Below, in pieces: positions 1 through 59,933 of a stretch of DNA of 59,933 bases. The DNA lies in the NCBI GenBank assembly GCA_038214755.1, contig JBBQRQ010000019.1:1-59933 (forward strand). The letters run 5' to 3'. A program made the position numbers and the translations under genes. Source of the stretch: Verrucomicrobiota bacterium. GTDB taxonomy: Bacteria > Verrucomicrobiota > Verrucomicrobiia > Limisphaerales > CANJXF01. Numbering within the stretch: position 1 is the stretch's first letter; every line of letters starts with the position of its first letter. A model generated the notes under the pieces. The model ran no database searches. It saw only the letters and a program-made list of their open reading frames with translations, and was not told where the DNA came from.

Positions 1-519
1 TTCATCGACGACGCCAAGAGAATGCTCGTCAGCGCCGACGGCCGCCTCAATCGCAACGCCCAACAATATCTGGCCAAAGTGCAGGGCGAAGGAATGGTCG
101 CCACTTATTACGATCTTTATAAAAATAACACCATGACCAACAATTTTGACAAAATGTCCGTGGCCAATCGCATTCTCGGTTATGTCGGCCCGAACGCCAC
201 GGCCAACGCGTTTCTCAGCGAAGTAGTGGCTAACACAAATATCGATTCCCGGATGAAATCTTTCGCCATCATGCAACTTGCCGGCGGATTCGGAGGGAAC
301 GATGCACCCAAAGATCCGAATGTTGTGCGGCAACAAATTCCGGTTTTGGAGAGATTAAAGACGACGACAACCGATGAACGTCTCTTGCAGGCCATTGATC
401 GCACTCAACAAAATCTGCAAAACATCCTGGATGGGAAGCCCGTGGAAAATCCCTTCGATCGTTTTCGCGGGCGGGACGGTGGCGGCAATCGCGGTGGAGG
501 GCCGCCGCCGCCTCCTTAG
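1..519 (+). CDS. Hypothetical protein, C-terminal part (5'-truncated by window), alpha-helical with Gly/Pro-rich tail
   Basis: Frame is open from base 1 (TTC ATC GAC...) to TAG at 517-519; ends GGGNRGGGPPPPP. Confidence 0.7.
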   Translation, partial: FIDDAKRMLVSADGRLNRNAQQYLAKVQGEGMVATYYDLYKNNTMTNNFDKMSVANRILGYVGPNATANAFLSEVVANTNIDSRMKSFAIMQLAGGFGGNDAPKDPNVVRQQIPVLERLKTTTTDERLLQAIDRTQQNLQNILDGKPVENPFDRFRGRDGGGNRGGGPPPPP

Positions 520-674
520 GCCAATTTGTTTAGGCGCGGTGCGTGCGAAATCTCGGAGCATGGACGTGCTCCTCCACGAGTTTGAGCCACAGGATGAGAC
601 GGACATATCCCGCCCTTTTCGTTCAAGATCTCGCCGACGAAACCGTCCGCGCTCCTTGTTAAACCTTTCGCCTT

Positions 675-704
675 TTGACACACTCAGATTCGTCCGCTTA
701 TATT
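675..704 (+). promoter_or_regulatory. sigma70-like promoter of asd
   Basis: TTGACA (675-680) - 18 nt - TATATT (699-704), ATG at 715. Confidence 0.65.
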
Positions 705-714
705 TCCGCCCTTT

Positions 715-1722
715 ATGAATCACAATCCGCATGTGGCAGTCGTCGGCGCAACAGGCGCAGTCGGCGTGGAAATGATCAAGACTTTGGAGAAGCGAAATTT
801 TCCAATGGGAAAATTGACTCTGCTCGCCTCGGCCCGTTCCGTTGGGAAAAAATTAAACTTTCGCGGCGTAGAAATTTTCGTTCAGGAACTGACCCAGGAT
901 TCATTCACTGGAATCGATATCGCGTTGTTCAGCGCCGGCGGAAATATTTCAAAAGAATTTGCGCCTGTCGCGGCGAAGGCGGGTTGCGTCGTGATCGACA
1001 ACTCCAGTTCTTTTCGCATGGACGATTCGGTGCCGCTCGTCATACCGGAAATCAATTCTGGCGACTTAAAAAAACATAAAGGGATTATCGCCAACCCGAA
1101 CTGCACCACGGCGATTACGCTCATGGCCTTGTATCCACTACACCATGAATTTGGCGTGAAACGAATTTTTGCCTCCAGCTATCAAGCCGTGTCCGGCACC
1201 GGCGCCAAAGCGATTGAAGAACTGGAACGCCAGGTCTCCGAAATTGTTTCCGGCAAGCCAGTGACCAAAGAAGTCTATCCGCATCAGATTGCCTTCAATG
1301 TTTTGCCCCAGGTCGATTCCTTCCTGCCTAATGGTTACACCAAGGAAGAAATGAAAATGGAAAATGAAGGACGCAAAATCATGCACCATCCGAATTTTCG
1401 GGCGAGTGTGACGTGCGTTCGGGTCCCGGTTTATCGCGCGCATTCCATCGCTGTCAGCGCCGAGTTTGAAAAGCCAGTTACAGTCGAAGCCGCGCGCGAA
1501 GTTTTAAAAAAAGCCCCCGGGCTGGATGTCGTCGATAACCCCGAGAAAAAAGAATATCCCCTCCCGCTCTACGCTGCGGAAAAATATAATTGCCAGGTAG
1601 GCCGCATCCGCATCGACTGCGCATTGGACAACGGACTTTGCTTCTGGGTCGCGGGCGATCAACTGCTCAAAGGCGCGGCGCTCAACGCCGTGCAGATCGC
1701 AGAAGAATTGCTCAAACTGTAA
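715..1722 (+). CDS. asd: Aspartate-semialdehyde dehydrogenase
   Basis: GATGAVG Rossmann motif, IANPNCTT catalytic Cys, SYQAVSGTG, TCVRVPV, DQLLKGAALNAVQIAE. Confidence 0.98.
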   Translation: MNHNPHVAVVGATGAVGVEMIKTLEKRNFPMGKLTLLASARSVGKKLNFRGVEIFVQELTQDSFTGIDIALFSAGGNISKEFAPVAAKAGCVVIDNSSSFRMDDSVPLVIPEINSGDLKKHKGIIANPNCTTAITLMALYPLHHEFGVKRIFASSYQAVSGTGAKAIEELERQVSEIVSGKPVTKEVYPHQIAFNVLPQVDSFLPNGYTKEEMKMENEGRKIMHHPNFRASVTCVRVPVYRAHSIAVSAEFEKPVTVEAAREVLKKAPGLDVVDNPEKKEYPLPLYAAEKYNCQVGRIRIDCALDNGLCFWVAGDQLLKGAALNAVQIAEELLKL

Positions 1723-1726
1723 AGCG

Positions 1727-1756
1727 TTGAAACGGCGCGGCAAACTCCTTTAGCCT
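1727..1756 (+). promoter_or_regulatory. sigma70-like promoter, probably leaderless
   Basis: TTGAAA (1727-1732) - 18 nt - TAGCCT (1751-1756) - 6 nt - GTG start at 1763. Confidence 0.5.
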
Positions 1757-1762
1757 TCGTTC

Positions 1763-4051
1763 GTGCCGATAGCGACAGCCGATTCTCCCCAAAATCGCTA
1801 TTTGTCCTCGGACGAGATTTTTACACCCGGGCGGCTCGCCTTGGTGCTGGGTGTTTTACTTCTGATCACTTATCCGGAAATCGTCCTGGGGAGCCATGCC
1901 TTTTTTTATCGCGACGCTGGCCTCTTCGGCTATCCGTTGGCCTACTATTTTCGAGACTGCTTTTGGCGTGGCGAATTGCCGCTTTGGAATCCATACAACG
2001 GCTGCGGCATCCCTTTTCTCGCGCAATGGAACACGCTCGTCCTTTATCCTCCGTCACTTTTTTACTTGTTGCTGCCGCTGCCGTGGTCGATGAATTATTT
2101 TTTGCTGGGGCATATTTTTCTCGCGGCGCTTGGCCTGTATTTTTTGGCCAACCGTTGGTTCAACAATCGTTTCGCCGCGAGCGTGGCCGGACTGGCCTTT
2201 GCCTGGAATGGTCTCTCGCTTCATTTTTTAATGTGGCCGGGAAACATCGCGACGCTCGCATGGATGCCGTGGGTCATTCTATGCGTGGAGCGCGCGGCGA
2301 AATGTGGCGGTCGAAAAATAATCATCGCCAGTCTGGTGGGAGCGACCCAGTTGATGACCGGTTGCCCGGAAATTATTTTGTTTACCTGGGCCGTCGCGAT
2401 CTTCTTTTCGCTCCTGAATTCCTTTCGTGAAAAAATTCCACTGCGACAGTTTTTTCGACGGCTTCTGATGATGGTCGTTCTAGTGACCGCCTTGAGCGCG
2501 GCGCAGCTTCTCCCGTTCCTGGATTTGCTCGCGCACGGGAATCGTGACACTTCATTCGGAAATGACGCCTGGTCCATGCCGCCCTGGGGCATCGCGAATT
2601 TCCTCGTCCCGCTTTTTCGACAGACACCGTCGGTCATCGGTGTTTTTTCAGACGATCAACAACAATGGACCTCCTCCTACTATCCAGGCATAGGCATCTT
2701 CGCGCTGGCCCTGATCGCAGTGCTCGGAATTCGTGAACCGAAAACCAAAATGTTGAGCGTCATCGCGATGGGCGGGCTGCTGCTCGCATTGGGCCCAGCG
2801 GGTTTAATTTTTCCGCTCTTGAAAACAATTTTCCCGTTTCTCGGCTTCATCCGCTATCCGATCAAATTCGTGGTTGTTTCCATTTTTTGTTTTCCGTTGC
2901 TCGCGGCGTCTGCGCTTACCTGGCTCGATGATAAAGAGATTTTGCGAAGCCGCAGATTGCTTCTGCAGATTGCGGCCTTCATTTCTGCCAGCACGCTGGT
3001 CGTTCTCGCTGCAGCTTATTTTTTCCCGTCCCCGAAAAGTCTTTGGCCCATCACCTGGAAAAACGGTTTGAGTCGCGCGCTTCTTTTGTCGTTGATCCTC
3101 GGAGCAATTTTTTTTCGGCTCCAGTCACCAGCCTTTGCTCGCCGGATTATTTTTTCGTTCATCATTCTTTTTCTGCTGGGCGCGGATATTATCACTCACG
3201 CTCCCCGCCAAAACCCGACTGTCATCACTCGCGCCTACGAACCTTCTCCTTTACAAATGAGCGAGCGGCCACGATGGGGATTTTCGCGGGCCATGCTCAG
3301 CCCGGATGTGCAGAGCCGCATGGAACACACCGCGCATCCCAACCCACTTAACCATTATCTCGCGCAACGGGCCGTGCTGCTGGAAAACTGCAATCTTCTC
3401 GAAAAAATTCCAAAAATAAACGGGTTCTTTACTCTGCGTTTGCGTGAAGAATGGGAAGTCGAATCACGCCTCTACCAATCCGGCGGCCTTCCTCGCCTCG
3501 AAGAATTTCTCGGCGTTTCGCAAGTCACTTCTTCCTCACATCTATTGGCGTGGGACGCGCGAACCAACTTCATGCCGATGGCGACCATCGGGCAGAAACC
3601 AATTTTCGCCGATGACGAAACGACCTTGCGCGCGCTCGCCTCGCCAGAATTTGATCCCCGCCACACCGTTTATTTGCCCCGCGAAGCTGAGCGGAGAATT
3701 TCCGCCACTCAATCGGGCAAAGCAGAAATAATTTCCAGCTCCTCTGCCGCACACGAAGTTTTGTTGGAAAGCAGTTCTGCTCAACCCGGGATTTTAGTTT
3801 TGGCTCAGGCCTATTATCATCTTTGGAAACCTTACGTGGATGAAAAACCCACTTCTCTGTTGCGCGCGAATTACGCCTATCAAGCGGTTGAAATTCCGGC
3901 CGGTCGGCACAAAATCCGCATCACCTATGAAGATCGAAATTTTTATTTCGGCGCGATTTTTTCAATCGCCACTCTACTCGGTTCCATCGGTTCTCTGTTT
4001 TTTCTCAGGAACGGAAAGGGAAGAACTATTCTTTCCCGCCCGCCTTCGTAA
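1763..4051 (+). CDS. YfhO-family polytopic membrane protein (GT-C-type glycosyltransferase-like)
   Basis: GELPLWNPY..CGIPFLA..YPP N-terminal motif, about 12 TM segments, C-terminal LVLAQAYYHLWKPYVD..LRANYAYQAVEIPAGRHKIRITY. Confidence 0.85.
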   Translation: MPIATADSPQNRYLSSDEIFTPGRLALVLGVLLLITYPEIVLGSHAFFYRDAGLFGYPLAYYFRDCFWRGELPLWNPYNGCGIPFLAQWNTLVLYPPSLFYLLLPLPWSMNYFLLGHIFLAALGLYFLANRWFNNRFAASVAGLAFAWNGLSLHFLMWPGNIATLAWMPWVILCVERAAKCGGRKIIIASLVGATQLMTGCPEIILFTWAVAIFFSLLNSFREKIPLRQFFRRLLMMVVLVTALSAAQLLPFLDLLAHGNRDTSFGNDAWSMPPWGIANFLVPLFRQTPSVIGVFSDDQQQWTSSYYPGIGIFALALIAVLGIREPKTKMLSVIAMGGLLLALGPAGLIFPLLKTIFPFLGFIRYPIKFVVVSIFCFPLLAASALTWLDDKEILRSRRLLLQIAAFISASTLVVLAAAYFFPSPKSLWPITWKNGLSRALLLSLILGAIFFRLQSPAFARRIIFSFIILFLLGADIITHAPRQNPTVITRAYEPSPLQMSERPRWGFSRAMLSPDVQSRMEHTAHPNPLNHYLAQRAVLLENCNLLEKIPKINGFFTLRLREEWEVESRLYQSGGLPRLEEFLGVSQVTSSSHLLAWDARTNFMPMATIGQKPIFADDETTLRALASPEFDPRHTVYLPREAERRISATQSGKAEIISSSSAAHEVLLESSSAQPGILVLAQAYYHLWKPYVDEKPTSLLRANYAYQAVEIPAGRHKIRITYEDRNFYFGAIFSIATLLGSIGSLFFLRNGKGRTILSRPPS

Positions 4052-4439
4052 ATGCGTTCACCACTTTGATGTTCGCCGCTTTGGCCGCGTCCATCACCTT
4101 GATGATTTGTCCGAATGGGGCTTCGGTATCGGCGCGAATTGAAAGAGTCGTGCCCGGATTTTTGCGCACCGCGGCAATCAATCTTTCCTGCAATTTATCC
4201 AACGTGACGGGATCAGTTCCCAGCGACAGAGGCCCCTTGGTCGGAATCGTCACGATAAGAGCATTTTCACTCCCGCCAGTTTTTCCTTGTTTCGATTCCG
4301 GCAAAACTAATTTCACCGCAGACTGTTGTTTGAACGTCGTCGTCACCATTAAAAAAATCAGCACGACAATCAACACGTCGATCAACGAGATGATGATAAC
4401 CGACGGAGGCCGATGGTGTTTGCGAACGGTGAATTGCAT
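4026..4439 (-). CDS. exbD: Biopolymer transport protein ExbD/TolR
   Basis: SLIDVLIVVLIFLMVTTTF TM with conserved Asp; IRADTEAPFGQIIKVMDAAK. Confidence 0.93.
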   Translation of the reverse strand: MQFTVRKHHRPPSVIIISLIDVLIVVLIFLMVTTTFKQQSAVKLVLPESKQGKTGGSENALIVTIPTKGPLSLGTDPVTLDKLQERLIAAVRKNPGTTLSIRADTEAPFGQIIKVMDAAKAANIKVVNAFTKAGGKE

Positions 4440-4464
4440 GGCGGGTTAACTCGGGAAAAAGAAC

Positions 4465-4788
4465 AAGCCGCGAATGGACAGAAACGAACCCAGCGCGGCC
4501 GAGCCGCAACCCAAACACCTCTTTAACGCAGAGGTCGCAAAGGTTTTCGCAGAGGAACGCAGAGAAATGACCTTCGCGTCCTTTGCGAGAACCTCCGCGT
4601 CCTCTGCGTTTAAATGGATACTTCTCCAAACAACGGAGACAATTTTGTCGGAAATGCGCGATTCTCCGAGGGAGTAGTACGAATAAAATGGAGAAGAAAA
4701 ATCAGCAAACGTCTTTTGCCGATTCCATCGGCCTACAACTGCAAAAATCTCATCGGCGTCCGTGTTCATTCGTGTTTATTCGCGGTTG
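4465..4788. repeat. Composite palindromic repeat between exbB and exbD (outer decamer-type inverted arms, inner 189-bp element, inner hairpin 4522-4614)
   Basis: Arms 4465-4489 and 4764-4788 are about 18/25 complementary; inner hairpin TTTAACGCAGAGGTCGCAAAGG...CCTCCGCGTCCTCTGCGTTTAAA. Confidence 0.8.
4492..4680. mobile_element. Putative non-autonomous element without TIRs (family C, copy 1)
   Basis: Left motif AGCGCGGCCGAGCCGCAACC and 40-bp right motif (4641-4680) recur at 35060-35202 (33/40 identical) around a different internal palindrome. Confidence 0.65.
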
Positions 4789-5377
4789 AAATTTCCGCTC
4801 GATATTGCCGCCGCAAAAATTCGTCGCACAACGTTTCCATTTCTACTGCGAGCGTCTCGACTTTTTTATTGTAATAGCTCCACGCAATTAACGATGGGAT
4901 GGCCGTGAGCAAACCCATCAACGTTGCGTTCAACGCAATCGCGATGCCGCGCGCCAGAAAATTATTATCGCCTAAACCGGTTTGCCCCATCGTGCCGAAC
5001 AACATAATCAACCCATAAATCGTCCCGACCAAACCGAGCAGCGGCGCGATGCCCACCACAATTTCCAAAATGACCAGGCCGCGTTCAAGTCGCGCCACTT
5101 CGTAGCGAGCGCGCGTTTGCAAGGCGTCAACATTTTCTTCACGCGGCCAGTCGCGATTTTTATCGGCCAGCAACAACAAGCGGCTCAGCGGCGAAGGATT
5201 TCGTTCGCACGCGCGACGCAGCATTGGCAGATCAGAGGTCTCGCGACATTTCGCCACCGCAGTTTCCACTTCACGCGGAACAATTTTTTTCCAGCGCAAA
5301 GCAAAGCCGCGCTCGATGATAAAAGTCAGTCCGATGAGCGAGGTAACAACCAGAAGAATGATGATGAAAAGTTCCAC
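4766..5377 (-). CDS. exbB: MotA/TolQ/ExbB proton channel family protein
   Basis: IAPLLGLVGTIYGLI..F and GIAIALNATLMGLLTAIPS motifs. Confidence 0.93.
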   Translation of the reverse strand: MELFIIILLVVTSLIGLTFIIERGFALRWKKIVPREVETAVAKCRETSDLPMLRRACERNPSPLSRLLLLADKNRDWPREENVDALQTRARYEVARLERGLVILEIVVGIAPLLGLVGTIYGLIMLFGTMGQTGLGDNNFLARGIAIALNATLMGLLTAIPSLIAWSYYNKKVETLAVEMETLCDEFLRRQYRAEISTANKHE

Positions 5378-5389
5378 GATGTTTGTTTT

Positions 5390-6379
5390 CTATTCGTAAT
5401 AAAAAGTGAAGCGCACTTCGCGCGATTCTGATTTCATTTCGCGCCGCATATCGGGCGGCCACTTGCGATACGGCGACGGATCGGCGATGGCGCCACTGCA
5501 AATCAATTCCAGCATTGAGCTGTGAGTGGTGTTTTCCACGACTTTCAAATCTGTGATGCGTCCATCGTAATTCAAGCGAAATTCCACCACCACTTTTCCG
5601 GGCAGCGTGTTTCTCGCTTCGAGCAATTGAGACCAGCGTTGCTGCACGGCGGCGATGAATTCGCGATCGTAATTACCAAACGAGGTGGCTTTCACGTCGA
5701 ACGTTGGTTCCAGCGCCAATCGTTTCGCGCCGCCGGGCTGGATCATTTTTTCGCCCCGCAAACCAGGTTTCACATCCTCCAATTTTCGCGGACGCGCTTG
5801 TGCTTTCTTTTCCGCCTCGCCCTCATCGTCGGTCTTGCCGGGCGATTTTTTATTTTGATCCTGCGGTTTGATGAAGGCCAGATCGCCGACAATTTGTTTT
5901 TCCTTTGGTTGCGCTTTGGACGGTTGCTCTTCCACCGGCTCAGGCGCAGGCGGCGAGAGTTGGAGCGGTTGCGCCTTCGAGGTGGAATTTTCCGTCGTCT
6001 TGATCACCTTGTCCTGCTTGCCTTGCACCTCGGGCAATTCGGAATTGGCGCGAGGTCTCGCGCTCGCTGCTTGTGAATTGGCCGCGCCGTAAAATTTCGT
6101 TTCTTTCGGCGGCTCTTTCGTGCTCGATTGCGGATCGACATCGACAAAAATCAAAGGCACTTCGCGAAGTTGCGACGGAATTTTTTTTGGATTTTGCGCC
6201 GCCAATTTTTCCGAAATCTTTTGCAGCCAGGAAGGCATGGAACTGTTTTTCAGCCAGCCAAAACGTTGGTTCAATTTCCAGCCGCCGAAAATCGCGAGAT
6301 GAAAAGTCAGCGAAATCACCGTTGCCCATAGCAGCGAGTTGTCTCTGCGCGTGCTCCAATTTTTTACAGCCAAAGCCAC
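5390..6379 (-). CDS. TonB/TolA-like energy transducer
   Basis: N-terminal TM with SxxxH (ISLTFHLAIF), Pro/Lys/Glu-rich linker, C-terminal GKVVVEFRLNYDGRITD..PYRKWP..VRFTFYY; upstream of exbB/exbD. Start set at GTG 6379 because the longer ORF runs through a repeat. Confidence 0.8.
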   Translation of the reverse strand: MALAVKNWSTRRDNSLLWATVISLTFHLAIFGGWKLNQRFGWLKNSSMPSWLQKISEKLAAQNPKKIPSQLREVPLIFVDVDPQSSTKEPPKETKFYGAANSQAASARPRANSELPEVQGKQDKVIKTTENSTSKAQPLQLSPPAPEPVEEQPSKAQPKEKQIVGDLAFIKPQDQNKKSPGKTDDEGEAEKKAQARPRKLEDVKPGLRGEKMIQPGGAKRLALEPTFDVKATSFGNYDREFIAAVQQRWSQLLEARNTLPGKVVVEFRLNYDGRITDLKVVENTTHSSMLELICSGAIADPSPYRKWPPDMRREMKSESREVRFTFYYE

Positions 6380-6453
6380 TCGACAAGATGCAACAGGCCA
6401 AATTCTGGAGCAACCGCTAATCAAAGGCGGGGCGGCTGGCGGCAGGGGAAGCG

Positions 6454-6579
6454 GGGTAGCATCTGCCTGCGGCGGGTGCGAAATCATTTGGATTATTGGA
6501 TGGTGAAAAACGTCGAACGTCGAACATCCAACGCTGAACATCGAAATGATTTCGCACCCGCCAGAGGCAGATGCTACCC
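6454..6579. repeat. REP-like hairpin, family A (GGGTAGCATCTGCC...), with heptamer array in loop
   Basis: 36-bp arms 6454-6489 / 6544-6579 with 2 mismatches; AACGTCG-type heptamers at 6509-6545; same arms at 43058, 43370, 56017. Confidence 0.9.
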
Positions 6580-6602
6580 GCGGACTACGCTTGGCTCGTT
6601 GA

Positions 6603-7733
6603 TTACAGCGGCGATGGAACTTTCAATTCCACTCGAATAAAGCGCGGCCAATAAAGTCGCGCGTCGTTGAGCACGTCCCAAAAACTGTAAGAATTCGCGG
6701 CGTAGGTGACAATCAGTTCGTTCGATTGAATGGACAACTCAGGATGCGCTTTGCCTGCGTAACAAAAAATTTTGTTCGAGATTTTCATTTCGGGACATTG
6801 ATAAACGAATAGTGGCTCACTCCACGGTCCAGCGGGCGAATCAGCGGTGCGCAAAACAATTTTCCCAGAGAGACCCTGCGAATGCACGGCCACGAATTTT
6901 TTTATGGCAGGAAGAAACGAGACCGACGCTTCCGAAACTTCCTCCGTCCAAATCGCAGTGCTTTCGTGAAAATTCTTTTGCCATTTCCCATTGGAAAAAA
7001 ACCGCCATCGCGAAAAATCGGCGAAATCATTTTCGGCGGCGCGGGCGAGGATCATGTGGCTGGTTTTTTTTTCTTTCGAGGAACTGTTGCCGTAGATGTA
7101 AACAAAACCTTTGTCCCGCAACACCGCCGCGCCGAAGGTCACCGTCTCCTTTTCTGAAAACGTCGCGAACGGAAATTTTTTCTGGATGATTCGCCAATGC
7201 GCCATTTCGTCGTCGGGGTTATCAATGACTCCCATCCATTCGTCGAATACTTTAAAATCAAACGGGGAATCAGATTTCCCCGTTTTGGATTTTATGTTTT
7301 TGACCTGATGCAAAAAAATAAAAAGGCCTCCGCTTGTTCGCACACCGTGGAAAGGCCAGAAATAACCACCGCCAACTTTAGGTTTCACGAACGACTCCGC
7401 TTCTCCGAGGGAATTGGTGGGATAAAAGAATTTGGGCCTGGCGTTGCGCGACTGCAAGGCGATGGAATTATTGATCATTTTCGGATGAAGCCGTTTTCCG
7501 TCGCGCACTTCGCCGATCCAAGTGTCGCCAAAAAGCCAAAGTGTTTTTGAATCGGACAGCGGAATGGAGTAGGCGGCGTCGGATCCGATCCAGCCATTGG
7601 TATTTTCAAATTGCGAAGACCAATCAGGGCTGGCCTGCGCGATGATTTCAAAATCCTCGGCATGGCTGGAGATCAAAACCAGCAGCACTACAGCGAGGGA
7701 AAAAATGAGTTGGTTTGAAAAACGCACGAGCAA
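6603..7733 (-). CDS. Secreted DUF4185/DUF5005-like beta-propeller (putative glycoside hydrolase)
   Basis: Signal peptide; GWIGSDAAYSIPL..TLWLFGDT, ADSPAGPWSEP, YAGKAHPEL, YWPRF motifs. Confidence 0.7.
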   Translation of the reverse strand: MLVRFSNQLIFSLAVVLLVLISSHAEDFEIIAQASPDWSSQFENTNGWIGSDAAYSIPLSDSKTLWLFGDTWIGEVRDGKRLHPKMINNSIALQSRNARPKFFYPTNSLGEAESFVKPKVGGGYFWPFHGVRTSGGLFIFLHQVKNIKSKTGKSDSPFDFKVFDEWMGVIDNPDDEMAHWRIIQKKFPFATFSEKETVTFGAAVLRDKGFVYIYGNSSSKEKKTSHMILARAAENDFADFSRWRFFSNGKWQKNFHESTAIWTEEVSEASVSFLPAIKKFVAVHSQGLSGKIVLRTADSPAGPWSEPLFVYQCPEMKISNKIFCYAGKAHPELSIQSNELIVTYAANSYSFWDVLNDARLYWPRFIRVELKVPSPL

Positions 7734-7991
7734 CGCACGTTAAAACCTCTTCTTTTTTTTGTCGAGCGATCCAACGGAACGCGAGGGACGGGGCATTTGA
7801 GTTAGTGAGACTCGCCGGACGCCATTCATCGTTACGGCAGGAGAAATACCACACTGCCAAACATTCTTCGCGCCGCCGTTTCCACGCGGGAATATTCTCA
7901 CCGCTTCAAACTGGTTTTCCCTTATTGTGACGCGAGTCTGGAACGCCCTACGGTTTTCGTGAAATTCCATTTTGCCAAACCTCCTTTGATT

Positions 7992-9377
7992 ATGAAAACG
8001 ACCATCAAATTTCTCCTGACCAGCATCCTGGTTCTCCCCTCTTTCCTGTCTCTGCGCGCGCAAGAACCGCCGAAGAGCAGTTACGCGCCCGTCGTGGCCA
8101 AAGAAACTTTTTCCGCGACGATGGCGCGCATGAAAGCGGAGAAAGCCACCATCATGAAAAGACAAATGGACTTGCTGGAGCGCCGTTACGATTTGGGCAA
8201 CGACCCCGCGCCGGGCGTCGTGATGTCGAGCGGCAAACCGGTTCAGCAAGGCGTGCGGGTGAAGTTGAAGGAGGGCATGACGTGGGAAAAACTCGCCGCG
8301 ATGTCGCCCGAAGAAATTTTGAAAGGCGGCGCGTTTCCCGAAGGCTTTCTCGATTTGCCGCACCCGAATCATCCTGAAGGCGGAATGATTTTCCCCAAAT
8401 TTCAAATTGACGAAATCAAGAAACAGGAACAACGGGACCTGACGCGTTTCGATTTGGATTTCGATTTGCCGGATCATTTTCTGCCGGAATTTCCCGCGCC
8501 CATTTTTCTGACCACGCGGACTGATCTTGGCGATGTTTCCAAAGGCAAGCTGGTGACGATTGATAATTTTTTCGAGTTGTTTAATGGTCTTCTCAACCCA
8601 AAACAGATCGAGGGATTGCGCCTGCTCGTGACGCCGTTTCCCCAACAACAATTCAACGTCACGGATGATCGTCGCACGGAACGGCCCCATCGCGGCGTGA
8701 CGTGTTTCGATTGTCACGCGAACGGGCACGGCAACGGCGCGGCCCATTTGGTCGGCGACATTCGCCCGCAGGAATTTCGTAATCGCATTGAGACGCCGTC
8801 CTTGCGCGGAGTGAATATCCAACGGCTGTTCGGCTCGCAACGCGCTCTCAAAACGGTGGAGGATTTCACGGAGTTCGAGCAACGCGCCGCTTATTTTGAC
8901 GGCGACCCGGTGATCGCCACGAAGAAAGGTGTCAATGTGCTGGAGCGCGGCAGCCAGGTGCAATTCATGGCGGAGTTTCAGGAACTGTTGGATTTTCCGC
9001 CCGCGCCGAAACTTGGCGTGACGGGCAAATTGATTCCGGGCAAAGCGACCGAAGCGGAGATGCGCGGACAAAATTTATTTTTCGGCAAGGCGCAATGCGC
9101 GGTGTGTCATGCGCCTCCGTATTACACCGATAATCTCATGCACAATCTGAAGGCGGAAAGGTTTTTCAAGCCGCGCGTAATCAACCATGCGATGACGGCT
9201 CCGGACGGCCCGATCAAAACGTTTCCCTTGCGCGGCATCAAAGATTCGCCGCCGTATTTGCATGATGGCCGATTGCTCACGCTGGAAGACACGGTGGAAT
9301 TTTTTAATCTGATTCTGGAAACGAAATTGACGGCGGAAGAGAAGAAGGATTTGGTGGCGTTTATGCGGGTGTTGTAA
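7992..9377 (+). CDS. Di-heme cytochrome c, bCcP/MauG superfamily
   Basis: Signal peptide; two CxxCH motifs (CFDCH, CAVCH); ETPSLRG and KTFPLRGIKDSPPYLHDGRLLTLED. Confidence 0.88.
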   Translation: MKTTIKFLLTSILVLPSFLSLRAQEPPKSSYAPVVAKETFSATMARMKAEKATIMKRQMDLLERRYDLGNDPAPGVVMSSGKPVQQGVRVKLKEGMTWEKLAAMSPEEILKGGAFPEGFLDLPHPNHPEGGMIFPKFQIDEIKKQEQRDLTRFDLDFDLPDHFLPEFPAPIFLTTRTDLGDVSKGKLVTIDNFFELFNGLLNPKQIEGLRLLVTPFPQQQFNVTDDRRTERPHRGVTCFDCHANGHGNGAAHLVGDIRPQEFRNRIETPSLRGVNIQRLFGSQRALKTVEDFTEFEQRAAYFDGDPVIATKKGVNVLERGSQVQFMAEFQELLDFPPAPKLGVTGKLIPGKATEAEMRGQNLFFGKAQCAVCHAPPYYTDNLMHNLKAERFFKPRVINHAMTAPDGPIKTFPLRGIKDSPPYLHDGRLLTLEDTVEFFNLILETKLTAEEKKDLVAFMRVL

Positions 9378-9432
9378 AAGCAGTGCGTCCGTCGCAAGAA
9401 ATAAGACACTTCGGAAAAATAATCTTTGGATA

Positions 9433-9503
9433 GGAGCGCCGATTTCCTAATCGGCATGGCTGGACGCTCCATGGCCGCGAGCCGAACAGGAGTTCGGCGT
9501 TCC
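9433..9503. repeat. REP-like hairpin, family B (GGA[GA]CGCCGATTTCC...GGAGTTCGGCGTTCC)
   Basis: Same core at 34939-35011 and 36174-36246; lies between convergent stop codons. Confidence 0.85.
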
Positions 9504-9557
9504 GTTTGCAGAATACCATTCCGGAAATATAACTTTGAGAAACGATCCGGATTCCTT

Positions 9558-10178
9558 TCAAAGTTCAATATCTTCCGGGCGCACTTCCAAACATTCGTCC
9601 TGATCTTCCCAGACGATGGTCGGATAAAATTCGAGAAATTTCGGAGCGAGTTCGCCCCCGGCAATCGCCAATAATTTTTCCGCTTTTTGCGCGGCGTTTT
9701 CGCACGCGCGTTCGTAATCGCTGACGGTCTTGCGCTGTCGATCTTCCCAGTGCGCCACCGCGTGAACGGGCGCGTATTGGTCAGCCCACTTTTTTATTTT
9801 TGATTGGAGCGCGTCAGGAATTTCTTCAAAGGGAACCGCCGCGCCATTGCAATGTTGGCAAACCAAACCGGAATCCAAAATGTCCCGCGTCAAAAGCGGA
9901 AGCAACGGCGCGCGGCAACAGGGCGACTCAGGATAAGCGGACGGCGCGGAAGCGAGACGCTTCAACCAAATCTGGCGGTCATGGGCGAGTTGCGCCGCGA
10001 GACGATACGCGCCAAGCAACGGGTGCGACATCCGCCAGGCCGCGCCTTCGAGTTGGCCGAGGGTCTGCGCCATCCAACGCGCGAGGGTGTGGTCGTCAAA
10101 GTTTTTGAAGACGAGACTGTATTCCAACCAAAGTCGGTCCAGCGGCGAATCCTCATCTGCATCGGGAATGTTAGCCAT
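9558..10178 (-). CDS. Hypothetical cytoplasmic protein with putative Zn-binding CC...CxxC motif
   Basis: SPCCRAP and VCQHCNG; starts 2 nt after upstream stop codon. Confidence 0.75.
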   Translation of the reverse strand: MANIPDADEDSPLDRLWLEYSLVFKNFDDHTLARWMAQTLGQLEGAAWRMSHPLLGAYRLAAQLAHDRQIWLKRLASAPSAYPESPCCRAPLLPLLTRDILDSGLVCQHCNGAAVPFEEIPDALQSKIKKWADQYAPVHAVAHWEDRQRKTVSDYERACENAAQKAEKLLAIAGGELAPKFLEFYPTIVWEDQDECLEVRPEDIEL

Positions 10179-10180
10179 GA

Positions 10181-11026
10181 TTATTGGGCGCGCGGAATTT
10201 CAAACGTGAAATTGATCGGGGCGGATTTTCCATCAACCACCGTCACGTCCTTCGCCAACTTGCCTGCCTTGCGATGATACGCTTCGACAACGTATTTTCC
10301 CGCTGGAACATTTTTCAAATGAAACGTTCCGTCCGCGCCGGATACCGCAAAAAACGGATTTTCCACCACACCCACATACGCATACATCCACGGATGAATG
10401 TCACATTTGTAAGTGAGGAAAATTTCAGGATTCTCAAAGGTGTATTCGTAATCTTTGCCTTTAGGCATTTGCGCTCTGTTGGATTCCTGGTTGCCGGCAA
10501 CTTTCGGGAGCGGATGAACGTTGTGCATCACTGGATCAGAATTTCGCACGAGCAATTTTTGTTTGGTTTGAAGACCGATGACGTAGGGAGTGTATTCGCA
10601 ACCAACCTGGTCGAGCAGAATCGGCGCGGCCGGCGGATCAAAAGTTTTTCCGCTTAATCCTTCTTTGATGTAAACAAAAACGTCCGCGAGCGCCCCGTTA
10701 TCGCCAACGACGTAGAGCCGCGTCTTGGGAATTGTCGCGTGCAATTTCCCGCAAGTCGGTTCCATGGCGATCTCGCGTTCCGGCGGAGGCGCGCCTTGCA
10801 AAATAATTTTTCCGGAAATGCCGGGAGTCAACGCAGATTTGTTTTCCTCGGACTCAGTCGTTGCGTTGGTCGCGAACAAATTTGTTTTTTCCAAAATTGG
10901 CGCGGCACTGGTGGAAGATCCCGAAGCCAATGGAGTTTCTTCTTTTGGGCGGCATCCACCCAAAAGAATCGCGCCAACCAAAACCGCGGAAAAACAGATT
11001 TGGAACAACCTCTCTTCTAGTTGCAT
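10181..11026 (-). CDS. Lipoprotein with cupredoxin-like (type 1 Cu) and carboxypeptidase-regulatory-like domains
   Basis: Lipobox LLGGC; DQVGCEYTPYV, NSDPVMHNVH, KCDIHPWMYAYV; DGTFHLKNVPAGKYVVEAYH. Confidence 0.82.
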   Translation of the reverse strand: MQLEERLFQICFSAVLVGAILLGGCRPKEETPLASGSSTSAAPILEKTNLFATNATTESEENKSALTPGISGKIILQGAPPPEREIAMEPTCGKLHATIPKTRLYVVGDNGALADVFVYIKEGLSGKTFDPPAAPILLDQVGCEYTPYVIGLQTKQKLLVRNSDPVMHNVHPLPKVAGNQESNRAQMPKGKDYEYTFENPEIFLTYKCDIHPWMYAYVGVVENPFFAVSGADGTFHLKNVPAGKYVVEAYHRKAGKLAKDVTVVDGKSAPINFTFEIPRAQ

Positions 11027-11032
11027 GGGCGG

Positions 11033-11061
11033 ACTCTATTTTGCACCGCTGGATTTTGCAA
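11033..11061 (-). promoter_or_regulatory. sigma70-like promoter, leaderless
   Basis: Minus strand TTGCAA (11061-11056) - 17 nt - TAGAGT (11038-11033) - 6 nt - ATG 11026. Confidence 0.65.
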
Positions 11062-11153
11062 TCGCTGGGATAACTTCGGGGTGCGGCGGCAGGACTCCGC
11101 TTTTCCTGCGCTTCTCGCTGAGACCTGTCCCGCCGTTCCAAATGAAAATTCTT

Positions 11154-11197
11154 GCCTTCGGCCTTCGGATTTCTTTCGGCCTTCGGATTTCGGGTTT
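11154..11197. repeat. Heptamer tandem array (AAATCCG/AAGGCCG on minus strand)
   Basis: Minus strand AAACCCGAAATCCGAAGGCCGAAAGAAATCCGAAGGCCGAAGGC, nearly the same as 58428-58470; begins at the coaE stop. Confidence 0.8.
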
Positions 11198-11780
11198 AAC
11201 AGTATCCTCCGATGATGCGATCCAACTGAGCAGCGTGAACTTCCAAGGCGGTGTCGGTCCAAACAACAACGTCGGCTTGCGCCATTTTTTTTTCAGCGGG
11301 CCATTGCGCGGCGAGGCGTTGCTTTATTTGTTCGTCATTCCAGCGATCGGAAAGCCTTTTCCATTGCGTGCCCGGCGAACAAGCGACGCAAATGACGGTG
11401 TCAAATTCCGATTGCGCGTTGGTTTCAAACAACAGTGGAATGACCACAGCCCCAGCAGCGTGGCCTTCTACGCGCCATTTTTCCACTTCGGCTTGCCATA
11501 GTTTTCGAATTCGCGGATGCAGAATAGCTTCGAGCTTTTCCAAAGCAGACTTGTCGGAAAAAACTTTGCGGGCCAATTCATCGCGTCTCAGTTGGCCAGT
11601 GGCAGCAATTACTTCATTACCAAACGCACTTCTGATTTCATCTAACGCCGGTTGTCCAGGTTCAACAACTCGGCGAGCTAACAGGTCGGTGTCAATGACG
11701 GGCCAGCCGCGTTGCGCAAGCAAGCGGGCAGAGGTGGATTTGCCCATGCCAGTGCCGCCGGTTATTCCGAAGAGTTTCAT
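11196..11780 (-). CDS. coaE: Dephospho-CoA kinase
   Basis: GITGGTGMGKST P-loop, IDTDLLAR, LEAILHPRI, IPLLFE. Confidence 0.96.
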   Translation of the reverse strand: MKLFGITGGTGMGKSTSARLLAQRGWPVIDTDLLARRVVEPGQPALDEIRSAFGNEVIAATGQLRRDELARKVFSDKSALEKLEAILHPRIRKLWQAEVEKWRVEGHAAGAVVIPLLFETNAQSEFDTVICVACSPGTQWKRLSDRWNDEQIKQRLAAQWPAEKKMAQADVVVWTDTALEVHAAQLDRIIGGYC

Positions 11781-11952
11781 CGTGGTAATGGTTCCAATGT
11801 CTCCATCGTCTTCAGAAGCGCGGGCTTCCGTCCGCTGCCGGGTGACAGACCGATGGGTGTGCGATGATTGTAAGTCGTGATTGAATCGAAGCGGAATAAA
11901 TTCCGCGCTCCAGTTCGCGTTACGTTGCTGTCTCAAACTGCATGGCTCCGGG

Positions 11953-14900
11953 CTAAGGAAGCCGCACTGCGCGATAGAAGCGGGACTGGTAACTGGCCGC
12001 AGCCGTATCAGTGAAGATAAACATGCCATTGCCTCCGGCGGTGTTCGTGCTCACAGCAACCCACGTGGTCAAATTGGTAGAAGCATCGATTCTATAAGTC
12101 GCGCCCGCTTGACCGGATAGGACCAATTGGAAACTCCCATTGGAGAGGACGGCGGCGGAACCAAGCCTGGCCGCTGGCGCGGATTGCACGAGAGTGGAAG
12201 TTTGCGCGCTATTGTTGCCGAGATAGAGATCAACCTCGTTAGCAGCGATACTGGCAAGGTTACTAACCGTTCCAGCGATGGTGGGCGTGACAGTGAAGAC
12301 TGCTGTAGCGCTTGAACCAACATTCAACGCGCCGAGGGCGAACGTAGCCGTTTGACCTACAATCCCGCTATCTCCTTGAGAGGATGAAGTAGAGAACGGA
12401 CTTACGCCCGCAGGCAATGTGTCCGTAACCACTACCGATGTCGCTGTCCCCGGTCCCTGGTTGGAGACGACAATGGTATAGACCAAATGACCTTGAACCA
12501 CCACCGGGTCCGGCGCATCGGTCATTGTCACCGAGAGGTTGGCCGCTGGGTTAACGGTGTTGACGGTAATTAAGGCAAGACGCCATCCGCCGGAAATACT
12601 TCCCGCGTCACCCACTGCGTCGTCATTAACATAGAGAGACCAGACACCATTGGGATTGCCCCCGTTCATGGCAGACAAGGTGCCAGCATAAGGCGCGGCC
12701 GGAGCCGGAGAAGGAAGCGAGTCGCCCGATTCAAAATCGGTGGGTCGAAATGTTCCGGAGGAAATCTGAGTGGCGTCTGGCAATGCTGCTCCAGAATCAT
12801 CGAAGGTCAGGTTCACGGCGGACAAGGCATGAGCGCCACCCGCATCCGACATCAGCATGACCTTCCCACCACTCGGCGATACCAGCATGATGTCGAGGTC
12901 ATCCGGGAATGAATGAGATAACCCATTCAAGGTGACTGCTACTTTGCTAACAAGGCCGCTGGCTCCGGAAATAGTAATGGTTGAAGGGTAAGGTGTGGCT
13001 GGGCCGCTATTGGCAATGGAAATGGATGCGCCATTGGTAAAGTTAGTGTGCTGCGGTAAAGCGAAGGTATAGGCCACGTTCCCCCGATTAACTGCGCCGT
13101 CCTGTAGCTGGAGAGTGGCGGTGATTGTTCCGCTGCTGGCAGAAGAAGCAGTAAAGGTAAAGTTGCGCGAAACGGCAGGTCCATCGCTGATCAAAACGCC
13201 ATAAGTTTGCGAAGTCGAAGGCGCCGCAACTCCACCGGTCGCAAGCAAGGTCGCAACAAGGTTGGTGGTATTGGCGGTTCCAATATTCGCCAGGGCAAAC
13301 GCGATGGTTACCGTCTCTCCTGGGTCAACCGTGCCGTTTGGAGGTGAGCTTTCGGAAATCAAAGTCGATCCGCTCGCCACAATGTTCGGCGAAGGGTTGG
13401 CGACCAGGCTTATGACACTCGCTGAATTATTCGCGCTGTTCGAATCATTCGCAGCGCTGACTACGTTGGCTGTGTTTGTAATCGCCCCGGTAGTAACCGG
13501 TGTCACAGTAATTGAAACCGATGCCAGGCTGCCCGGCGGGATACTACCGATGGAACAAGTCACTACTCCGGCGGAGTTGGAACAAGTGCCTTGCGAAGAA
13601 TTTGCCGAAACAAAAGTCGTGCTGGAAGGCAGCCTGTTCGTAACGACTATTCCGCTGGCCGTCTCTGGTCCGTTGTTGGCCACGACCAAGGTATAGGTGA
13701 GGTTGCGGCCTACCACTGGATTAGGTGTCGCAGAGAGCGTGAGACCCAGGTCAGCGACCGGCAAGACAACGGACGCTAATACGGTGACGGAATTATTGAT
13801 GGCATTTACATCCGTTTCATTGGCGGAAACTACTGCGGTATTGGTAAGCGTGCCTGCGACAGTGGGTCGAATGACAATAGTTACGCTGGCATTACTCCCT
13901 GAAGCCAGGTTACCGAGGTTACCGATGATGGTCGAGCCATTGACCACGACCGGTTGCGACGCGGAGACAAAGGTCGCGCCTGAAGGAAGATCGTTGCTTA
14001 AAATAACACTGTTGGCGATGTCAGGCCCGTTATTTACGGCGGAGAAGGTAAAGGAAGCATCTTGATTGACGACAACTGAATTGGGCGGATTAACCGCCGT
14101 GACTGCCAGGTCCGCAACCTTGTTGACGGGTGAAACGGTAGTAATAGCCACACTCCAACCACCCGCGATATTCCCCAAGTCGCCACTAGTGTCATCGACC
14201 ACGTAGAGCGACCATACGCCATTGGGCGAAGTTCCATCCAACCCATGCAGCAATGCGTCATAAGGTCCAACCGGAGCGGAAGGGAAGGTATCACTGGGAG
14301 AATAATCCGCCGGCCTGAACGTGCCGGAGACAATTTGGTCCGCATCGGCGAGCGGCGAGGACGCATCGGGATCAAGAGTCAAGGTCACGTCGGTCAATCC
14401 ATTTCCACCACCGGCATCGGACATCAGCAATACCTTTCGGCCAGTTGGGTCAACCAACAAAACATCAATGTCATCGGGATAGGTATGGTTAATACGATTG
14501 AGCGAAACCGTTACCTTACTCACCAGGCCGGTCACTCCGGACACGGTGATTTGCGATGGGTAAGGAGAAGCATTCCCGATGGTTGGGATGACAATCGCAT
14601 TGGTATTGGTAAAGGTGTTGAGGGTCGGCAGAACAAAGTTGAAATTAACGTTGGTTACTGGGCCCGAACCATCCTGAAGTCGCAAGGTCGCCGTAATGGT
14701 CTGACCGTAGGAGCCGCTCGCTGTAAAGCTGAAGGTTCTCGCGACAGATGTTCCCCCCGCCGCGACGGAGCCATAACTCTGCGCGCCACTGGGAGAAGTG
14801 ACCCCGCTGCCGGCGAGCAAGGTGGCGATAAGGTTGGTCGTGTTGACGTTGCCGGCATTGCGCAAGCTGAGTTCCACACTGACGGTTTCTCCAAGGTCGA

Positions 14901-17900
14901 TTGTTCCGTTGGCGGGCGATTGGCTTTCCGCCGTCAAGCGAGAACCTGCTGGAGTGATAAAAACAAAAGGCGCGGCAGATACCGCAGTCCGGCTTGCGCT
15001 ATTATTGCCCGAATCGGGATCGCCCTCTGCCGCCGAAACATTGGCGGTCAAAATTATATCTTGCGGAGTCTGAGGCGGCGCGGTTACTACAATAGTTATC
15101 GTCGCGCCGCTGCCACCCAGCAGCGTTCCCAGCGAGGCGCTATACGAATTGCCGGAGCGAGAAAAGCTTCCCTGCGAAAGAGAGTTAGTCACAAAGGTAG
15201 CGTTGGCCGGCAATGAACCATTGACCGTCACAGCATTCGCCACATTAGGCCCCCGGTTAGTGACGGTGATGACAAAAGTAACGTTGCTGCCTACCACCAC
15301 TGGATGCGGAGTGTCTATTATAGTCACCCCCAGGTCGGCCGAAGGAGCAACGGTAGTGGTAGCAGTGGCTACGTTGTTGGCTGGAATCAAGTCGGCCTCA
15401 TTCGCCACGACGCGAGATGTCGCCGTTATAGTCCCGATGCTACCCGGCCTGACGACGATAGTCACGAGCGCGCCACCGCCGTTGGTGATGGCGCCCAGGC
15501 TATAAATAATCGTCCCGCCCGTACTAACAAAAGTTCCCTGGGTCGAGGAAGCAGAGACAAACGTGGCACTGGCCGGCAACGTGTTGGTTAGTTTGATACC
15601 TGTCGCCGCGACAGGCCCGCGGTTAGTTACGGCTATGGTATAAGTCAAAGTTGATCCCACCCCGACCGGGTCCGGCGAATCGACTATGGTTACCCCGAGG
15701 TCCGCGGAAGGTTGCACGACTTGCGTGAATACCGTTACGCTATTGTTCGATGGGTCGGCATCGGTCTGCTCAGAACTCACCGTAGCTGTCGAGGAAATGC
15801 TCCCTGTCGCAGTAGGTCTGACGGTCACGGCGGTCGTAGCCGTGCCGCGCGCGCTGATCCTCCCGTAATTGGCGGTGACGACTCCTCCCGATTGCGAAAC
15901 ATTGCCCTGCGAATTTGTTGCCGTAACGAAGACAACTCCCGGCGGCAGGGATTGGCTCAAGACAACCGACTTCGCCGTGCTAGGTCCACCATTGGTGACA
16001 GTGATGAAATAGGTCAAGTTACTTCCCACGACGACGGGATCAGGGAAGTCAACCATACTCACGCCCATGTCTGAGCCGGGACATTCGCCACCGCCGTCGG
16101 TGCAAGTTATCGGAGACAAAAACAATGACCAGCAGTGAAGCGCGCCAATATCGATCGGCACTTCATCTATAACACGAAGCTTCCACGTTCCGTTGGCATT
16201 CAAGCCGGTCTTCAGGTTAAAAGTGGAAAGGGGTTGGTCAGGTGCGAAGGCTCCGATAAAAGGCGGGTTTCCAGCGGAGATAGCCAGGCTGGCGGAGTCA
16301 TCAAAGGTAGTGCGACTAGTGTCCGGGTTACAGCTACTGCCGAAGTTATCTCCCGAAAGTCCGTTGTTCTGTGAAAGGTTGACCGTCGTGCCGTCGGGCG
16401 CGATGAGTTGGATCAACAAGTCTGAATCATAAGTGTGGGTGAGATATAATCCGACCGTGACCTTGCCGACGCTCCCGCTGAAGTTTGAAACCACGATGGG
16501 TGAACTTATGCCGATGGGGTTTGCATCCGGAATTTGAAAGACTGTGTTATTATCAAGGCGGATAGGAGCACCGATCACACCCGATGGAAGATGGATAAGA
16601 TTTGTCCGGCTATCCACGTCTGATTTTATAACAAGCGTCAGATCCACGGTGGTGCCGCAAATAAATTCCGGAGAGGTGCTGATTCTATACGGAATAAAGT
16701 TGACTCCAGTGCCTCCGACCGGAATATCTGGAAAAGTAGAAACGGACTGCGCGATGATTACACCGAGATTTGTGCTCGTCAAAATCCCTTCTACTCCCGT
16801 GGCAGTTGCCCGCCCACTATTGGTAAGAGTCACGGTCAAAGTATTGCACTCGTTAAAGTCAATCAACCCATTGCCGTTGCCGCCGGCCAACGTATTAGTC
16901 AGTAGAAATAGGTTAGGCCGTGGAATAGGTATCGGCAGGAATTGTAGAGCCGGCAAAGCCATCACGATGCCGATACCGGAATTGTCGTCCCGGCCAGCCC
17001 CCTCTATATCAAGCGATGTGTTAGTGAACGCATTTCGGATTTGCGCTGCGCTCAAGCTTGGATCATAGGATTTGAGCAATGCTGCAACTGCGCCGGCATG
17101 AGGAGCTGCGGCAGATGTGCCAAAGAAAGGGTTCAAGCCGGAATTGGATGGCAAGGTAGTGACTACTCCATCTGCTGCAGCAATGTCTGGCTTTAAGCGC
17201 ACAGCGCCGCCCGTCGATAAAAAATTTCCAGGAGTGACGGCTGAACCGTCGGCGTTATAGAAAAATCTTCGAGGCCCATCCGAGCTAAAGGTCTCGACCG
17301 GATTTTGCGCGCCGCCAATAAACGGGTTGGGGAACGATGTCGCTGCATTCACCGCCCCAACGGCAAAGGCATCCACTGCAGCACAGTGACCTTTAATATT
17401 GCCCGCCGTGCTGATGCTCAATCTCCCACCAATAGTATCCATGTGCAGATAGCGCGCGTCACCCGATGCCTTGACGATGACCAGTCGCTCCCCGGTGGCC
17501 GGAGAGGAAACGATTTCAAAAGGATCTTGAGTTCCGTCCTGAATATTAATGGAGCTTCTCCGAATGTTCGCGCCCGTCGAATCCAAAACATAGAGATCAT
17601 AATCATTGGTCGAAGCGCCCAACGGATCGGACCAAAACAAGACCGTGGCAGATCCAGGCCGGTTGCAGACATTGTAGGCTTGCGTGCCGAAGCTATGCAA
17701 AACTCCGCCTTTTCCATTGACGGGCGCACCCGCTGCGCCGCCATCGGCAAAGTCCCCTTCCCAGGTGCCGGCCGTATTATCTTTTTTATTTCCTTCATTT
17801 CCGGCGGCGGAAAAATAGAGCGCGCCATCGGCGGCCACGCTAGTCACCGCCTGGGCAATAATGCCGTCTTGAAAGGGCGATTCATTGAAATAAAACACAT

Positions 17901-18717
17901 CATCAATAATCACGTCGCAGCCGGCAGCGCGAAGGTTAAGAATATTTTGAGCGAAACCACCAGCGCCACTGAACGCCGTGGCAAAGTAAAGTTTTGAGCC
18001 CGGCGCCAGATCATGGACTATTTCCAACATGGCAGTTCCTTCTCCGCTTGCAGGAACGCCACTTTGTCCTGGCAAGATCACGAGGTCAGACGGCAAATCT
18101 CCCAGCGATTGAGAATTGGCGAGAAAGTCCACACTATCGGAGAGAACTCCCACGTTTACTCCCGAACCATCTACCACGAAGTTTGTTCTCGCGGTATCGG
18201 CGGAATGAGTCGCGTCTCCTTGTGAGGTAACACTGCCGGTATTAGTAATAGCTTGAACTGCGGGACGGATAAATTTTACATCGCCGGACTCGGCAATCAC
18301 CTCGACCTGATCTAAAGAAATAACCGCGCGAAGGGTATGAAAATTGGGCGTGCTGCTAATGACTTTTCCTCCATTGGCATTGATCAGATTTAACAAAGCG
18401 CCAGTGATATTGCCATCTATATCCACCATCACCTGGCCATTGGCTTCAAATTTAACATTAGCCCTCAGTTGCGGCACACCCGCAATGGGTTCATTGCGAC
18501 TTTCTTTAAGGGCTAGGGTCAATTGCGAATCGATTTTTCGAGCGAGAGGTGGAAGAGATTCCTTAAATGCGCGCAACGCGCTGATTTGTTGCAAGGCAGA
18601 GTCGCTGAGATTTTCGGCCGAACTCATCAGCACTGATCGGCAAAAAAGACCGGCGCAAACCCAGCCTATTACGAGAAAGCGGATGCATCTACCAAGTGAG
18701 CCATTCAATATGTTCAT
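11953..18717 (-). CDS. Giant secreted S8/S53-like serine protease with 3 P-domains, 6 DUF11 Ig-like repeats and C-terminal export/sorting-like tail (2254 aa)
   Basis: Signal peptide and prodomain; VGVLSDS, EGTAMLE, SAAGNEG, KPDIAAADG, FFGTSAAAPH; three H(T/S)(Y/F)xDxDI..NG.W.L.V.D P-domains; six (A/S)(D/N)(L/M)xV..P.PV..G..LTY repeats; tail YRIDASTNLTTW..FYRA. Confidence 0.9.
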   Translation of the reverse strand: MNILNGSLGRCIRFLVIGWVCAGLFCRSVLMSSAENLSDSALQQISALRAFKESLPPLARKIDSQLTLALKESRNEPIAGVPQLRANVKFEANGQVMVDIDGNITGALLNLINANGGKVISSTPNFHTLRAVISLDQVEVIAESGDVKFIRPAVQAITNTGSVTSQGDATHSADTARTNFVVDGSGVNVGVLSDSVDFLANSQSLGDLPSDLVILPGQSGVPASGEGTAMLEIVHDLAPGSKLYFATAFSGAGGFAQNILNLRAAGCDVIIDDVFYFNESPFQDGIIAQAVTSVAADGALYFSAAGNEGNKKDNTAGTWEGDFADGGAAGAPVNGKGGVLHSFGTQAYNVCNRPGSATVLFWSDPLGASTNDYDLYVLDSTGANIRRSSINIQDGTQDPFEIVSSPATGERLVIVKASGDARYLHMDTIGGRLSISTAGNIKGHCAAVDAFAVGAVNAATSFPNPFIGGAQNPVETFSSDGPRRFFYNADGSAVTPGNFLSTGGAVRLKPDIAAADGVVTTLPSNSGLNPFFGTSAAAPHAGAVAALLKSYDPSLSAAQIRNAFTNTSLDIEGAGRDDNSGIGIVMALPALQFLPIPIPRPNLFLLTNTLAGGNGNGLIDFNECNTLTVTLTNSGRATATGVEGILTSTNLGVIIAQSVSTFPDIPVGGTGVNFIPYRISTSPEFICGTTVDLTLVIKSDVDSRTNLIHLPSGVIGAPIRLDNNTVFQIPDANPIGISSPIVVSNFSGSVGKVTVGLYLTHTYDSDLLIQLIAPDGTTVNLSQNNGLSGDNFGSSCNPDTSRTTFDDSASLAISAGNPPFIGAFAPDQPLSTFNLKTGLNANGTWKLRVIDEVPIDIGALHCWSLFLSPITCTDGGGECPGSDMGVSMVDFPDPVVVGSNLTYFITVTNGGPSTAKSVVLSQSLPPGVVFVTATNSQGNVSQSGGVVTANYGRISARGTATTAVTVRPTATGSISSTATVSSEQTDADPSNNSVTVFTQVVQPSADLGVTIVDSPDPVGVGSTLTYTIAVTNRGPVAATGIKLTNTLPASATFVSASSTQGTFVSTGGTIIYSLGAITNGGGALVTIVVRPGSIGTITATSRVVANEADLIPANNVATATTTVAPSADLGVTIIDTPHPVVVGSNVTFVITVTNRGPNVANAVTVNGSLPANATFVTNSLSQGSFSRSGNSYSASLGTLLGGSGATITIVVTAPPQTPQDIILTANVSAAEGDPDSGNNSASRTAVSAAPFVFITPAGSRLTAESQSPANGTIDLGETVSVELSLRNAGNVNTTNLIATLLAGSGVTSPSGAQSYGSVAAGGTSVARTFSFTASGSYGQTITATLRLQDGSGPVTNVNFNFVLPTLNTFTNTNAIVIPTIGNASPYPSQITVSGVTGLVSKVTVSLNRINHTYPDDIDVLLVDPTGRKVLLMSDAGGGNGLTDVTLTLDPDASSPLADADQIVSGTFRPADYSPSDTFPSAPVGPYDALLHGLDGTSPNGVWSLYVVDDTSGDLGNIAGGWSVAITTVSPVNKVADLAVTAVNPPNSVVVNQDASFTFSAVNNGPDIANSVILSNDLPSGATFVSASQPVVVNGSTIIGNLGNLASGSNASVTIVIRPTVAGTLTNTAVVSANETDVNAINNSVTVLASVVLPVADLGLTLSATPNPVVGRNLTYTLVVANNGPETASGIVVTNRLPSSTTFVSANSSQGTCSNSAGVVTCSIGSIPPGSLASVSITVTPVTTGAITNTANVVSAANDSNSANNSASVISLVANPSPNIVASGSTLISESSPPNGTVDPGETVTIAFALANIGTANTTNLVATLLATGGVAAPSTSQTYGVLISDGPAVSRNFTFTASSASSGTITATLQLQDGAVNRGNVAYTFALPQHTNFTNGASISIANSGPATPYPSTITISGASGLVSKVAVTLNGLSHSFPDDLDIMLVSPSGGKVMLMSDAGGAHALSAVNLTFDDSGAALPDATQISSGTFRPTDFESGDSLPSPAPAAPYAGTLSAMNGGNPNGVWSLYVNDDAVGDAGSISGGWRLALITVNTVNPAANLSVTMTDAPDPVVVQGHLVYTIVVSNQGPGTATSVVVTDTLPAGVSPFSTSSSQGDSGIVGQTATFALGALNVGSSATAVFTVTPTIAGTVSNLASIAANEVDLYLGNNSAQTSTLVQSAPAARLGSAAVLSNGSFQLVLSGQAGATYRIDASTNLTTWVAVSTNTAGGNGMFIFTDTAAASYQSRFYRAVRLP

Positions 18718-18752
18718 AATACTTGCAAATTTGAATCAAGTTATCAAGGCCT

Positions 18753-21700
18753 TTACTGCCTTAGTCGGAAGAACCGTATTCCATTCGTAGGATTTATCGT
18801 GACACGATTTTCTCCGTTCACGATTGACACCGGGTAGTTCGTTGCGCGCGACCAAACAATTGGAGGAGATAGGTTCGTCGTTGTTTCCAGAACGTATCCC
18901 GGCGCGTTGGTTCCCCAAGTGAGTGCGAGCAGGTTGCCTTCAAATCGCAGGGCAAGTGAGGGTTGCTCCACCACCGTTTTTACGGAGGCGCTATTGTTAG
19001 ACTTGAATGGGTCTTCCAACCCGGAGGTGACGGTGGCGAAATTGGTAATCGTTCCCGCTATCGTTGGCCGAACGGTGATGCTGATAGTTGCAGCGGCTGG
19101 AGTCGGGGCGAGGGTGCCGAGATTGAAGATATAATTATTTTCAACCACACCGATCGTTCCCTGACTGCTGGTAGCCGAGAGCGGAACCGCTCCTGCAGGC
19201 AAAGTGTTTGTCACTGTGACTCCCGTTGCCGTGACTGGCCCAAGGTTACTCACCACAATGCTGTAAGTAAGCGTCCCATTGATTAAAACGGGGTTGGGCG
19301 AACCGGACAATGAGATAGCAAGGTCGGCGCGTGGCACATCTACGGTAGTGACCTCGGTCGCAACGTTATTGAGCAAGTTGGGATCAACTTCATTGGCAAA
19401 CACCGAAACCGTATTGGTGATTACTCCAAGCATCGTCGGAGTAACCCGCACGGTGAAGCTCACGGTGCCATCTTTAGCTAACGCCCCCAGATTTCCAATC
19501 AATGTGTTGTTGACATTGGTAAGGCAATTGCAACTGGCAGAAACAAAGGTCACTCCAGCGGGCAGGACGTTTGTGACCACCACACCCGTCACAGGAGAAG
19601 GGCCGCTGTTGACGATCGTCACGGTATAAATCAAAGCGTTATTCGTCGCAGCCGGGTCGGGCGAGTCGGTTATAGTCACTGACATATCCGCGATGGGCGA
19701 AAGACCGCTGGAAGAGTTGAGCGAGAGACTCCAACCGTTGGCAATGTTGCCATTTTGGAAAAAGGTGTCGTCCACGACGAACAAGGACCAGGCGCCATTC
19801 GGATTAATGCCATTGAAAGCGGACAAAGTTGAAGCATAGGGTCCGGTCGGCGCGGGAACCGGGAATGAGTCCGCGGGCGTGCTGACGTAATCGGTGGGTT
19901 TGTAGGAGCCGGAAGCAATCAAACCGGAATCCGGCAGGAGGCCCGCCGCGGCATCGTCAAAAGTAATGGTAACACTGTTGAATCCGCTGCCACCACCCGC
20001 GTCCGACATCAACATCACTTTTTCACCCGTCGGACTGACCAGGAGCAAATCAATGTCATCCGGGAATGCGTGACTTACGTTGGAGAGAGTCACCGACAGT
20101 TGACTTACTGTCCCGGCTACCCCCGTTACGTTAAGGGTCGAAGGATAAGGCGAACCGGGAGTTGGAGGATTGGAACTATCGCTAATGAGGATGGAAGCAG
20201 AGTTGGTGAACCCTAACGTTGTTCGGCCAAGCGCATAGGTGAAGGTGGCAGTGCCTAGATCAAAAGCGCCATCGCGCAGTTGGAAGGTGGCGGTGATGCG
20301 CTGACCATTTGTTCCCGAAGCAGTAAAGCTGAAGAGCCGTGACACCGAGTTGCCATTGATGCGCAACACACCGTAGCTTTGCGGGCCGCTTGGAGAAGTT
20401 ACACCGCCCCCGGGTAACAACGTGGCGACCAGGTTCGTTGTATCAGTGCCAACGGTGTTCCTGAACGCAAAATATAAGGACACCGTTTCACCCGGATCAA
20501 TCACACCGTTGGTTGGAGTTATACTTTCCGAAACCAGGGCTGAACCGGCGGCGACGATCAGGCTGCCGTCATTATCCACAATGGTCAGCACGGCAGCGCC
20601 GGGGCTAACCACCGTCGCCTGGCCGGAAGGAGAGAACAGAGATAGCAAAACTGTTTCGTCACCTTCAATTAACGTATCGTCAATGATGGAGACCGTAAAA
20701 GTCTTGGCCGTCTCTCCATTGGTGAAGGTCAACACTCCCGAAGTGCTCACGTAATCCTGGGTATCTCTGGCCGTGCCGTCACTGGCCGAATAATTTACCG
20801 ATACGGTCGTATTGGTCACGGTGGTTCGCAGGACGGTTATAGTCGCGGTCACGCCGCTTTCACTGATGCGATAGGTTGGGCTGGAAAATTTAAGTCCAGC
20901 ATCGTTGTCGATAATGGTCACCGTCGCCACGCCTGGACTTCCCAGCACCACGCCCGTGCTCGGATTGGTCAAGCGAACGGTAAAAGTTTCCTCACCTTCG
21001 GGCAGGGTATCGTCCGTGATTGGGATTAAAATAGTCTTGGCTGTTTCGCCGTCCAGAAAGACGAGGGAGAAGTTGGTCCCGATATAATCCGCGCCCGCGA
21101 TGGCGGTAGCATTGCTCGTGGCAAAATTCACCGTCAATGTGCCCGAGGAAGAGTTGGTTCGCACCACCACAATGGCCACATTGGTTGCGCCTTCATCGAC
21201 GGCGTAGTTGTTCGTTGAAAAGCTGAGGCTGGAGTCATTATCGGTAATGGTGACAACGGCGTTGCTGGGGTTGTTCAATTGGGTTGCGCCGGTGGGATTG
21301 AAAAGCGAGACGTTGAAAAATTCGTCCCCTTCCACCAGGGTATCTTCAAGGATGGTCACGGTGAACGTCTTGAAAATTTCTCCAATCGCGAAGACCAAAG
21401 TGTTGGTCGTGGGAGTGTAATCGGCACCCGCACTGGCGGAACCGTTACTGGTTCTATACGAGACAGCGGAGATCACATTGCTGCCATTGTTACGACGCAC
21501 CCCAATGGTGACGCCTCCATCCCCTTCGTTGACCAGATAGGCCGGAGTGGAAAAAGTAAAGGAAGCGTCGTTATCCAATATCGTCAGTTCTACTACGTTG
21601 GTTCCCACAACCGATGTGCCGGACGGGTTGGACAAAGTAAGCAGCAACGTCTCATCGCCCTCCGCAATGGTGTCGTCGAAAATTCTAACCGAGAAAGACT

Positions 21701-24700
21701 TGCTGCTCTCTCCGGGACCAAACGAGAGCGTGCCATTGGTGGGAGCGTAGTCCAGACCGGCCGTCGCCGTACCGCCGCCAGCCGAGAAGTTCACGGTAAC
21801 AAATCCGAGAGTGCCATTGGTGCGCAGGACGGTAATGGTCGCTACTCCTCCTGTTTCACTCACGCTATAAGCAGGCTGCGAAAACTGGAGGGCGCCTTGA
21901 CCGAAGTCATCATCCACTATGGTCAAGGTCGCGCTGGTGGGTTCGATCAGGATAGCTCCAATCACATTGCTCAAGATCATTGATACCGTTTCATCACCTT
22001 CAATCAACTGATCGTCCACGATGGGAATGGAGACCAGTTTGTTCGTTTCACCGGGCCGGAAGACAATCGTATTCGTCACGATGATAAAGTCATTAGTTGG
22101 CGTCGCTGTTCCATTGGTGGTGGTAACTATATCCACGGAACTGGTCACGATGGAGCTGCCCATGCGAATGAGGGAGATCAATGCATTTCCGTTAAGCGGA
22201 GTTTCAGAAAAACGGTAGGTCGATGACGCGAAACTGATCGCGCTATCGTCATTCTTGATGGTCAATAGGGCTGTTATTTGATTACCCAGATTATCGGCCG
22301 AAGTGTTCGATAAAGTCAGACGCAACGTCTTGTCCAGTTCGATCAAGTCGTTGTCAATGATCGGCACGGTGAAGGTCTGAAAGGTTTCGCCCAGAACAAA
22401 AGTAAGGTTGGTGGAGACCGCGACATAATCCACCCCGGCCACCGCCGTCCCATTACTGGTCGAAACCAGAACGGTGACAGTGCCGAGGGTTCCTCCTCGG
22501 CGGCGAACCGTAATAATCCCCTCGACGGCGTTTTCATTTACCTGGTAGTTCGCGGAACTGAACTCTATTCGGCCTGTTCCAAAAACCGAACGGCCATAGA
22601 GTCGCGCCACGTGCCGCCGAAACGTTCCGTCAAATTCGGTAAAGCCACCTCCCAAAATAATTTCGCCTTGTCTTTGGAGAGCGAGGGCTGCGACAAAACT
22701 ATTTGCGCCTGTGCCGAAGTTGATGCTGGGATCAATGGTTCCGTCCGAGTTCAGCCGGTTGATACGATTGCGATTGACCCCATTGGCGCGAGTGAATTCG
22801 CCGCCCACGACAATCTTTCCATCCGTCTGAAGGGCGATGGCGTAAACAGAATCATTGGCGCCCTCTCCGGTAATGAAGCTGCTATCGACAACTCCGCTGG
22901 GTTGCAGGCGGGCGATATGACTGGACGCCGCACCGTTGACGCTTTCAAACAATCCGCCGATGACAATCTTACCATCGGTTTGAATGGCCAGCGCGCGCAC
23001 CGATGCATCCGGGCCACTGCCTGGATCAAAGGTGGTGTCGAGCGATCCATCGACGTTCAAGCGCGCGATATGCGGGCGGGAGATACCATTGAACGAAGTA
23101 AAGTCTCCACCAATAATTACTTTGCCATCCGTTTGAACGGTTAGAGTATAAATCGTAGCGTTGCTTCCGCTCGCGCCCGTTCCGGGATTGAATCCCTCAT
23201 CAACACTGCCATCATTTAATAAGCGCACGATTCCATTTCGGGGCGTGCCGTTGAACGCGGTGAAATTGCCGGCGACCAATATCCGGCGATTAGTCGAGGT
23301 GACGCCGTCTCCCATAAAGGTTTCACCCATCGCATAGATCAAATTGTCCGAAGCCGAGCCTGGATCAAAGGTGCTGTCGGAATTTCCGTCCACGTTAAGC
23401 CGGGCGATATGGTTGCGAGCTACGCCACTGACGGAGGTAAACAATCCTCCAATTAAAATACGACCGTCGCTTTGCGGAACGATTGCGCGCACAGACCCAT
23501 TGGCGCCGGCATTGGTTGAAATGGAAGAAAAGTTTATATCCGTCCTGCCATCGGGATGGAGACGGGCGATTCGGTTTCGTGGCAGGCCATTGGCCGCAGT
23601 GAAGTCGCCACCAACCAGGAGCTTGCCATCGGGTTGCAGAGCCAGGGCATAAACAAAGTCATTCAGTCCTTCCGATGGGGTGAAGGTCGTATCCACTGAA
23701 CCGGGAGGTTGGTTGAAGGTCTCATCATCGAAGATGGTCAACATCGCCGTAGCCTGGCTGAGTTCCGCGCCGGAGGGAGACGGGGCGCCCAGGCCAAGCT
23801 GTAGGATCAAATTCGTATTTGCGACCAGGTTGTCATTAATCGGAATCTGCACCGCCTTGGCGCGTTCGCCGGGAGCAAAGGAAAGGAGAGTGCTGGTCAC
23901 AGTCCCGCCATTGGTCACGAGCAAGGCAAGGGAGACCGTCCCCGCGATTCCATTCGTTCGAACAATAATGACAGTGGTGCTTCCGCTATTCTCATTCGCG
24001 AAATAGGCGGCGGAGTTAAATCCGAAACTACCGTAACGATCATCGTCCTTGATAATCAAAGTGGCATTGGTCTGACCGCCCAGCACTGCCGTTGTCGGAA
24101 CTCCATTGACGGTAGGATTTCTCAACTGGAGTAAAACAGTTTCAGCATCTTCGACTTGTCCATTATCCAAAATCGGAATTGAGAACGTTTTGACCGAGGT
24201 CTCGCCGCTATCCCAGGTTAAAATGTTCGTGACACTGACATAGTCCTGGCCGGGAGTTGCTGTCCCGCCGGGGACGGTGGAATACTCGATAGAAACACTG
24301 CCAAGCGAGCCGCCGGTTCTGGATACGCCGATGACGGCTTGCGGCGTGCCTTCGACAACCACATAGGTCGCGTTGGTAAAGTTCAAGTGCCCGTTGGGAT
24401 AATCATCATCGATGATCTTCACGGTGACATTCGTGAGCGTCCCGAGTTTCGCTCCGAGAGTAGGATTGAAGATTTGGACGAAAAAGGTTTTATCCGGTTC
24501 CACGATGGAGTCGTTGATGATGGGAATTAAAATGATTTTGTTCGTTACTCCATCCGCAAAATTCAATGTCCCACTTCGAGGTGTGTAATCCTGGTTCCTG
24601 ATCGCGTTGAGATTAGGATCACTGTTGGTTCCGTCGGCGGTGGAATATTGGACGGAGACCGCGCCCATGTTTCCTCCGTTGCGCGTAACGACAACCTGGG

Positions 24701-27700
24701 CATTGGTGCCATTTTCATTGACCACGACTTCAGCAGCGGTGAAATTCAACTCTCCGGCTTTTCGCGCCGCGTCAACCAGGGTAAGAGTGGCTGAGCTTCG
24801 GCCTAACGCGGTGCCCAACGGAATAAACTCTCCGCCCAATGACCATTCCAAGTTTGGATCGGTATGGCTGGGAAAAGGCAAATCGAAATAGAAGAAAGGT
24901 CCGCCTCCTCCCAGATTGAAGCCGCTATCATCATTGATGCGAGCGCCCTTTGGCCGGCTAAGCTCCAGCTTCACGCTCTTACTACCGTCGAGAGAACCTG
25001 GCGTGATATCAATAAAGATAAAAGCTTCTCCCGGATCTGGAAATGGCTGGTTATCATGGTAGGTATCGGGAAACGGGAGGGTAGAGCTGTTCAACCCATA
25101 GAAGCCGTCGCTCTGCATTCGAGTGTTGGCCAGAGAATTGGTTCGGTTCCAACTCGAACCCCAGCGAGGAGTCCCATACTGTGGGGACAAGGTAAAATCT
25201 TCGCTGCCCGCCGCACCAGCGCCGGTCGGATAGGTGCGGATGTCGAAGTTGGCCATCACCGCACCCAGATAATTCGTGATGCTGGAATAATTGGTCCGAG
25301 CCAGCGTCACAAAGAACCGGCTAACGCCCTGATCGACCGCATAGGTGTCAGAAATGAATTCGATGTTACCAGGCCCGGGAGTTATCCCTCCGATCAAGCG
25401 AGCGATGTTATTCCGGTTGCGATAAGTGGCGCGAGTATCCTCATCCAAAAAGTTGGAGTCAGCGTATTGTTCCGGGCGCACGTCCCGGCTCCCTCGTCCA
25501 CCACCTACTTTGGAAAAGCCGCCGCCGATGATGACATTCCCATTGGTTTCCGTCGCCAACGAGAAGACATAGTTCCGGGAATTGACGTTAAGGTTATCAA
25601 AGGAGTTAACCAAGCCGGCAAACTGATTGTAGGCCGTGTCGAGGAAGCTGGTATCCACCGGTCCAAAAGGAAACAAGCGAGCTACCCCAACCCGGCGAGT
25701 GGTGTTAATGGAGGTGAAGAGTCCGCCCACCAAAATCTTGCCATCGGATTGAAGGACGATGGAGTAGATGGTGTCGTTCGCGCCGGTGCCAGCATCGAAC
25801 GTCGGATCAAGCGACCCATCAGCGTTCAAACGGACAATCGAATTCCGAAAGGTCGCATCGAACTCCGTAAAGGCGCCGCCGACAAGAATCTTGCGGTCCG
25901 GTTGCAGGACGACGCTATAGACAATACCGTTGGCCCCGATGAGGAGGCTGAAGTTCGTGCTAAGAAGTCCTGTAGCCCCAAGGCGAGCAATGGAACTTTG
26001 CGGCACTCCGCTTACGGTGGTGAACTCGCCGCCAATCAAGATGCTGTTATCCGTATCCGCTGCGATGGAGAATACGGTACTATCGGGTCCCTCCCCCGGA
26101 TCAAAAGTTTGGTCCACCGATCCATCCGGATTAAGCCGGGCTATCCTCGCCCGGTTGTTTCCATTGACGGTCGTGAAGTCTCCAGCGATTAAAATCTTAC
26201 CATCGGCTTGCAGAGCGACCGACCAGACTGTTCCGTCTGCGCCGAGGCCCACGTTGAACGAACCATCCAGCGACCCATTGGGATTCAAACGAACAATGGA
26301 GTTATGAGAAGCGCCGTTAAAAGAAGTGAACGCGCCGCCGACTAAAATCTTTCCATCCGGCGCTATTTTTAGTGCAGCAACGAATCTATTCGCCCCACTG
26401 CCTGGATCGAAAGCGGTGTCGAGCGAACCGTTGGTATTCATCCGGGCGATTCGATTCCGCAGAGCGCCATTGTAGGCAGTGAAGCTTCCGGCCAGGACCG
26501 TTTTGTTATCCGCTTGAACGGCCACCGCATAGACGCTGCCATTGACTCCCGGCCCGGCATTGCGGGCCGGCGTGGTATTGGCATCGTAGTCCGAGTTGTG
26601 ATTTGGGTCCACTGCGCCGGCGGGATAGTCGTCGTACATGATGGTCAGGATTGCTATGTCCTGAAAACCGACTTCATAGCCAGAGGCCGCCGTGGTATCA
26701 GTGGGGGGCACTATTCTAGGCGATGGAGACCCGGTATTGGAATACAACTGAACGATGATATCCTCATTAAATTCGGTCAAGGTATCTTCAGTGATGGGAA
26801 TATCAATATAGGCCCAGGGAGGTGAGCTTGGAATAGTTAAACTCTGCACCGAAGGCTCGATGACGGTCCAGTCTCCATTTGGCTCGGTGCTGGGTGTGGC
26901 GTAGTCAGAGCCAGCCGAAAGAGGGAAAGCGTTGTAGCTGCTGAGTGGGTCGCCAGTGCTGGCTCGGTTAACCAGATAATTCACGGTCACTGCTGCTTGC
27001 TGCTCGGTCGCAGTCCCACCTCTCCGGAGAACCTTGATCCGCGCCGTACCAACCCCTTCTGTCCGGCGGTAATGCGCTCTTTCAAATTGGATCGAGCCAG
27101 CCCGATCAATAAGGCCAGACATGTCTGGCGGAGGGCGAGGCCCATGAGGAAAAGGATTCGCATCCGGAATCGTAACAAGCGCCACACCATGCAAAGGACT
27201 GATCACAGGCGGCGCAAGGTCGGTGGATTCGGCGAGGTCAAGCACTGCGTCGGTTAAAGCAACATTGAAAACTCTAAAGAACGTGCCTCCCGTTCCAAAA
27301 AAGTCGGGGATGGTGGGCACAATAAAACTTGCGCTCATCTGATAGTCTTCAAAAACCAACGTGCCGAAAGTAGGAACGAAATCAATGTCCTCCAGTGCCG
27401 GCTCGGGACCCATAGGATCTGGAGCTATCTCTTGCGTCTCGTAGTCAACTCGTACTTTGCCGCTGGAACCGTTTTTCCGGGTGACTGTGATTAAGATTCC
27501 AGCCGCATCGCGATTGAACCGGAGATTGCCATTTTGATCGCTGTAATCCAGTTGGCCTTCACTCGGCGTGCCATAGTAGTTAGTGGAAGTGAACTCAAAC
27601 TCACCCGACGCGCGGTCACCTCCCCGTTTCCAGTTCAGCGTGTAACTGCCCGCCTCTCCATTGAAGCCATCAAGAGCGATGTAGTAGTTGGTCCCTGCTC

Positions 27701-28157
27701 CTACAAAAAAAGTGACGCTGCTGGCGCCCGCCAGGTTCTGCCGGCCAAAGAGCGCCGGATCAAAATCGTCATTGGAAGCAATAGGAGAACCCAGTTGATC
27801 AATGCTATCCACTCCTGTTCCATCATAAACATCCAATAAAGTGTCGAACTCACTTCCGATAGTATCAAAAGTAACCCAGGCATCCAGGGCGGGCGTCCAC
27901 TGAAACCAGACGGAGGTATTCCCGAATCGACCGGCATGATCAAGTTCGCCACCTTCTCGAGTCGCGCCGACATTGCTTCCGGTAATCGTTCCGATATCAA
28001 TGGAGTCGGCTCCGATCATTTGAGCATTTTCAAAATCATCATTAGCCGGTTGCGCCCAGGCAGAGGTTAGGCTCATGCCTAGCGCCGCGCTTAGTAAAAT
28101 CCCTGAACAAAGAACGCGCAGGGCGCGGCCAAAAATCTTCACGTCGAATTTAAACAT
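18753..28157 (-). CDS. Giant secreted Calx-beta / delta-60 (DUF5122) beta-propeller protein with PPC-like N-terminus, P-domain and 2 DUF11 repeats (3134 aa)
   Basis: Signal peptide AWA-QPANDDF; SVWFQWT..FDTLLDVY; about 12 F....Y.V.E..V.R..DY..L.F..GE..K..I.DD repeats; two blocks of Q.DGKILVGG.FT..IARLN.DGSLD..F blades; tail YVLETTTNL..W..FFRL. Confidence 0.9.
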   Translation of the reverse strand: MFKFDVKIFGRALRVLCSGILLSAALGMSLTSAWAQPANDDFENAQMIGADSIDIGTITGSNVGATREGGELDHAGRFGNTSVWFQWTPALDAWVTFDTIGSEFDTLLDVYDGTGVDSIDQLGSPIASNDDFDPALFGRQNLAGASSVTFFVGAGTNYYIALDGFNGEAGSYTLNWKRGGDRASGEFEFTSTNYYGTPSEGQLDYSDQNGNLRFNRDAAGILITVTRKNGSSGKVRVDYETQEIAPDPMGPEPALEDIDFVPTFGTLVFEDYQMSASFIVPTIPDFFGTGGTFFRVFNVALTDAVLDLAESTDLAPPVISPLHGVALVTIPDANPFPHGPRPPPDMSGLIDRAGSIQFERAHYRRTEGVGTARIKVLRRGGTATEQQAAVTVNYLVNRASTGDPLSSYNAFPLSAGSDYATPSTEPNGDWTVIEPSVQSLTIPSSPPWAYIDIPITEDTLTEFNEDIIVQLYSNTGSPSPRIVPPTDTTAASGYEVGFQDIAILTIMYDDYPAGAVDPNHNSDYDANTTPARNAGPGVNGSVYAVAVQADNKTVLAGSFTAYNGALRNRIARMNTNGSLDTAFDPGSGANRFVAALKIAPDGKILVGGAFTSFNGASHNSIVRLNPNGSLDGSFNVGLGADGTVWSVALQADGKILIAGDFTTVNGNNRARIARLNPDGSVDQTFDPGEGPDSTVFSIAADTDNSILIGGEFTTVSGVPQSSIARLGATGLLSTNFSLLIGANGIVYSVVLQPDRKILVGGAFTEFDATFRNSIVRLNADGSLDPTFDAGTGANDTIYSIVLQSDGKILVGGLFTSINTTRRVGVARLFPFGPVDTSFLDTAYNQFAGLVNSFDNLNVNSRNYVFSLATETNGNVIIGGGFSKVGGGRGSRDVRPEQYADSNFLDEDTRATYRNRNNIARLIGGITPGPGNIEFISDTYAVDQGVSRFFVTLARTNYSSITNYLGAVMANFDIRTYPTGAGAAGSEDFTLSPQYGTPRWGSSWNRTNSLANTRMQSDGFYGLNSSTLPFPDTYHDNQPFPDPGEAFIFIDITPGSLDGSKSVKLELSRPKGARINDDSGFNLGGGGPFFYFDLPFPSHTDPNLEWSLGGEFIPLGTALGRSSATLTLVDAARKAGELNFTAAEVVVNENGTNAQVVVTRNGGNMGAVSVQYSTADGTNSDPNLNAIRNQDYTPRSGTLNFADGVTNKIILIPIINDSIVEPDKTFFVQIFNPTLGAKLGTLTNVTVKIIDDDYPNGHLNFTNATYVVVEGTPQAVIGVSRTGGSLGSVSIEYSTVPGGTATPGQDYVSVTNILTWDSGETSVKTFSIPILDNGQVEDAETVLLQLRNPTVNGVPTTAVLGGQTNATLIIKDDDRYGSFGFNSAAYFANENSGSTTVIIVRTNGIAGTVSLALLVTNGGTVTSTLLSFAPGERAKAVQIPINDNLVANTNLILQLGLGAPSPSGAELSQATAMLTIFDDETFNQPPGSVDTTFTPSEGLNDFVYALALQPDGKLLVGGDFTAANGLPRNRIARLHPDGRTDINFSSISTNAGANGSVRAIVPQSDGRILIGGLFTSVSGVARNHIARLNVDGNSDSTFDPGSASDNLIYAMGETFMGDGVTSTNRRILVAGNFTAFNGTPRNGIVRLLNDGSVDEGFNPGTGASGSNATIYTLTVQTDGKVIIGGDFTSFNGISRPHIARLNVDGSLDTTFDPGSGPDASVRALAIQTDGKIVIGGLFESVNGAASSHIARLQPSGVVDSSFITGEGANDSVYAIALQTDGKIVVGGEFTRANGVNRNRINRLNSDGTIDPSINFGTGANSFVAALALQRQGEIILGGGFTEFDGTFRRHVARLYGRSVFGTGRIEFSSANYQVNENAVEGIITVRRRGGTLGTVTVLVSTSNGTAVAGVDYVAVSTNLTFVLGETFQTFTVPIIDNDLIELDKTLRLTLSNTSADNLGNQITALLTIKNDDSAISFASSTYRFSETPLNGNALISLIRMGSSIVTSSVDIVTTTNGTATPTNDFIIVTNTIVFRPGETNKLVSIPIVDDQLIEGDETVSMILSNVIGAILIEPTSATLTIVDDDFGQGALQFSQPAYSVSETGGVATITVLRTNGTLGFVTVNFSAGGGTATAGLDYAPTNGTLSFGPGESSKSFSVRIFDDTIAEGDETLLLTLSNPSGTSVVGTNVVELTILDNDASFTFSTPAYLVNEGDGGVTIGVRRNNGSNVISAVSYRTSNGSASAGADYTPTTNTLVFAIGEIFKTFTVTILEDTLVEGDEFFNVSLFNPTGATQLNNPSNAVVTITDNDSSLSFSTNNYAVDEGATNVAIVVVRTNSSSGTLTVNFATSNATAIAGADYIGTNFSLVFLDGETAKTILIPITDDTLPEGEETFTVRLTNPSTGVVLGSPGVATVTIIDNDAGLKFSSPTYRISESGVTATITVLRTTVTNTTVSVNYSASDGTARDTQDYVSTSGVLTFTNGETAKTFTVSIIDDTLIEGDETVLLSLFSPSGQATVVSPGAAVLTIVDNDGSLIVAAGSALVSESITPTNGVIDPGETVSLYFAFRNTVGTDTTNLVATLLPGGGVTSPSGPQSYGVLRINGNSVSRLFSFTASGTNGQRITATFQLRDGAFDLGTATFTYALGRTTLGFTNSASILISDSSNPPTPGSPYPSTLNVTGVAGTVSQLSVTLSNVSHAFPDDIDLLLVSPTGEKVMLMSDAGGGSGFNSVTITFDDAAAGLLPDSGLIASGSYKPTDYVSTPADSFPVPAPTGPYASTLSAFNGINPNGAWSLFVVDDTFFQNGNIANGWSLSLNSSSGLSPIADMSVTITDSPDPAATNNALIYTVTIVNSGPSPVTGVVVTNVLPAGVTFVSASCNCLTNVNNTLIGNLGALAKDGTVSFTVRVTPTMLGVITNTVSVFANEVDPNLLNNVATEVTTVDVPRADLAISLSGSPNPVLINGTLTYSIVVSNLGPVTATGVTVTNTLPAGAVPLSATSSQGTIGVVENNYIFNLGTLAPTPAAATISITVRPTIAGTITNFATVTSGLEDPFKSNNSASVKTVVEQPSLALRFEGNLLALTWGTNAPGYVLETTTNLSPPIVWSRATNYPVSIVNGENRVTINPTNGIRFFRLRQ

Positions 28158-28190
28158 AGGTTTTCGGGAATTTCAGGCGGGCCCGGCCAC

Positions 28191-31100
28191 TTAGTTGCCT
28201 TCCAAAAGGACCGCGCCACTTTGATTTGTGCCGAGGAAAAAGCCCCTCGCATTATTCTGCTGCTGCAAGACAACTCCCTTGATCTGAGTTGGTTTCCTCG
28301 TGTCAGGATGCAAAAAGCTGCCCGTTAAAAGTCCGGTAGTCCGGCTGATAGAAACGGTCAAACGATTTGTCCCGGTAATGCCCGTTCCTATAAGCGCCTG
28401 GTTGGTAATGGGCGCACTAAGGTTTCCGCCCCGTAAAACCACCGTGCTGTTATTCAAGTTCAATACCTTTATTCCGGTTGCTGGAGGAGTATAGGTCGAA
28501 CCGATTACGGTGGTCAGGTTGGTAAAGCCCGCGTTGCCTGCTTTAATCCAACTCACGTCACCACGGAAACTGCTGCCCGGCTCAGTGGTAAAAATAATCT
28601 GACTTAAGGTAGAACCCGCCCCGTTGTAAAGCGGAAGATAGAACGGCCACTGCCCATTTTTAGAAAGACTTGCCTTCTGCTTATTAATTGAGGTTCCATC
28701 GGCGAGGGTGACACTGTAGGTAATAGCTCCCGCCGCAGTGATCGTTGCTGTTCCAAACCCATCTCCCGTGAAACTGTTGGAACCTCCACCCGGAATAACC
28801 AGCGTATATTTTCCAGCCGGAACAGAGCTTGAGCCGGCGCGGTCGCCCACGAAGGCAGCGACCCAATGTTCGCCATGAACAAGGCCAGTCACCTGACCGG
28901 ATTGAGCGGCCAAATCGAGTTGAAGTTCCAGGGTCAAAGGCGTTTTGCCCACGCGAGCTACGTTAAGGATCGCATGACCCGTGCTATTGAACATGCCCGA
29001 AAACGAATAAGCTTTGCCGGAAATCAGTTTTCCAGACATAACTCCGCCCTTTGGGGTGACAGTGAAAGTAATGAACCCGGAACTCTCATGCTTGACTCCA
29101 TAGACCGTGTCGTAGAAGAGGCCGTTGTAAATACCTTTGACCGGCTCGAAGGGGTTGGGGACAAAGTTCGCTTCCAGCACAAGGTTGCGCCGCATCGTAA
29201 AGGTCAGAGCAGGGTCGGGTGTATTGGTCCCGCCGCTCCAATTGGCAAAGACTTGTCCGCTTCCCGGAGTCGCTTTCAACTTATAGGTTGAACCTATCTT
29301 CAAGGTCTTGCCATCAAGGTTAGGGGTAACGATTCCAACCCCCTTCGCTTTAAGAATCAACGGGCTGGTTCCTCCGAGTAAACCAAAGTCCTCCACGTGA
29401 ACGATGCGTCCCGGGAATGCGGTCTCAAGTTTGTCGCCCGCATTGGAGTTGATGTAATAGATCCGCATGTTGTCATCAATGGCCAGAAGGTTGTTCAACG
29501 AGGTATTGATATTAACGTCGGTCGTTACCTGAAAATCCAGATTGACGACATAGAGTGCGTTCTCCACACCCGCGCCGGTGAAACGAAGCTTGGCGGCGTC
29601 ACTCCGCAAGTCGAGAATCAGATGTCCCACCGCCACGTTGTTCATATAACCCTCTGGACCCGCGCCCACATCTTCCCCCGCCCAGATGTGTTGCGACTCC
29701 TGGTTAGCCGATGCGATGGTGCGAATCTCCGTTTTTAACAGGTCTCCTTGAACAGGTTTCCTTTCCAGAATGATTCCATCGCTCACCGTCCAAAAGTTAC
29801 TGGAAGCAGCGTTCAAGTCCGTCAGCAAATTGGTGACGCCCAGGACCAGCCTTCCAAACTGGAGTTGACCCAAACGATCAGGTTGCCCAGCCGTAAGAGT
29901 GGAATTGGTGACAATCAATTCACCCGCGCGCAACTCAACATCCCGGTCGGTGAATATTTTCCCATTGGAAAGGTTAGCGGTGCGAGCTTGAACCATCACA
30001 GAGCCACCCTGGTTTGCGATAATGGTTCCACTGTTTTCAAACCGAGTGGATTTAAAGAGCGGTGCAACCGCCATGATGGTTCCTCGATTTGTCACCGAAT
30101 CAAAACCTTTGTCCGTATCAAAACCAAAGAAGGCGTCATTAGCTCCCTGGAAAACGGAATTGGATTCGTTCAGGAAATTCTTAACGCCGTCAAAATTTTC
30201 GCTATGCAGGTTAAGCGCATCCTCCGTCAAAGTAATGACGATGTTTGTTTTGATGGTGCCATCGACGTTTGTTCCACGAATCGATCCACCGAACGTAAGA
30301 TTTTCAGCCACGAAACGCGCGCGACGGACGATGGTGAGATCATCTTTAACCACCAGGTTGGTCGAGCGAAGAGTTAGATCGCGAATAGTAGGTTTGAAGT
30401 CGGCTTTCAGATCATGATCCAAAACCAAAACGTGAAACATGACATTGTTGGTGGCACCCCTATTTGTCTCGGTGTTATTCCAAATCGCGCTCCAGGCAAA
30501 CACATCTCCGCGCACCCGTTTGAAATGGGATGGGAACACATTGGAGATAACCAGCGAGCCATTGGTGCTGCCCAGGTCTGCGTTAATAATCCCGGCGCTA
30601 ATGTCCGCTGCCCCAACCCCTTTCAAATGCTTGGCGTTCATGCTTAACACTCCCTCGGTGCGGATGCGGGCCAGGCTTAAGTCCAGGGTTTCCGCCTTTA
30701 TGTCTATGCGACCGGCTTGATTGGTCGGGTCAGGCAGGAAGACAAAGTCATTGTTAAAAAAGCCGAAGTTAAAAAAGTTGCTGTTGAAGGCTGTCCCCGC
30801 CAATGATTCGGGATTGCGCCCTATCTTGGCGGAGTAGGCTCCGTAAAAAGCGGCTATGCCGTCCTTTTCCTGGTAAGTGTTGCCGGGGAAGAGCAGCCTT
30901 GGGTCATACTGGGTATTAGTCGGTTGAGCAAACAGCCATTCAAAGGGAGTAGCGGTGGCTATCTCGTAGCCGGAAGGACGGGCCTGAGAGTTAATACTCT
31001 GCGCATTGGTCAATAGGACGATGCTCGTCTGTTCAGCGGAACCATCGATAAAATAAACCGAATTGGTCACTGTTCGCGCCGATACAGGATCATATTCCGG

Positions 31101-32093
31101 GGTGCTGAATTCCACCAACGCGGCCTCTCCGAACCGATTACGGGTTTGAAAGATCGGAATACTCGAAGAGCCAAACCGGACCTGAGCGGTGATATTGGTA
31201 TCGGTAAAATTCGTTTTAAGAAACACCACTTGAATTTCGATATTGGTTCCGAATTGATTGACATTGGCGAAGGCCCCGAAATCCGCGGGGAAGGTTGTAG
31301 GCAAAGTTTGAATCAGGCCAAAAAATCCGCCGACTCCAAAACCAGCGGAGCGCAATTGCACGGCATGCTGAGGAGTGCGGACACCGTTGGGCGGGAAATA
31401 GCCGAAGGTCCCATTGCGCAAGTTGATGGTGAAAGGACCCGCGCCCCAATAAATATCCTCCACTCCGAACGCATTGACGTAGGAATTGCCGATGAAGAAA
31501 CCTCGATTCACATTGCCACTAAAAAAGGTATTCTGGAAAAAGTTAGTGTCACCATTGGCCGTCTGGCCCGCAGTGAGCGAACCACGGGCGATATCGACGG
31601 TCGTGCCGGTGAGTTGCATCAACCCAACGGTGCCCACCGATAACGTTCCGCGATTGACCAGATTGGTTGCGGAGATTTTCACAAAGGAAGCCGTTCCGGC
31701 TGCACCGCCGAAAAAAAACCCATTGCGCCCGACTCCGCCGAAACCCAAAAAGCTGGCCGAATTATCCACTCCTGAAATAAGGGCGCCATTACCGTTGTAG
31801 AAGCTGGAGAGCGGTCGGCGAGGAGGAGTGCTCACCGTATCTAAAATGGTATCGAGTTGAAAGCCGACGCTACCGATCATGGTGCCGCGGTTGGTGAAGT
31901 AAAGCGTGTTGTGCGTGCTGTAGGGAAATTCGTCGGTGATAATATTGGTAAAGGACCCCAGATTGAGGAAGGTGGTGGCGTCAATAGGCAATGCATTGGT
32001 AATAACCCCGGCGTTAAAAAAGAGCGGGCTGGGGGCTGCGAAAGTCAGGTTACACCAAACCAACGCCAGAGAGATTGTAAAAATACGCTTCAT
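28191..32093 (-). CDS. Large secreted hypothetical protein (about 1300 aa): Phe/Asn/Thr-rich N-terminus, beta-helix-like middle, InlB-B/Flg_new-like repeat, beta-rich C-terminal domain
   Basis: Signal peptide MKRIFTISLALVWCNLTFA; N.GTI.A-type repeats; LKATPGSGQVFANWSGG..LEANF; GIYNGLFYD..GFITFTVT. Confidence 0.8.
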   Translation of the reverse strand: MKRIFTISLALVWCNLTFAAPSPLFFNAGVITNALPIDATTFLNLGSFTNIITDEFPYSTHNTLYFTNRGTMIGSVGFQLDTILDTVSTPPRRPLSSFYNGNGALISGVDNSASFLGFGGVGRNGFFFGGAAGTASFVKISATNLVNRGTLSVGTVGLMQLTGTTVDIARGSLTAGQTANGDTNFFQNTFFSGNVNRGFFIGNSYVNAFGVEDIYWGAGPFTINLRNGTFGYFPPNGVRTPQHAVQLRSAGFGVGGFFGLIQTLPTTFPADFGAFANVNQFGTNIEIQVVFLKTNFTDTNITAQVRFGSSSIPIFQTRNRFGEAALVEFSTPEYDPVSARTVTNSVYFIDGSAEQTSIVLLTNAQSINSQARPSGYEIATATPFEWLFAQPTNTQYDPRLLFPGNTYQEKDGIAAFYGAYSAKIGRNPESLAGTAFNSNFFNFGFFNNDFVFLPDPTNQAGRIDIKAETLDLSLARIRTEGVLSMNAKHLKGVGAADISAGIINADLGSTNGSLVISNVFPSHFKRVRGDVFAWSAIWNNTETNRGATNNVMFHVLVLDHDLKADFKPTIRDLTLRSTNLVVKDDLTIVRRARFVAENLTFGGSIRGTNVDGTIKTNIVITLTEDALNLHSENFDGVKNFLNESNSVFQGANDAFFGFDTDKGFDSVTNRGTIMAVAPLFKSTRFENSGTIIANQGGSVMVQARTANLSNGKIFTDRDVELRAGELIVTNSTLTAGQPDRLGQLQFGRLVLGVTNLLTDLNAASSNFWTVSDGIILERKPVQGDLLKTEIRTIASANQESQHIWAGEDVGAGPEGYMNNVAVGHLILDLRSDAAKLRFTGAGVENALYVVNLDFQVTTDVNINTSLNNLLAIDDNMRIYYINSNAGDKLETAFPGRIVHVEDFGLLGGTSPLILKAKGVGIVTPNLDGKTLKIGSTYKLKATPGSGQVFANWSGGTNTPDPALTFTMRRNLVLEANFVPNPFEPVKGIYNGLFYDTVYGVKHESSGFITFTVTPKGGVMSGKLISGKAYSFSGMFNSTGHAILNVARVGKTPLTLELQLDLAAQSGQVTGLVHGEHWVAAFVGDRAGSSSVPAGKYTLVIPGGGSNSFTGDGFGTATITAAGAITYSVTLADGTSINKQKASLSKNGQWPFYLPLYNGAGSTLSQIIFTTEPGSSFRGDVSWIKAGNAGFTNLTTVIGSTYTPPATGIKVLNLNNSTVVLRGGNLSAPITNQALIGTGITGTNRLTVSISRTTGLLTGSFLHPDTRKPTQIKGVVLQQQNNARGFFLGTNQSGAVLLEGN

Positions 32094-32102
32094 ATACAAA
32101 TA

Positions 32103-33518
32103 TTAAAATCGTCTGCTAAGGACTTGGCTCTCCAAATCGCGGATGCTGGTTCCCTGGGGGAAAACCACAGGATCATTGGTGGACCCATCGAATGAACCCC
32201 AGCGAAATTCATTACCCACATTCAGGGCGGTATCTTCGTTCAGGAAAAATGGAGTGGCATTATAAAACTGCGGACTGGCTTTGTGAAAGGTAATGATAGT
32301 TTGCGGATCAATCGTCCCCGGCCCGACGGACGTGACGGAAGGATTAAAATTGGGCAATCCATTGGTCAGAAAGTTGAGGCCCCGGAAAGACGACCGAGGG
32401 ATGACGAGCAATCCTGCCGCCGGAAAATTCAAGTTACCCGCCGTAAATAAAATATCAGGACGGAATACGACGCGCCGCACCTTTTGGTCAACGATACTGG
32501 TTTTCCCCGACAAAGTCGATGCGAACACAGGGCTGGTGAAGGACTGAACAATGGGTCTAAACACCGTTCCAAACAACGAATTGTAACTGGTTTTTCTAAA
32601 GCTTATTTTTTCGATGCCCGCACGAAGAGCTAACGAATTTGTGATAACGCTGTTGGTCTGAAAAAAGTTAACCGGTTGCCAGGGGCCGGAGAAGGCCGAT
32701 GCTATGGAATTCGCTGGCAGGACTTCGTTGTTGAGATTGTTTTTGCGATAGATATAGCGCAATCCGCCCGCATCATCCCGGGTAATATTAAGATAATAGC
32801 CACCCAAGCGAAGCCCACGCCCAGGAAACCCGCCTTTGAAAGAGGCTACGGCGTTCAAGGGAATGCTGGTGGGGTCCACCGTCGCTTCGACCGCAAACGC
32901 CCATGCGATAACCGGACAAAAGTCCACGATGTCATAGGTATAAAGAGCTCCGTTGACATAATGGCTGTAGTTCCAACTCACCGGATCGAAATTGCGCATC
33001 ACAACCTGATAGCTAAATTGGCAAGCTATCGGGGAGGTAAACGGGACACGTTTTTGTAAATCAAAAACATGCTCTTCTCCCGACAAACCCATCTGCTCGA
33101 GAATCAGACCGAGCGTATAGGATTTGAGGTCGATCAGATTTAATGCGCCAGCCCTTTCATTGGCAAGCTGGGCATCTTGCAAGAGAAACTCTGAAAGGTT
33201 GGTGCTCATTCTCGAGACAGGGGGAAGCTTGTTTATGATGGCGAACGCCTTATCGACCGCCTTTACCCCTTCTGCCCCAAAATAATCCAGGAAAGTAGAA
33301 TCGAATCCATAGGTAATGGTTGGTGTATTGAGGCGAAACTCCTCGCCGATATCCTTTGAACCGCCAGGCTGGGCTTCTTCAAACTCAAAACCGACCTGAA
33401 AGCCGGTTTCTGGCGTTTGCCAGTCATCGAACGCTCCGAGGAGGGAAAACGCCGACGCGCCTTGTAAACCGAAGCTCAAGAACAAGAGGCACAAGATTTT
33501 ATTTAAAGATCGCAACAT
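32103..33518 (-). CDS. Secreted hypothetical protein, possibly degenerate matrixin (M10)-like fold without HExxH
   Basis: Signal peptide ASA-FSLLG; RLNTPTITYGFD..AVDKAFAII..IDLKSYTLGLILEQMGLS..ITRDDAGGLRYIY. Confidence 0.75.
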   Translation of the reverse strand: MLRSLNKILCLLFLSFGLQGASAFSLLGAFDDWQTPETGFQVGFEFEEAQPGGSKDIGEEFRLNTPTITYGFDSTFLDYFGAEGVKAVDKAFAIINKLPPVSRMSTNLSEFLLQDAQLANERAGALNLIDLKSYTLGLILEQMGLSGEEHVFDLQKRVPFTSPIACQFSYQVVMRNFDPVSWNYSHYVNGALYTYDIVDFCPVIAWAFAVEATVDPTSIPLNAVASFKGGFPGRGLRLGGYYLNITRDDAGGLRYIYRKNNLNNEVLPANSIASAFSGPWQPVNFFQTNSVITNSLALRAGIEKISFRKTSYNSLFGTVFRPIVQSFTSPVFASTLSGKTSIVDQKVRRVVFRPDILFTAGNLNFPAAGLLVIPRSSFRGLNFLTNGLPNFNPSVTSVGPGTIDPQTIITFHKASPQFYNATPFFLNEDTALNVGNEFRWGSFDGSTNDPVVFPQGTSIRDLESQVLSRRF

Positions 33519-33536
33519 ATGAAAAAATTTACTGTA

Positions 33537-34805
33537 TCAAGGAATTATGGTAACTGGAGTGAGAGTGTACTTCCGACCGAATAGGTCAAAGCCTGTCACC
33601 GCCATGAAACTGGACCAACTTACGAGAAACTGACCCGCGCCATTTGCACCAATGGCAGGATAGATCTGCCGACTGACCACCGTATTGTTCGCGCGAAACT
33701 CAGATCCCGACGGCTCGGTGCCCCCTTGCAAGAGCCGGCCAAAAACACCCTCCCACGATCCGTCCTGGCCCAGACTTGTCCAAACGACGACACAATCATT
33801 TCCTATGGTCGCGATTCTTGGGCGATATTGGTCGCCGTAAGTATTGGTGTTGATTTTGAAATCCGCGCCCGCCGCAACTCCGTCCGCCGAAAAGGAACGT
33901 CCCACGATCTCCCAACTGTTCGAGCGGTTTTGCGAATCCTTTTCGCTCCATGCCACAGTGAATCCGCCATTGGACAGAGGCGCCATGGAAGGATTGGCGC
34001 AAATGTTATTGCCTGAGTTGACCAGTATTTCGTCCGAGAACGCATTCGCGCTTGCATCGAATAAACGAGCATAAACGTCCACGCTCCCCACCGATGCAGT
34101 TGAACTCATGAAACGTTCTTGTTCAGAAATCCAGGTGATGACGACGTTTCCATTTTTCAAAGTCGCGATGGCAGGTGTCCGTTGGTTGAAAGCCACCGCT
34201 TGATTGACTTGGAACTCCATGGGCGCCATCGAACCCGTCGCGGAAATTTTTCGCGCGTAGATTCCCATCATGCTTCCATCCTGCCCGTAACTCTGCCATG
34301 CGACCAGCGCGCCTCCGTCTGGCAACGCCGCTACCACTGGCTCGCTCTGCTGATCTTTGATATAGGAATTGATGCGAACATCCGAGGTGAGAAACGTTCC
34401 ATCGCTCTTTAAAATTCGAACATAAATATCCGCAGTCCCCAGACCATTTCCTTGCCAGACAAAAATGGCGTCGCCGTTGGCGAGCAACTGGACTTGAGGT
34501 TTCCTTTGGTCACCTTTAGCGATTTTGTTGACGGTGAAACTGGAAAGTTTTGTAAAAGCGGAATTGAGACGCACACACCCAATCCCCGAACCTACTTTGT
34601 CCACGGCGTTGTCCTCCCAAACGAGATAGCCGCCGTTTTGATTCAGAGCGATGCTGGAATGCCCTTGATCGCCCACGAGCGCGCCGGTGATCGCGTATTC
34701 ATTGCCTTGAGGCATCGCTACATTTTGTGCGGAAACAAAAAGCGGAAACGCCAGAAAAATGGCAGGCAAGACCAACCGCTCGCGAACAGATAACAAAAAT
34801 GGCAT
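33537..34805 (-). CDS. Secreted beta-propeller repeat protein
   Basis: About 7 repeats of EF.VN....DQ..P.(V/I)A.L..G..(L/V)V.W.S..QDGS..G(I/V)(Y/F)AR; signal peptide ending VSA-Q; start at ATG 34805. Confidence 0.82.
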   Translation of the reverse strand: MPFLLSVRERLVLPAIFLAFPLFVSAQNVAMPQGNEYAITGALVGDQGHSSIALNQNGGYLVWEDNAVDKVGSGIGCVRLNSAFTKLSSFTVNKIAKGDQRKPQVQLLANGDAIFVWQGNGLGTADIYVRILKSDGTFLTSDVRINSYIKDQQSEPVVAALPDGGALVAWQSYGQDGSMMGIYARKISATGSMAPMEFQVNQAVAFNQRTPAIATLKNGNVVITWISEQERFMSSTASVGSVDVYARLFDASANAFSDEILVNSGNNICANPSMAPLSNGGFTVAWSEKDSQNRSNSWEIVGRSFSADGVAAGADFKINTNTYGDQYRPRIATIGNDCVVVWTSLGQDGSWEGVFGRLLQGGTEPSGSEFRANNTVVSRQIYPAIGANGAGQFLVSWSSFMAVTGFDLFGRKYTLTPVTIIP

Positions 34806-34915
34806 AATGATTTCACAACTTGTAATAGACGGACAATTCTTTGTCCAATCTTTCTTCTTAATTCGCCTTAGTTTTTTTGGAAAAAAATCCGTTCTCATAA
34901 AAAAATTTCTCAGTC

Positions 34916-35053
34916 CTTCCGAAATAAATTTCCGGAAAGGAACGCCGATTTCCTAATCGACACGACGCCCAGGACCCTTCGACAACGAGCCGAACCGGAG
35001 TTCGGCGTTCCGTTCGCAGGACGCTTTCCAGAAATTTATTTTGGCAACCAGTC
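34916..35053. mobile_element. Family B hairpin with AT-rich inverted flanks (MITE-like)
   Basis: CCGAAATAAATTTCCGGAAAG ... CTTTCCAGAAATTTATTTTGG around core 34939-35011. Confidence 0.7.
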
Positions 35054-35059
35054 GGCCAC

Positions 35060-35202
35060 AGCGGGCGAAGCCGCAACCACACCGGAGCGCCGGTTTGCCA
35101 CCGGCTTTGAGTCAATGCGCCGAGCCCAAGCCGGTTTCACACCGGCGCTCCGTCGCGGGAAAAATTTCGTCGGAAATGCGTGGTTCTTCGACATAGTAGT
35201 AC
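35060..35202. mobile_element. Family C element, copy 2, carrying GGAGCGCCGG palindrome (35083-35152)
   Basis: AGCGGGCGAAGCCGCAACC left end; AATTTCGTCGGAAATGCG...AGTAGTAC right end, matching 4492-4680. Confidence 0.65.
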
Positions 35203-35214
35203 AATATTTTCTCC

Positions 35215-36129
35215 TCAACCGAATAAATCCGTTTGTTTGACCTGCGCTTTTTCCAATTCGTGGAGCAACGTTTTAAATCCCCAACCCGTGAACAGTTCGC
35301 GCAAGGTGTCCACCTTCGCTGGTTTGATGGCGAAGTCTTCCAGTTTGAAATCGCACGGCAAATCGTCGCGCAAACAAATCAACTTTTGGTTGCGCTTCAC
35401 CACTTCGCTCGCCGCCTGAAGGCTCGCGCGCAATCGCTCCGATTTTATTTCGTCAAGCCGCCGATAAATTTCCTCCAATGATCCGAATTGTCGCAGCAGA
35501 TCGGTCGCGGTTTTTGGACCGACCCCCGCCACTCCCGCAATGTTGTCCACGCTATCTCCAATCAAGCTCAACCAATCGACGATCTGCGCCGGTTCAACCC
35601 CCGTCTTCTCGCGCACCTGTGCATCGCTCCAAAGTGTTTCGGATTTATCGTTGATGTTGAGAAGCGAAACCTGGGAAGAGACCAATTGCATGAAATCTTT
35701 GTCGGAACTGGCGATGACCACCGGCACATCAAGTGCCGCGATTTTTTTTGTCGCGGTCGCAATGAAGTCGTCCGCTTCCACTCCCCCTTCGCACCACGAG
35801 GTAACGCTGGCGGCGCGCAGATAGGAAAGGATTTCGTCGAGTTGTTGTTCGAGCGAAGAAGGCATCTCCGCGCGTTGGGCTTTATATTCGGGCAGCAAAG
35901 CCATTCGCTCTTCGGCCAAACCTCCATCCCACACAATCATCAAATGGCTGGGCTGAAGTTGCGCTTGCATCTTCGCCAGCATTTTTATGAAACCATAAAT
36001 GGCGTTGGTCGCTTGGCCGCTGGGTGAATTGAGTTGCCGAATGGCGTAGAACGCCCGGTAGGCGTAGGCGTGACCATCGACGATTAAAAAACGTTTTGGA
36101 GGTGCCTCGGCCCCGGCATTGGGCGTCAT
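35215..36129 (-). CDS. Stand-alone 5'-3' exonuclease / flap endonuclease (PolA N-terminal domain homolog)
   Basis: IVDGHAYAYRAFYA, TNAIYGF, YKAQR, EADDFIAT, SSDKDFMQL, LIGDSVDNIAGVAGVGPKTA; no polymerase domain; ends QTDLFG. Confidence 0.93.
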   Translation of the reverse strand: MTPNAGAEAPPKRFLIVDGHAYAYRAFYAIRQLNSPSGQATNAIYGFIKMLAKMQAQLQPSHLMIVWDGGLAEERMALLPEYKAQRAEMPSSLEQQLDEILSYLRAASVTSWCEGGVEADDFIATATKKIAALDVPVVIASSDKDFMQLVSSQVSLLNINDKSETLWSDAQVREKTGVEPAQIVDWLSLIGDSVDNIAGVAGVGPKTATDLLRQFGSLEEIYRRLDEIKSERLRASLQAASEVVKRNQKLICLRDDLPCDFKLEDFAIKPAKVDTLRELFTGWGFKTLLHELEKAQVKQTDLFG

Positions 36130-36144
36130 CGGCGTGAGCAAGTA

Positions 36145-36289
36145 TATCGGTTGCTAAAATAAATTTCCGAAAGGGAGCGCCGATTTCCGAATCGGCACGA
36201 CGCCGAACACTCGCCGGTCACGAGCCGAACCGGAGTTCGGCGTTCCGTCCGCAGGCCACCGTTGCAAAAACTTATTTTGGCGACCAGTC
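36145..36289. mobile_element. Family B hairpin with inverted flanks (MITE-like), bounded by TA on both sides
   Basis: TA-TATCGGTTGCTAAAATAAATTT ... AACTTATTTTGGCGACCAGTC-TA; core 36174-36246. Confidence 0.7.
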
Positions 36290-36322
36290 TAATTTCGGCG
36301 ATTGGCTTTGGTGAAATCCGAT

Positions 36323-39100
36323 TCACGGCTGGGAACTTGGGATGATCGTGGAACTCGGTTGAACGGGCACCGAGACTCTGGCAAATGGCAACTCTTCATC
36401 GGGATGCACCCGGTTGCCCGCGGGATCGATGATCGTTGGAGTAACGAAGATCATCAAATTCCTTTTGACCGATGAAGAAGATTCGCTGCGAAAAAATCGG
36501 CCGAGAAGGGGCAGATCCCCCAGAATCGGAATCTTGTCTTTAATTTTGTTCACGTTGTCAGTGATGAGGCCGCCGAGCATGACCGTCTGCCCATCCCACA
36601 CGTTGCAACTGGTCGTAATTTGTCGAAGACGAAATCGCGGCAGTGGTAATTGCGCCGTCAACGGGATGCCGACGGTTGCGCCGCCGACCGATTGCCCTTG
36701 AGGAACGAACTGTCCCGGATCGTCGTAACCGATGAATTCCGTGACGGTGGGGATAATGGTCATTTGGATGGAGTAGCCATCCGCAGAAACAGAGGGAAGG
36801 ACATCAAGCACAGGACCGAAAGGAAGCGTCTGCGTTTGATACTGGACGGTCGTGCCCACCACACCGGGCGAGGCGTTGTTGTTATTGTTATTGCCACCGT
36901 TACCGCCACCACCACCCCCGGCCTGGTTGAGACTCACGTCGGTAACAATTCTGATCAAATCCAAAACGGAAATTTGCGCTTGCCGACCGCTCAGGGTCGT
37001 TGCTTTCGGAGCCGATAAAATATCCGCGCCAGCGCGTTGCTCCAATGCGCGGATCACCACGCGAAATTGCGGGTCAGTCAAAATTCCGGTGATCGTCGCC
37101 ACCGCGGGCACTCCATTGTTTCCGGCAAGACCCGAAGTCAGCAGCGTGTCGGATGAAGACGGAGAGATTCCTCCGATGAAAGGTGTGAACGGGTCGAGAG
37201 TCGGAATGGCTGGCCCAGGAAAAAAACCACTGGGATTCGCCGCACTCGACCTGCCTTGGGATGACGGAGCGGTCCCGCCTTGCGCGCCGATTCGTCCTCC
37301 GTTCAACAGTGTGTTGCCAATGAACCAGTCGAAGCCCAGGGCCTTGCTGTCGTTCTGGCTGATCTCCGCGAATTTTGCTTCAATGGTCACTTGCGGCGGA
37401 GCGGTATTCAATACTTCGATTGCTGTTGCAATGATCTCCAAATCTGCCAAGGACGCCTTCACCATCAACAATCCAGTCCGGTCGTTGAAGAAAAGAGCTT
37501 TCCCATTTTGCGTCACGATCCCCCCGCCCCCGCCGGGACCCACTGCTGCTGCCGCTCCGAAGTCCACGCCCGCCGCTGTAAAATATTCTCTCACGATCAA
37601 ATTAATGTTCGCCTGCAAATTGGTTTTGCTGACGCTGCTTAAACCATTTCCAGTGGTGCCCGTTCCGCCTTGGCCGCCGCCCCCGCCGCCTTGACCACCG
37701 GTCGCTTGAGCAATCGAAACGCGAGGAATGGAAAACCCTCCGGTGTCCTGACCACCTTGCCCGCCGCCACCACCACCACCACCGCCGCCGCCGCCACCGC
37801 CACCGCCACCGCCGCCGCTGCTACTCTGCACCGAAATATTTAAAGCGGTGACGCTCTCCAAACCTTGCAGGAAGGTGTTCGGGTTCACATGAAAAGTCCG
37901 GCTATAAAAAGCAACGCCTTCCGGCGCTTTTGGAGAGAAAGAAACTCCATACTCTAAAATCTGATACTCGATTGGCTGGTCCGACATCGAGACAATCGCA
38001 TCCAGCACATCAGCCAGCCGAAGGTCGTTCAGCGCAGGACTGATGCGCACCGTGATGTTGTTCAAATCAACCGGCGCAACGGGAGCGGGTGTAAAAACGG
38101 CCTGAGTAGGATCAGCCGGATTGGGAGCCACGGCGGCAACGGGGGCGTTGGCGTGCGGATTGAACATAAAATTAATTCCAATCTGATCCACGTCGCGCTT
38201 CTTCGTTTCGTCTTTCAACGATTTGAGAACTTCGCCCAAGGGCAAACCCTCGTATAAAATTTCGGGCAAACGGATTCGGTCGAGTTTCACTTTGATCAGT
38301 TGGCGGCCTTTGCTGGTGTAAACCAGATTGGTGTGCGCGGCGGGATTGGGGATCTGCAACGCATCTCTTTTTACAGGCGGGTCCCATGCTTTTTGCACTT
38401 CGACCAGCGCGTTTTTCGCAGCTTGTTCGCGCCGTTGCGAGCTGTCGTTGTAACGAGCGGATTTGATCATGTCTTTGTATTTGAAAGCCGCGATGTTTTG
38501 CGGGTCTTCCTGCAAGGCCAGATTCAACTTCAACTCCGCTTCGTCCCATTTACCCAATTCCAGAAGGAGCTTGGCGTCCTGCACCAAAGTGGCTGCCGCG
38601 ATTTTTTGTTTCTGAATATCGGGAACTTTGGCAATCGTTTCCGTGCTGGGGACATTGCCGCGTTGCGCCAGAATCATCTTGTCATTGTCGCGTTTGAATT
38701 TGAGAAGGTCCTCATTCTTAGGATCAATTTTCAACGCGCTGGAAACCTGTTCGTTGGCCAGGGCCAAATCCCCCCGGCGTTGCGCATCCCGGGCCAACTC
38801 CAACCGCACCTCCGCCAGCCCCGCCACCGCCATCATCTTGTCCGCTTCCACGGCCGCCACGCCCGAACCGACTTTCGGAAAAAGGGAAACGGCTTCCTGA
38901 TATAATTTTCCCGCGTCCACTAAAAAACCTTTTTGCCGGGCGTCCTGGGCGGCGACCAATTTGTTGTGGAGGTTGATGCTCGCTTCCTGGCGGCGGACGG
39001 CTTCCTCTTCCGCTACCAGTGTGGAATTGGTTTGAGCCTGCACCGAAAAAGCGCCGGCCCACAAAATTAAACCCAGCGATAGTTTAACTACTTTGTTCAT
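36323..39100 (-). CDS. Outer-membrane secretin (PilQ/GspD family, Amuc_1098-like) with TPR-like N-terminus
   Basis: PPQVTIEAKFAEI, ILSAPKATTLSGRQAQI, WDGQTVMLGGL..KIPILGDLPLLGRFFRS..NLMIFVTPTII. Confidence 0.93.
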   Translation of the reverse strand: MNKVVKLSLGLILWAGAFSVQAQTNSTLVAEEEAVRRQEASINLHNKLVAAQDARQKGFLVDAGKLYQEAVSLFPKVGSGVAAVEADKMMAVAGLAEVRLELARDAQRRGDLALANEQVSSALKIDPKNEDLLKFKRDNDKMILAQRGNVPSTETIAKVPDIQKQKIAAATLVQDAKLLLELGKWDEAELKLNLALQEDPQNIAAFKYKDMIKSARYNDSSQRREQAAKNALVEVQKAWDPPVKRDALQIPNPAAHTNLVYTSKGRQLIKVKLDRIRLPEILYEGLPLGEVLKSLKDETKKRDVDQIGINFMFNPHANAPVAAVAPNPADPTQAVFTPAPVAPVDLNNITVRISPALNDLRLADVLDAIVSMSDQPIEYQILEYGVSFSPKAPEGVAFYSRTFHVNPNTFLQGLESVTALNISVQSSSGGGGGGGGGGGGGGGGGGGQGGQDTGGFSIPRVSIAQATGGQGGGGGGQGGTGTTGNGLSSVSKTNLQANINLIVREYFTAAGVDFGAAAAVGPGGGGGIVTQNGKALFFNDRTGLLMVKASLADLEIIATAIEVLNTAPPQVTIEAKFAEISQNDSKALGFDWFIGNTLLNGGRIGAQGGTAPSSQGRSSAANPSGFFPGPAIPTLDPFTPFIGGISPSSSDTLLTSGLAGNNGVPAVATITGILTDPQFRVVIRALEQRAGADILSAPKATTLSGRQAQISVLDLIRIVTDVSLNQAGGGGGGNGGNNNNNNASPGVVGTTVQYQTQTLPFGPVLDVLPSVSADGYSIQMTIIPTVTEFIGYDDPGQFVPQGQSVGGATVGIPLTAQLPLPRFRLRQITTSCNVWDGQTVMLGGLITDNVNKIKDKIPILGDLPLLGRFFRSESSSSVKRNLMIFVTPTIIDPAGNRVHPDEELPFARVSVPVQPSSTIIPSSQP

Positions 39101-39115
39101 GGTTTTTTTTGACGG

Positions 39116-39889
39116 TTAAGGAGTTTTACTCGGCGCTTGGGGCGCGCTTTTCAAGGGAATTGTTGTTCGTTTGTCAGTCGAGATGGCTTGGACTCTAACG
39201 GCATTCTCAGTGATGGCAATAATTTTGTATGACTCTCCGCCAAACGAAATATTTTCGTTTATTTTCTTCTTGAGAAAGGTCTGGTTGTCCGGCTCGTACT
39301 TGAGATCTGCCGCGTAACTTTCGACTCGTTGAAACGGTTTAGTTTTGGAAATGGAAACGAGTTGCTGATTGTCCGCCAGTTCCAAAATCAGTTCATCGGG
39401 ATCTTCCGGCGCGCCTTTGACTTCCTTGAGAGTGAACAAATCTTTTTTGTCATTCAGCTTGGCATAGACCCGGGATTTGGTGGCGGATTGGCGCGTGACG
39501 GCAATCCAATAGCCCGGACTGGTGGCGCGTTCGTAGCTCAACTCAAAATAGAGCGGCGTAATTTTTGTGACGACCAACGCATCGACTCCTTCGCGAAGAA
39601 TTTTCAAAAACGTGCCGTCGCTTTTTAGTTTCCAGGTCACGGGATTGAACAAATTGTGTTCACCGGAAAGCCGCACGGTCGGCGGAGTTTTCAAACGGAC
39701 CAACGCTGCTTCGTTCGTGGTCAAATCCACCGGAGTGAGTTCCTTCGGGGCGGTCAGCGTGACTTTATATTTTTGGGACTCTTCTCTTTCCTTGCTCATC
39801 TTGATCGGAAACCAGGCGGCGGTCAGCGCCAAACAAAGCAGCACCACGCTCAACAAAATTTTTTCGTAATGTCTTTTTAAAAACTCCAT
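39116..39889 (-). CDS. Pilus/secretion-system membrane-anchored protein (Amuc_1099-like)
   Basis: FLKRHYEKILL followed by TM, HNLFNP motif; position between Amuc_1100-like gene and secretin. Confidence 0.7.
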   Translation of the reverse strand: MEFLKRHYEKILLSVVLLCLALTAAWFPIKMSKEREESQKYKVTLTAPKELTPVDLTTNEAALVRLKTPPTVRLSGEHNLFNPVTWKLKSDGTFLKILREGVDALVVTKITPLYFELSYERATSPGYWIAVTRQSATKSRVYAKLNDKKDLFTLKEVKGAPEDPDELILELADNQQLVSISKTKPFQRVESYAADLKYEPDNQTFLKKKINENISFGGESYKIIAITENAVRVQAISTDKRTTIPLKSAPQAPSKTP

Positions 39890-39892
39890 GAA

Positions 39893-40888
39893 TCAACGCG
39901 GGGGTTTGAGTTTGACGACATCGATTACCAGGGTGATGTGCAAAGGTTTTTCACTCAGGAAAACAATCGGCGCAGTGGAAGCGGCTGGTCGGCCCGGTGC
40001 GGGAGCTGCCGGAAGAACGGGACGGGCCGGGCCACCCAGCCCATAACGGGACCCTTCTCCTCCACGCCCGGCGCCATAAGGGTTGGGCGAATAGCCCGGC
40101 AGAGGCTGCAATCCCGGATAAGGCTGCGCTCCGGGAAAAGTTTCGGGCGTTCCGGGCAACACTTTCGACGGCTCGACGCTCACCGTCTTGACGATCAGAC
40201 AATTGGTCGAGCGCAATATCCCGTCCATGACGCTGCCCAGATCGGCGCTGAAACTTCGGAACGTAACTTCATAAGGAGTGACAATTGCAATGTCATTCGT
40301 CGTAACCGCTGCGGGCAGGTAATCAGCCGTTCCACCCATATCGTCCGCCGAAACCGGCACCCGCCGCAGCCCTTCCAACGTGTGGATTTTGGCTTGATAG
40401 AGAATATGACAAATCGCTTTGATCTCACCCAACTGCGCCGTCCACGGCTCAATGCTACCCGGCTTGAAAGTCAGTTTTCCGCGCTGCGCCAAAAAGGTGA
40501 AGGCATAGTCCGGCGGCAAAACCACTCCCGCGTTGCTGGCGCCGGTTCTCAATTCGGAAATCGTGTTCAACAACAAATTGTTAAAACCTTTGTCATCGGT
40601 TTTTTCGTAGGTCGGGACCGGCACAAAAAGTTTTCGCGCTTCCACCAGAAATTCGCGCACGCGTTGTTCGTCTTTTTTTGCCGCGCTGATGTTATCGACC
40701 GTCTCCGTGCCGGGGTGAACGGGCGCATCGTACATCCGGCGCAATTCGGAAATCTGCTGGTTCAACTCCTCGGTGGCGCGCGTGTCCTTTTTTAGGTTGG
40801 AGAATAAATAATAGCCGGCGAAGCCCATCAACAGAAGCGCCGCCGCGCCTCCCGCCACAAAAAATAAATTTCGTTTGATCCAGGCCAT
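39893..40888 (-). CDS. Amuc_1100-like / PilO-like pilus-associated protein
   Basis: WIKRNLF + TM + coiled coil + GVVLPPDYAFTF..QLGEIKAIC..PYEVTF; position after pilM. Confidence 0.75.
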   Translation of the reverse strand: MAWIKRNLFFVAGGAAALLLMGFAGYYLFSNLKKDTRATEELNQQISELRRMYDAPVHPGTETVDNISAAKKDEQRVREFLVEARKLFVPVPTYEKTDDKGFNNLLLNTISELRTGASNAGVVLPPDYAFTFLAQRGKLTFKPGSIEPWTAQLGEIKAICHILYQAKIHTLEGLRRVPVSADDMGGTADYLPAAVTTNDIAIVTPYEVTFRSFSADLGSVMDGILRSTNCLIVKTVSVEPSKVLPGTPETFPGAQPYPGLQPLPGYSPNPYGAGRGGEGSRYGLGGPARPVLPAAPAPGRPAASTAPIVFLSEKPLHITLVIDVVKLKPPR

Positions 40889-40890
40889 AC

Positions 40891-42735
40891 TTACAATTTG
40901 AAGGGCTTCTTCAATTTCACCGTCAAGGTGAAGGTAAAAGTCAGCGGGTTAACTGGATCGATCTTGATGTCGCCCAGGGTCGTGCCTTCCGCGAATAATT
41001 TGCTGCGCTTGATTTCCGATTCCAACGTGTAGGCCAAATCTTTATTGGCGGTGGGAGAAACTTTGTCGAGGTTCACTCCTTTGCACACAAAATCCAATGT
41101 GCTGATTTCGTTGCCCGCTGGAGCGGCCGTTGGAGTCGCCACGGGCGCAACCGGGTTGCCGTAACGCCCCATGTCGATTCCGCCGCGGGGCCCGAATTCA
41201 GGAGGGAAACCCGCCGCCGCATACGGAGCGCCTTCCATCGGGCTGGCCGATCCATAAGCGCCGCCGGCCGGAAGTTGTGGCGCAAAAACTTCCACCCACA
41301 AACCCACCTCCGTATTCAAACTCTGTTTGGCGACGACCTCCGTCGCAATGAAAAGTCGGCGAAGCTCCGTCAAAACTCCCGCCCAATAAAATCGATCATC
41401 CACCAGCCCCATCATCTGGTCGGCTTCTTTTTTCATCTTGTCACGCGCCGCCAACTCCGTTCGCAAGTTCCCCTCTTTTACCCGCAATGGCTCCACCTGC
41501 GCTTTGATTTTATTCAACTCCGTCTCCTTGATCGCAGCGACTCTGCTTTCAAACCAGCCGATGGCGAAGACCACCAGCACCACGGCAAAGACCGACGCAA
41601 TAATATAGGGCTTCTTGTGACCAAATTGCTGTCGCTGGATTGAACTCTCCGGCATCAAATTCAATTCCACCGGGCAATGCGCCAGATCACGCAAGCCCAG
41701 TCCGACCACTTCTCCAAAGGAATGCGCCGTCTTGGACAACTCCTCCAAATCTATCGTCGGATCGATTTGCAAATTGCGGAACGGATTAAAATATTCCACC
41801 GGCACATTGAGTTTCTCGGAAAAAAACTGCGCGGTGTACGGCATGATCGACGCGCCGCCGGAAAGGAAAAGCCGCAACGGAGCCGACCCGCCTTGTTGGC
41901 CGCGAAAGAATTGAATCGTCTGATTGACCTGAATGTGGAGGCGCGTCATCACCTGCCGCGCGATCTTCGAAATGGCCGCTTGCTGGGGATTTTCCGGTTC
42001 CTCGTAAGCGCCGCCGAGGCTGACAAAACCTTGATCAATTTTTGTTTGCTCCGCTTCAACAAAAGCGAGTTTCGATTCGTTGGCAAAATCCTGCGTGATG
42101 GAGTTGGCGCCTATATTAATACTGCGCGAATAAACTTTTCCTTTTTCAAAAAATAAAAGGTTGCTCGTCTTGGCTCCGATATCCAGGAGCATGGTGCAGC
42201 CTTCGAGGTCGCCGTAATTATAACGAAACGCGTTGCACAACGCCGCCGGCGAAACATCCACCAATTTCAAATGCAGCCCCGCTCCTTCCGAAACGCGGAA
42301 CAATCCCTCGACCACTTCGGTCTTGATCGCAACCAACAAAACTTCCAGTTCGCCCGTGGCCGTCGTTCCTAAAATTTGATAATCCCAAACCACTTCCTCC
42401 AGCGGGAACGGCACGTTTTGCCGCGCCTCGTACTCGATGATTTGCGCGACCTTCGCCGTATCGACCGGCGGCAGTTTTACGAATTTGGAAAAAACGTGGA
42501 AGCCCGGCGCGCAGACATTGATTTGTTTGGAGCCAAAATGCTTCTCCGAAAGCAACTCCTGAAGCGCGCGGAGAATCGTCGCTTCGCGCGTGGCCTCCTG
42601 CGAGCCTTCGATGCCCAGCGGTTTGATCCCGTATTGTTTGAGGCGCAACCCGCCCGCTTCGTTCGGCTCGAACTCCGCCATCTTCAGGCTGCCCGCGCCA
42701 AAGTCCGCCGCCAAAAATGATTTCGAATTTAACAT
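40891..42735 (-). CDS. pilM: Type IV pilus assembly protein PilM fused to PilN-like domain (Amuc_1101-like)
   Basis: Actin-like motifs DFGAGSLK, EARQNVPFPLEEVVWDYQ, LDIGAKTSNL, LSGGAS, NPF; then ELNLMP, a TM segment and a periplasmic domain. Confidence 0.9.
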   Translation of the reverse strand: MLNSKSFLAADFGAGSLKMAEFEPNEAGGLRLKQYGIKPLGIEGSQEATREATILRALQELLSEKHFGSKQINVCAPGFHVFSKFVKLPPVDTAKVAQIIEYEARQNVPFPLEEVVWDYQILGTTATGELEVLLVAIKTEVVEGLFRVSEGAGLHLKLVDVSPAALCNAFRYNYGDLEGCTMLLDIGAKTSNLLFFEKGKVYSRSINIGANSITQDFANESKLAFVEAEQTKIDQGFVSLGGAYEEPENPQQAAISKIARQVMTRLHIQVNQTIQFFRGQQGGSAPLRLFLSGGASIMPYTAQFFSEKLNVPVEYFNPFRNLQIDPTIDLEELSKTAHSFGEVVGLGLRDLAHCPVELNLMPESSIQRQQFGHKKPYIIASVFAVVLVVFAIGWFESRVAAIKETELNKIKAQVEPLRVKEGNLRTELAARDKMKKEADQMMGLVDDRFYWAGVLTELRRLFIATEVVAKQSLNTEVGLWVEVFAPQLPAGGAYGSASPMEGAPYAAAGFPPEFGPRGGIDMGRYGNPVAPVATPTAAPAGNEISTLDFVCKGVNLDKVSPTANKDLAYTLESEIKRSKLFAEGTTLGDIKIDPVNPLTFTFTLTVKLKKPFKL

Positions 42736-42911
42736 CTGGACAAGAATTTCTCCGGCGACCCGCGCAAATTTTTCCAATCAAAATTGAGCAAACGCAGAAA
42801 AGTCCGTGCTGAGTAAAGGAAATAAAACCAACGGTCAAATAGAAAAATATTTTTTGGGAATTAATTCCGTAAAACCAGATTTTGCGTTAAAGCCGTAGCG
42901 CAGTAAAGGGC

Positions 42912-43047
42912 GTAGCGCAGCTTTGCAAGCTGCTGTATCGCAGGTTTGAAACCTGCGGCGGCTCAAACGATTCAAGCGCGCCCGGTTTTTTAGAAACGTC
43001 CTGCCGGTTGCAAACCGGCGATACAGCAGGTTAAAAACCTGCACTAC
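42912..43047. repeat. GTAG-type REP-like double hairpin
   Basis: GTAGCGCAGCTTTGCAAGCTGCTGTATCGC ... GCGATACAGCAGGTTAAAAACCTGCACTAC. Confidence 0.85.
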
Positions 43048-43051
43048 GGCT

Positions 43052-43524
43052 CCAATGGGGTAGCATCTGCCTCCGGCGGGTGCGAAAAGAATTTCCCTAT
43101 CCCAAATTTTTCACCTTCAAAAAAAATTCTTCGCACCCGCCGGAGGCAGATGCTACCCATGTTGCGATGAACAAATTGATTTACGATTTCGGATTGACGA
43201 TGGACGAGTCGGGGGCGCATCTCAGTTTCTTGCAAAATAACGGAACGCCGATCTCCTGATCGGCTCGCCGAAATGGAGAGCGTTCCAAGGCCGATCAGGA
43301 GATCGGCGTTCTGTCGCCATCTCTTGCCGAAGATTTGAAACCTGCAATTTAGTGAAATGCGCCCCAATGGGGTAGCATCTGCCTCCGGCGGGTGCGAAAA
43401 GAATTTCACCGTCCCAAATTTTTCACCTTCAAAAAAAACTCTTCGCACCCGCCGGAGGCAGATGCTACCCATGTGGCAATGAACCGAATGAATTTACGAT
43501 TTCGGATTTACGATTTACGAGTCG
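43052..43524. repeat. About 160-bp direct duplication (43052-43211 / 43364-43524), each a family A hairpin plus heptamers, separated by a GGAACGCCGATC hairpin
   Basis: Near-identical copies at 312-bp offset, including the loop sequence. Confidence 0.9.
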
Positions 43525-43575
43525 CGGAACAAATGCGCCGCATTCGTAAATCGTAAATCCCAAATCCTAAATCAA
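43491..43575. repeat. Inverted heptamer arrays (ATTTACG / CGTAAAT) abutting the dapL start
   Basis: AATTTACGATTTCGGATTTACGATTTACGA ... TCGTAAATCGTAAATCCCAAATCCTAAATC. Confidence 0.8.
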
Positions 43576-43577
43576 AA

Positions 43578-44828
43578 ATGCCCCCCGACTCGTACATTCA
43601 AAATTTATTGGCCGAACGCATTGGCGGAAAAAATTACGGCAAATCCACCGCCATTTATAAATTCGAGAAAATCAAACGCGCCAAACGTGCCGCGCTGACC
43701 GCCAATCCGGACGCGGAAATTATCGATCTCGGCGTGGGCGAACCCGACGAGATGGCCTTTCCAGAAGTCGTCGCCAAACTGCACGACGAAGCGCGCAAGC
43801 CGGAGAATCGCGGCTACGCGGACAACGGAGATGGTCAGTTAAAGGAAGCCGCCGCGCGTTATCTGGAAAAAGTTTGCGGAGTGAAAGGAATAAATTCCGA
43901 AACGGAAATTCTTCACTCCATCGGCAGCAAAGCGGCCCTCTCGATTTTGCCCGCCGCGCTCATCAATTCCGGCGACACCGTTTTGATGACGACACCGGGC
44001 TATCCCGTTTTTGGGACGCACTCGAAATATTATGGCGGTCTCGTCCACCAGTTGCCGCTCACTCAGCAAAATAATTTTCTGCCCGACTTGGATTCCATTC
44101 CACTCGAAGTTTTGCGCAAAGCAAAAGCGCTCGTGCTCAATTATCCGAACAACCCGACGGGCGGGAGCGCCACGCCGGAATTTTTTGCGAAGGTGGTTGA
44201 GTTTGCGAAAAAAAATCAAATCGTCGTCATTCACGACGCGGCCTACGCGTCCTTGGTTTTTGAAGGCAAGCCGTTGAGTTTTCTGGCGACGCCCGACGCG
44301 AAGGAAGTTGGCGTCGAACTTCATTCCGCCAGCAAAACTTTCAACATGACCGGTTGGCGCTGCGGATTCGTCGCTGGAAATGATTTGCTCGTCAAAGCCT
44401 ACGGCGATGTGAAAGACAACACTGACTCCGGACAGTTTCTGGCGATTCAACATGCCGCGGCGTATTGCTTCGATCATCCAGAAATCACAGAGAAAATCGC
44501 CGCGAAATATTCCCGCCGCATGGACGCGCTCAGCGAAGTTTTGCGCGGCGCCGGCTTCGACGCGAAGAAACCGCGCGGTTCTTTTTTTCTCTACGTCAAA
44601 GCTCCGAAAACCGCAGTCGAAAAAAATGGGTCGCGCATCGAATTCAAAAATGCCGAAGAAGTTTCTCAATGGTTGATCACCGAAAAATTAATCTCCACGG
44701 TGCCGTGGGATGAAGCCGGCGCGAACCTCCGTTTCAGCGTAACATTCGTTGCCAAAAATGAGGCCGATGAGGAACGCGTGATCAAAGAAATTTCAAATCG
44801 GCTCCGTCATGTGACCTTCGAGTTTTAA
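43578..44828 (+). CDS. dapL: LL-diaminopimelate aminotransferase
   Basis: ERIGG..YKFEKIKRAK N-terminus, IDLGVGEPD, NYPNNPTG, HDAAY, HSASKTFNMTGWR PLP-Lys, KDNTDSGQF. Confidence 0.9.
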   Translation: MPPDSYIQNLLAERIGGKNYGKSTAIYKFEKIKRAKRAALTANPDAEIIDLGVGEPDEMAFPEVVAKLHDEARKPENRGYADNGDGQLKEAAARYLEKVCGVKGINSETEILHSIGSKAALSILPAALINSGDTVLMTTPGYPVFGTHSKYYGGLVHQLPLTQQNNFLPDLDSIPLEVLRKAKALVLNYPNNPTGGSATPEFFAKVVEFAKKNQIVVIHDAAYASLVFEGKPLSFLATPDAKEVGVELHSASKTFNMTGWRCGFVAGNDLLVKAYGDVKDNTDSGQFLAIQHAAAYCFDHPEITEKIAAKYSRRMDALSEVLRGAGFDAKKPRGSFFLYVKAPKTAVEKNGSRIEFKNAEEVSQWLITEKLISTVPWDEAGANLRFSVTFVAKNEADEERVIKEISNRLRHVTFEF

Positions 44829-45409
44829 ATTCTCCGGGAGTCTTGGTTTCGCAGGCGACGGGAGATTTTTGGCGCGATTTTTTTTAAAACAAAAAATAAA
44901 ATGGCCGCCAAAAAAATAATCGCGACCACCGGCGCTAGAATCGCCAGCACGCTCATCAGCACCGAACCGACCCACTCGATTGTCGCCAGAATCGGATTGG
45001 CAAATCCCGCCGTGCTGACCGAGGATGCGCCGCGGGTCAACACCGTTGCCCCTTGCACAAGTCCAGCCGCGCCTCCGCCCGCGATCACCGCCAGAGTCCA
45101 TTTCAGAAACGGACTCATGCCGCCCACCATCGACGCAGTGGCAATCGTGCCCGCGATGATCGCGATGGGTGTCGCGATCGTGTCCATAAAATTATCAACC
45201 CACGGCACATAGTAGGCGGCGATTTCCAAAGCCGTCGCGACCGCAAACGCAATCAACGCCGCGTCGCTGCCCATCCATTGGAAGGAGGGGACGAGCGCCA
45301 GATGTCCCGCCTTCGCAGCGACGCTCATAATCAACAAAGGAACAAAAACGCGAAACCCGCACGCCGCGCTCAGGCCAACGCCAATCAAGAGACTTAAAAA
45401 TGTGTCCAT
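44825..45409 (-). CDS. DUF4126-family membrane protein
   Basis: GVGLSAACGFRVFVPLL, EIAAYYVPWVDNFMD, TAGFANP. Confidence 0.85.
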   Translation of the reverse strand: MDTFLSLLIGVGLSAACGFRVFVPLLIMSVAAKAGHLALVPSFQWMGSDAALIAFAVATALEIAAYYVPWVDNFMDTIATPIAIIAGTIATASMVGGMSPFLKWTLAVIAGGGAAGLVQGATVLTRGASSVSTAGFANPILATIEWVGSVLMSVLAILAPVVAIIFLAAILFFVLKKIAPKISRRLRNQDSRRI

Positions 45410-45463
45410 AAAGTTCGGTTCCACGTTAGCACAGAAATGTTCTCGTTACCGGCCGTGGAGAAT

Positions 45464-47122
45464 TTAGTCGCCAGATTTTTTCTGAACTTCATCCCACGGC
45501 AAGACACCGCAACGCGTCGCCCAGTGCTCATATGCTCTTGAAAGCTCGTTTACTTTTTCCGGAAATCTCCCGGCCAGATTGTCCAACTCCGTCCTGTCCT
45601 TTTCCAAATCGTAAAGCTCCCAATCTTTTTTGAATTCGCCGACGAGTTTCCATTTGCCTTGCCGCACCGCGCGATTGCCTTCGTGCTCCCAAAACAAGGT
45701 TCGTTCGCCCACGGATCGATTTTCAAAAATGGGAACCAAGCTTTTGCCTTCGAGCGGCGTGATGTCGTGACCGTTGAATTTTTTTGGATACTTAACTCCG
45801 CTTAATTCCACAAACGTCGGCATGAAATCAATCACGTGGCCCACTTCCCTTGTAATTTTTCCGCTCTTAATTTTTTTAGGCCAATACGCAATCAACGGCG
45901 TGGCAATGCCGCCTTCATTCGCCCAATGTTTGTAGAGACGGAACGGCGTGTTGCTCGCGTTCGCCCACGCGGGTCCGGTGCTTTGCCAAACGTCGTCCGG
46001 GCCGGCCGAGACATTGACATTTTTGTTTCCGACTTTGACGGAGCGGCCATCGCGAGTTTTTGAAGGGACATCGAACCAATCCGGCTGAATGTTTTCCGCG
46101 CAGGCTCCGTTGTCGGACAAGAATAAAATCAACGTGTTCTTCGCCTGCCCGCTCTGCCCAATCAACTTCACAATTTTTCCAATGCCCTGATCCATGCGAT
46201 CAATCATCGCAGCGTAAACCGCCATGCGATGCGTCTCCCATTCTTTATTCGGCGCGTCCTGCCACGCGGGGATTTTGGGATCGCGCGGCGAGAGCGGCCA
46301 GTTCGCGGCCACGATTCCGAGTTCGATCAATCGCTTGTGACGCCGCTCACGCATCGCGTCCCAGCCGTCGCGAAAGACCGCTTCATATTTTTGGACATCC
46401 GCTTCCGGCGCTTGCAGCGGCCAATGCGGCGCAGTGTACGCGACGTAGAGAAAAAAAGGTTTTGCCTTTTTGGAAAATTCGTTGATGAAGGCCGTTGCAT
46501 TATCAGAAATCGCGTCGGTGTAATAAAAATTTTTCTCCGCCTGAATCGGGTCATTTCCACGAACGAGCGAGAAGGGGTCGTAGTAACTGTTGACGCCGTG
46601 AATGGTTCCGAAAAATTCCTCGAAGCCGCGCTGCCTCGGCCAGTTATTTTTGTCCGTCCAAAACGGATCGGTGTTTTCGAAATTGAGTTGCGCTTTGCCC
46701 GTGAATTTAACGTGGGAGACATGCCATTTGCCCGACATCGCCGTGTGATAACCGGCGTTCTGCAAAACTTCAGCCAGCGTCATGCAACGGTCATTCAATT
46801 CGCCGCGATAACTCGGCTTGCCCAAATCCTGCATCATGTGACCGAGGCCGGCCTGGTGCGGATACAATCCGGTGAGCAGGGCGGCGCGCGTGGGACAGCA
46901 GCGCGTCGTGTTGTAAAATTGCGTAAAGCGCAATCCGTTGGTCGCGAGCCGGTCGAGATTCGGCGTGGAAATTTCTGAACCGTAGCAGCCCAAATCGGAG
47001 AACCCCAAATCGTCGGCGAGAATCAGGACGATGTTCGGACGGGCAGCGGTTTTCGCGCTGGCCGGTTGCGACGTGAAAATCGCCAGGGCAAAAGCTGCTA
47101 AAAACCAAAGACGACTTTTCAT
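45464..47122 (-). CDS. Arylsulfatase (formylglycine-dependent S1 sulfatase)
   Basis: Signal peptide, RPNIVLILADDLG, CCPTRAALLTG, GKWH, EGGIATP, WEHEGNRAVR. Confidence 0.95.
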   Translation of the reverse strand: MKSRLWFLAAFALAIFTSQPASAKTAARPNIVLILADDLGFSDLGCYGSEISTPNLDRLATNGLRFTQFYNTTRCCPTRAALLTGLYPHQAGLGHMMQDLGKPSYRGELNDRCMTLAEVLQNAGYHTAMSGKWHVSHVKFTGKAQLNFENTDPFWTDKNNWPRQRGFEEFFGTIHGVNSYYDPFSLVRGNDPIQAEKNFYYTDAISDNATAFINEFSKKAKPFFLYVAYTAPHWPLQAPEADVQKYEAVFRDGWDAMRERRHKRLIELGIVAANWPLSPRDPKIPAWQDAPNKEWETHRMAVYAAMIDRMDQGIGKIVKLIGQSGQAKNTLILFLSDNGACAENIQPDWFDVPSKTRDGRSVKVGNKNVNVSAGPDDVWQSTGPAWANASNTPFRLYKHWANEGGIATPLIAYWPKKIKSGKITREVGHVIDFMPTFVELSGVKYPKKFNGHDITPLEGKSLVPIFENRSVGERTLFWEHEGNRAVRQGKWKLVGEFKKDWELYDLEKDRTELDNLAGRFPEKVNELSRAYEHWATRCGVLPWDEVQKKSGD

Positions 47123-47131
47123 TTTTTGAGA

Positions 47132-48511
47132 TTATTCGCGAGGCACTTCCCGTTTTTTTGAGGAATTCCAATTCGGATTTGGCTGCATCATTTGCGCGCC
47201 GACGTTTCGCCGCCAAAGGTCGAGCTTGGCGACGAGTTCATCGGTTTTGCCTGGCATTTTTTCGGCGAGATTATTTTTCTCACTGAGGTCTTCGCGCAAA
47301 TTGTAAAGCTCCAAACCGCCGTCCTCGAACCACTGGATTAATTTGAAATCACCTTCGCGAATTGCGCCGCCCGGCGCGCCGCCCTGATTGGGGTAATGCG
47401 GATAGTGCCAGTAGATTTCGCGCTGCTTTCGTTCGCCGTTTTGCTTGAGCAACGGCACGATGCTTTCGCCATCGACAATTTGATTCGTGGGAATTTTTAC
47501 TCCGGCGATTTCCAGAAGCGTGGGAAAATAATCCACGCTGATCACCGCGTTGCTGCAAATGCTCCCTTCTTTCACGACGCCCGGCCAACGCACAATCAAC
47601 GGCACGCGAATGCCGCCTTCGTAGAGATAGCCTTTGCCCGCGCGCAACGGCAAATTCTGCGTCGCTTTGACCACGCCTTTCCATTCGCGAACGTGCAGAC
47701 CGCCATTGTCAGAATTGAAAATAACGACGGTGTTTTCAGTCAGCTTTAGCTCGTCAAGTTTAGCTAGAATGCGACCGATTTGCGTGTCCGCGCTTTCAAT
47801 CATCGCGGCGTAAACGGCATTGGTGTGCGGTAAAGTTGGGTCGATTCCTTTCTCGTATTTTTCGACAAGATTTTTCGGGGCGGCGAGCGGAATGTGAGGA
47901 GTGTTGTAGCAAACGTAGGCGAAAAATGGTTTGGCGCGATTGGCTTCAATGAACTTGAGCGTGTGTTCGGTGATCTCATATTCACCTTTTCCTGGCTCAG
48001 TGGAATTGGGCATTCCTCCGCTCGCGTTGCCGATGAACGCATCATCAAAACCTTGCTTGTCTGCTTCAAAGCCGTTGCCACCCAAATGCCATTTTCCAAA
48101 ATGCCCGGAAACATAGCCAGCGATCTTCAACGCCTCGGCCAAAGTGATTTCGTCCAGCGGCAATTCCAGGTGAAACTCAGGCCGTAACAATTTTTGGTCG
48201 GGCTTCACCGCGCGGCCGGGAATGAAATCCGTCAGATGCAGCCGCGCCGGATATTTGCCGGTCAAAATGCTGGCGCGGGTCGGGGAACAAACCGGACACG
48301 CTGCGTAAGCATCAGTGAACTTCATCCCTTGCGCCGCGAGCTTGTCAATGTTGGACGACTGATAAAATTTGCTGCCGTAACATCCGAGGTCCGTCCAGCC
48401 CAAATCATCGGCGAGAATGAAAATGAAATTGAGCTTTGGTTTTTCAGCAGCATCGCCATGTCCGCAGAGAAAAAGTGATATGCAAAAGCTGAATAAAAGT
48501 TTTCCCTTCAT
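47132..48511 (-). CDS. S1 sulfatase
   Basis: NFIFILADDLGW, CSPTRASILTG, GKWHLG, YEGGIRVP, YWHYPHY. Confidence 0.95.
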   Translation of the reverse strand: MKGKLLFSFCISLFLCGHGDAAEKPKLNFIFILADDLGWTDLGCYGSKFYQSSNIDKLAAQGMKFTDAYAACPVCSPTRASILTGKYPARLHLTDFIPGRAVKPDQKLLRPEFHLELPLDEITLAEALKIAGYVSGHFGKWHLGGNGFEADKQGFDDAFIGNASGGMPNSTEPGKGEYEITEHTLKFIEANRAKPFFAYVCYNTPHIPLAAPKNLVEKYEKGIDPTLPHTNAVYAAMIESADTQIGRILAKLDELKLTENTVVIFNSDNGGLHVREWKGVVKATQNLPLRAGKGYLYEGGIRVPLIVRWPGVVKEGSICSNAVISVDYFPTLLEIAGVKIPTNQIVDGESIVPLLKQNGERKQREIYWHYPHYPNQGGAPGGAIREGDFKLIQWFEDGGLELYNLREDLSEKNNLAEKMPGKTDELVAKLDLWRRNVGAQMMQPNPNWNSSKKREVPRE

Positions 48512-48729
48512 TTCCTTTTTCTTCTGTACTCAACAGGGTATGTGAAAACCCGCGTGAACGTAATAATGCCGATAATCCCTAAGATGAAAACCAAGACAAT
48601 TTTATCGGTGTAGGCGAAGATCAGCGCTGCTGCTCCGAGTTCCAAAGTGGCAAAAACGAGCGAGACAATCTGTCCAATCCGAATACTCCGAATGTGAATA
48701 TTGTACTGGGACTCATTTTTTCTGCTCAT
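48508..48729 (-). CDS. Small membrane protein (2 TM)
   Basis: Two hydrophobic helices, basic tail; ATGA overlap with the sulfatase start. Confidence 0.55.
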   Translation of the reverse strand: MSRKNESQYNIHIRSIRIGQIVSLVFATLELGAAALIFAYTDKIVLVFILGIIGIITFTRVFTYPVEYRRKRK

Positions 48730-48930
48730 ATAAAAAGAGTTCGGCCAACCAAACGAAAAATGACAAGCGCGGCTATGATTTTGAATTCAACCGCGCGAAA
48801 TAAGTTCGCTCGCGAACAATGGTCGATTATGGAGGTTCATCGGCCAAACCTAGATTCGCCTTCTCGTTCTAGCCAGAATCTTTTTAGTAGCCGCCCAATC
48901 CTTTTCACCAATCTCACGCCTCACAGGTTC

Positions 48931-49227
48931 TCAATCGCTGAGGTCTGGTTCTCGCCGCACTCCGTGCCAATAACGCAAGATTTCCACCCGGCCCTCTTCG
49001 GCTTTCACGCGATAGAAAATAATATAAGGACGAGAGACGAGTTTTCGAACACCCGATTTTTTGGAATAAGCTGAGCCGAGAAAAGGAAAGTTCTCCAATA
49101 TCAACGCGCGGTCAATTAACGCATGGCCAACGTGTTCGGCGGCGGAGGGATCGTCTCGGGCTATATGACGCACAACGCTCTCCAAGTCTGCTAACGCCTG
49201 GGGGCCAAAAATTATTTTGCAGCCCAT
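48931..49227 (-). CDS. RelE/ParE-family toxin
   Basis: IIFGPQALADLESVVRHIARDD..L.NFP.LG..VRKLVSRPYIIFYRV..VEILRYWHG.R. Confidence 0.9.
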   Translation of the reverse strand: MGCKIIFGPQALADLESVVRHIARDDPSAAEHVGHALIDRALILENFPFLGSAYSKKSGVRKLVSRPYIIFYRVKAEEGRVEILRYWHGVRREPDLSD

Positions 49228-49436
49228 GCGGAAACCCGTTTGCGCACATCCTCAATCGGCACGCCTTTGCCGTTATCTAAATCGCGAATGGCTTCGTCGA
49301 GAGAGCGGAGGATTTGTTCTTCTTCCTTCGACGTCATCTCGGGTTCCGCCTGAGAATTCAGCCACAAAGAAAGCGCTTTCTTTTCGTCGCCGGGGAGCCG
49401 GCCAACCGCGTCTTGAATTTCAGCAAACGTGTTCAT
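49212..49436 (-). CDS. Putative antitoxin (addiction-module component)
   Basis: 74 aa, EIQDAVGRLP..LDEAIRDLDNGKGVPIEDVRKR; overlaps the toxin start. Confidence 0.82.
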   Translation of the reverse strand: MNTFAEIQDAVGRLPGDEKKALSLWLNSQAEPEMTSKEEEQILRSLDEAIRDLDNGKGVPIEDVRKRVSAWAAK

Positions 49437-49442
49437 GCCAGA

Positions 49443-49471
49443 AAAATAAATGAGCACGAGGGATTCGGCAA
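49443..49471 (-). promoter_or_regulatory. sigma70-like promoter, leaderless
   Basis: TTGCCG (49471-49466) - 17 nt - TATTTT (49448-49443) - 6 nt - ATG 49436. Confidence 0.6.
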
Positions 49472-49493
49472 CCGCAATCAGGCCAGCCCTTTA

Positions 49494-50120
49494 TCACGGT
49501 CTGGAATTCAAGTGCGCGAAATAAGTTCGCTCGCGAACGACCGCGCCTTTTTTGCCGGGAGCGTCGCTGAAATATTCAACGTTGTCGGAAATTCCGTCGG
49601 TTGATTTTTGCGAACTGCGATAACGGAATCCGATTTTCTTTCCGGCTTCCTCGACCCAGCCGAGAAAAACCGCGCTGTGCCCGGATTTGCTGCGCCACAG
49701 TTGGACGAAATCTCCCGGCTGCGCCTGTTCCGCAGAAATGGATTTTCCAATGCCGAGATTTTCCATCGCCGGGCCGGCCTGTTTGTTCGTGTCGCCCGTC
49801 GAGCCATACCATTCTTTTTGGAAAACACGAATTTCCGCTGGAGTTTTATTTTTGAGCAAACCGCGCTCTTCCGCCGCGCCCATCACCACCGCGAACGTGA
49901 ACCCGCTGCAATAAGTCCCGTTGGTTCCCGCCGGTAAAATGCGTTCGTCTTTGAATTTAATTTCCAGCGGTGTGCCCGAGCCGGCCAAGTTGTAATGGCC
50001 GCCATTCTTGAAAGATTTCGCAATTCGAATTGTGTCCGTCTCTGCTGCGAAGATATTCGCGCAGAGAACGAATGCGGCAAACAGGATCGAGAGCAGGCGG
50101 TTCAAAGCAATCATGTCCAT
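49494..50120 (-). CDS. Secreted protein, putative NlpC/P60-CHAP-like Cys/His hydrolase
   Basis: Signal peptide; TYCSGFTF and AQPGDFVQLW..SGHSAVFLG. Confidence 0.65.
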   Translation of the reverse strand: MDMIALNRLLSILFAAFVLCANIFAAETDTIRIAKSFKNGGHYNLAGSGTPLEIKFKDERILPAGTNGTYCSGFTFAVVMGAAEERGLLKNKTPAEIRVFQKEWYGSTGDTNKQAGPAMENLGIGKSISAEQAQPGDFVQLWRSKSGHSAVFLGWVEEAGKKIGFRYRSSQKSTDGISDNVEYFSDAPGKKGAVVRERTYFAHLNSRP

Positions 50121-50133
50121 GAAATGGCTCGAA

Positions 50134-50544
50134 TTATTGATGCGTCAGACGTTTCAGGAATGTTGAGGGACGAATAATCTCAATGCCGAATGGTTTTTTC
50201 ATATCCAGCAAGTCTTTGTCATAGGTCACAATAAAATGGGCGTGCGCAGCCAGCGCAGCGGCCAGGTAAGGATCGTCCTTGGCGTCCCGGCTGCGTTGTT
50301 TGCCCAGAGGCCGGGCTTCGACCACCCGCACTTTTTCCAGATACCAGGTCAACCGGGTGCCCGCGTTGTGAGAAAATTTTTCTTCGCGCATCAAGCGGGC
50401 GCATGTTTCCTTCGTTTCAGCAAGAGTGTCTTCCGTCCTAAAAGCAACTGCGCGGCGTTGCGCCAGTTTTACGAGACACAGATACGCTTCCCCGTCCCAA
50501 CCTACCGCACTGACAATAACGTTGGCGTCAAAGACGACCCGCAC
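50134..50544 (-). CDS. PIN-domain toxin (VapC-like)
   Basis: MRVVFDANVIVSA, SRDAKDDPYLAAA, IVTYDKDLL. Confidence 0.92.
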   Translation of the reverse strand: MRVVFDANVIVSAVGWDGEAYLCLVKLAQRRAVAFRTEDTLAETKETCARLMREEKFSHNAGTRLTWYLEKVRVVEARPLGKQRSRDAKDDPYLAAALAAHAHFIVTYDKDLLDMKKPFGIEIIRPSTFLKRLTHQ

Positions 50545-50788
50545 TCAATTCCCTTCTCACCTGACGCTGGATGCGGGCAATGTTCTCTAAATCTTTGGCG
50601 GAAGGACCGGGCTTCGCTGGCCCGGTTTTGTGCAAAAATTTCAGATCTTTTTCTATCTGCGCCGCCATCTTCTGCCGAATCAGGTCGCGAAAAAATTCAC
50701 TCACATTCCCATAATCTTGTTCCACATTTTGCCGGACGAATTCAGCCATCGGCGTCGGCAGTGAGATATTCATCGTGTCCATTTTCAT
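50528..50788 (-). CDS. Ribbon-helix-helix antitoxin (ParD-like)
   Basis: TMNISLPTPMAEFV..YGNVSEFFRDLIR; overlaps the PIN gene start. Confidence 0.88.
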   Translation of the reverse strand: MKMDTMNISLPTPMAEFVRQNVEQDYGNVSEFFRDLIRQKMAAQIEKDLKFLHKTGPAKPGPSAKDLENIARIQRQVRRELSAGRL

Positions 50789-50794
50789 CGGAAA

Positions 50795-50824
50795 ATCTTA
50801 GTCTATTGCCATTGAATGGCAATA
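50795..50824 (-). promoter_or_regulatory. TA promoter with overlapping palindromic operator
   Basis: Perfect IR TATTGCCATT-G-AATGGCAATA (50804-50824) covering -35 TTGCCA (50822-50817); 16 nt; -10 TAAGAT (50800-50795); 6 nt; ATG 50788. Confidence 0.8.
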
Positions 50825-50877
50825 TTGCTTTCGGCTTAAACGAAGCGGCGCCGCAAAGTTTCAAACTATGCACCGCG

Positions 50878-52293
50878 TCATTTCTGAATATCAGCGAATT
50901 GATCCTTGTCATTTAGCTCGATGCGCAAACGCGTCAGTTCCCTGATCATTTTCTTCTGCACACCGGCGTATTTCGGATCGTCGTAAACACTTTTGAGTTC
51001 ATGCGGATCTTTTTGGAGATCGAACAATTCCCATTCGTTGATGCGATTGAAGAAAATCAATTTGTAACGCTCGTTGCGCACGCCGTAATGTGGTTGGACT
51101 TTGTGGTCAGCGGGATAGTGATAGTAGCGGTAATACATCGACGTGCGCCAATCCTTCGGTTTTTGGCCACGCAACAGTGGAACGATGCTGCGGCCTTGAA
51201 CTTCTCCCGGCGCTTTCACTCCGGCGTATTCCAGAAATGTCGGCGCAAAATCCACGTTCAGAATCATGCCGTCGTTCACTTTGCCGCCTTTGATTTTTTT
51301 GGGATAACGAATGAGGAACGGCATGCGCAGCGATTCCTCATACATGAATCGTTTGTCGAACCAATTATGGTCGCCGAGGAAAAATCCCTGGTCGGATGTG
51401 TAGATGACAATGGTGTTTTTGCTCAGCCCGTTTTTTTCCAGATAATCCAGCAGGCGGCCAATGTTGTCGTCCACGGACGCGATGCAAGCGAGGTAATCGC
51501 GCATGTAGCGTTCGTACTTCCAGTGTTTCAATTCTTTTGGCGAAAGACCGGCGGGCGGTTCTTGTTTCACGTCGTCGGGCTTGAGGTCGCGATCAATGCG
51601 CATCGTTGCTTCCGTCGCGGCGGCGGAACGATTTTTGTAATCATCATTGAACGTGGCGGGTTCAGGAATTTCCACATTTTCAAAAAGCTTCGCGTGTTTC
51701 GCATCCGGCTCCCAGGGGCGATGCGGCGCTTTGTGGTGACACATGAGAAAAAACGGTTTGTCTTTGGGACGTTTTTCCAAGAAGTCGATGGACATATCGG
51801 TGATGATGTCGGTCGCATAGCCGTTGATGGTTTTTCGACCGTCGGACGTGAGAAAGTCCGGGTTGTGATATTTGCCCTGGCCCGGCAAAACAGTCCACGA
51901 ATCGAAACCGGTGGGGTCGCTTTGCAAATGCCATTTGCCAATCATCCCCGTGTGGTAACCCGCGCGCTGTAATTCTTTTGAAACCGTCCACTGGCTGCCA
52001 TCGAAGCGATTGAAAACGGGGACTCCGTTGATGTGGGAATATTTTCCCGTGAGAATCGCCGCGCGACTCGGAGTGCAAATCGAATTCACGACGAAACAAT
52101 TGCTGAAACGCATTCCCTCTTTTCCGATGCGGTCAATGTTCGGCGTCTTATTGATCTTGCTTCCGTAGGCGCTGATGGCGTGAGCGGCATGGTCATCTGA
52201 CATGATGAACAAAATGTTCGGTCTCTCCGCGGCATGTGAAAAAATTGAAAGCGAAACGCTGGAGGCCAATAGAAAAAAATTACGAATTTTCAT
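50878..52293 (-). CDS. S1 sulfatase (N-acetylglucosamine-6-sulfatase-like)
   Basis: RPNILFIMSDDH, CTPSRAAILTG, HKAPHRPW, FDKRFMYEES, YYRYYHYP. Confidence 0.95.
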   Translation of the reverse strand: MKIRNFFLLASSVSLSIFSHAAERPNILFIMSDDHAAHAISAYGSKINKTPNIDRIGKEGMRFSNCFVVNSICTPSRAAILTGKYSHINGVPVFNRFDGSQWTVSKELQRAGYHTGMIGKWHLQSDPTGFDSWTVLPGQGKYHNPDFLTSDGRKTINGYATDIITDMSIDFLEKRPKDKPFFLMCHHKAPHRPWEPDAKHAKLFENVEIPEPATFNDDYKNRSAAATEATMRIDRDLKPDDVKQEPPAGLSPKELKHWKYERYMRDYLACIASVDDNIGRLLDYLEKNGLSKNTIVIYTSDQGFFLGDHNWFDKRFMYEESLRMPFLIRYPKKIKGGKVNDGMILNVDFAPTFLEYAGVKAPGEVQGRSIVPLLRGQKPKDWRTSMYYRYYHYPADHKVQPHYGVRNERYKLIFFNRINEWELFDLQKDPHELKSVYDDPKYAGVQKKMIRELTRLRIELNDKDQFADIQK

Positions 52294-52303
52294 GGTGAGT
52301 CGG

Positions 52304-52332
52304 AGCTAACTGCGATGGGTAAACGGCGTCAA
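52304..52332 (-). promoter_or_regulatory. Possible sigma70-like promoter
   Basis: TTGACG (52332-52327) - 17 nt - TTAGCT, 10 nt before ATG 52293; weak -10. Confidence 0.4.
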
Positions 52333-52505
52333 GACGTAGATTGTGCGCTTGGGGAAGATCGAGGTGCGTTTCCCCCGTTTCGATCAGCAGGATGGAGAAG
52401 GGGTAAAAAAACGCTCCACCGATTTTTTTTGCCGGGTTACTCTTTTGGTTTTCTCCTGGCAATCGGCGGAGCGAAATTAAATAATTTTTCTCAAATATAT
52501 CGGGA

Positions 52506-52808
52506 TCAATAGCTGGAGCCCGCGTAATTCTTTTGCACCCCTCCCGCAACCGATCGGCGCCTGCTGGTTCTGCCAACATTCGCGGAGGAGGTTGAACTTT
52601 CCGCCGGTTTTTCGCCCTGAGGAATCTTCGCGTCGGATTCCTGGAGCAACCCTGCTTTGTGTTGGCGATTTTTTACGAGGTGTGCTTCAGCCTGCAACCA
52701 ATACTCGATATCCCGTCCATGAACTCGCCCCTCGGAGTCCCATAAATAATACGCGTGGTCAGCAATCTCCTGCGGGGTGGGCTGCTGGAAGTTTTGCGGG
52801 TCACTCAT
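52506..52808 (-). CDS. DUF2934 domain protein
   Basis: QEIADHAYYLWDSEGRVHGRDIEYWLQAE; start at ATG 52808 (the longer ORF runs through MITEs). Confidence 0.85.
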   Translation of the reverse strand: MSDPQNFQQPTPQEIADHAYYLWDSEGRVHGRDIEYWLQAEAHLVKNRQHKAGLLQESDAKIPQGEKPAESSTSSANVGRTSRRRSVAGGVQKNYAGSSY

Positions 52809-52874
52809 GACGTATTCGAAACTCTTACTTAAGGATAAAACAATCAAGTAAAAAACTCGTCCCGGCGAAAAGAT

Positions 52875-53175
52875 GGGCGCATCTGACACCGCCACCAATC
52901 CAATCCGATGTAGTGGGGCAGGCTTCCAGCCTGTCGGAGCGGGCATCTTGCCCGCGCATCCTGGGGCTGGAAGCCCCGATGACAGACAAGATGTCTGCCC
53001 CACTACTTTGGCGGTGGTGTCAAGAGCGTGTTGCCCGAATGCAAAGGAGCGCGGACGTTCTTCGTCCGCGTGTTTCCAAAACGGACAAAACCTCCGTGCT
53101 CTCGCCTCACGATTCACGCGGACGAGAACGTCCGCGCTCCTACTGGTTTGGGCAACACGTCCTCAAGATGCGCCC
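52875..53175. mobile_element. MITE with 9-bp target-site duplication carrying a GTAG REP-like hairpin (52910-53006)
   Basis: TSD CGAAAAGAT at 52866-52874 and 53176-53184; TIR GGGCGCATC(T)TGACACCRCCRCCAA; right TIR interrupted by a second element. Confidence 0.88.
53024..53162. mobile_element. Nested MITE with 4-bp TSD carrying a GGAGCGCGGACG hairpin (53046-53140)
   Basis: TSD TCAA at 53020-53023 and 53163-53166; TIR GAGCGTGTTGCCC / GGGCAACACGTCC (11/13). Confidence 0.85.
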
Positions 53176-53229
53176 CGAAAAGATGAAACCGCAGATCGTT
53201 TTATTTAAATGGCATCTTCTCGAGTCTCA

Positions 53230-55959
53230 TTAATGCCGGCGCAAAATTAAACGGTGCTCCACGCGCTTGGTTTGAGTGTATTCCAACGGGGGGAGGTCGG
53301 TCATGGTCGGGGACTCGGTTTCCTGCAAAATATTTTTCGCTGCGCGTTGCAACTCCTGCCAGCGCGGCCAAATCAACTCCGGCGCGTGCGAAATTCTTCG
53401 CAAGAGACTGCGCCACTCAATAATGATTCGATCAATGTCGCCCGCGCCGAGCAGCTCAGTGACCCAGCCGTGTTTGCTCAATGGATTTTTATGCACGCCA
53501 GCGACGACTTGTTCAGCGCCCGACCCGTATTTTGGCGGAGCGCCATTTTCCAGATAACCCGGAATAGACTGCGTGCCATAAGTTTTATGGCAGGTCATTG
53601 CCAGACGTCCGGCAAAACGATTTTCTTCGCCGCAAAAACGGAAGCCCGCGTCGAGATTGGCAAGATCATAAACCAATTCGTTGATCGGATATTTGTCGTC
53701 TTCGAGCGCGGCGGCAATGGCCAGTCCGTCGCCTTGCGAAAAGAAACTGACGATCTGCCCGCGTCGCGTTGGGACGCCGTTGACATTAACCAAACCGAGT
53801 CGCCGCCACAAAAGCGCAACTCCGGTGGCGGCGGAAAGTTTCAGGCACACCGGAACGAGCGAACAGCGCGCGCAGTCGCGAGGAAGAACGTAGCGCTCTG
53901 CTGGTTGCCACAGCGCAAAGCCGTGCGAATCGACCGGGACGCGCATGGTCAAATCGGCCAGGCTGACCAGCGCGAGAATTTTTGTCGGCTCAGAAACGAA
54001 ACGAACCACCGGCATTTTTTGTTGCGCCAATCTTTTTTCGACGAGAGGCGCGATATTTTTTTCCCACACCTCCATCGTCGCTTGTCGCCCGCTCCAGTTG
54101 GTCAGGCGACGAATCCATTTGGCGATGATGACGCGATCATCGTTTAGGCGGTCGGCGACGGTGATGGCGCGGCCAAAAACTTTTCCGTTTTCGTTCTCGG
54201 ACAAAACCGTGAGAGAGCCGGAACCGACTTTTTCCAGAGCGGCTGGTTCGGAAAGGATGGAGCGAAACTTTGTGGGATTAGAAAATGATTCAGGATTTTC
54301 ACGCTCGCCCTCACCCTTACCCTCTCCCCCGGGGAGAGGGAAATCTGTCGGGGACGCGATGGAAATTTCGGAAGCAACCGTTTCAGTAGCCGCGTTGGAA
54401 TTGCGGGAGGTTAGCATTGAATCCAAAGTCGGGACTGAAGCCGAAACTGAAATTAAATCACGAGACGCGGTAGAACCTTGCGGTGAAATATTTTTCTCCC
54501 TCTCCTGGGGGAGAGGGTCGGGGTGAGGGCGATCTAAAACCATAATCTCGCTTAATCTCTTTTCCGTGAGCGGCGGATAAATTTCCCATTCGCCACGGCT
54601 GTTTAAAAACTCGCGAACACGCATACGAACATGCCGCGCGCGCTCGGCGTCGGTGTGGAGTCCGCAGGGGACGTCGGGATGTTTCAACGACTCTTCCACG
54701 CCGAGGAAAATCGGTTTGGTGGTGAACAACCGCTCTTGCACTCGAACCGCCTCGTGGAATGGATCGCGACCGATTTCCGACGCCGCGGACATTAACCCGA
54801 GCAGCGCGCTCCAATCCACCAGACCGCCGCGAGATAGGTGACAAGCGCGCGCATCGAGCAAACGAATTTGATTTGCAGTGACGAGCACGTAGCCGGTTTC
54901 GTCGAGGCCGCGACGTCCGGCGCGACCGAACATTTGCAAAATTTCGTCGGAGCGCAATGGCTGTTCCTGATAATCGCGTCGATACGATTCACCGGCGAGC
55001 GCGACGCTGCGAAGAGAAAAATTTATTCCAGCGGCCAATCCCATCGTCGCGACGACCACGCGGAGTTGGCCCGCTTTGGCCAGCGGTTCGACGACTCCCG
55101 CCCGTGCGGCGTAGCTCAATCCGCTGTGATGATACGCAATCCGACTCTTCAACATTTTCGCGAGATGATCGCCGACTAAAAGTTTTTGCTCGGAATTCAA
55201 AGTGAGCGGATTTGGGATGGGCAGCATTCGCGCGAGTTCCGCGGCGAGCGTTTCGGCGCCTTGTCGTCGAGGAGAGAAAATTAAAACAGGACCTAAGTCA
55301 TCGGCCAGCGCTTTGGCAACGACGCGCGGCCAGTAGCCGCGAATTTCGTTCGGCACATGAAAGTTCAAATTGTTCGCATAAACTTCTTCGAGCGGAACGG
55401 GCCGCTCTTCATGTCGAATCAAAATGGCGTTTCGACCAAGACGATTCAGCCATTTTACCACGTCGTGCGGATTTCCGACGCTGCCGCTGAACAGGAGCAA
55501 TTGGGTTTGCGTCGGGGCGAGGGCCAGCGCGAGTTCGTAATTCAGTCCGCGATCCGCGTCGCCGATCATCTGATATTCATCGACCACCAGCAGCGCCGGG
55601 CCGTCGCCGCGGATCAACCGGCTTTTTTGCGTCTCCAGTGTGGCGACGATGACGGGCGCGCTGAGATTTTCGGACAGATCGCCAGTCGCAATTCCAACGT
55701 CCCAACCCAGCGCGCGCCACTCTGCCAGCTTGTCATTGGCCAACGCGCGAGTGGGAACGGTGTAAATGGCTTGCCCGCGATTTTTTCCTTGGTTGGACCA
55801 AAGTTCAAAAATTAAAGTCTTGCCCGCACCCGTCGGGGCATGCACGACGACGTCTTTTCCCTCGCGCAAGGCGGTGACCGCCTGTTGCTGCCAAAGGTCA
55901 GGAATCCGCACTTGATTGAAGACGGGAAGATTTTCCAGTTGTTCCGCGAGCGACGACAC
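53230..55959 (-). CDS. DEAD/DEAH-box (Ski2-like SF2) helicase
   Basis: APTGAGKT, VPTRALANDK, VDEYQ, HHSGL, ATMGLAAGIN, QMFGRAGRRGLDETG; start GTG 55959 supported by TATCTT 6 nt upstream. Confidence 0.92.
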   Translation of the reverse strand: MSSLAEQLENLPVFNQVRIPDLWQQQAVTALREGKDVVVHAPTGAGKTLIFELWSNQGKNRGQAIYTVPTRALANDKLAEWRALGWDVGIATGDLSENLSAPVIVATLETQKSRLIRGDGPALLVVDEYQMIGDADRGLNYELALALAPTQTQLLLFSGSVGNPHDVVKWLNRLGRNAILIRHEERPVPLEEVYANNLNFHVPNEIRGYWPRVVAKALADDLGPVLIFSPRRQGAETLAAELARMLPIPNPLTLNSEQKLLVGDHLAKMLKSRIAYHHSGLSYAARAGVVEPLAKAGQLRVVVATMGLAAGINFSLRSVALAGESYRRDYQEQPLRSDEILQMFGRAGRRGLDETGYVLVTANQIRLLDARACHLSRGGLVDWSALLGLMSAASEIGRDPFHEAVRVQERLFTTKPIFLGVEESLKHPDVPCGLHTDAERARHVRMRVREFLNSRGEWEIYPPLTEKRLSEIMVLDRPHPDPLPQEREKNISPQGSTASRDLISVSASVPTLDSMLTSRNSNAATETVASEISIASPTDFPLPGGEGKGEGERENPESFSNPTKFRSILSEPAALEKVGSGSLTVLSENENGKVFGRAITVADRLNDDRVIIAKWIRRLTNWSGRQATMEVWEKNIAPLVEKRLAQQKMPVVRFVSEPTKILALVSLADLTMRVPVDSHGFALWQPAERYVLPRDCARCSLVPVCLKLSAATGVALLWRRLGLVNVNGVPTRRGQIVSFFSQGDGLAIAAALEDDKYPINELVYDLANLDAGFRFCGEENRFAGRLAMTCHKTYGTQSIPGYLENGAPPKYGSGAEQVVAGVHKNPLSKHGWVTELLGAGDIDRIIIEWRSLLRRISHAPELIWPRWQELQRAAKNILQETESPTMTDLPPLEYTQTKRVEHRLILRRH
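54305..54532. repeat. In-frame palindromic insertion (CCCTCACCC..CCCTCTCCC type) within the helicase
   Basis: 36-37-bp inverted arms 54305-54341 / 54497-54532; 228 bp = 76 codons; reads RPHPDPLPQERE...PLPGGEGKGEGE. Confidence 0.88.
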
Positions 55960-56016
55960 GCGGAGAAGATAATCGGGTTTGGCGAATCGGAAACCGGGAT
56001 TTATTTTTGCCGCGCC

Positions 56017-56141
56017 GGGTAGCATCTGCCTCCGGCGGGTGCGAAGGAATTCGTTCACTCTATGTTCGACGTTGCATACACAAAAATAAAAACCCAAACA
56101 TTGAATGGAGGTTCCGCACCCGCCGGAGGCAGATGCTACCC
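56017..56141. repeat. REP-like hairpin, family A
   Basis: Perfect 27-bp arms 56017-56043 / 56115-56141 between divergent promoters. Confidence 0.9.
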
Positions 56142-56160
56142 GCGATGTCGCGACTAAGGT

Positions 56161-56188
56161 TTGACTTGGCTTGTTGGCAAACTAAATT
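56161..56188 (+). promoter_or_regulatory. sigma70-like promoter, leaderless
   Basis: TTGACT - 16 nt - TAAATT (56183-56188) - 7 nt - ATG 56196. Confidence 0.6.
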
Positions 56189-56195
56189 GCAACGG

Positions 56196-57242
56196 ATGTT
56201 GGCCGCTGAAACCAGAGAGGTTGCCGTTCCCCACGCAGCCGGTTCGCCCCCAAAATTCTCATTCGTCTGGGAAGAAATTTTGGAGGCAGTCGATCCATTT
56301 TTGAAGGCAGTGGCCAAACGGCTGCTCACTCAAGCGCAGGAATTTGAACCCCAAGTTGCCGCTTACGCGGAGTACGCGTTGAGCGGTCACGGCAAACAAT
56401 TGCGCCCGCTTTTAGTTTCGTTGAGCGGGGCGGCCTGCGGAAAAATAAATGACAGTCACGTGACCGTCGCCGTGATTATCGAGATGGTTCATCTGGCCAC
56501 GCTGGTGCATGACGACATTATTGATGAGGCCGAAGTGCGGCGCGGTCGTCCGACGCTCTCCGCGCATTGGGGCAATGAAGTTTCGGTCCTGCTGGGCGAC
56601 TGTCTTTTTGCGCATGCATTGAAATTGGCGGCGAGTTTTCCGACACCGGAAATTTGTCGGGCGGTGGCTGCGGCGACGAACACAGTTTGTTCCGGTGAAA
56701 TTTTGCAGACGCAACGCCGTCGCAAGTTTCAACTTTCCCGCGAGGAATATTTCAAAATCCTGGCGATGAAAACCGGCGAGCTTTTCGCGTTATCGTGTGA
56801 TTTGGGCGCATTGCTGAGTCAAGCCACACCGTCGCAACGGGAGGCCTTGCGTCAATACGGCCTGGCGCTCGGCACGGCGTATCAACTCTACGATGATTGC
56901 CTGGATGTTTTTGGTTCGGAGACCGTTGCCGGAAAAACGTTGGGCCATGATTTGGCCAATGGCGAGGTGACCTTGCCTCTGTTAATCGCGCTGGAGCGCA
57001 TGAGTAACGCCGAACGGACGCGACTCGAAGCGCAGCTAAAAAATTGGTCGGCGGAAATTTTTCCCAACATCGTTGTTCTTCTGGAAAACTATGACGCGTT
57101 GCCGGAATCGCGGGCGATTATTCGTCAACATCTTGCTGCTGCGAGACAAACCTTGTCGCTCCTGCCGGACTCCGATGGGCGCGACGGCCTGGCAGGTCTC
57201 TTGAATTATTTGTCACAACAAAGCGATGCTTTGGGTGTTTGA
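56196..57242 (+). CDS. Long-chain polyprenyl diphosphate synthase (IspB/HepT-like)
   Basis: GKQLRP, EMVHLATLVHDDIID..RRG, KTGELF, AYQLYDDCLD. Confidence 0.93.
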   Translation: MLAAETREVAVPHAAGSPPKFSFVWEEILEAVDPFLKAVAKRLLTQAQEFEPQVAAYAEYALSGHGKQLRPLLVSLSGAACGKINDSHVTVAVIIEMVHLATLVHDDIIDEAEVRRGRPTLSAHWGNEVSVLLGDCLFAHALKLAASFPTPEICRAVAAATNTVCSGEILQTQRRRKFQLSREEYFKILAMKTGELFALSCDLGALLSQATPSQREALRQYGLALGTAYQLYDDCLDVFGSETVAGKTLGHDLANGEVTLPLLIALERMSNAERTRLEAQLKNWSAEIFPNIVVLLENYDALPESRAIIRQHLAAARQTLSLLPDSDGRDGLAGLLNYLSQQSDALGV

Positions 57243-57256
57243 CCTTCGGGCACTCC

Positions 57257-57901
57257 ATGAAAACTGAATTTTTAGAAAAAGACGCCGCTGCCACTCCGGA
57301 GCTTGATAAAAAAATGGAGAGCAAGGCACGGGCAATTGAGGATATGGCGTTGGTCAAGCGCGCGAAACAAGAGGATTCCGCAGCGTATGACGATTTGATC
57401 CGGCGTTATCAGGAACGCATTTACGCGACGGTTTACCACATGACTTCCAATCACGAGGACGCCAACGACCTCACGCAGGAAACTTTTATCAAGGCCTATC
57501 GCGCGCTGAAATCGTTCAAAGGCGATTCAAGTTTTTACACCTGGATTTATCGGATCGCGGTGAACAAAACGATCAACTTTCTCAAGACCAGAAAAAATCG
57601 GACGCACATGAGTTTGAATGATCTGGATTTCAATGCGGAACACGACCCGGATTTGGTGGCGTTGATTTCTGAGAGGACGCCGCGGCGCGATTTAAATTTA
57701 GCCGAGTTGCAGGAGAAATTGAACGAGGCCATGCAAAAGTTGTCAGAATCTCACAGAATGGTGGTGACGCTGCACGATGTTCAGGGCTTGTCTCACGATG
57801 AGATTGCCGAAATCGTCGGGTGCAATGTGGGAACCGTTCGGTCGCGCTTATTTTATGCGCGACAACAATTGCAGGGAACTTTGTCAGATTATTTGAAGTG
57901 A
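57257..57901 (+). CDS. ECF sigma-70 factor (RpoE-like)
   Basis: DANDLTQETFIKAY, SSFYTWIYRIAVN, EIAEIVGCNVGTVRSRLFYAR. Confidence 0.95.
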   Translation: MKTEFLEKDAAATPELDKKMESKARAIEDMALVKRAKQEDSAAYDDLIRRYQERIYATVYHMTSNHEDANDLTQETFIKAYRALKSFKGDSSFYTWIYRIAVNKTINFLKTRKNRTHMSLNDLDFNAEHDPDLVALISERTPRRDLNLAELQEKLNEAMQKLSESHRMVVTLHDVQGLSHDEIAEIVGCNVGTVRSRLFYARQQLQGTLSDYLK

Positions 57902-57902
57902 T

Positions 57903-58373
57903 ATGAATTCCGAACGAGAAGATTTTGAAACGCTGCGTCAATTGCTGGCTTTAAAACGGCACGAGGTTCCGCCGCCCAGATATTTCTCCGAGTTGCCCGG
58001 CCAAATCCGGGCAAGAATCGAACGCGAGCCGGCCGCTCTTTCTTTTTGGGCGCGGATTTTTCCGAGCGTCAGGTTAAGTCCAGCGGTGGCTTATAGTTTT
58101 GGTTTGCTGGCCTGCGCCACTTTATTTTTCGGGGTCGCTTATAGTCTGAAAACAGCGCCGGACCAAACGGCGGTGCGCCCCATCGTAGATGAAAATTGGC
58201 CGACCGCTTCTTCCAAACTTGCCAGTGAAAATCCTCGCGTTTTAAATCTCGCGCCGTCTCAACTGATCCTCCTGGCCAGCACGAATCCCGTGATGGACGC
58301 CGGGGCGCTTCCCTCTCTTTTTGACAGCCCGCAACTGCGCATGCAGTTGATCAATTCTGTGCCGGGTCAATAA
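57903..58373 (+). CDS. Putative anti-sigma factor (single TM)
   Basis: Starts 1 nt after the ECF sigma stop; LLALKRHEVPPPRYF then one TM. Confidence 0.7.
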   Translation: MNSEREDFETLRQLLALKRHEVPPPRYFSELPGQIRARIEREPAALSFWARIFPSVRLSPAVAYSFGLLACATLFFGVAYSLKTAPDQTAVRPIVDENWPTASSKLASENPRVLNLAPSQLILLASTNPVMDAGALPSLFDSPQLRMQLINSVPGQ

Positions 58374-58420
58374 TTTCCAAGCAAAGTCGTAGCTGCTGAC
58401 GTGAGAAGGCGGACCGATCC

Positions 58421-58560
58421 AAATCCGAAATCCGAAATCCGAAATCCGAAAGAAATCCGAAGGCCGAATGTGCTTCGGAACTTTGCGGTCCAGAACTTTC
58501 CGATCCTTCGCAGGGAAGTCGTTTCGATATTCGGATTTCGGGGATTCGGATTTCGGTTTT
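58421..58560. repeat. Inverted heptamer arrays (AAATCCG)n ... (CGGATTT)n between convergent genes
   Basis: 58421-58470 and 58522-58560; preceded by a GTAG REP half at 58389. Confidence 0.85.
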
Positions 58561-58564
58561 AAAA

Positions 58565-59758
58565 TTAAAGCTCTTTCTCCAGCACGAACGTCATCCCGTC
58601 CCGCGGCAAAAGCAGTCTGCCATTTTCGAAAGTTGCGTCCACAGTCTGCGCGCCGAAGGTGACGTCGTAGCCCGAACCGTGGCTCTTCCAAGTCCCTTCC
58701 GCCAAAACAGTCGATGATGCTCCGGCGTTGGCGGGCGGACTTTTTAAAATCGCCTTGTTGTCGGTTGTGGCGATCAATGTGATTCCTCGCAGCCGCGCGT
58801 ACTTGGTTTGTCTCAAACGTTTTAATTCCAGAGGGGTCAGTTTTGGGTTGGCGATTTTTTCCTGCGCCAGGGATGCGTCGAGGTTCACTGTCCAAAAGCC
58901 GAGAATTTTTTCATTGTCGTACTTCGCCGATTTTCCCGTCAGCAAATATTCGTGCAAATCTTTTAGATCCGGCCCGATCAATTTCCAGATCTCCTCCGTG
59001 ATGGCCGAGTTGGTCAGGATCGCTTGCACTTTTGGGTGGCTGATAATCTCCCCGATTTTCGCCTGCCGCTGAATCATTTCGTTGACCTGCACGTCGTTGG
59101 CAATGTCTTGAAATTCCTTGCGTTCGCCGAGCGTCAGAAAAACCGGGTAACGCGAAAGCCGGCTCGGCAGAAGCGGATTATTTTTCAACAGACCGACGAT
59201 GTCGGCTGCTTCGTAAAAATTTGTCGGCGCCGGATCGTAAGCCGCCACCACTTTGTCCATTTTCGTTTCGTGAATCTGCGCGCGGGTTTTGTTGAGAAAA
59301 CGGAGCTTGGCGGGGTCGTCCTGGCCCGAGGCCACTTGCGTCGTGAGATAGCCCGCCACGTAAAACGGAATAAGCAGCAAAATAAAATAGACCGCTCCAT
59401 TGACCAGACCCAGCGACATGCCGAGCCGGTGACTCAGCCGCTCCCATTTCAAGCGCACTTTGTCGTCGGTTTTATATTTGTAAAAAACGTCCACTTTTTT
59501 ATGGATAGTCAGGCCGATGATTTTGAAAACAATCATCACCAGAATAAAAATGATGAGTGGTGGAACGACCTGGCTCCAGAGCGGATGTTTGAGTCCAAAA
59601 ACTGGCAGGATGGGCCTGACAATCGGCGAAAGCGGGAGCGCGAGAATGGCCGCAAAAAACAAACCGATCAACGAAACCGCTACTCGGATCACGCCCGAAT
59701 AAAAGCCAGCCAATCCCAGCAAAGCCAAAAGAACTAACGCGAGAAGCCAGATCATCAT
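58565..59758 (-). CDS. CvpA-family membrane protein with long soluble C-terminal extension
   Basis: GFYSGVIRVAVSLIGL, four TM segments, RLGMSLGLVNG; about 250-aa hydrophilic tail. Confidence 0.8.
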   Translation of the reverse strand: MMIWLLALVLLALLGLAGFYSGVIRVAVSLIGLFFAAILALPLSPIVRPILPVFGLKHPLWSQVVPPLIIFILVMIVFKIIGLTIHKKVDVFYKYKTDDKVRLKWERLSHRLGMSLGLVNGAVYFILLLIPFYVAGYLTTQVASGQDDPAKLRFLNKTRAQIHETKMDKVVAAYDPAPTNFYEAADIVGLLKNNPLLPSRLSRYPVFLTLGERKEFQDIANDVQVNEMIQRQAKIGEIISHPKVQAILTNSAITEEIWKLIGPDLKDLHEYLLTGKSAKYDNEKILGFWTVNLDASLAQEKIANPKLTPLELKRLRQTKYARLRGITLIATTDNKAILKSPPANAGASSTVLAEGTWKSHGSGYDVTFGAQTVDATFENGRLLLPRDGMTFVLEKEL

Positions 59759-59765
59759 GACGAAA

Positions 59766-59794
59766 AAAATAGAATTCCAATTACCTAAAAGCAA
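59766..59794 (-). promoter_or_regulatory. sigma70-like promoter, leaderless
   Basis: TTGCTT (59794-59789) - 17 nt - TATTTT (59771-59766) - 7 nt - ATG 59758. Confidence 0.55.
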
Positions 59795-59933
59795 CGCGCA
59801 AAAGTTTTCACAAGAAAATTCGCCGTAGCGTCGGGCGTCTCGCGTGGCCAGAGCGGTGGGGGGGGGCGCCCCAGGGCGGCGAGAGCCCGGCGCGGGGCGT
59901 GGGGAGGAGTCATGAGCGGGGGGGGTGGGGGGT

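Follow-up and report, generated by a model that had tools for sequence, protein, structure and literature searches.

The locus described here raises the question of what a run of five genes for secreted proteins has to do with the pilus-type secretin module that precedes it on the same strand. Both lie within a 59,933-nt stretch of Verrucomicrobiota DNA (the window), and the relative of the upstream module in Akkermansia muciniphila (Amuc_1098-1102, MUL2; the primary MUL paper is reportedly that of Davey et al., 2023) is medically prominent. A sequence-only reading had proposed that the five genes encode a multi-subunit adhesin, fibre or sheath. The answer preferred here, as a tentative one, concerns the first three genes, which encode a propeller protein, a pseudo-metzincin and a beta-helix protein: this trio may be exported via the adjacent secretin and form a surface appendage that binds or breaks down polymers. 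Its three unnamed families are permanently coupled to the module in the order Limisphaerales, which makes them concrete candidates for the proteins that the module exports or displays. A literature search found no description of the trio, of the extended locus or of the C-terminal tail domain discussed below.

Layout of the Locus

As first read, the five genes are co-directional, all on the minus strand and separated by gaps of 18, 9, 33 and 35 nt, and an N-terminal signal peptide is predicted for each of the five proteins by eye and by a crude hydrophobicity script. The secretin operon does lie upstream on the same strand and ends 1517 nt from the propeller gene. Between the two stands a 5'-3' exonuclease gene (35215..36141, minus strand; Pfam 5_3_exonuc_N and 5_3_exonuc) that the earlier reading did not list. 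It is a housekeeping gene outside the system, flanked in this genome by gaps of 181 and 409 nt, and it occupies the same place in six of ten relatives and is absent from the other four. Because it intervenes, both here and in those six relatives, co-transcription of the trio with the secretin is not assured.

The Upstream Secretin Module

The first gene of the module (40891..42777, minus strand) encodes a 628-aa, Amuc_1101-like fusion protein, a PilM joined to a PilN-like part with membrane and coiled-coil regions, and has a hydrophobic segment past residue ~400. It matches PilM_2 (127 bits) and the TIGR01175 pilM model (153.9 bits, above the cut-off of 133). Next come a 331-aa Amuc_1100-like protein (39893..40888, minus strand) and, at the Amuc_1099 position, a 257-aa protein, p257 (39116..39889, minus strand), which matches no Pfam or NCBIfam family and is kept in 10/10 relatives at 30-69% identity. 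The module closes with a 925-aa, TPR-bearing, Amuc_1098-like secretin (36323..39100, minus strand; Pfam Secretin 112 bits, above the cut-off of 27.5).

Gene order and strand are those of MUL2, the secretins of both loci carry TPR repeats, and the NCBIfam models for Amuc_1101, Amuc_1100 and Amuc_1098 match the window proteins over nearly full length (for Amuc_1100, positions 1-326 of 326 at E 5e-16). All three scores nevertheless fall under the equivalog cut-offs: 496 bits against 650 for NF045709 (Amuc_1101_fam), 59 against 180 for NF038287 (Amuc_1100) and 342 against 750 for NF042912 (Amuc_1098_fam). The two middle proteins also differ from MUL2 in lacking overall pairwise similarity. BLASTP of the Amuc_1100-like protein against its positional counterpart in an Akkermansia-like genome (G270) found no similarity, and the likeness of p257 to its counterpart is confined to the N-terminal segment. 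No ORF for the pilin-like Amuc_1102 (MUL2A) lies upstream of PilM in 42778-43577, and the G270 protein, used as one query, had no match at E<=1 in the genome, which is 97% complete.

At the far end the locus has coaE, as do Akkermansiaceae, where coaE and rho come after the secretin (PMC13174399). Here the stretch from secretin to coaE also holds the trio and the giants, whereas the Akkermansia-like genome examined goes directly from secretin to rho and has no trio genes there. In Akkermansia, amuc_1099-1102 (MUL2) are required for mucin transport and processing (PMC13174399; PMC12418764). By analogy with MUL2, the present system may serve to capture polymeric substrates at the cell surface.

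Conservation in the Order

Presence was counted in 60 genomes of the same order, and synteny was compared at ten loci from different families of the order, two of them same-genus. The p471 family (the pseudo-metzincin) occurs in 54 of the 60 genomes, the propeller in 53 and the beta-helix family in 51, mostly as single copies. By hand comparison of the listed coordinates, the propeller gene is directly upstream of p471 in 50/54 genomes; on the downstream side, its direct neighbour is the beta-helix gene in 47/54. The longer order of PilM, Amuc_1100-like protein, p257, secretin, (exonuclease), propeller, p471 and beta-helix protein is kept on one strand in 10/10 relatives, four of which have the propeller gene directly after the secretin at gaps of 5-137 nt. 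The earlier reading had linked these genes to a secretin platform, and that link is conserved throughout the order. As the arrangement is kept order-wide, the five proteins are likely to be the surface-displayed products of the channel or its working parts. Gene order suggests export through the secretin.

The idea of a five-gene unit fared less well, as only three genes are conserved. Behind the trio lies a variable slot that holds some giant at six of the ten loci and none at the other four, which include both same-genus genomes. Relatives of the Calx giant occur at full length in G043 and in part in both G055 and G039, and the catalytic half of the S8 giant is matched at one locus of ten, that of G043, a distant relative with the same five-gene order. 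Co-occurrence of the 471-aa, 1300-aa and Calx-beta genes had been suggested as a check; it holds for the first two, and the Calx-beta gene is variable.

Single-copy conservation across the order is to be expected of machine parts no less than of cargo. The trio might be built into the machine, either as a cap associated with the secretin or as a tip or priming complex of the PilY1 kind, leaving only the giants as clients, an explanation that seems rather unlikely. It accounts for the observation that the trio members are mostly single-copy and retain 30-69% identity across the order, whereas the giants come and go. It sits less well with their distribution, since the trio was not found outside the order (p471 gave one weak partial match among 250 genomes from other orders of the phylum) and the secretin type is present in 237 of 250 phylum genomes (E<=1e-20).

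The Core Trio

The first core gene (33537..34805, minus strand; the longest frame reaches 34898) encodes a secreted protein of 422 aa with seven predicted propeller blades. The call of a propeller at this position, already made in the sequence-only reading, is borne out by seven repeats of ~55 aa with a conserved Trp at 63, 117, 170, 225, 286, 342 and 397, that is, by repeats rather than by a model. The tip proteins PilY1 and PilC are exported by Sec and have a beta-propeller, which speaks for the trio as machine parts. On the other side, the propeller protein has no Pfam match at E<=0.01, to PilY1 or to any other family, and its profile matches no PDB sequence at E<=1. The ESM Atlas returned only weak clusters, unnamed or labelled 'TolB family'.

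The second core gene (32103..33518, minus strand) encodes p471, a 471-aa protein whose AF2 model (pLDDT 87.7) combines a metzincin-like part, residues ~25-300, with a beta-rich C-terminal domain. All 19 chains that match the model with Z>=2 are metzincins, the best with Z 4.1 and rmsd 4.8 over 124 residues, and no other superfamily (astacin, serralysin, MMPs and ADAMs belong to this one) is matched by the fold. The assignment, weak by score, rests on this agreement of all 19 matches. Foldseek found no PDB match for the model at E<=0.001, and the p471 profile found none among PDB sequences below E 0.04. Unlike metzincins, p471 lacks the zinc motif: in place of HExxHxxGxxH it has LEQMGLSGEEH (L140, E141, G144, G147, H150), of which H150 is kept in 36 of 68 sequences, and no column has His or Cys conserved in 85% or more of these 68. 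The earlier description of a matrixin-like protein without Zn ligands agrees with both the modelled fold and the alignment. On the predicted model, p471 would be a pseudo-enzyme with a metzincin-like fold unable to bind zinc canonically. None of its 1088 homologues is named. Propeller and pseudo-protease may act as non-catalytic partners or adaptors.

The third core protein (28191..32093, minus strand, 1300 aa; 1302 aa with a longer start at 32099) is, in its AF2 model (pLDDT 81.3), a right-handed beta-helix of ~900 residues. Residues 1-~905 form a conserved shaft, and the C-terminal part is variable. It is Phe/Asn-rich, as first described, with 7.2% F and 8.1% N in the 1302-aa protein against 5.1% and 4.5% in the ORFs of the genome. 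The best structural match is HMW1 (2odl; Z 18.4, rmsd 2.7 over 240 residues), followed by EtpA (8cpk; Z 18.1), HxuA (4rt6; Z 17.0) and then tailspikes and GH28 enzymes. Foldseek against the PDB gave no match at E<=0.001 and the ESM Atlas no usable match. The idea of an adhesin gains some substance from this predicted model, since long beta-helices of this type are those of adhesins or tailspikes.

The closest structures are therefore those of two-partner-secretion (TPS) exoproteins (HMW1, EtpA, HxuA, FHA), which share the right-handed beta-helix and whose matches cover residues 25-902 of the model. They differ from the window protein in sequence, with only 12-14% identity in the alignments and no sequence similarity. 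No NPNL-type TPS motif was seen by eye, no Pfam match to a TPS domain was found at E<=0.01, and no TpsB gene is apparent in the window. The fold is also common to tailspikes and polysaccharide lyases: 137 chains match at Z>=8, and rank 50 still has Z 11.9.

The beta-helix family comprises 1028 cluster representatives at E<=1e-30. Flg_new_2 is matched at residues 916-982 of the window protein, and in homologues the C-terminal head is a GH30, a GH44, an Ig-like domain or the tail domain discussed below. GH30 and GH44 heads suit an exposed effector better than a built-in machine part. In the preferred reading, export of the trio through the secretin, the beta-helix protein would be exported by Sec and then pass lengthwise through the neighbouring secretin to become a shaft with a variable head.

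Relation to Known Secretion Systems

Type IVa pilus PilMNOPQ with PilY1/PilC resembles the locus in having a PilM (here extended by a PilN-like part), a pair of small envelope proteins, a secretin and an associated propeller protein with predicted Sec export. It differs in that the window encodes no ATPase, platform protein or pilin (no PilB/T or PilC), and in that the propeller here has no Pfam family. To our knowledge, described pilus systems offer no equivalent of the partners seen here, a pseudo-metzincin and a beta-helix of 900 residues.

Secretins let folded proteins through, and the substrates of type II systems include beta-helix pectate lyases. The locus is like a type II system in that a secretin stands beside genes for proteins predicted to be Sec-exported, folded, beta-helical and enzyme-bearing. 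It is unlike one in that the secretin scores under the GspD cut-off (157 bits against 351 for TIGR02517) and no GspC-M genes are nearby. We know of no conserved C-terminal domain in type II substrates.

Alternatively, the proteins could be ordinary surface or secreted proteins that leave by another route, for example another type II system, their placement reflecting inherited order or co-regulation; we regard this as fairly unlikely. The genome as a whole would allow it. It holds four secretins, three besides the one at this locus, and 12 GspE-type and 16 GspF-type matches elsewhere, with all T2SSE and T2SSF matches on other contigs. The conserved neighbourhood also includes housekeeping genes, the exonuclease and coaE, and scans for promoters and terminators gave counts no different from shuffled sequence. 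Against such a route, order and strand are kept in 10/10 loci at 28-60% identity, where unlinked genes usually scatter, and in 4/10 the propeller gene directly abuts the secretin.

The pattern of a propeller gene after a secretin appears again at another, unrelated operon of this genome. On contig C5, a pilMNOPQ-type operon comprises a pilM of canonical size, three small genes and a secretin, and 40 nt after that secretin begins a gene for an NHL-propeller/Ig/TSP3 protein with the C-terminal tail discussed below. Among 22 relatives with a homologue of this propeller protein, 12 carry it immediately after that secretin. This recurrence argues against another route and also favours the trio as machine parts, as a propeller protein again follows a pilus-type secretin.

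The Two Giants

The domain content given in the sequence-only reading stands for both giants. The 3134-aa protein (18753..28157, minus strand) has nine Calx-beta, 10-12 DUF5122/delta-60 and two DUF11 matches and one P-domain. The 2254-aa protein (11953..18717, minus strand) is a subtilase with a Peptidase_S8 domain, three P-domains and six DUF11. Its PF00082 match (50.7 bits, above the cut-off of 21.8) spans only profile positions 128-288 of 288, and its GTSAAAPH aligns with the serine region of solved subtilases. The homologous modules noticed earlier correspond to a 545-residue module with 47% identity (BLASTP over 547 columns, E 1e-122) at aa 1253-1786 of the S8 giant (13360..14961, minus strand) and aa 2533-3077 of the Calx giant (18927..20561, minus strand).

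The five proteins had been cast as subunits of one fibre or sheath, for which the subtilase would serve in maturation, the pseudo-protease as scaffold and an operon-specific tail as the address for the secretin. The tight gaps between all five genes, the modules and tails common to the giants, and the five-gene order kept in G043 all suit this model, but it is very improbable. The giants are missing in 4/10 loci, even within the genus, and the S8 catalytic part is matched in 1/10. A dedicated maturation protease is unlikely for the same reasons, the variability of the giants and the single locus with an S8 catalytic part. In the preferred reading, the giants would be interchangeable extra cargo rather than obligatory subunits.

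The C-Terminal Tail

Similar tails do end both giants, although the copy of the Calx giant is weak. The tail of the S8 giant (11956..12165, minus strand) scores 72.6 bits against an HMM built from the genome and ends 4 aa before the C-terminus. That of the Calx giant (18756..18965, minus strand) is divergent, ends in RFFRL 2 aa before the C-terminus and scores 13.5 bits when the HMM leaves this copy out. The tail profile found no PDB sequence below E 0.04, the tails of both giants had no NCBIfam match at E<=0.01, and the isolated tails had no Pfam match at E<=10.

The tail is a C-terminal domain of ~60 residues that closes 99 ORFs of this genome and also occurs in 101 of 250 phylum genomes of other orders. 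It cannot be the operon-specific export signal once proposed, and its spread counts further against the five-subunit model, as does the fact that three of the five operon proteins are tail-less in this genome. In relatives, the tail also closes the propeller and the beta-helix protein. The genes for the ~100 proteins that bear it lie dispersed through the genome, away from any secretin, which lends some support to export by another route. The tail would instead be a general module of ~100 surface or secreted proteins that may aid sorting or retention and does not define the operon.

An HMM of the tail correlated with Amuc_1098-type secretins had been proposed as a check. The HMM was built and recovered ~100 proteins; the correlation is uninformative, as the secretin matched in 237/250 genomes and the tail in 101/250. 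Of the 13 genomes with no secretin match, 11 also lack a tail match, and the two that have one (G258 and G264) contain withheld stretches; these genomes are close kin and support no conclusion. As a general receptor for the tail, p471 was considered and rejected: the tail occurs in 101/250 genomes of other orders, where p471 gave one weak partial match.

The T9SS C-terminal domains of Bacteroidota (Por_Secre_tail) resemble the tail, a small, beta-rich domain that in one genome stands at the very end of ~100 otherwise unrelated surface or secreted proteins. They differ from the tail in phylum and sequence, with no match between them; the tail is shorter, at ~60 residues, and its sorting role is that of a candidate. 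It is conceivable, if quite unlikely, that Verrucomicrobiota possess a CTD-directed surface route through PilQ-type secretins, with the tail as address or docking module and the trio as the order-specific adaptor and fibre of one such machine. Such a route would parallel type IX CTD sorting, with type IV pilus components as its machinery. The tail is in any event a candidate signal for sorting or retention, in a phylum for which little has been established about how proteins are sorted. The proteins that bear it are of extracytoplasmic types: 17 of 20 sampled from the 99 carry Ig, Calx-beta, CBM96, Malectin, Golvesin_C, NHL or similar domains, and the surface proteome so marked is large, with many Ig-like stalks and carbohydrate-binding modules.

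Gene Order and Conservation

Five long genes follow one another on the minus strand, with intergenic gaps of 18, 9, 33, and 35 nt, much as a sequence-only reading of the window had described them. As open reading frames they comprise a propeller gene (33537–34898, with the signal-peptide start at 34805), the gene for the 471-residue protein p471 (32103–33518), a third gene (28191–32099, with an ATG at 32093), and two giants, a Calx-beta/delta-60 protein of 3134 residues (18753–28157) and an S8 subtilase of 2254 residues (11953–18717). Signal peptides are predicted for all five products, as that reading had it: a basic stretch, a hydrophobic core, and an Ala-rich cleavage-type site can be recognized by eye, and a crude script agrees. 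A secretin operon on the same strand ends 1517 nt upstream of the block and encodes PilM/N (40891–42777), an Amuc_1100-like protein (39893–40888), p257, a small protein at the Amuc_1099 position (39116–39889), and the secretin (36323–39100). The proposed distance of 1.5 kb is thus correct, but a stand-alone 5'-3' exonuclease gene lies in the interval (35215–36141, minus strand) and had gone unmentioned. The dephospho-CoA kinase gene coaE comes next after the last giant, with a likely start at 11780. G+C is even across the window (0.50–0.56), so there is no island signature. The divergent intergenic region upstream of pilM (43049–43527) carries two copies of a REP- or MITE-like element of ∼175 nt (92%/85% identical, 312-nt spacing), both with a perfect 29-nt inverted repeat.

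Conservation of the first three genes was observed directly. Among 60 genomes of the same order, Limisphaerales (a set that takes in G009, marked unpublished), p471 was matched in 54, and profiles matched the propeller in 53 and the third protein in 51. By hand comparison of the listed coordinates, 50 of the 54 p471 genomes have the propeller gene co-directional with p471 and immediately before it (exceptions G017, G028, G037, and G039), and 47 have the third gene immediately downstream of p471 (exceptions G010, G017, G021, G028, G037, G045, and G050, several of them at contig ends). One genome, G011, has two complete blocks of the three genes, on contigs C37 and C2. A profile search of 250 phylum genomes outside the order returned a single weak match to p471, over 68 residues.

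The 40-kb surroundings of p471, inspected in ten genomes that represent different families, show the same single-strand order at every locus: PilM, Amuc_1100-like protein, p257, secretin, propeller, p471, and third gene, with the propeller position in G039 taken by another tail-bearing protein. The exonuclease gene separates secretin and propeller at six loci, and the propeller lies 5–137 nt behind the secretin at the remaining four, so the genes for the secreted proteins do not everywhere abut the secretin operon. At least one giant stands behind the third gene, ahead of coaE or the limit of the inspected 40 kb, at six loci; at four, including both same-genus genomes inspected (G001 and G005), coaE follows the third gene directly. 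Only one locus, that of G043, gave a match to the catalytic half of the subtilase, and its five genes are ordered as in the window. This synteny and the patchy presence of the giants indicate that the conserved unit consists of the envelope module and three genes, with the giants occupying a changeable slot. Co-occurrence and gene order, proposed as a check of a five-gene unit, therefore hold for the 471- and 1300-residue proteins and fail for the giants. A five-subunit assembly with a dedicated protease, although it matches the layout in the window and in G043, is weakened by these comparative data and now seems very improbable.

Pfam and NCBIfam bear out the Calx-beta/delta-60 and subtilase labels of the giants. 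The first has Calx-beta (9 stretches) and DUF5122/delta-60 (12 and 10) together with DUF11 and one P-domain; the second combines Peptidase_S8 with three P-domains and a sixfold DUF11 repeat. The homologous module noted in both spans 545 residues at 47% identity. On the S8 giant (16618–18717, minus strand), the subtilase profile aligns only from its position 128 to 288, the latter half of the catalytic domain, and does not place the triad Asp and His, leaving this giant a predicted protease only.

The Three Conserved Proteins

Neither the propeller nor p471 matches a family in Pfam or NCBIfam. The first gene product is predicted to be a propeller from seven repeats of ∼55 residues, each with a conserved Trp. 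Long forms in other genomes run from the propeller through an Fn3-like segment and a DSDGDG-type repeat to a C-terminal tail domain of ∼60 residues (see below).

p471 has 1088 homologues at E ≤ 1e-5, none of them named; their source names, where given, are Limisphaerales or Verrucomicrobia. An AlphaFold model built with 68 sequences (pLDDT 87.7, pTM 0.88) found nothing at E ≤ 0.001 in Foldseek. A wider structural search gave 19 chains with Z ≥ 2, covering model residues ∼25–300, and all are metzincins: astacin, BMP1, serralysin, MMP-2/9/12/20, snapalysin, myroilysin, ADAM10/17, ADAMTS5, mirolysin, ulilysin, meprin, and the EcxA subunit. Z values are low (best 4.1), so that the metzincin assignment depends on all matches agreeing. 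Where metzincins have HExxHxxGxxH, the family reads LEQMGLSGEEH; Glu141 is kept in 61 of the 68 sequences, Gly144 in all 68, and His150 in 36, and no column of His or Cys reaches 85%. The exclusively metzincin matches and the degraded motif support the earlier description of a matrixin-like protein lacking zinc ligands, and the model suggests that p471 is a pseudo-protease with a β-rich C-terminal domain. Long forms of 735–763 residues (P0094, P0098, P0101, P0109, and P0117) carry a He_PIG Ig-like domain; they match p471 only at ∼1–275 and ∼293–468, which puts the extra part between the N- and C-terminal halves. The p471 relative in G039 is longer still, at about 1200 residues.

The third protein, of 1300 residues, is enriched in Phe and Asn, as had been noticed (7.2 and 8.1% versus 5.1 and 4.5% in the open reading frames of the genome), and its sole family match in Pfam and NCBIfam is Flg_new_2 at residues 916–982. 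The model of residues 1–910 (pLDDT 81.3) predicts a long right-handed β-helix. Its best structural match is the HMW1 secretion domain (Z 18.4, rmsd 2.7, 240 residues), followed by EtpA (Z 18.1) and HxuA (Z 17.0 over residues 25–902), with phage tailspikes, GH28 enzymes, and PL6 lyases lower in rank. The fold is common enough that rank 50 still scores Z 11.9, so these matches identify the class of fold but no particular family. A profile collected 3043 cluster representatives at E ≤ 0.001, of which 1028 pass E ≤ 1e-30; lengths are mostly 950–1050 or 1270–1500 residues. The region behind the shaft is variable: Flg_new_2 in the window, and in homologues GH30 (P0144), GH44 with Big_7 (P0137), He_PIG, or, in other members, the tail only.

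The C-terminal Tail

The similar tails reported on both giants are clear on the S8 giant, whereas the Calx giant is a weak member, to which an HMM that excludes it gives 13.5 bits. A search of the genome with the C-terminal 80 residues of the S8 giant gave 72 matches at E ≤ 10, among them 42 at E < 0.001, the self-match included. Iterating the HMM on the open reading frames of the genome yielded 110 domains in 109 frames at E ≤ 0.001, of which 99 end within 12 residues of the C terminus (87 of 95 at E ≤ 1e-6); the consensus closes with RFYR and two to eight further residues. The tail has no model in Pfam or NCBIfam, and its profile finds nothing below E 0.04 among PDB sequences. Among the best-scoring 20 of the 99 C-terminal carriers, 17 have Pfam matches, all of extracytoplasmic kinds (Ig_3/I-set, Calx-beta, Big_7, Golvesin_C, CBM96, Malectin, NHL, LTD, He_PIG, γ-glutamyltranspeptidase, Amidase_2, SpoIID, and PATR). 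A profile of 22 tails matches 101 of 250 genomes from other orders of the phylum. Its spread through genome and phylum and the extracytoplasmic kind of its carriers mark the tail as a widely used C-terminal module of secreted or surface proteins, and a reading of it as an export signal particular to this operon is not borne out. Even so, the tail has a link with this locus. Across the ten relatives it closes the protein in the propeller slot six times, the β-helix protein four times, a downstream giant four times, and p471 never. In the window genome, the propeller and the β-helix protein lack it.

Possible Export Route and Role

Four secretins of the genome exceed the Pfam cut-off. One belongs to a second operon (contig C5:54633–62333) with a pilM of canonical size (375 residues), three small genes, and a 546-residue secretin. 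Behind it by 40 nt, on the same strand, is the gene for a 1049-residue protein with an NHL propeller, an Ig domain, a bacterial TSP3 repeat, and the tail, the same build from propeller to tail as in the long propellers of the locus. The C5 secretin was matched in 22 of 30 relatives, and at least 12 of those 22 have an NHL-protein homologue immediately after it, a count that scored the top 25 candidates per genome and may include misses. The type II secretin on contig C20 is without such a propeller neighbor. That two unrelated PilQ-type operons both have such a propeller protein behind them argues that the neighborhood is functional. The trio might instead use another export route, with the secretin a neighbor only by descent or regulation; the exonuclease gene stands between them at six of the ten loci, but the recurrence in a second operon makes this reading doubtful.

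In the Akkermansia-like genome examined, the secretin is directly followed by rho, without the trio, a layout that fits the order secretin, coaE, rho published for Akkermansiaceae (PMC13174399). The trio could also be a built-in part of the machine, which we consider about as unlikely as the reading with another export route. According to two papers that cite the primary study, Akkermansia MUL2 (Amuc_1098–1101) is needed for mucin transport and processing and is believed to assemble a pilus of type IV kind with which the cell attaches (PMC13174399, PMC12418764). We found no description of the trio, the extended locus, or the tail in the literature searched.

Our preferred reading, held tentatively, is that the upstream module is a divergent relative of MUL2 and that in Limisphaerales the trio would be exported by Sec and then pass through, or dock into, the adjacent secretin. 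The β-helix protein may form a surface shaft bearing a variable head that binds or cleaves glycans; the propeller and the pseudo-metzincin would be non-catalytic partners, and the giants optional extra cargo. A role in polymer foraging, which we infer, would fit the glycoside hydrolase heads of some β-helix family members and the sulfatase genes nearby. Three sulfatase genes with SGSH_C domains and a gene for a DUF4185 protein lie near the locus (45464–48511 and 50878–52293 (minus strand), 6603–7733 (minus strand)), consistent with an organism that degrades sulfated glycans.
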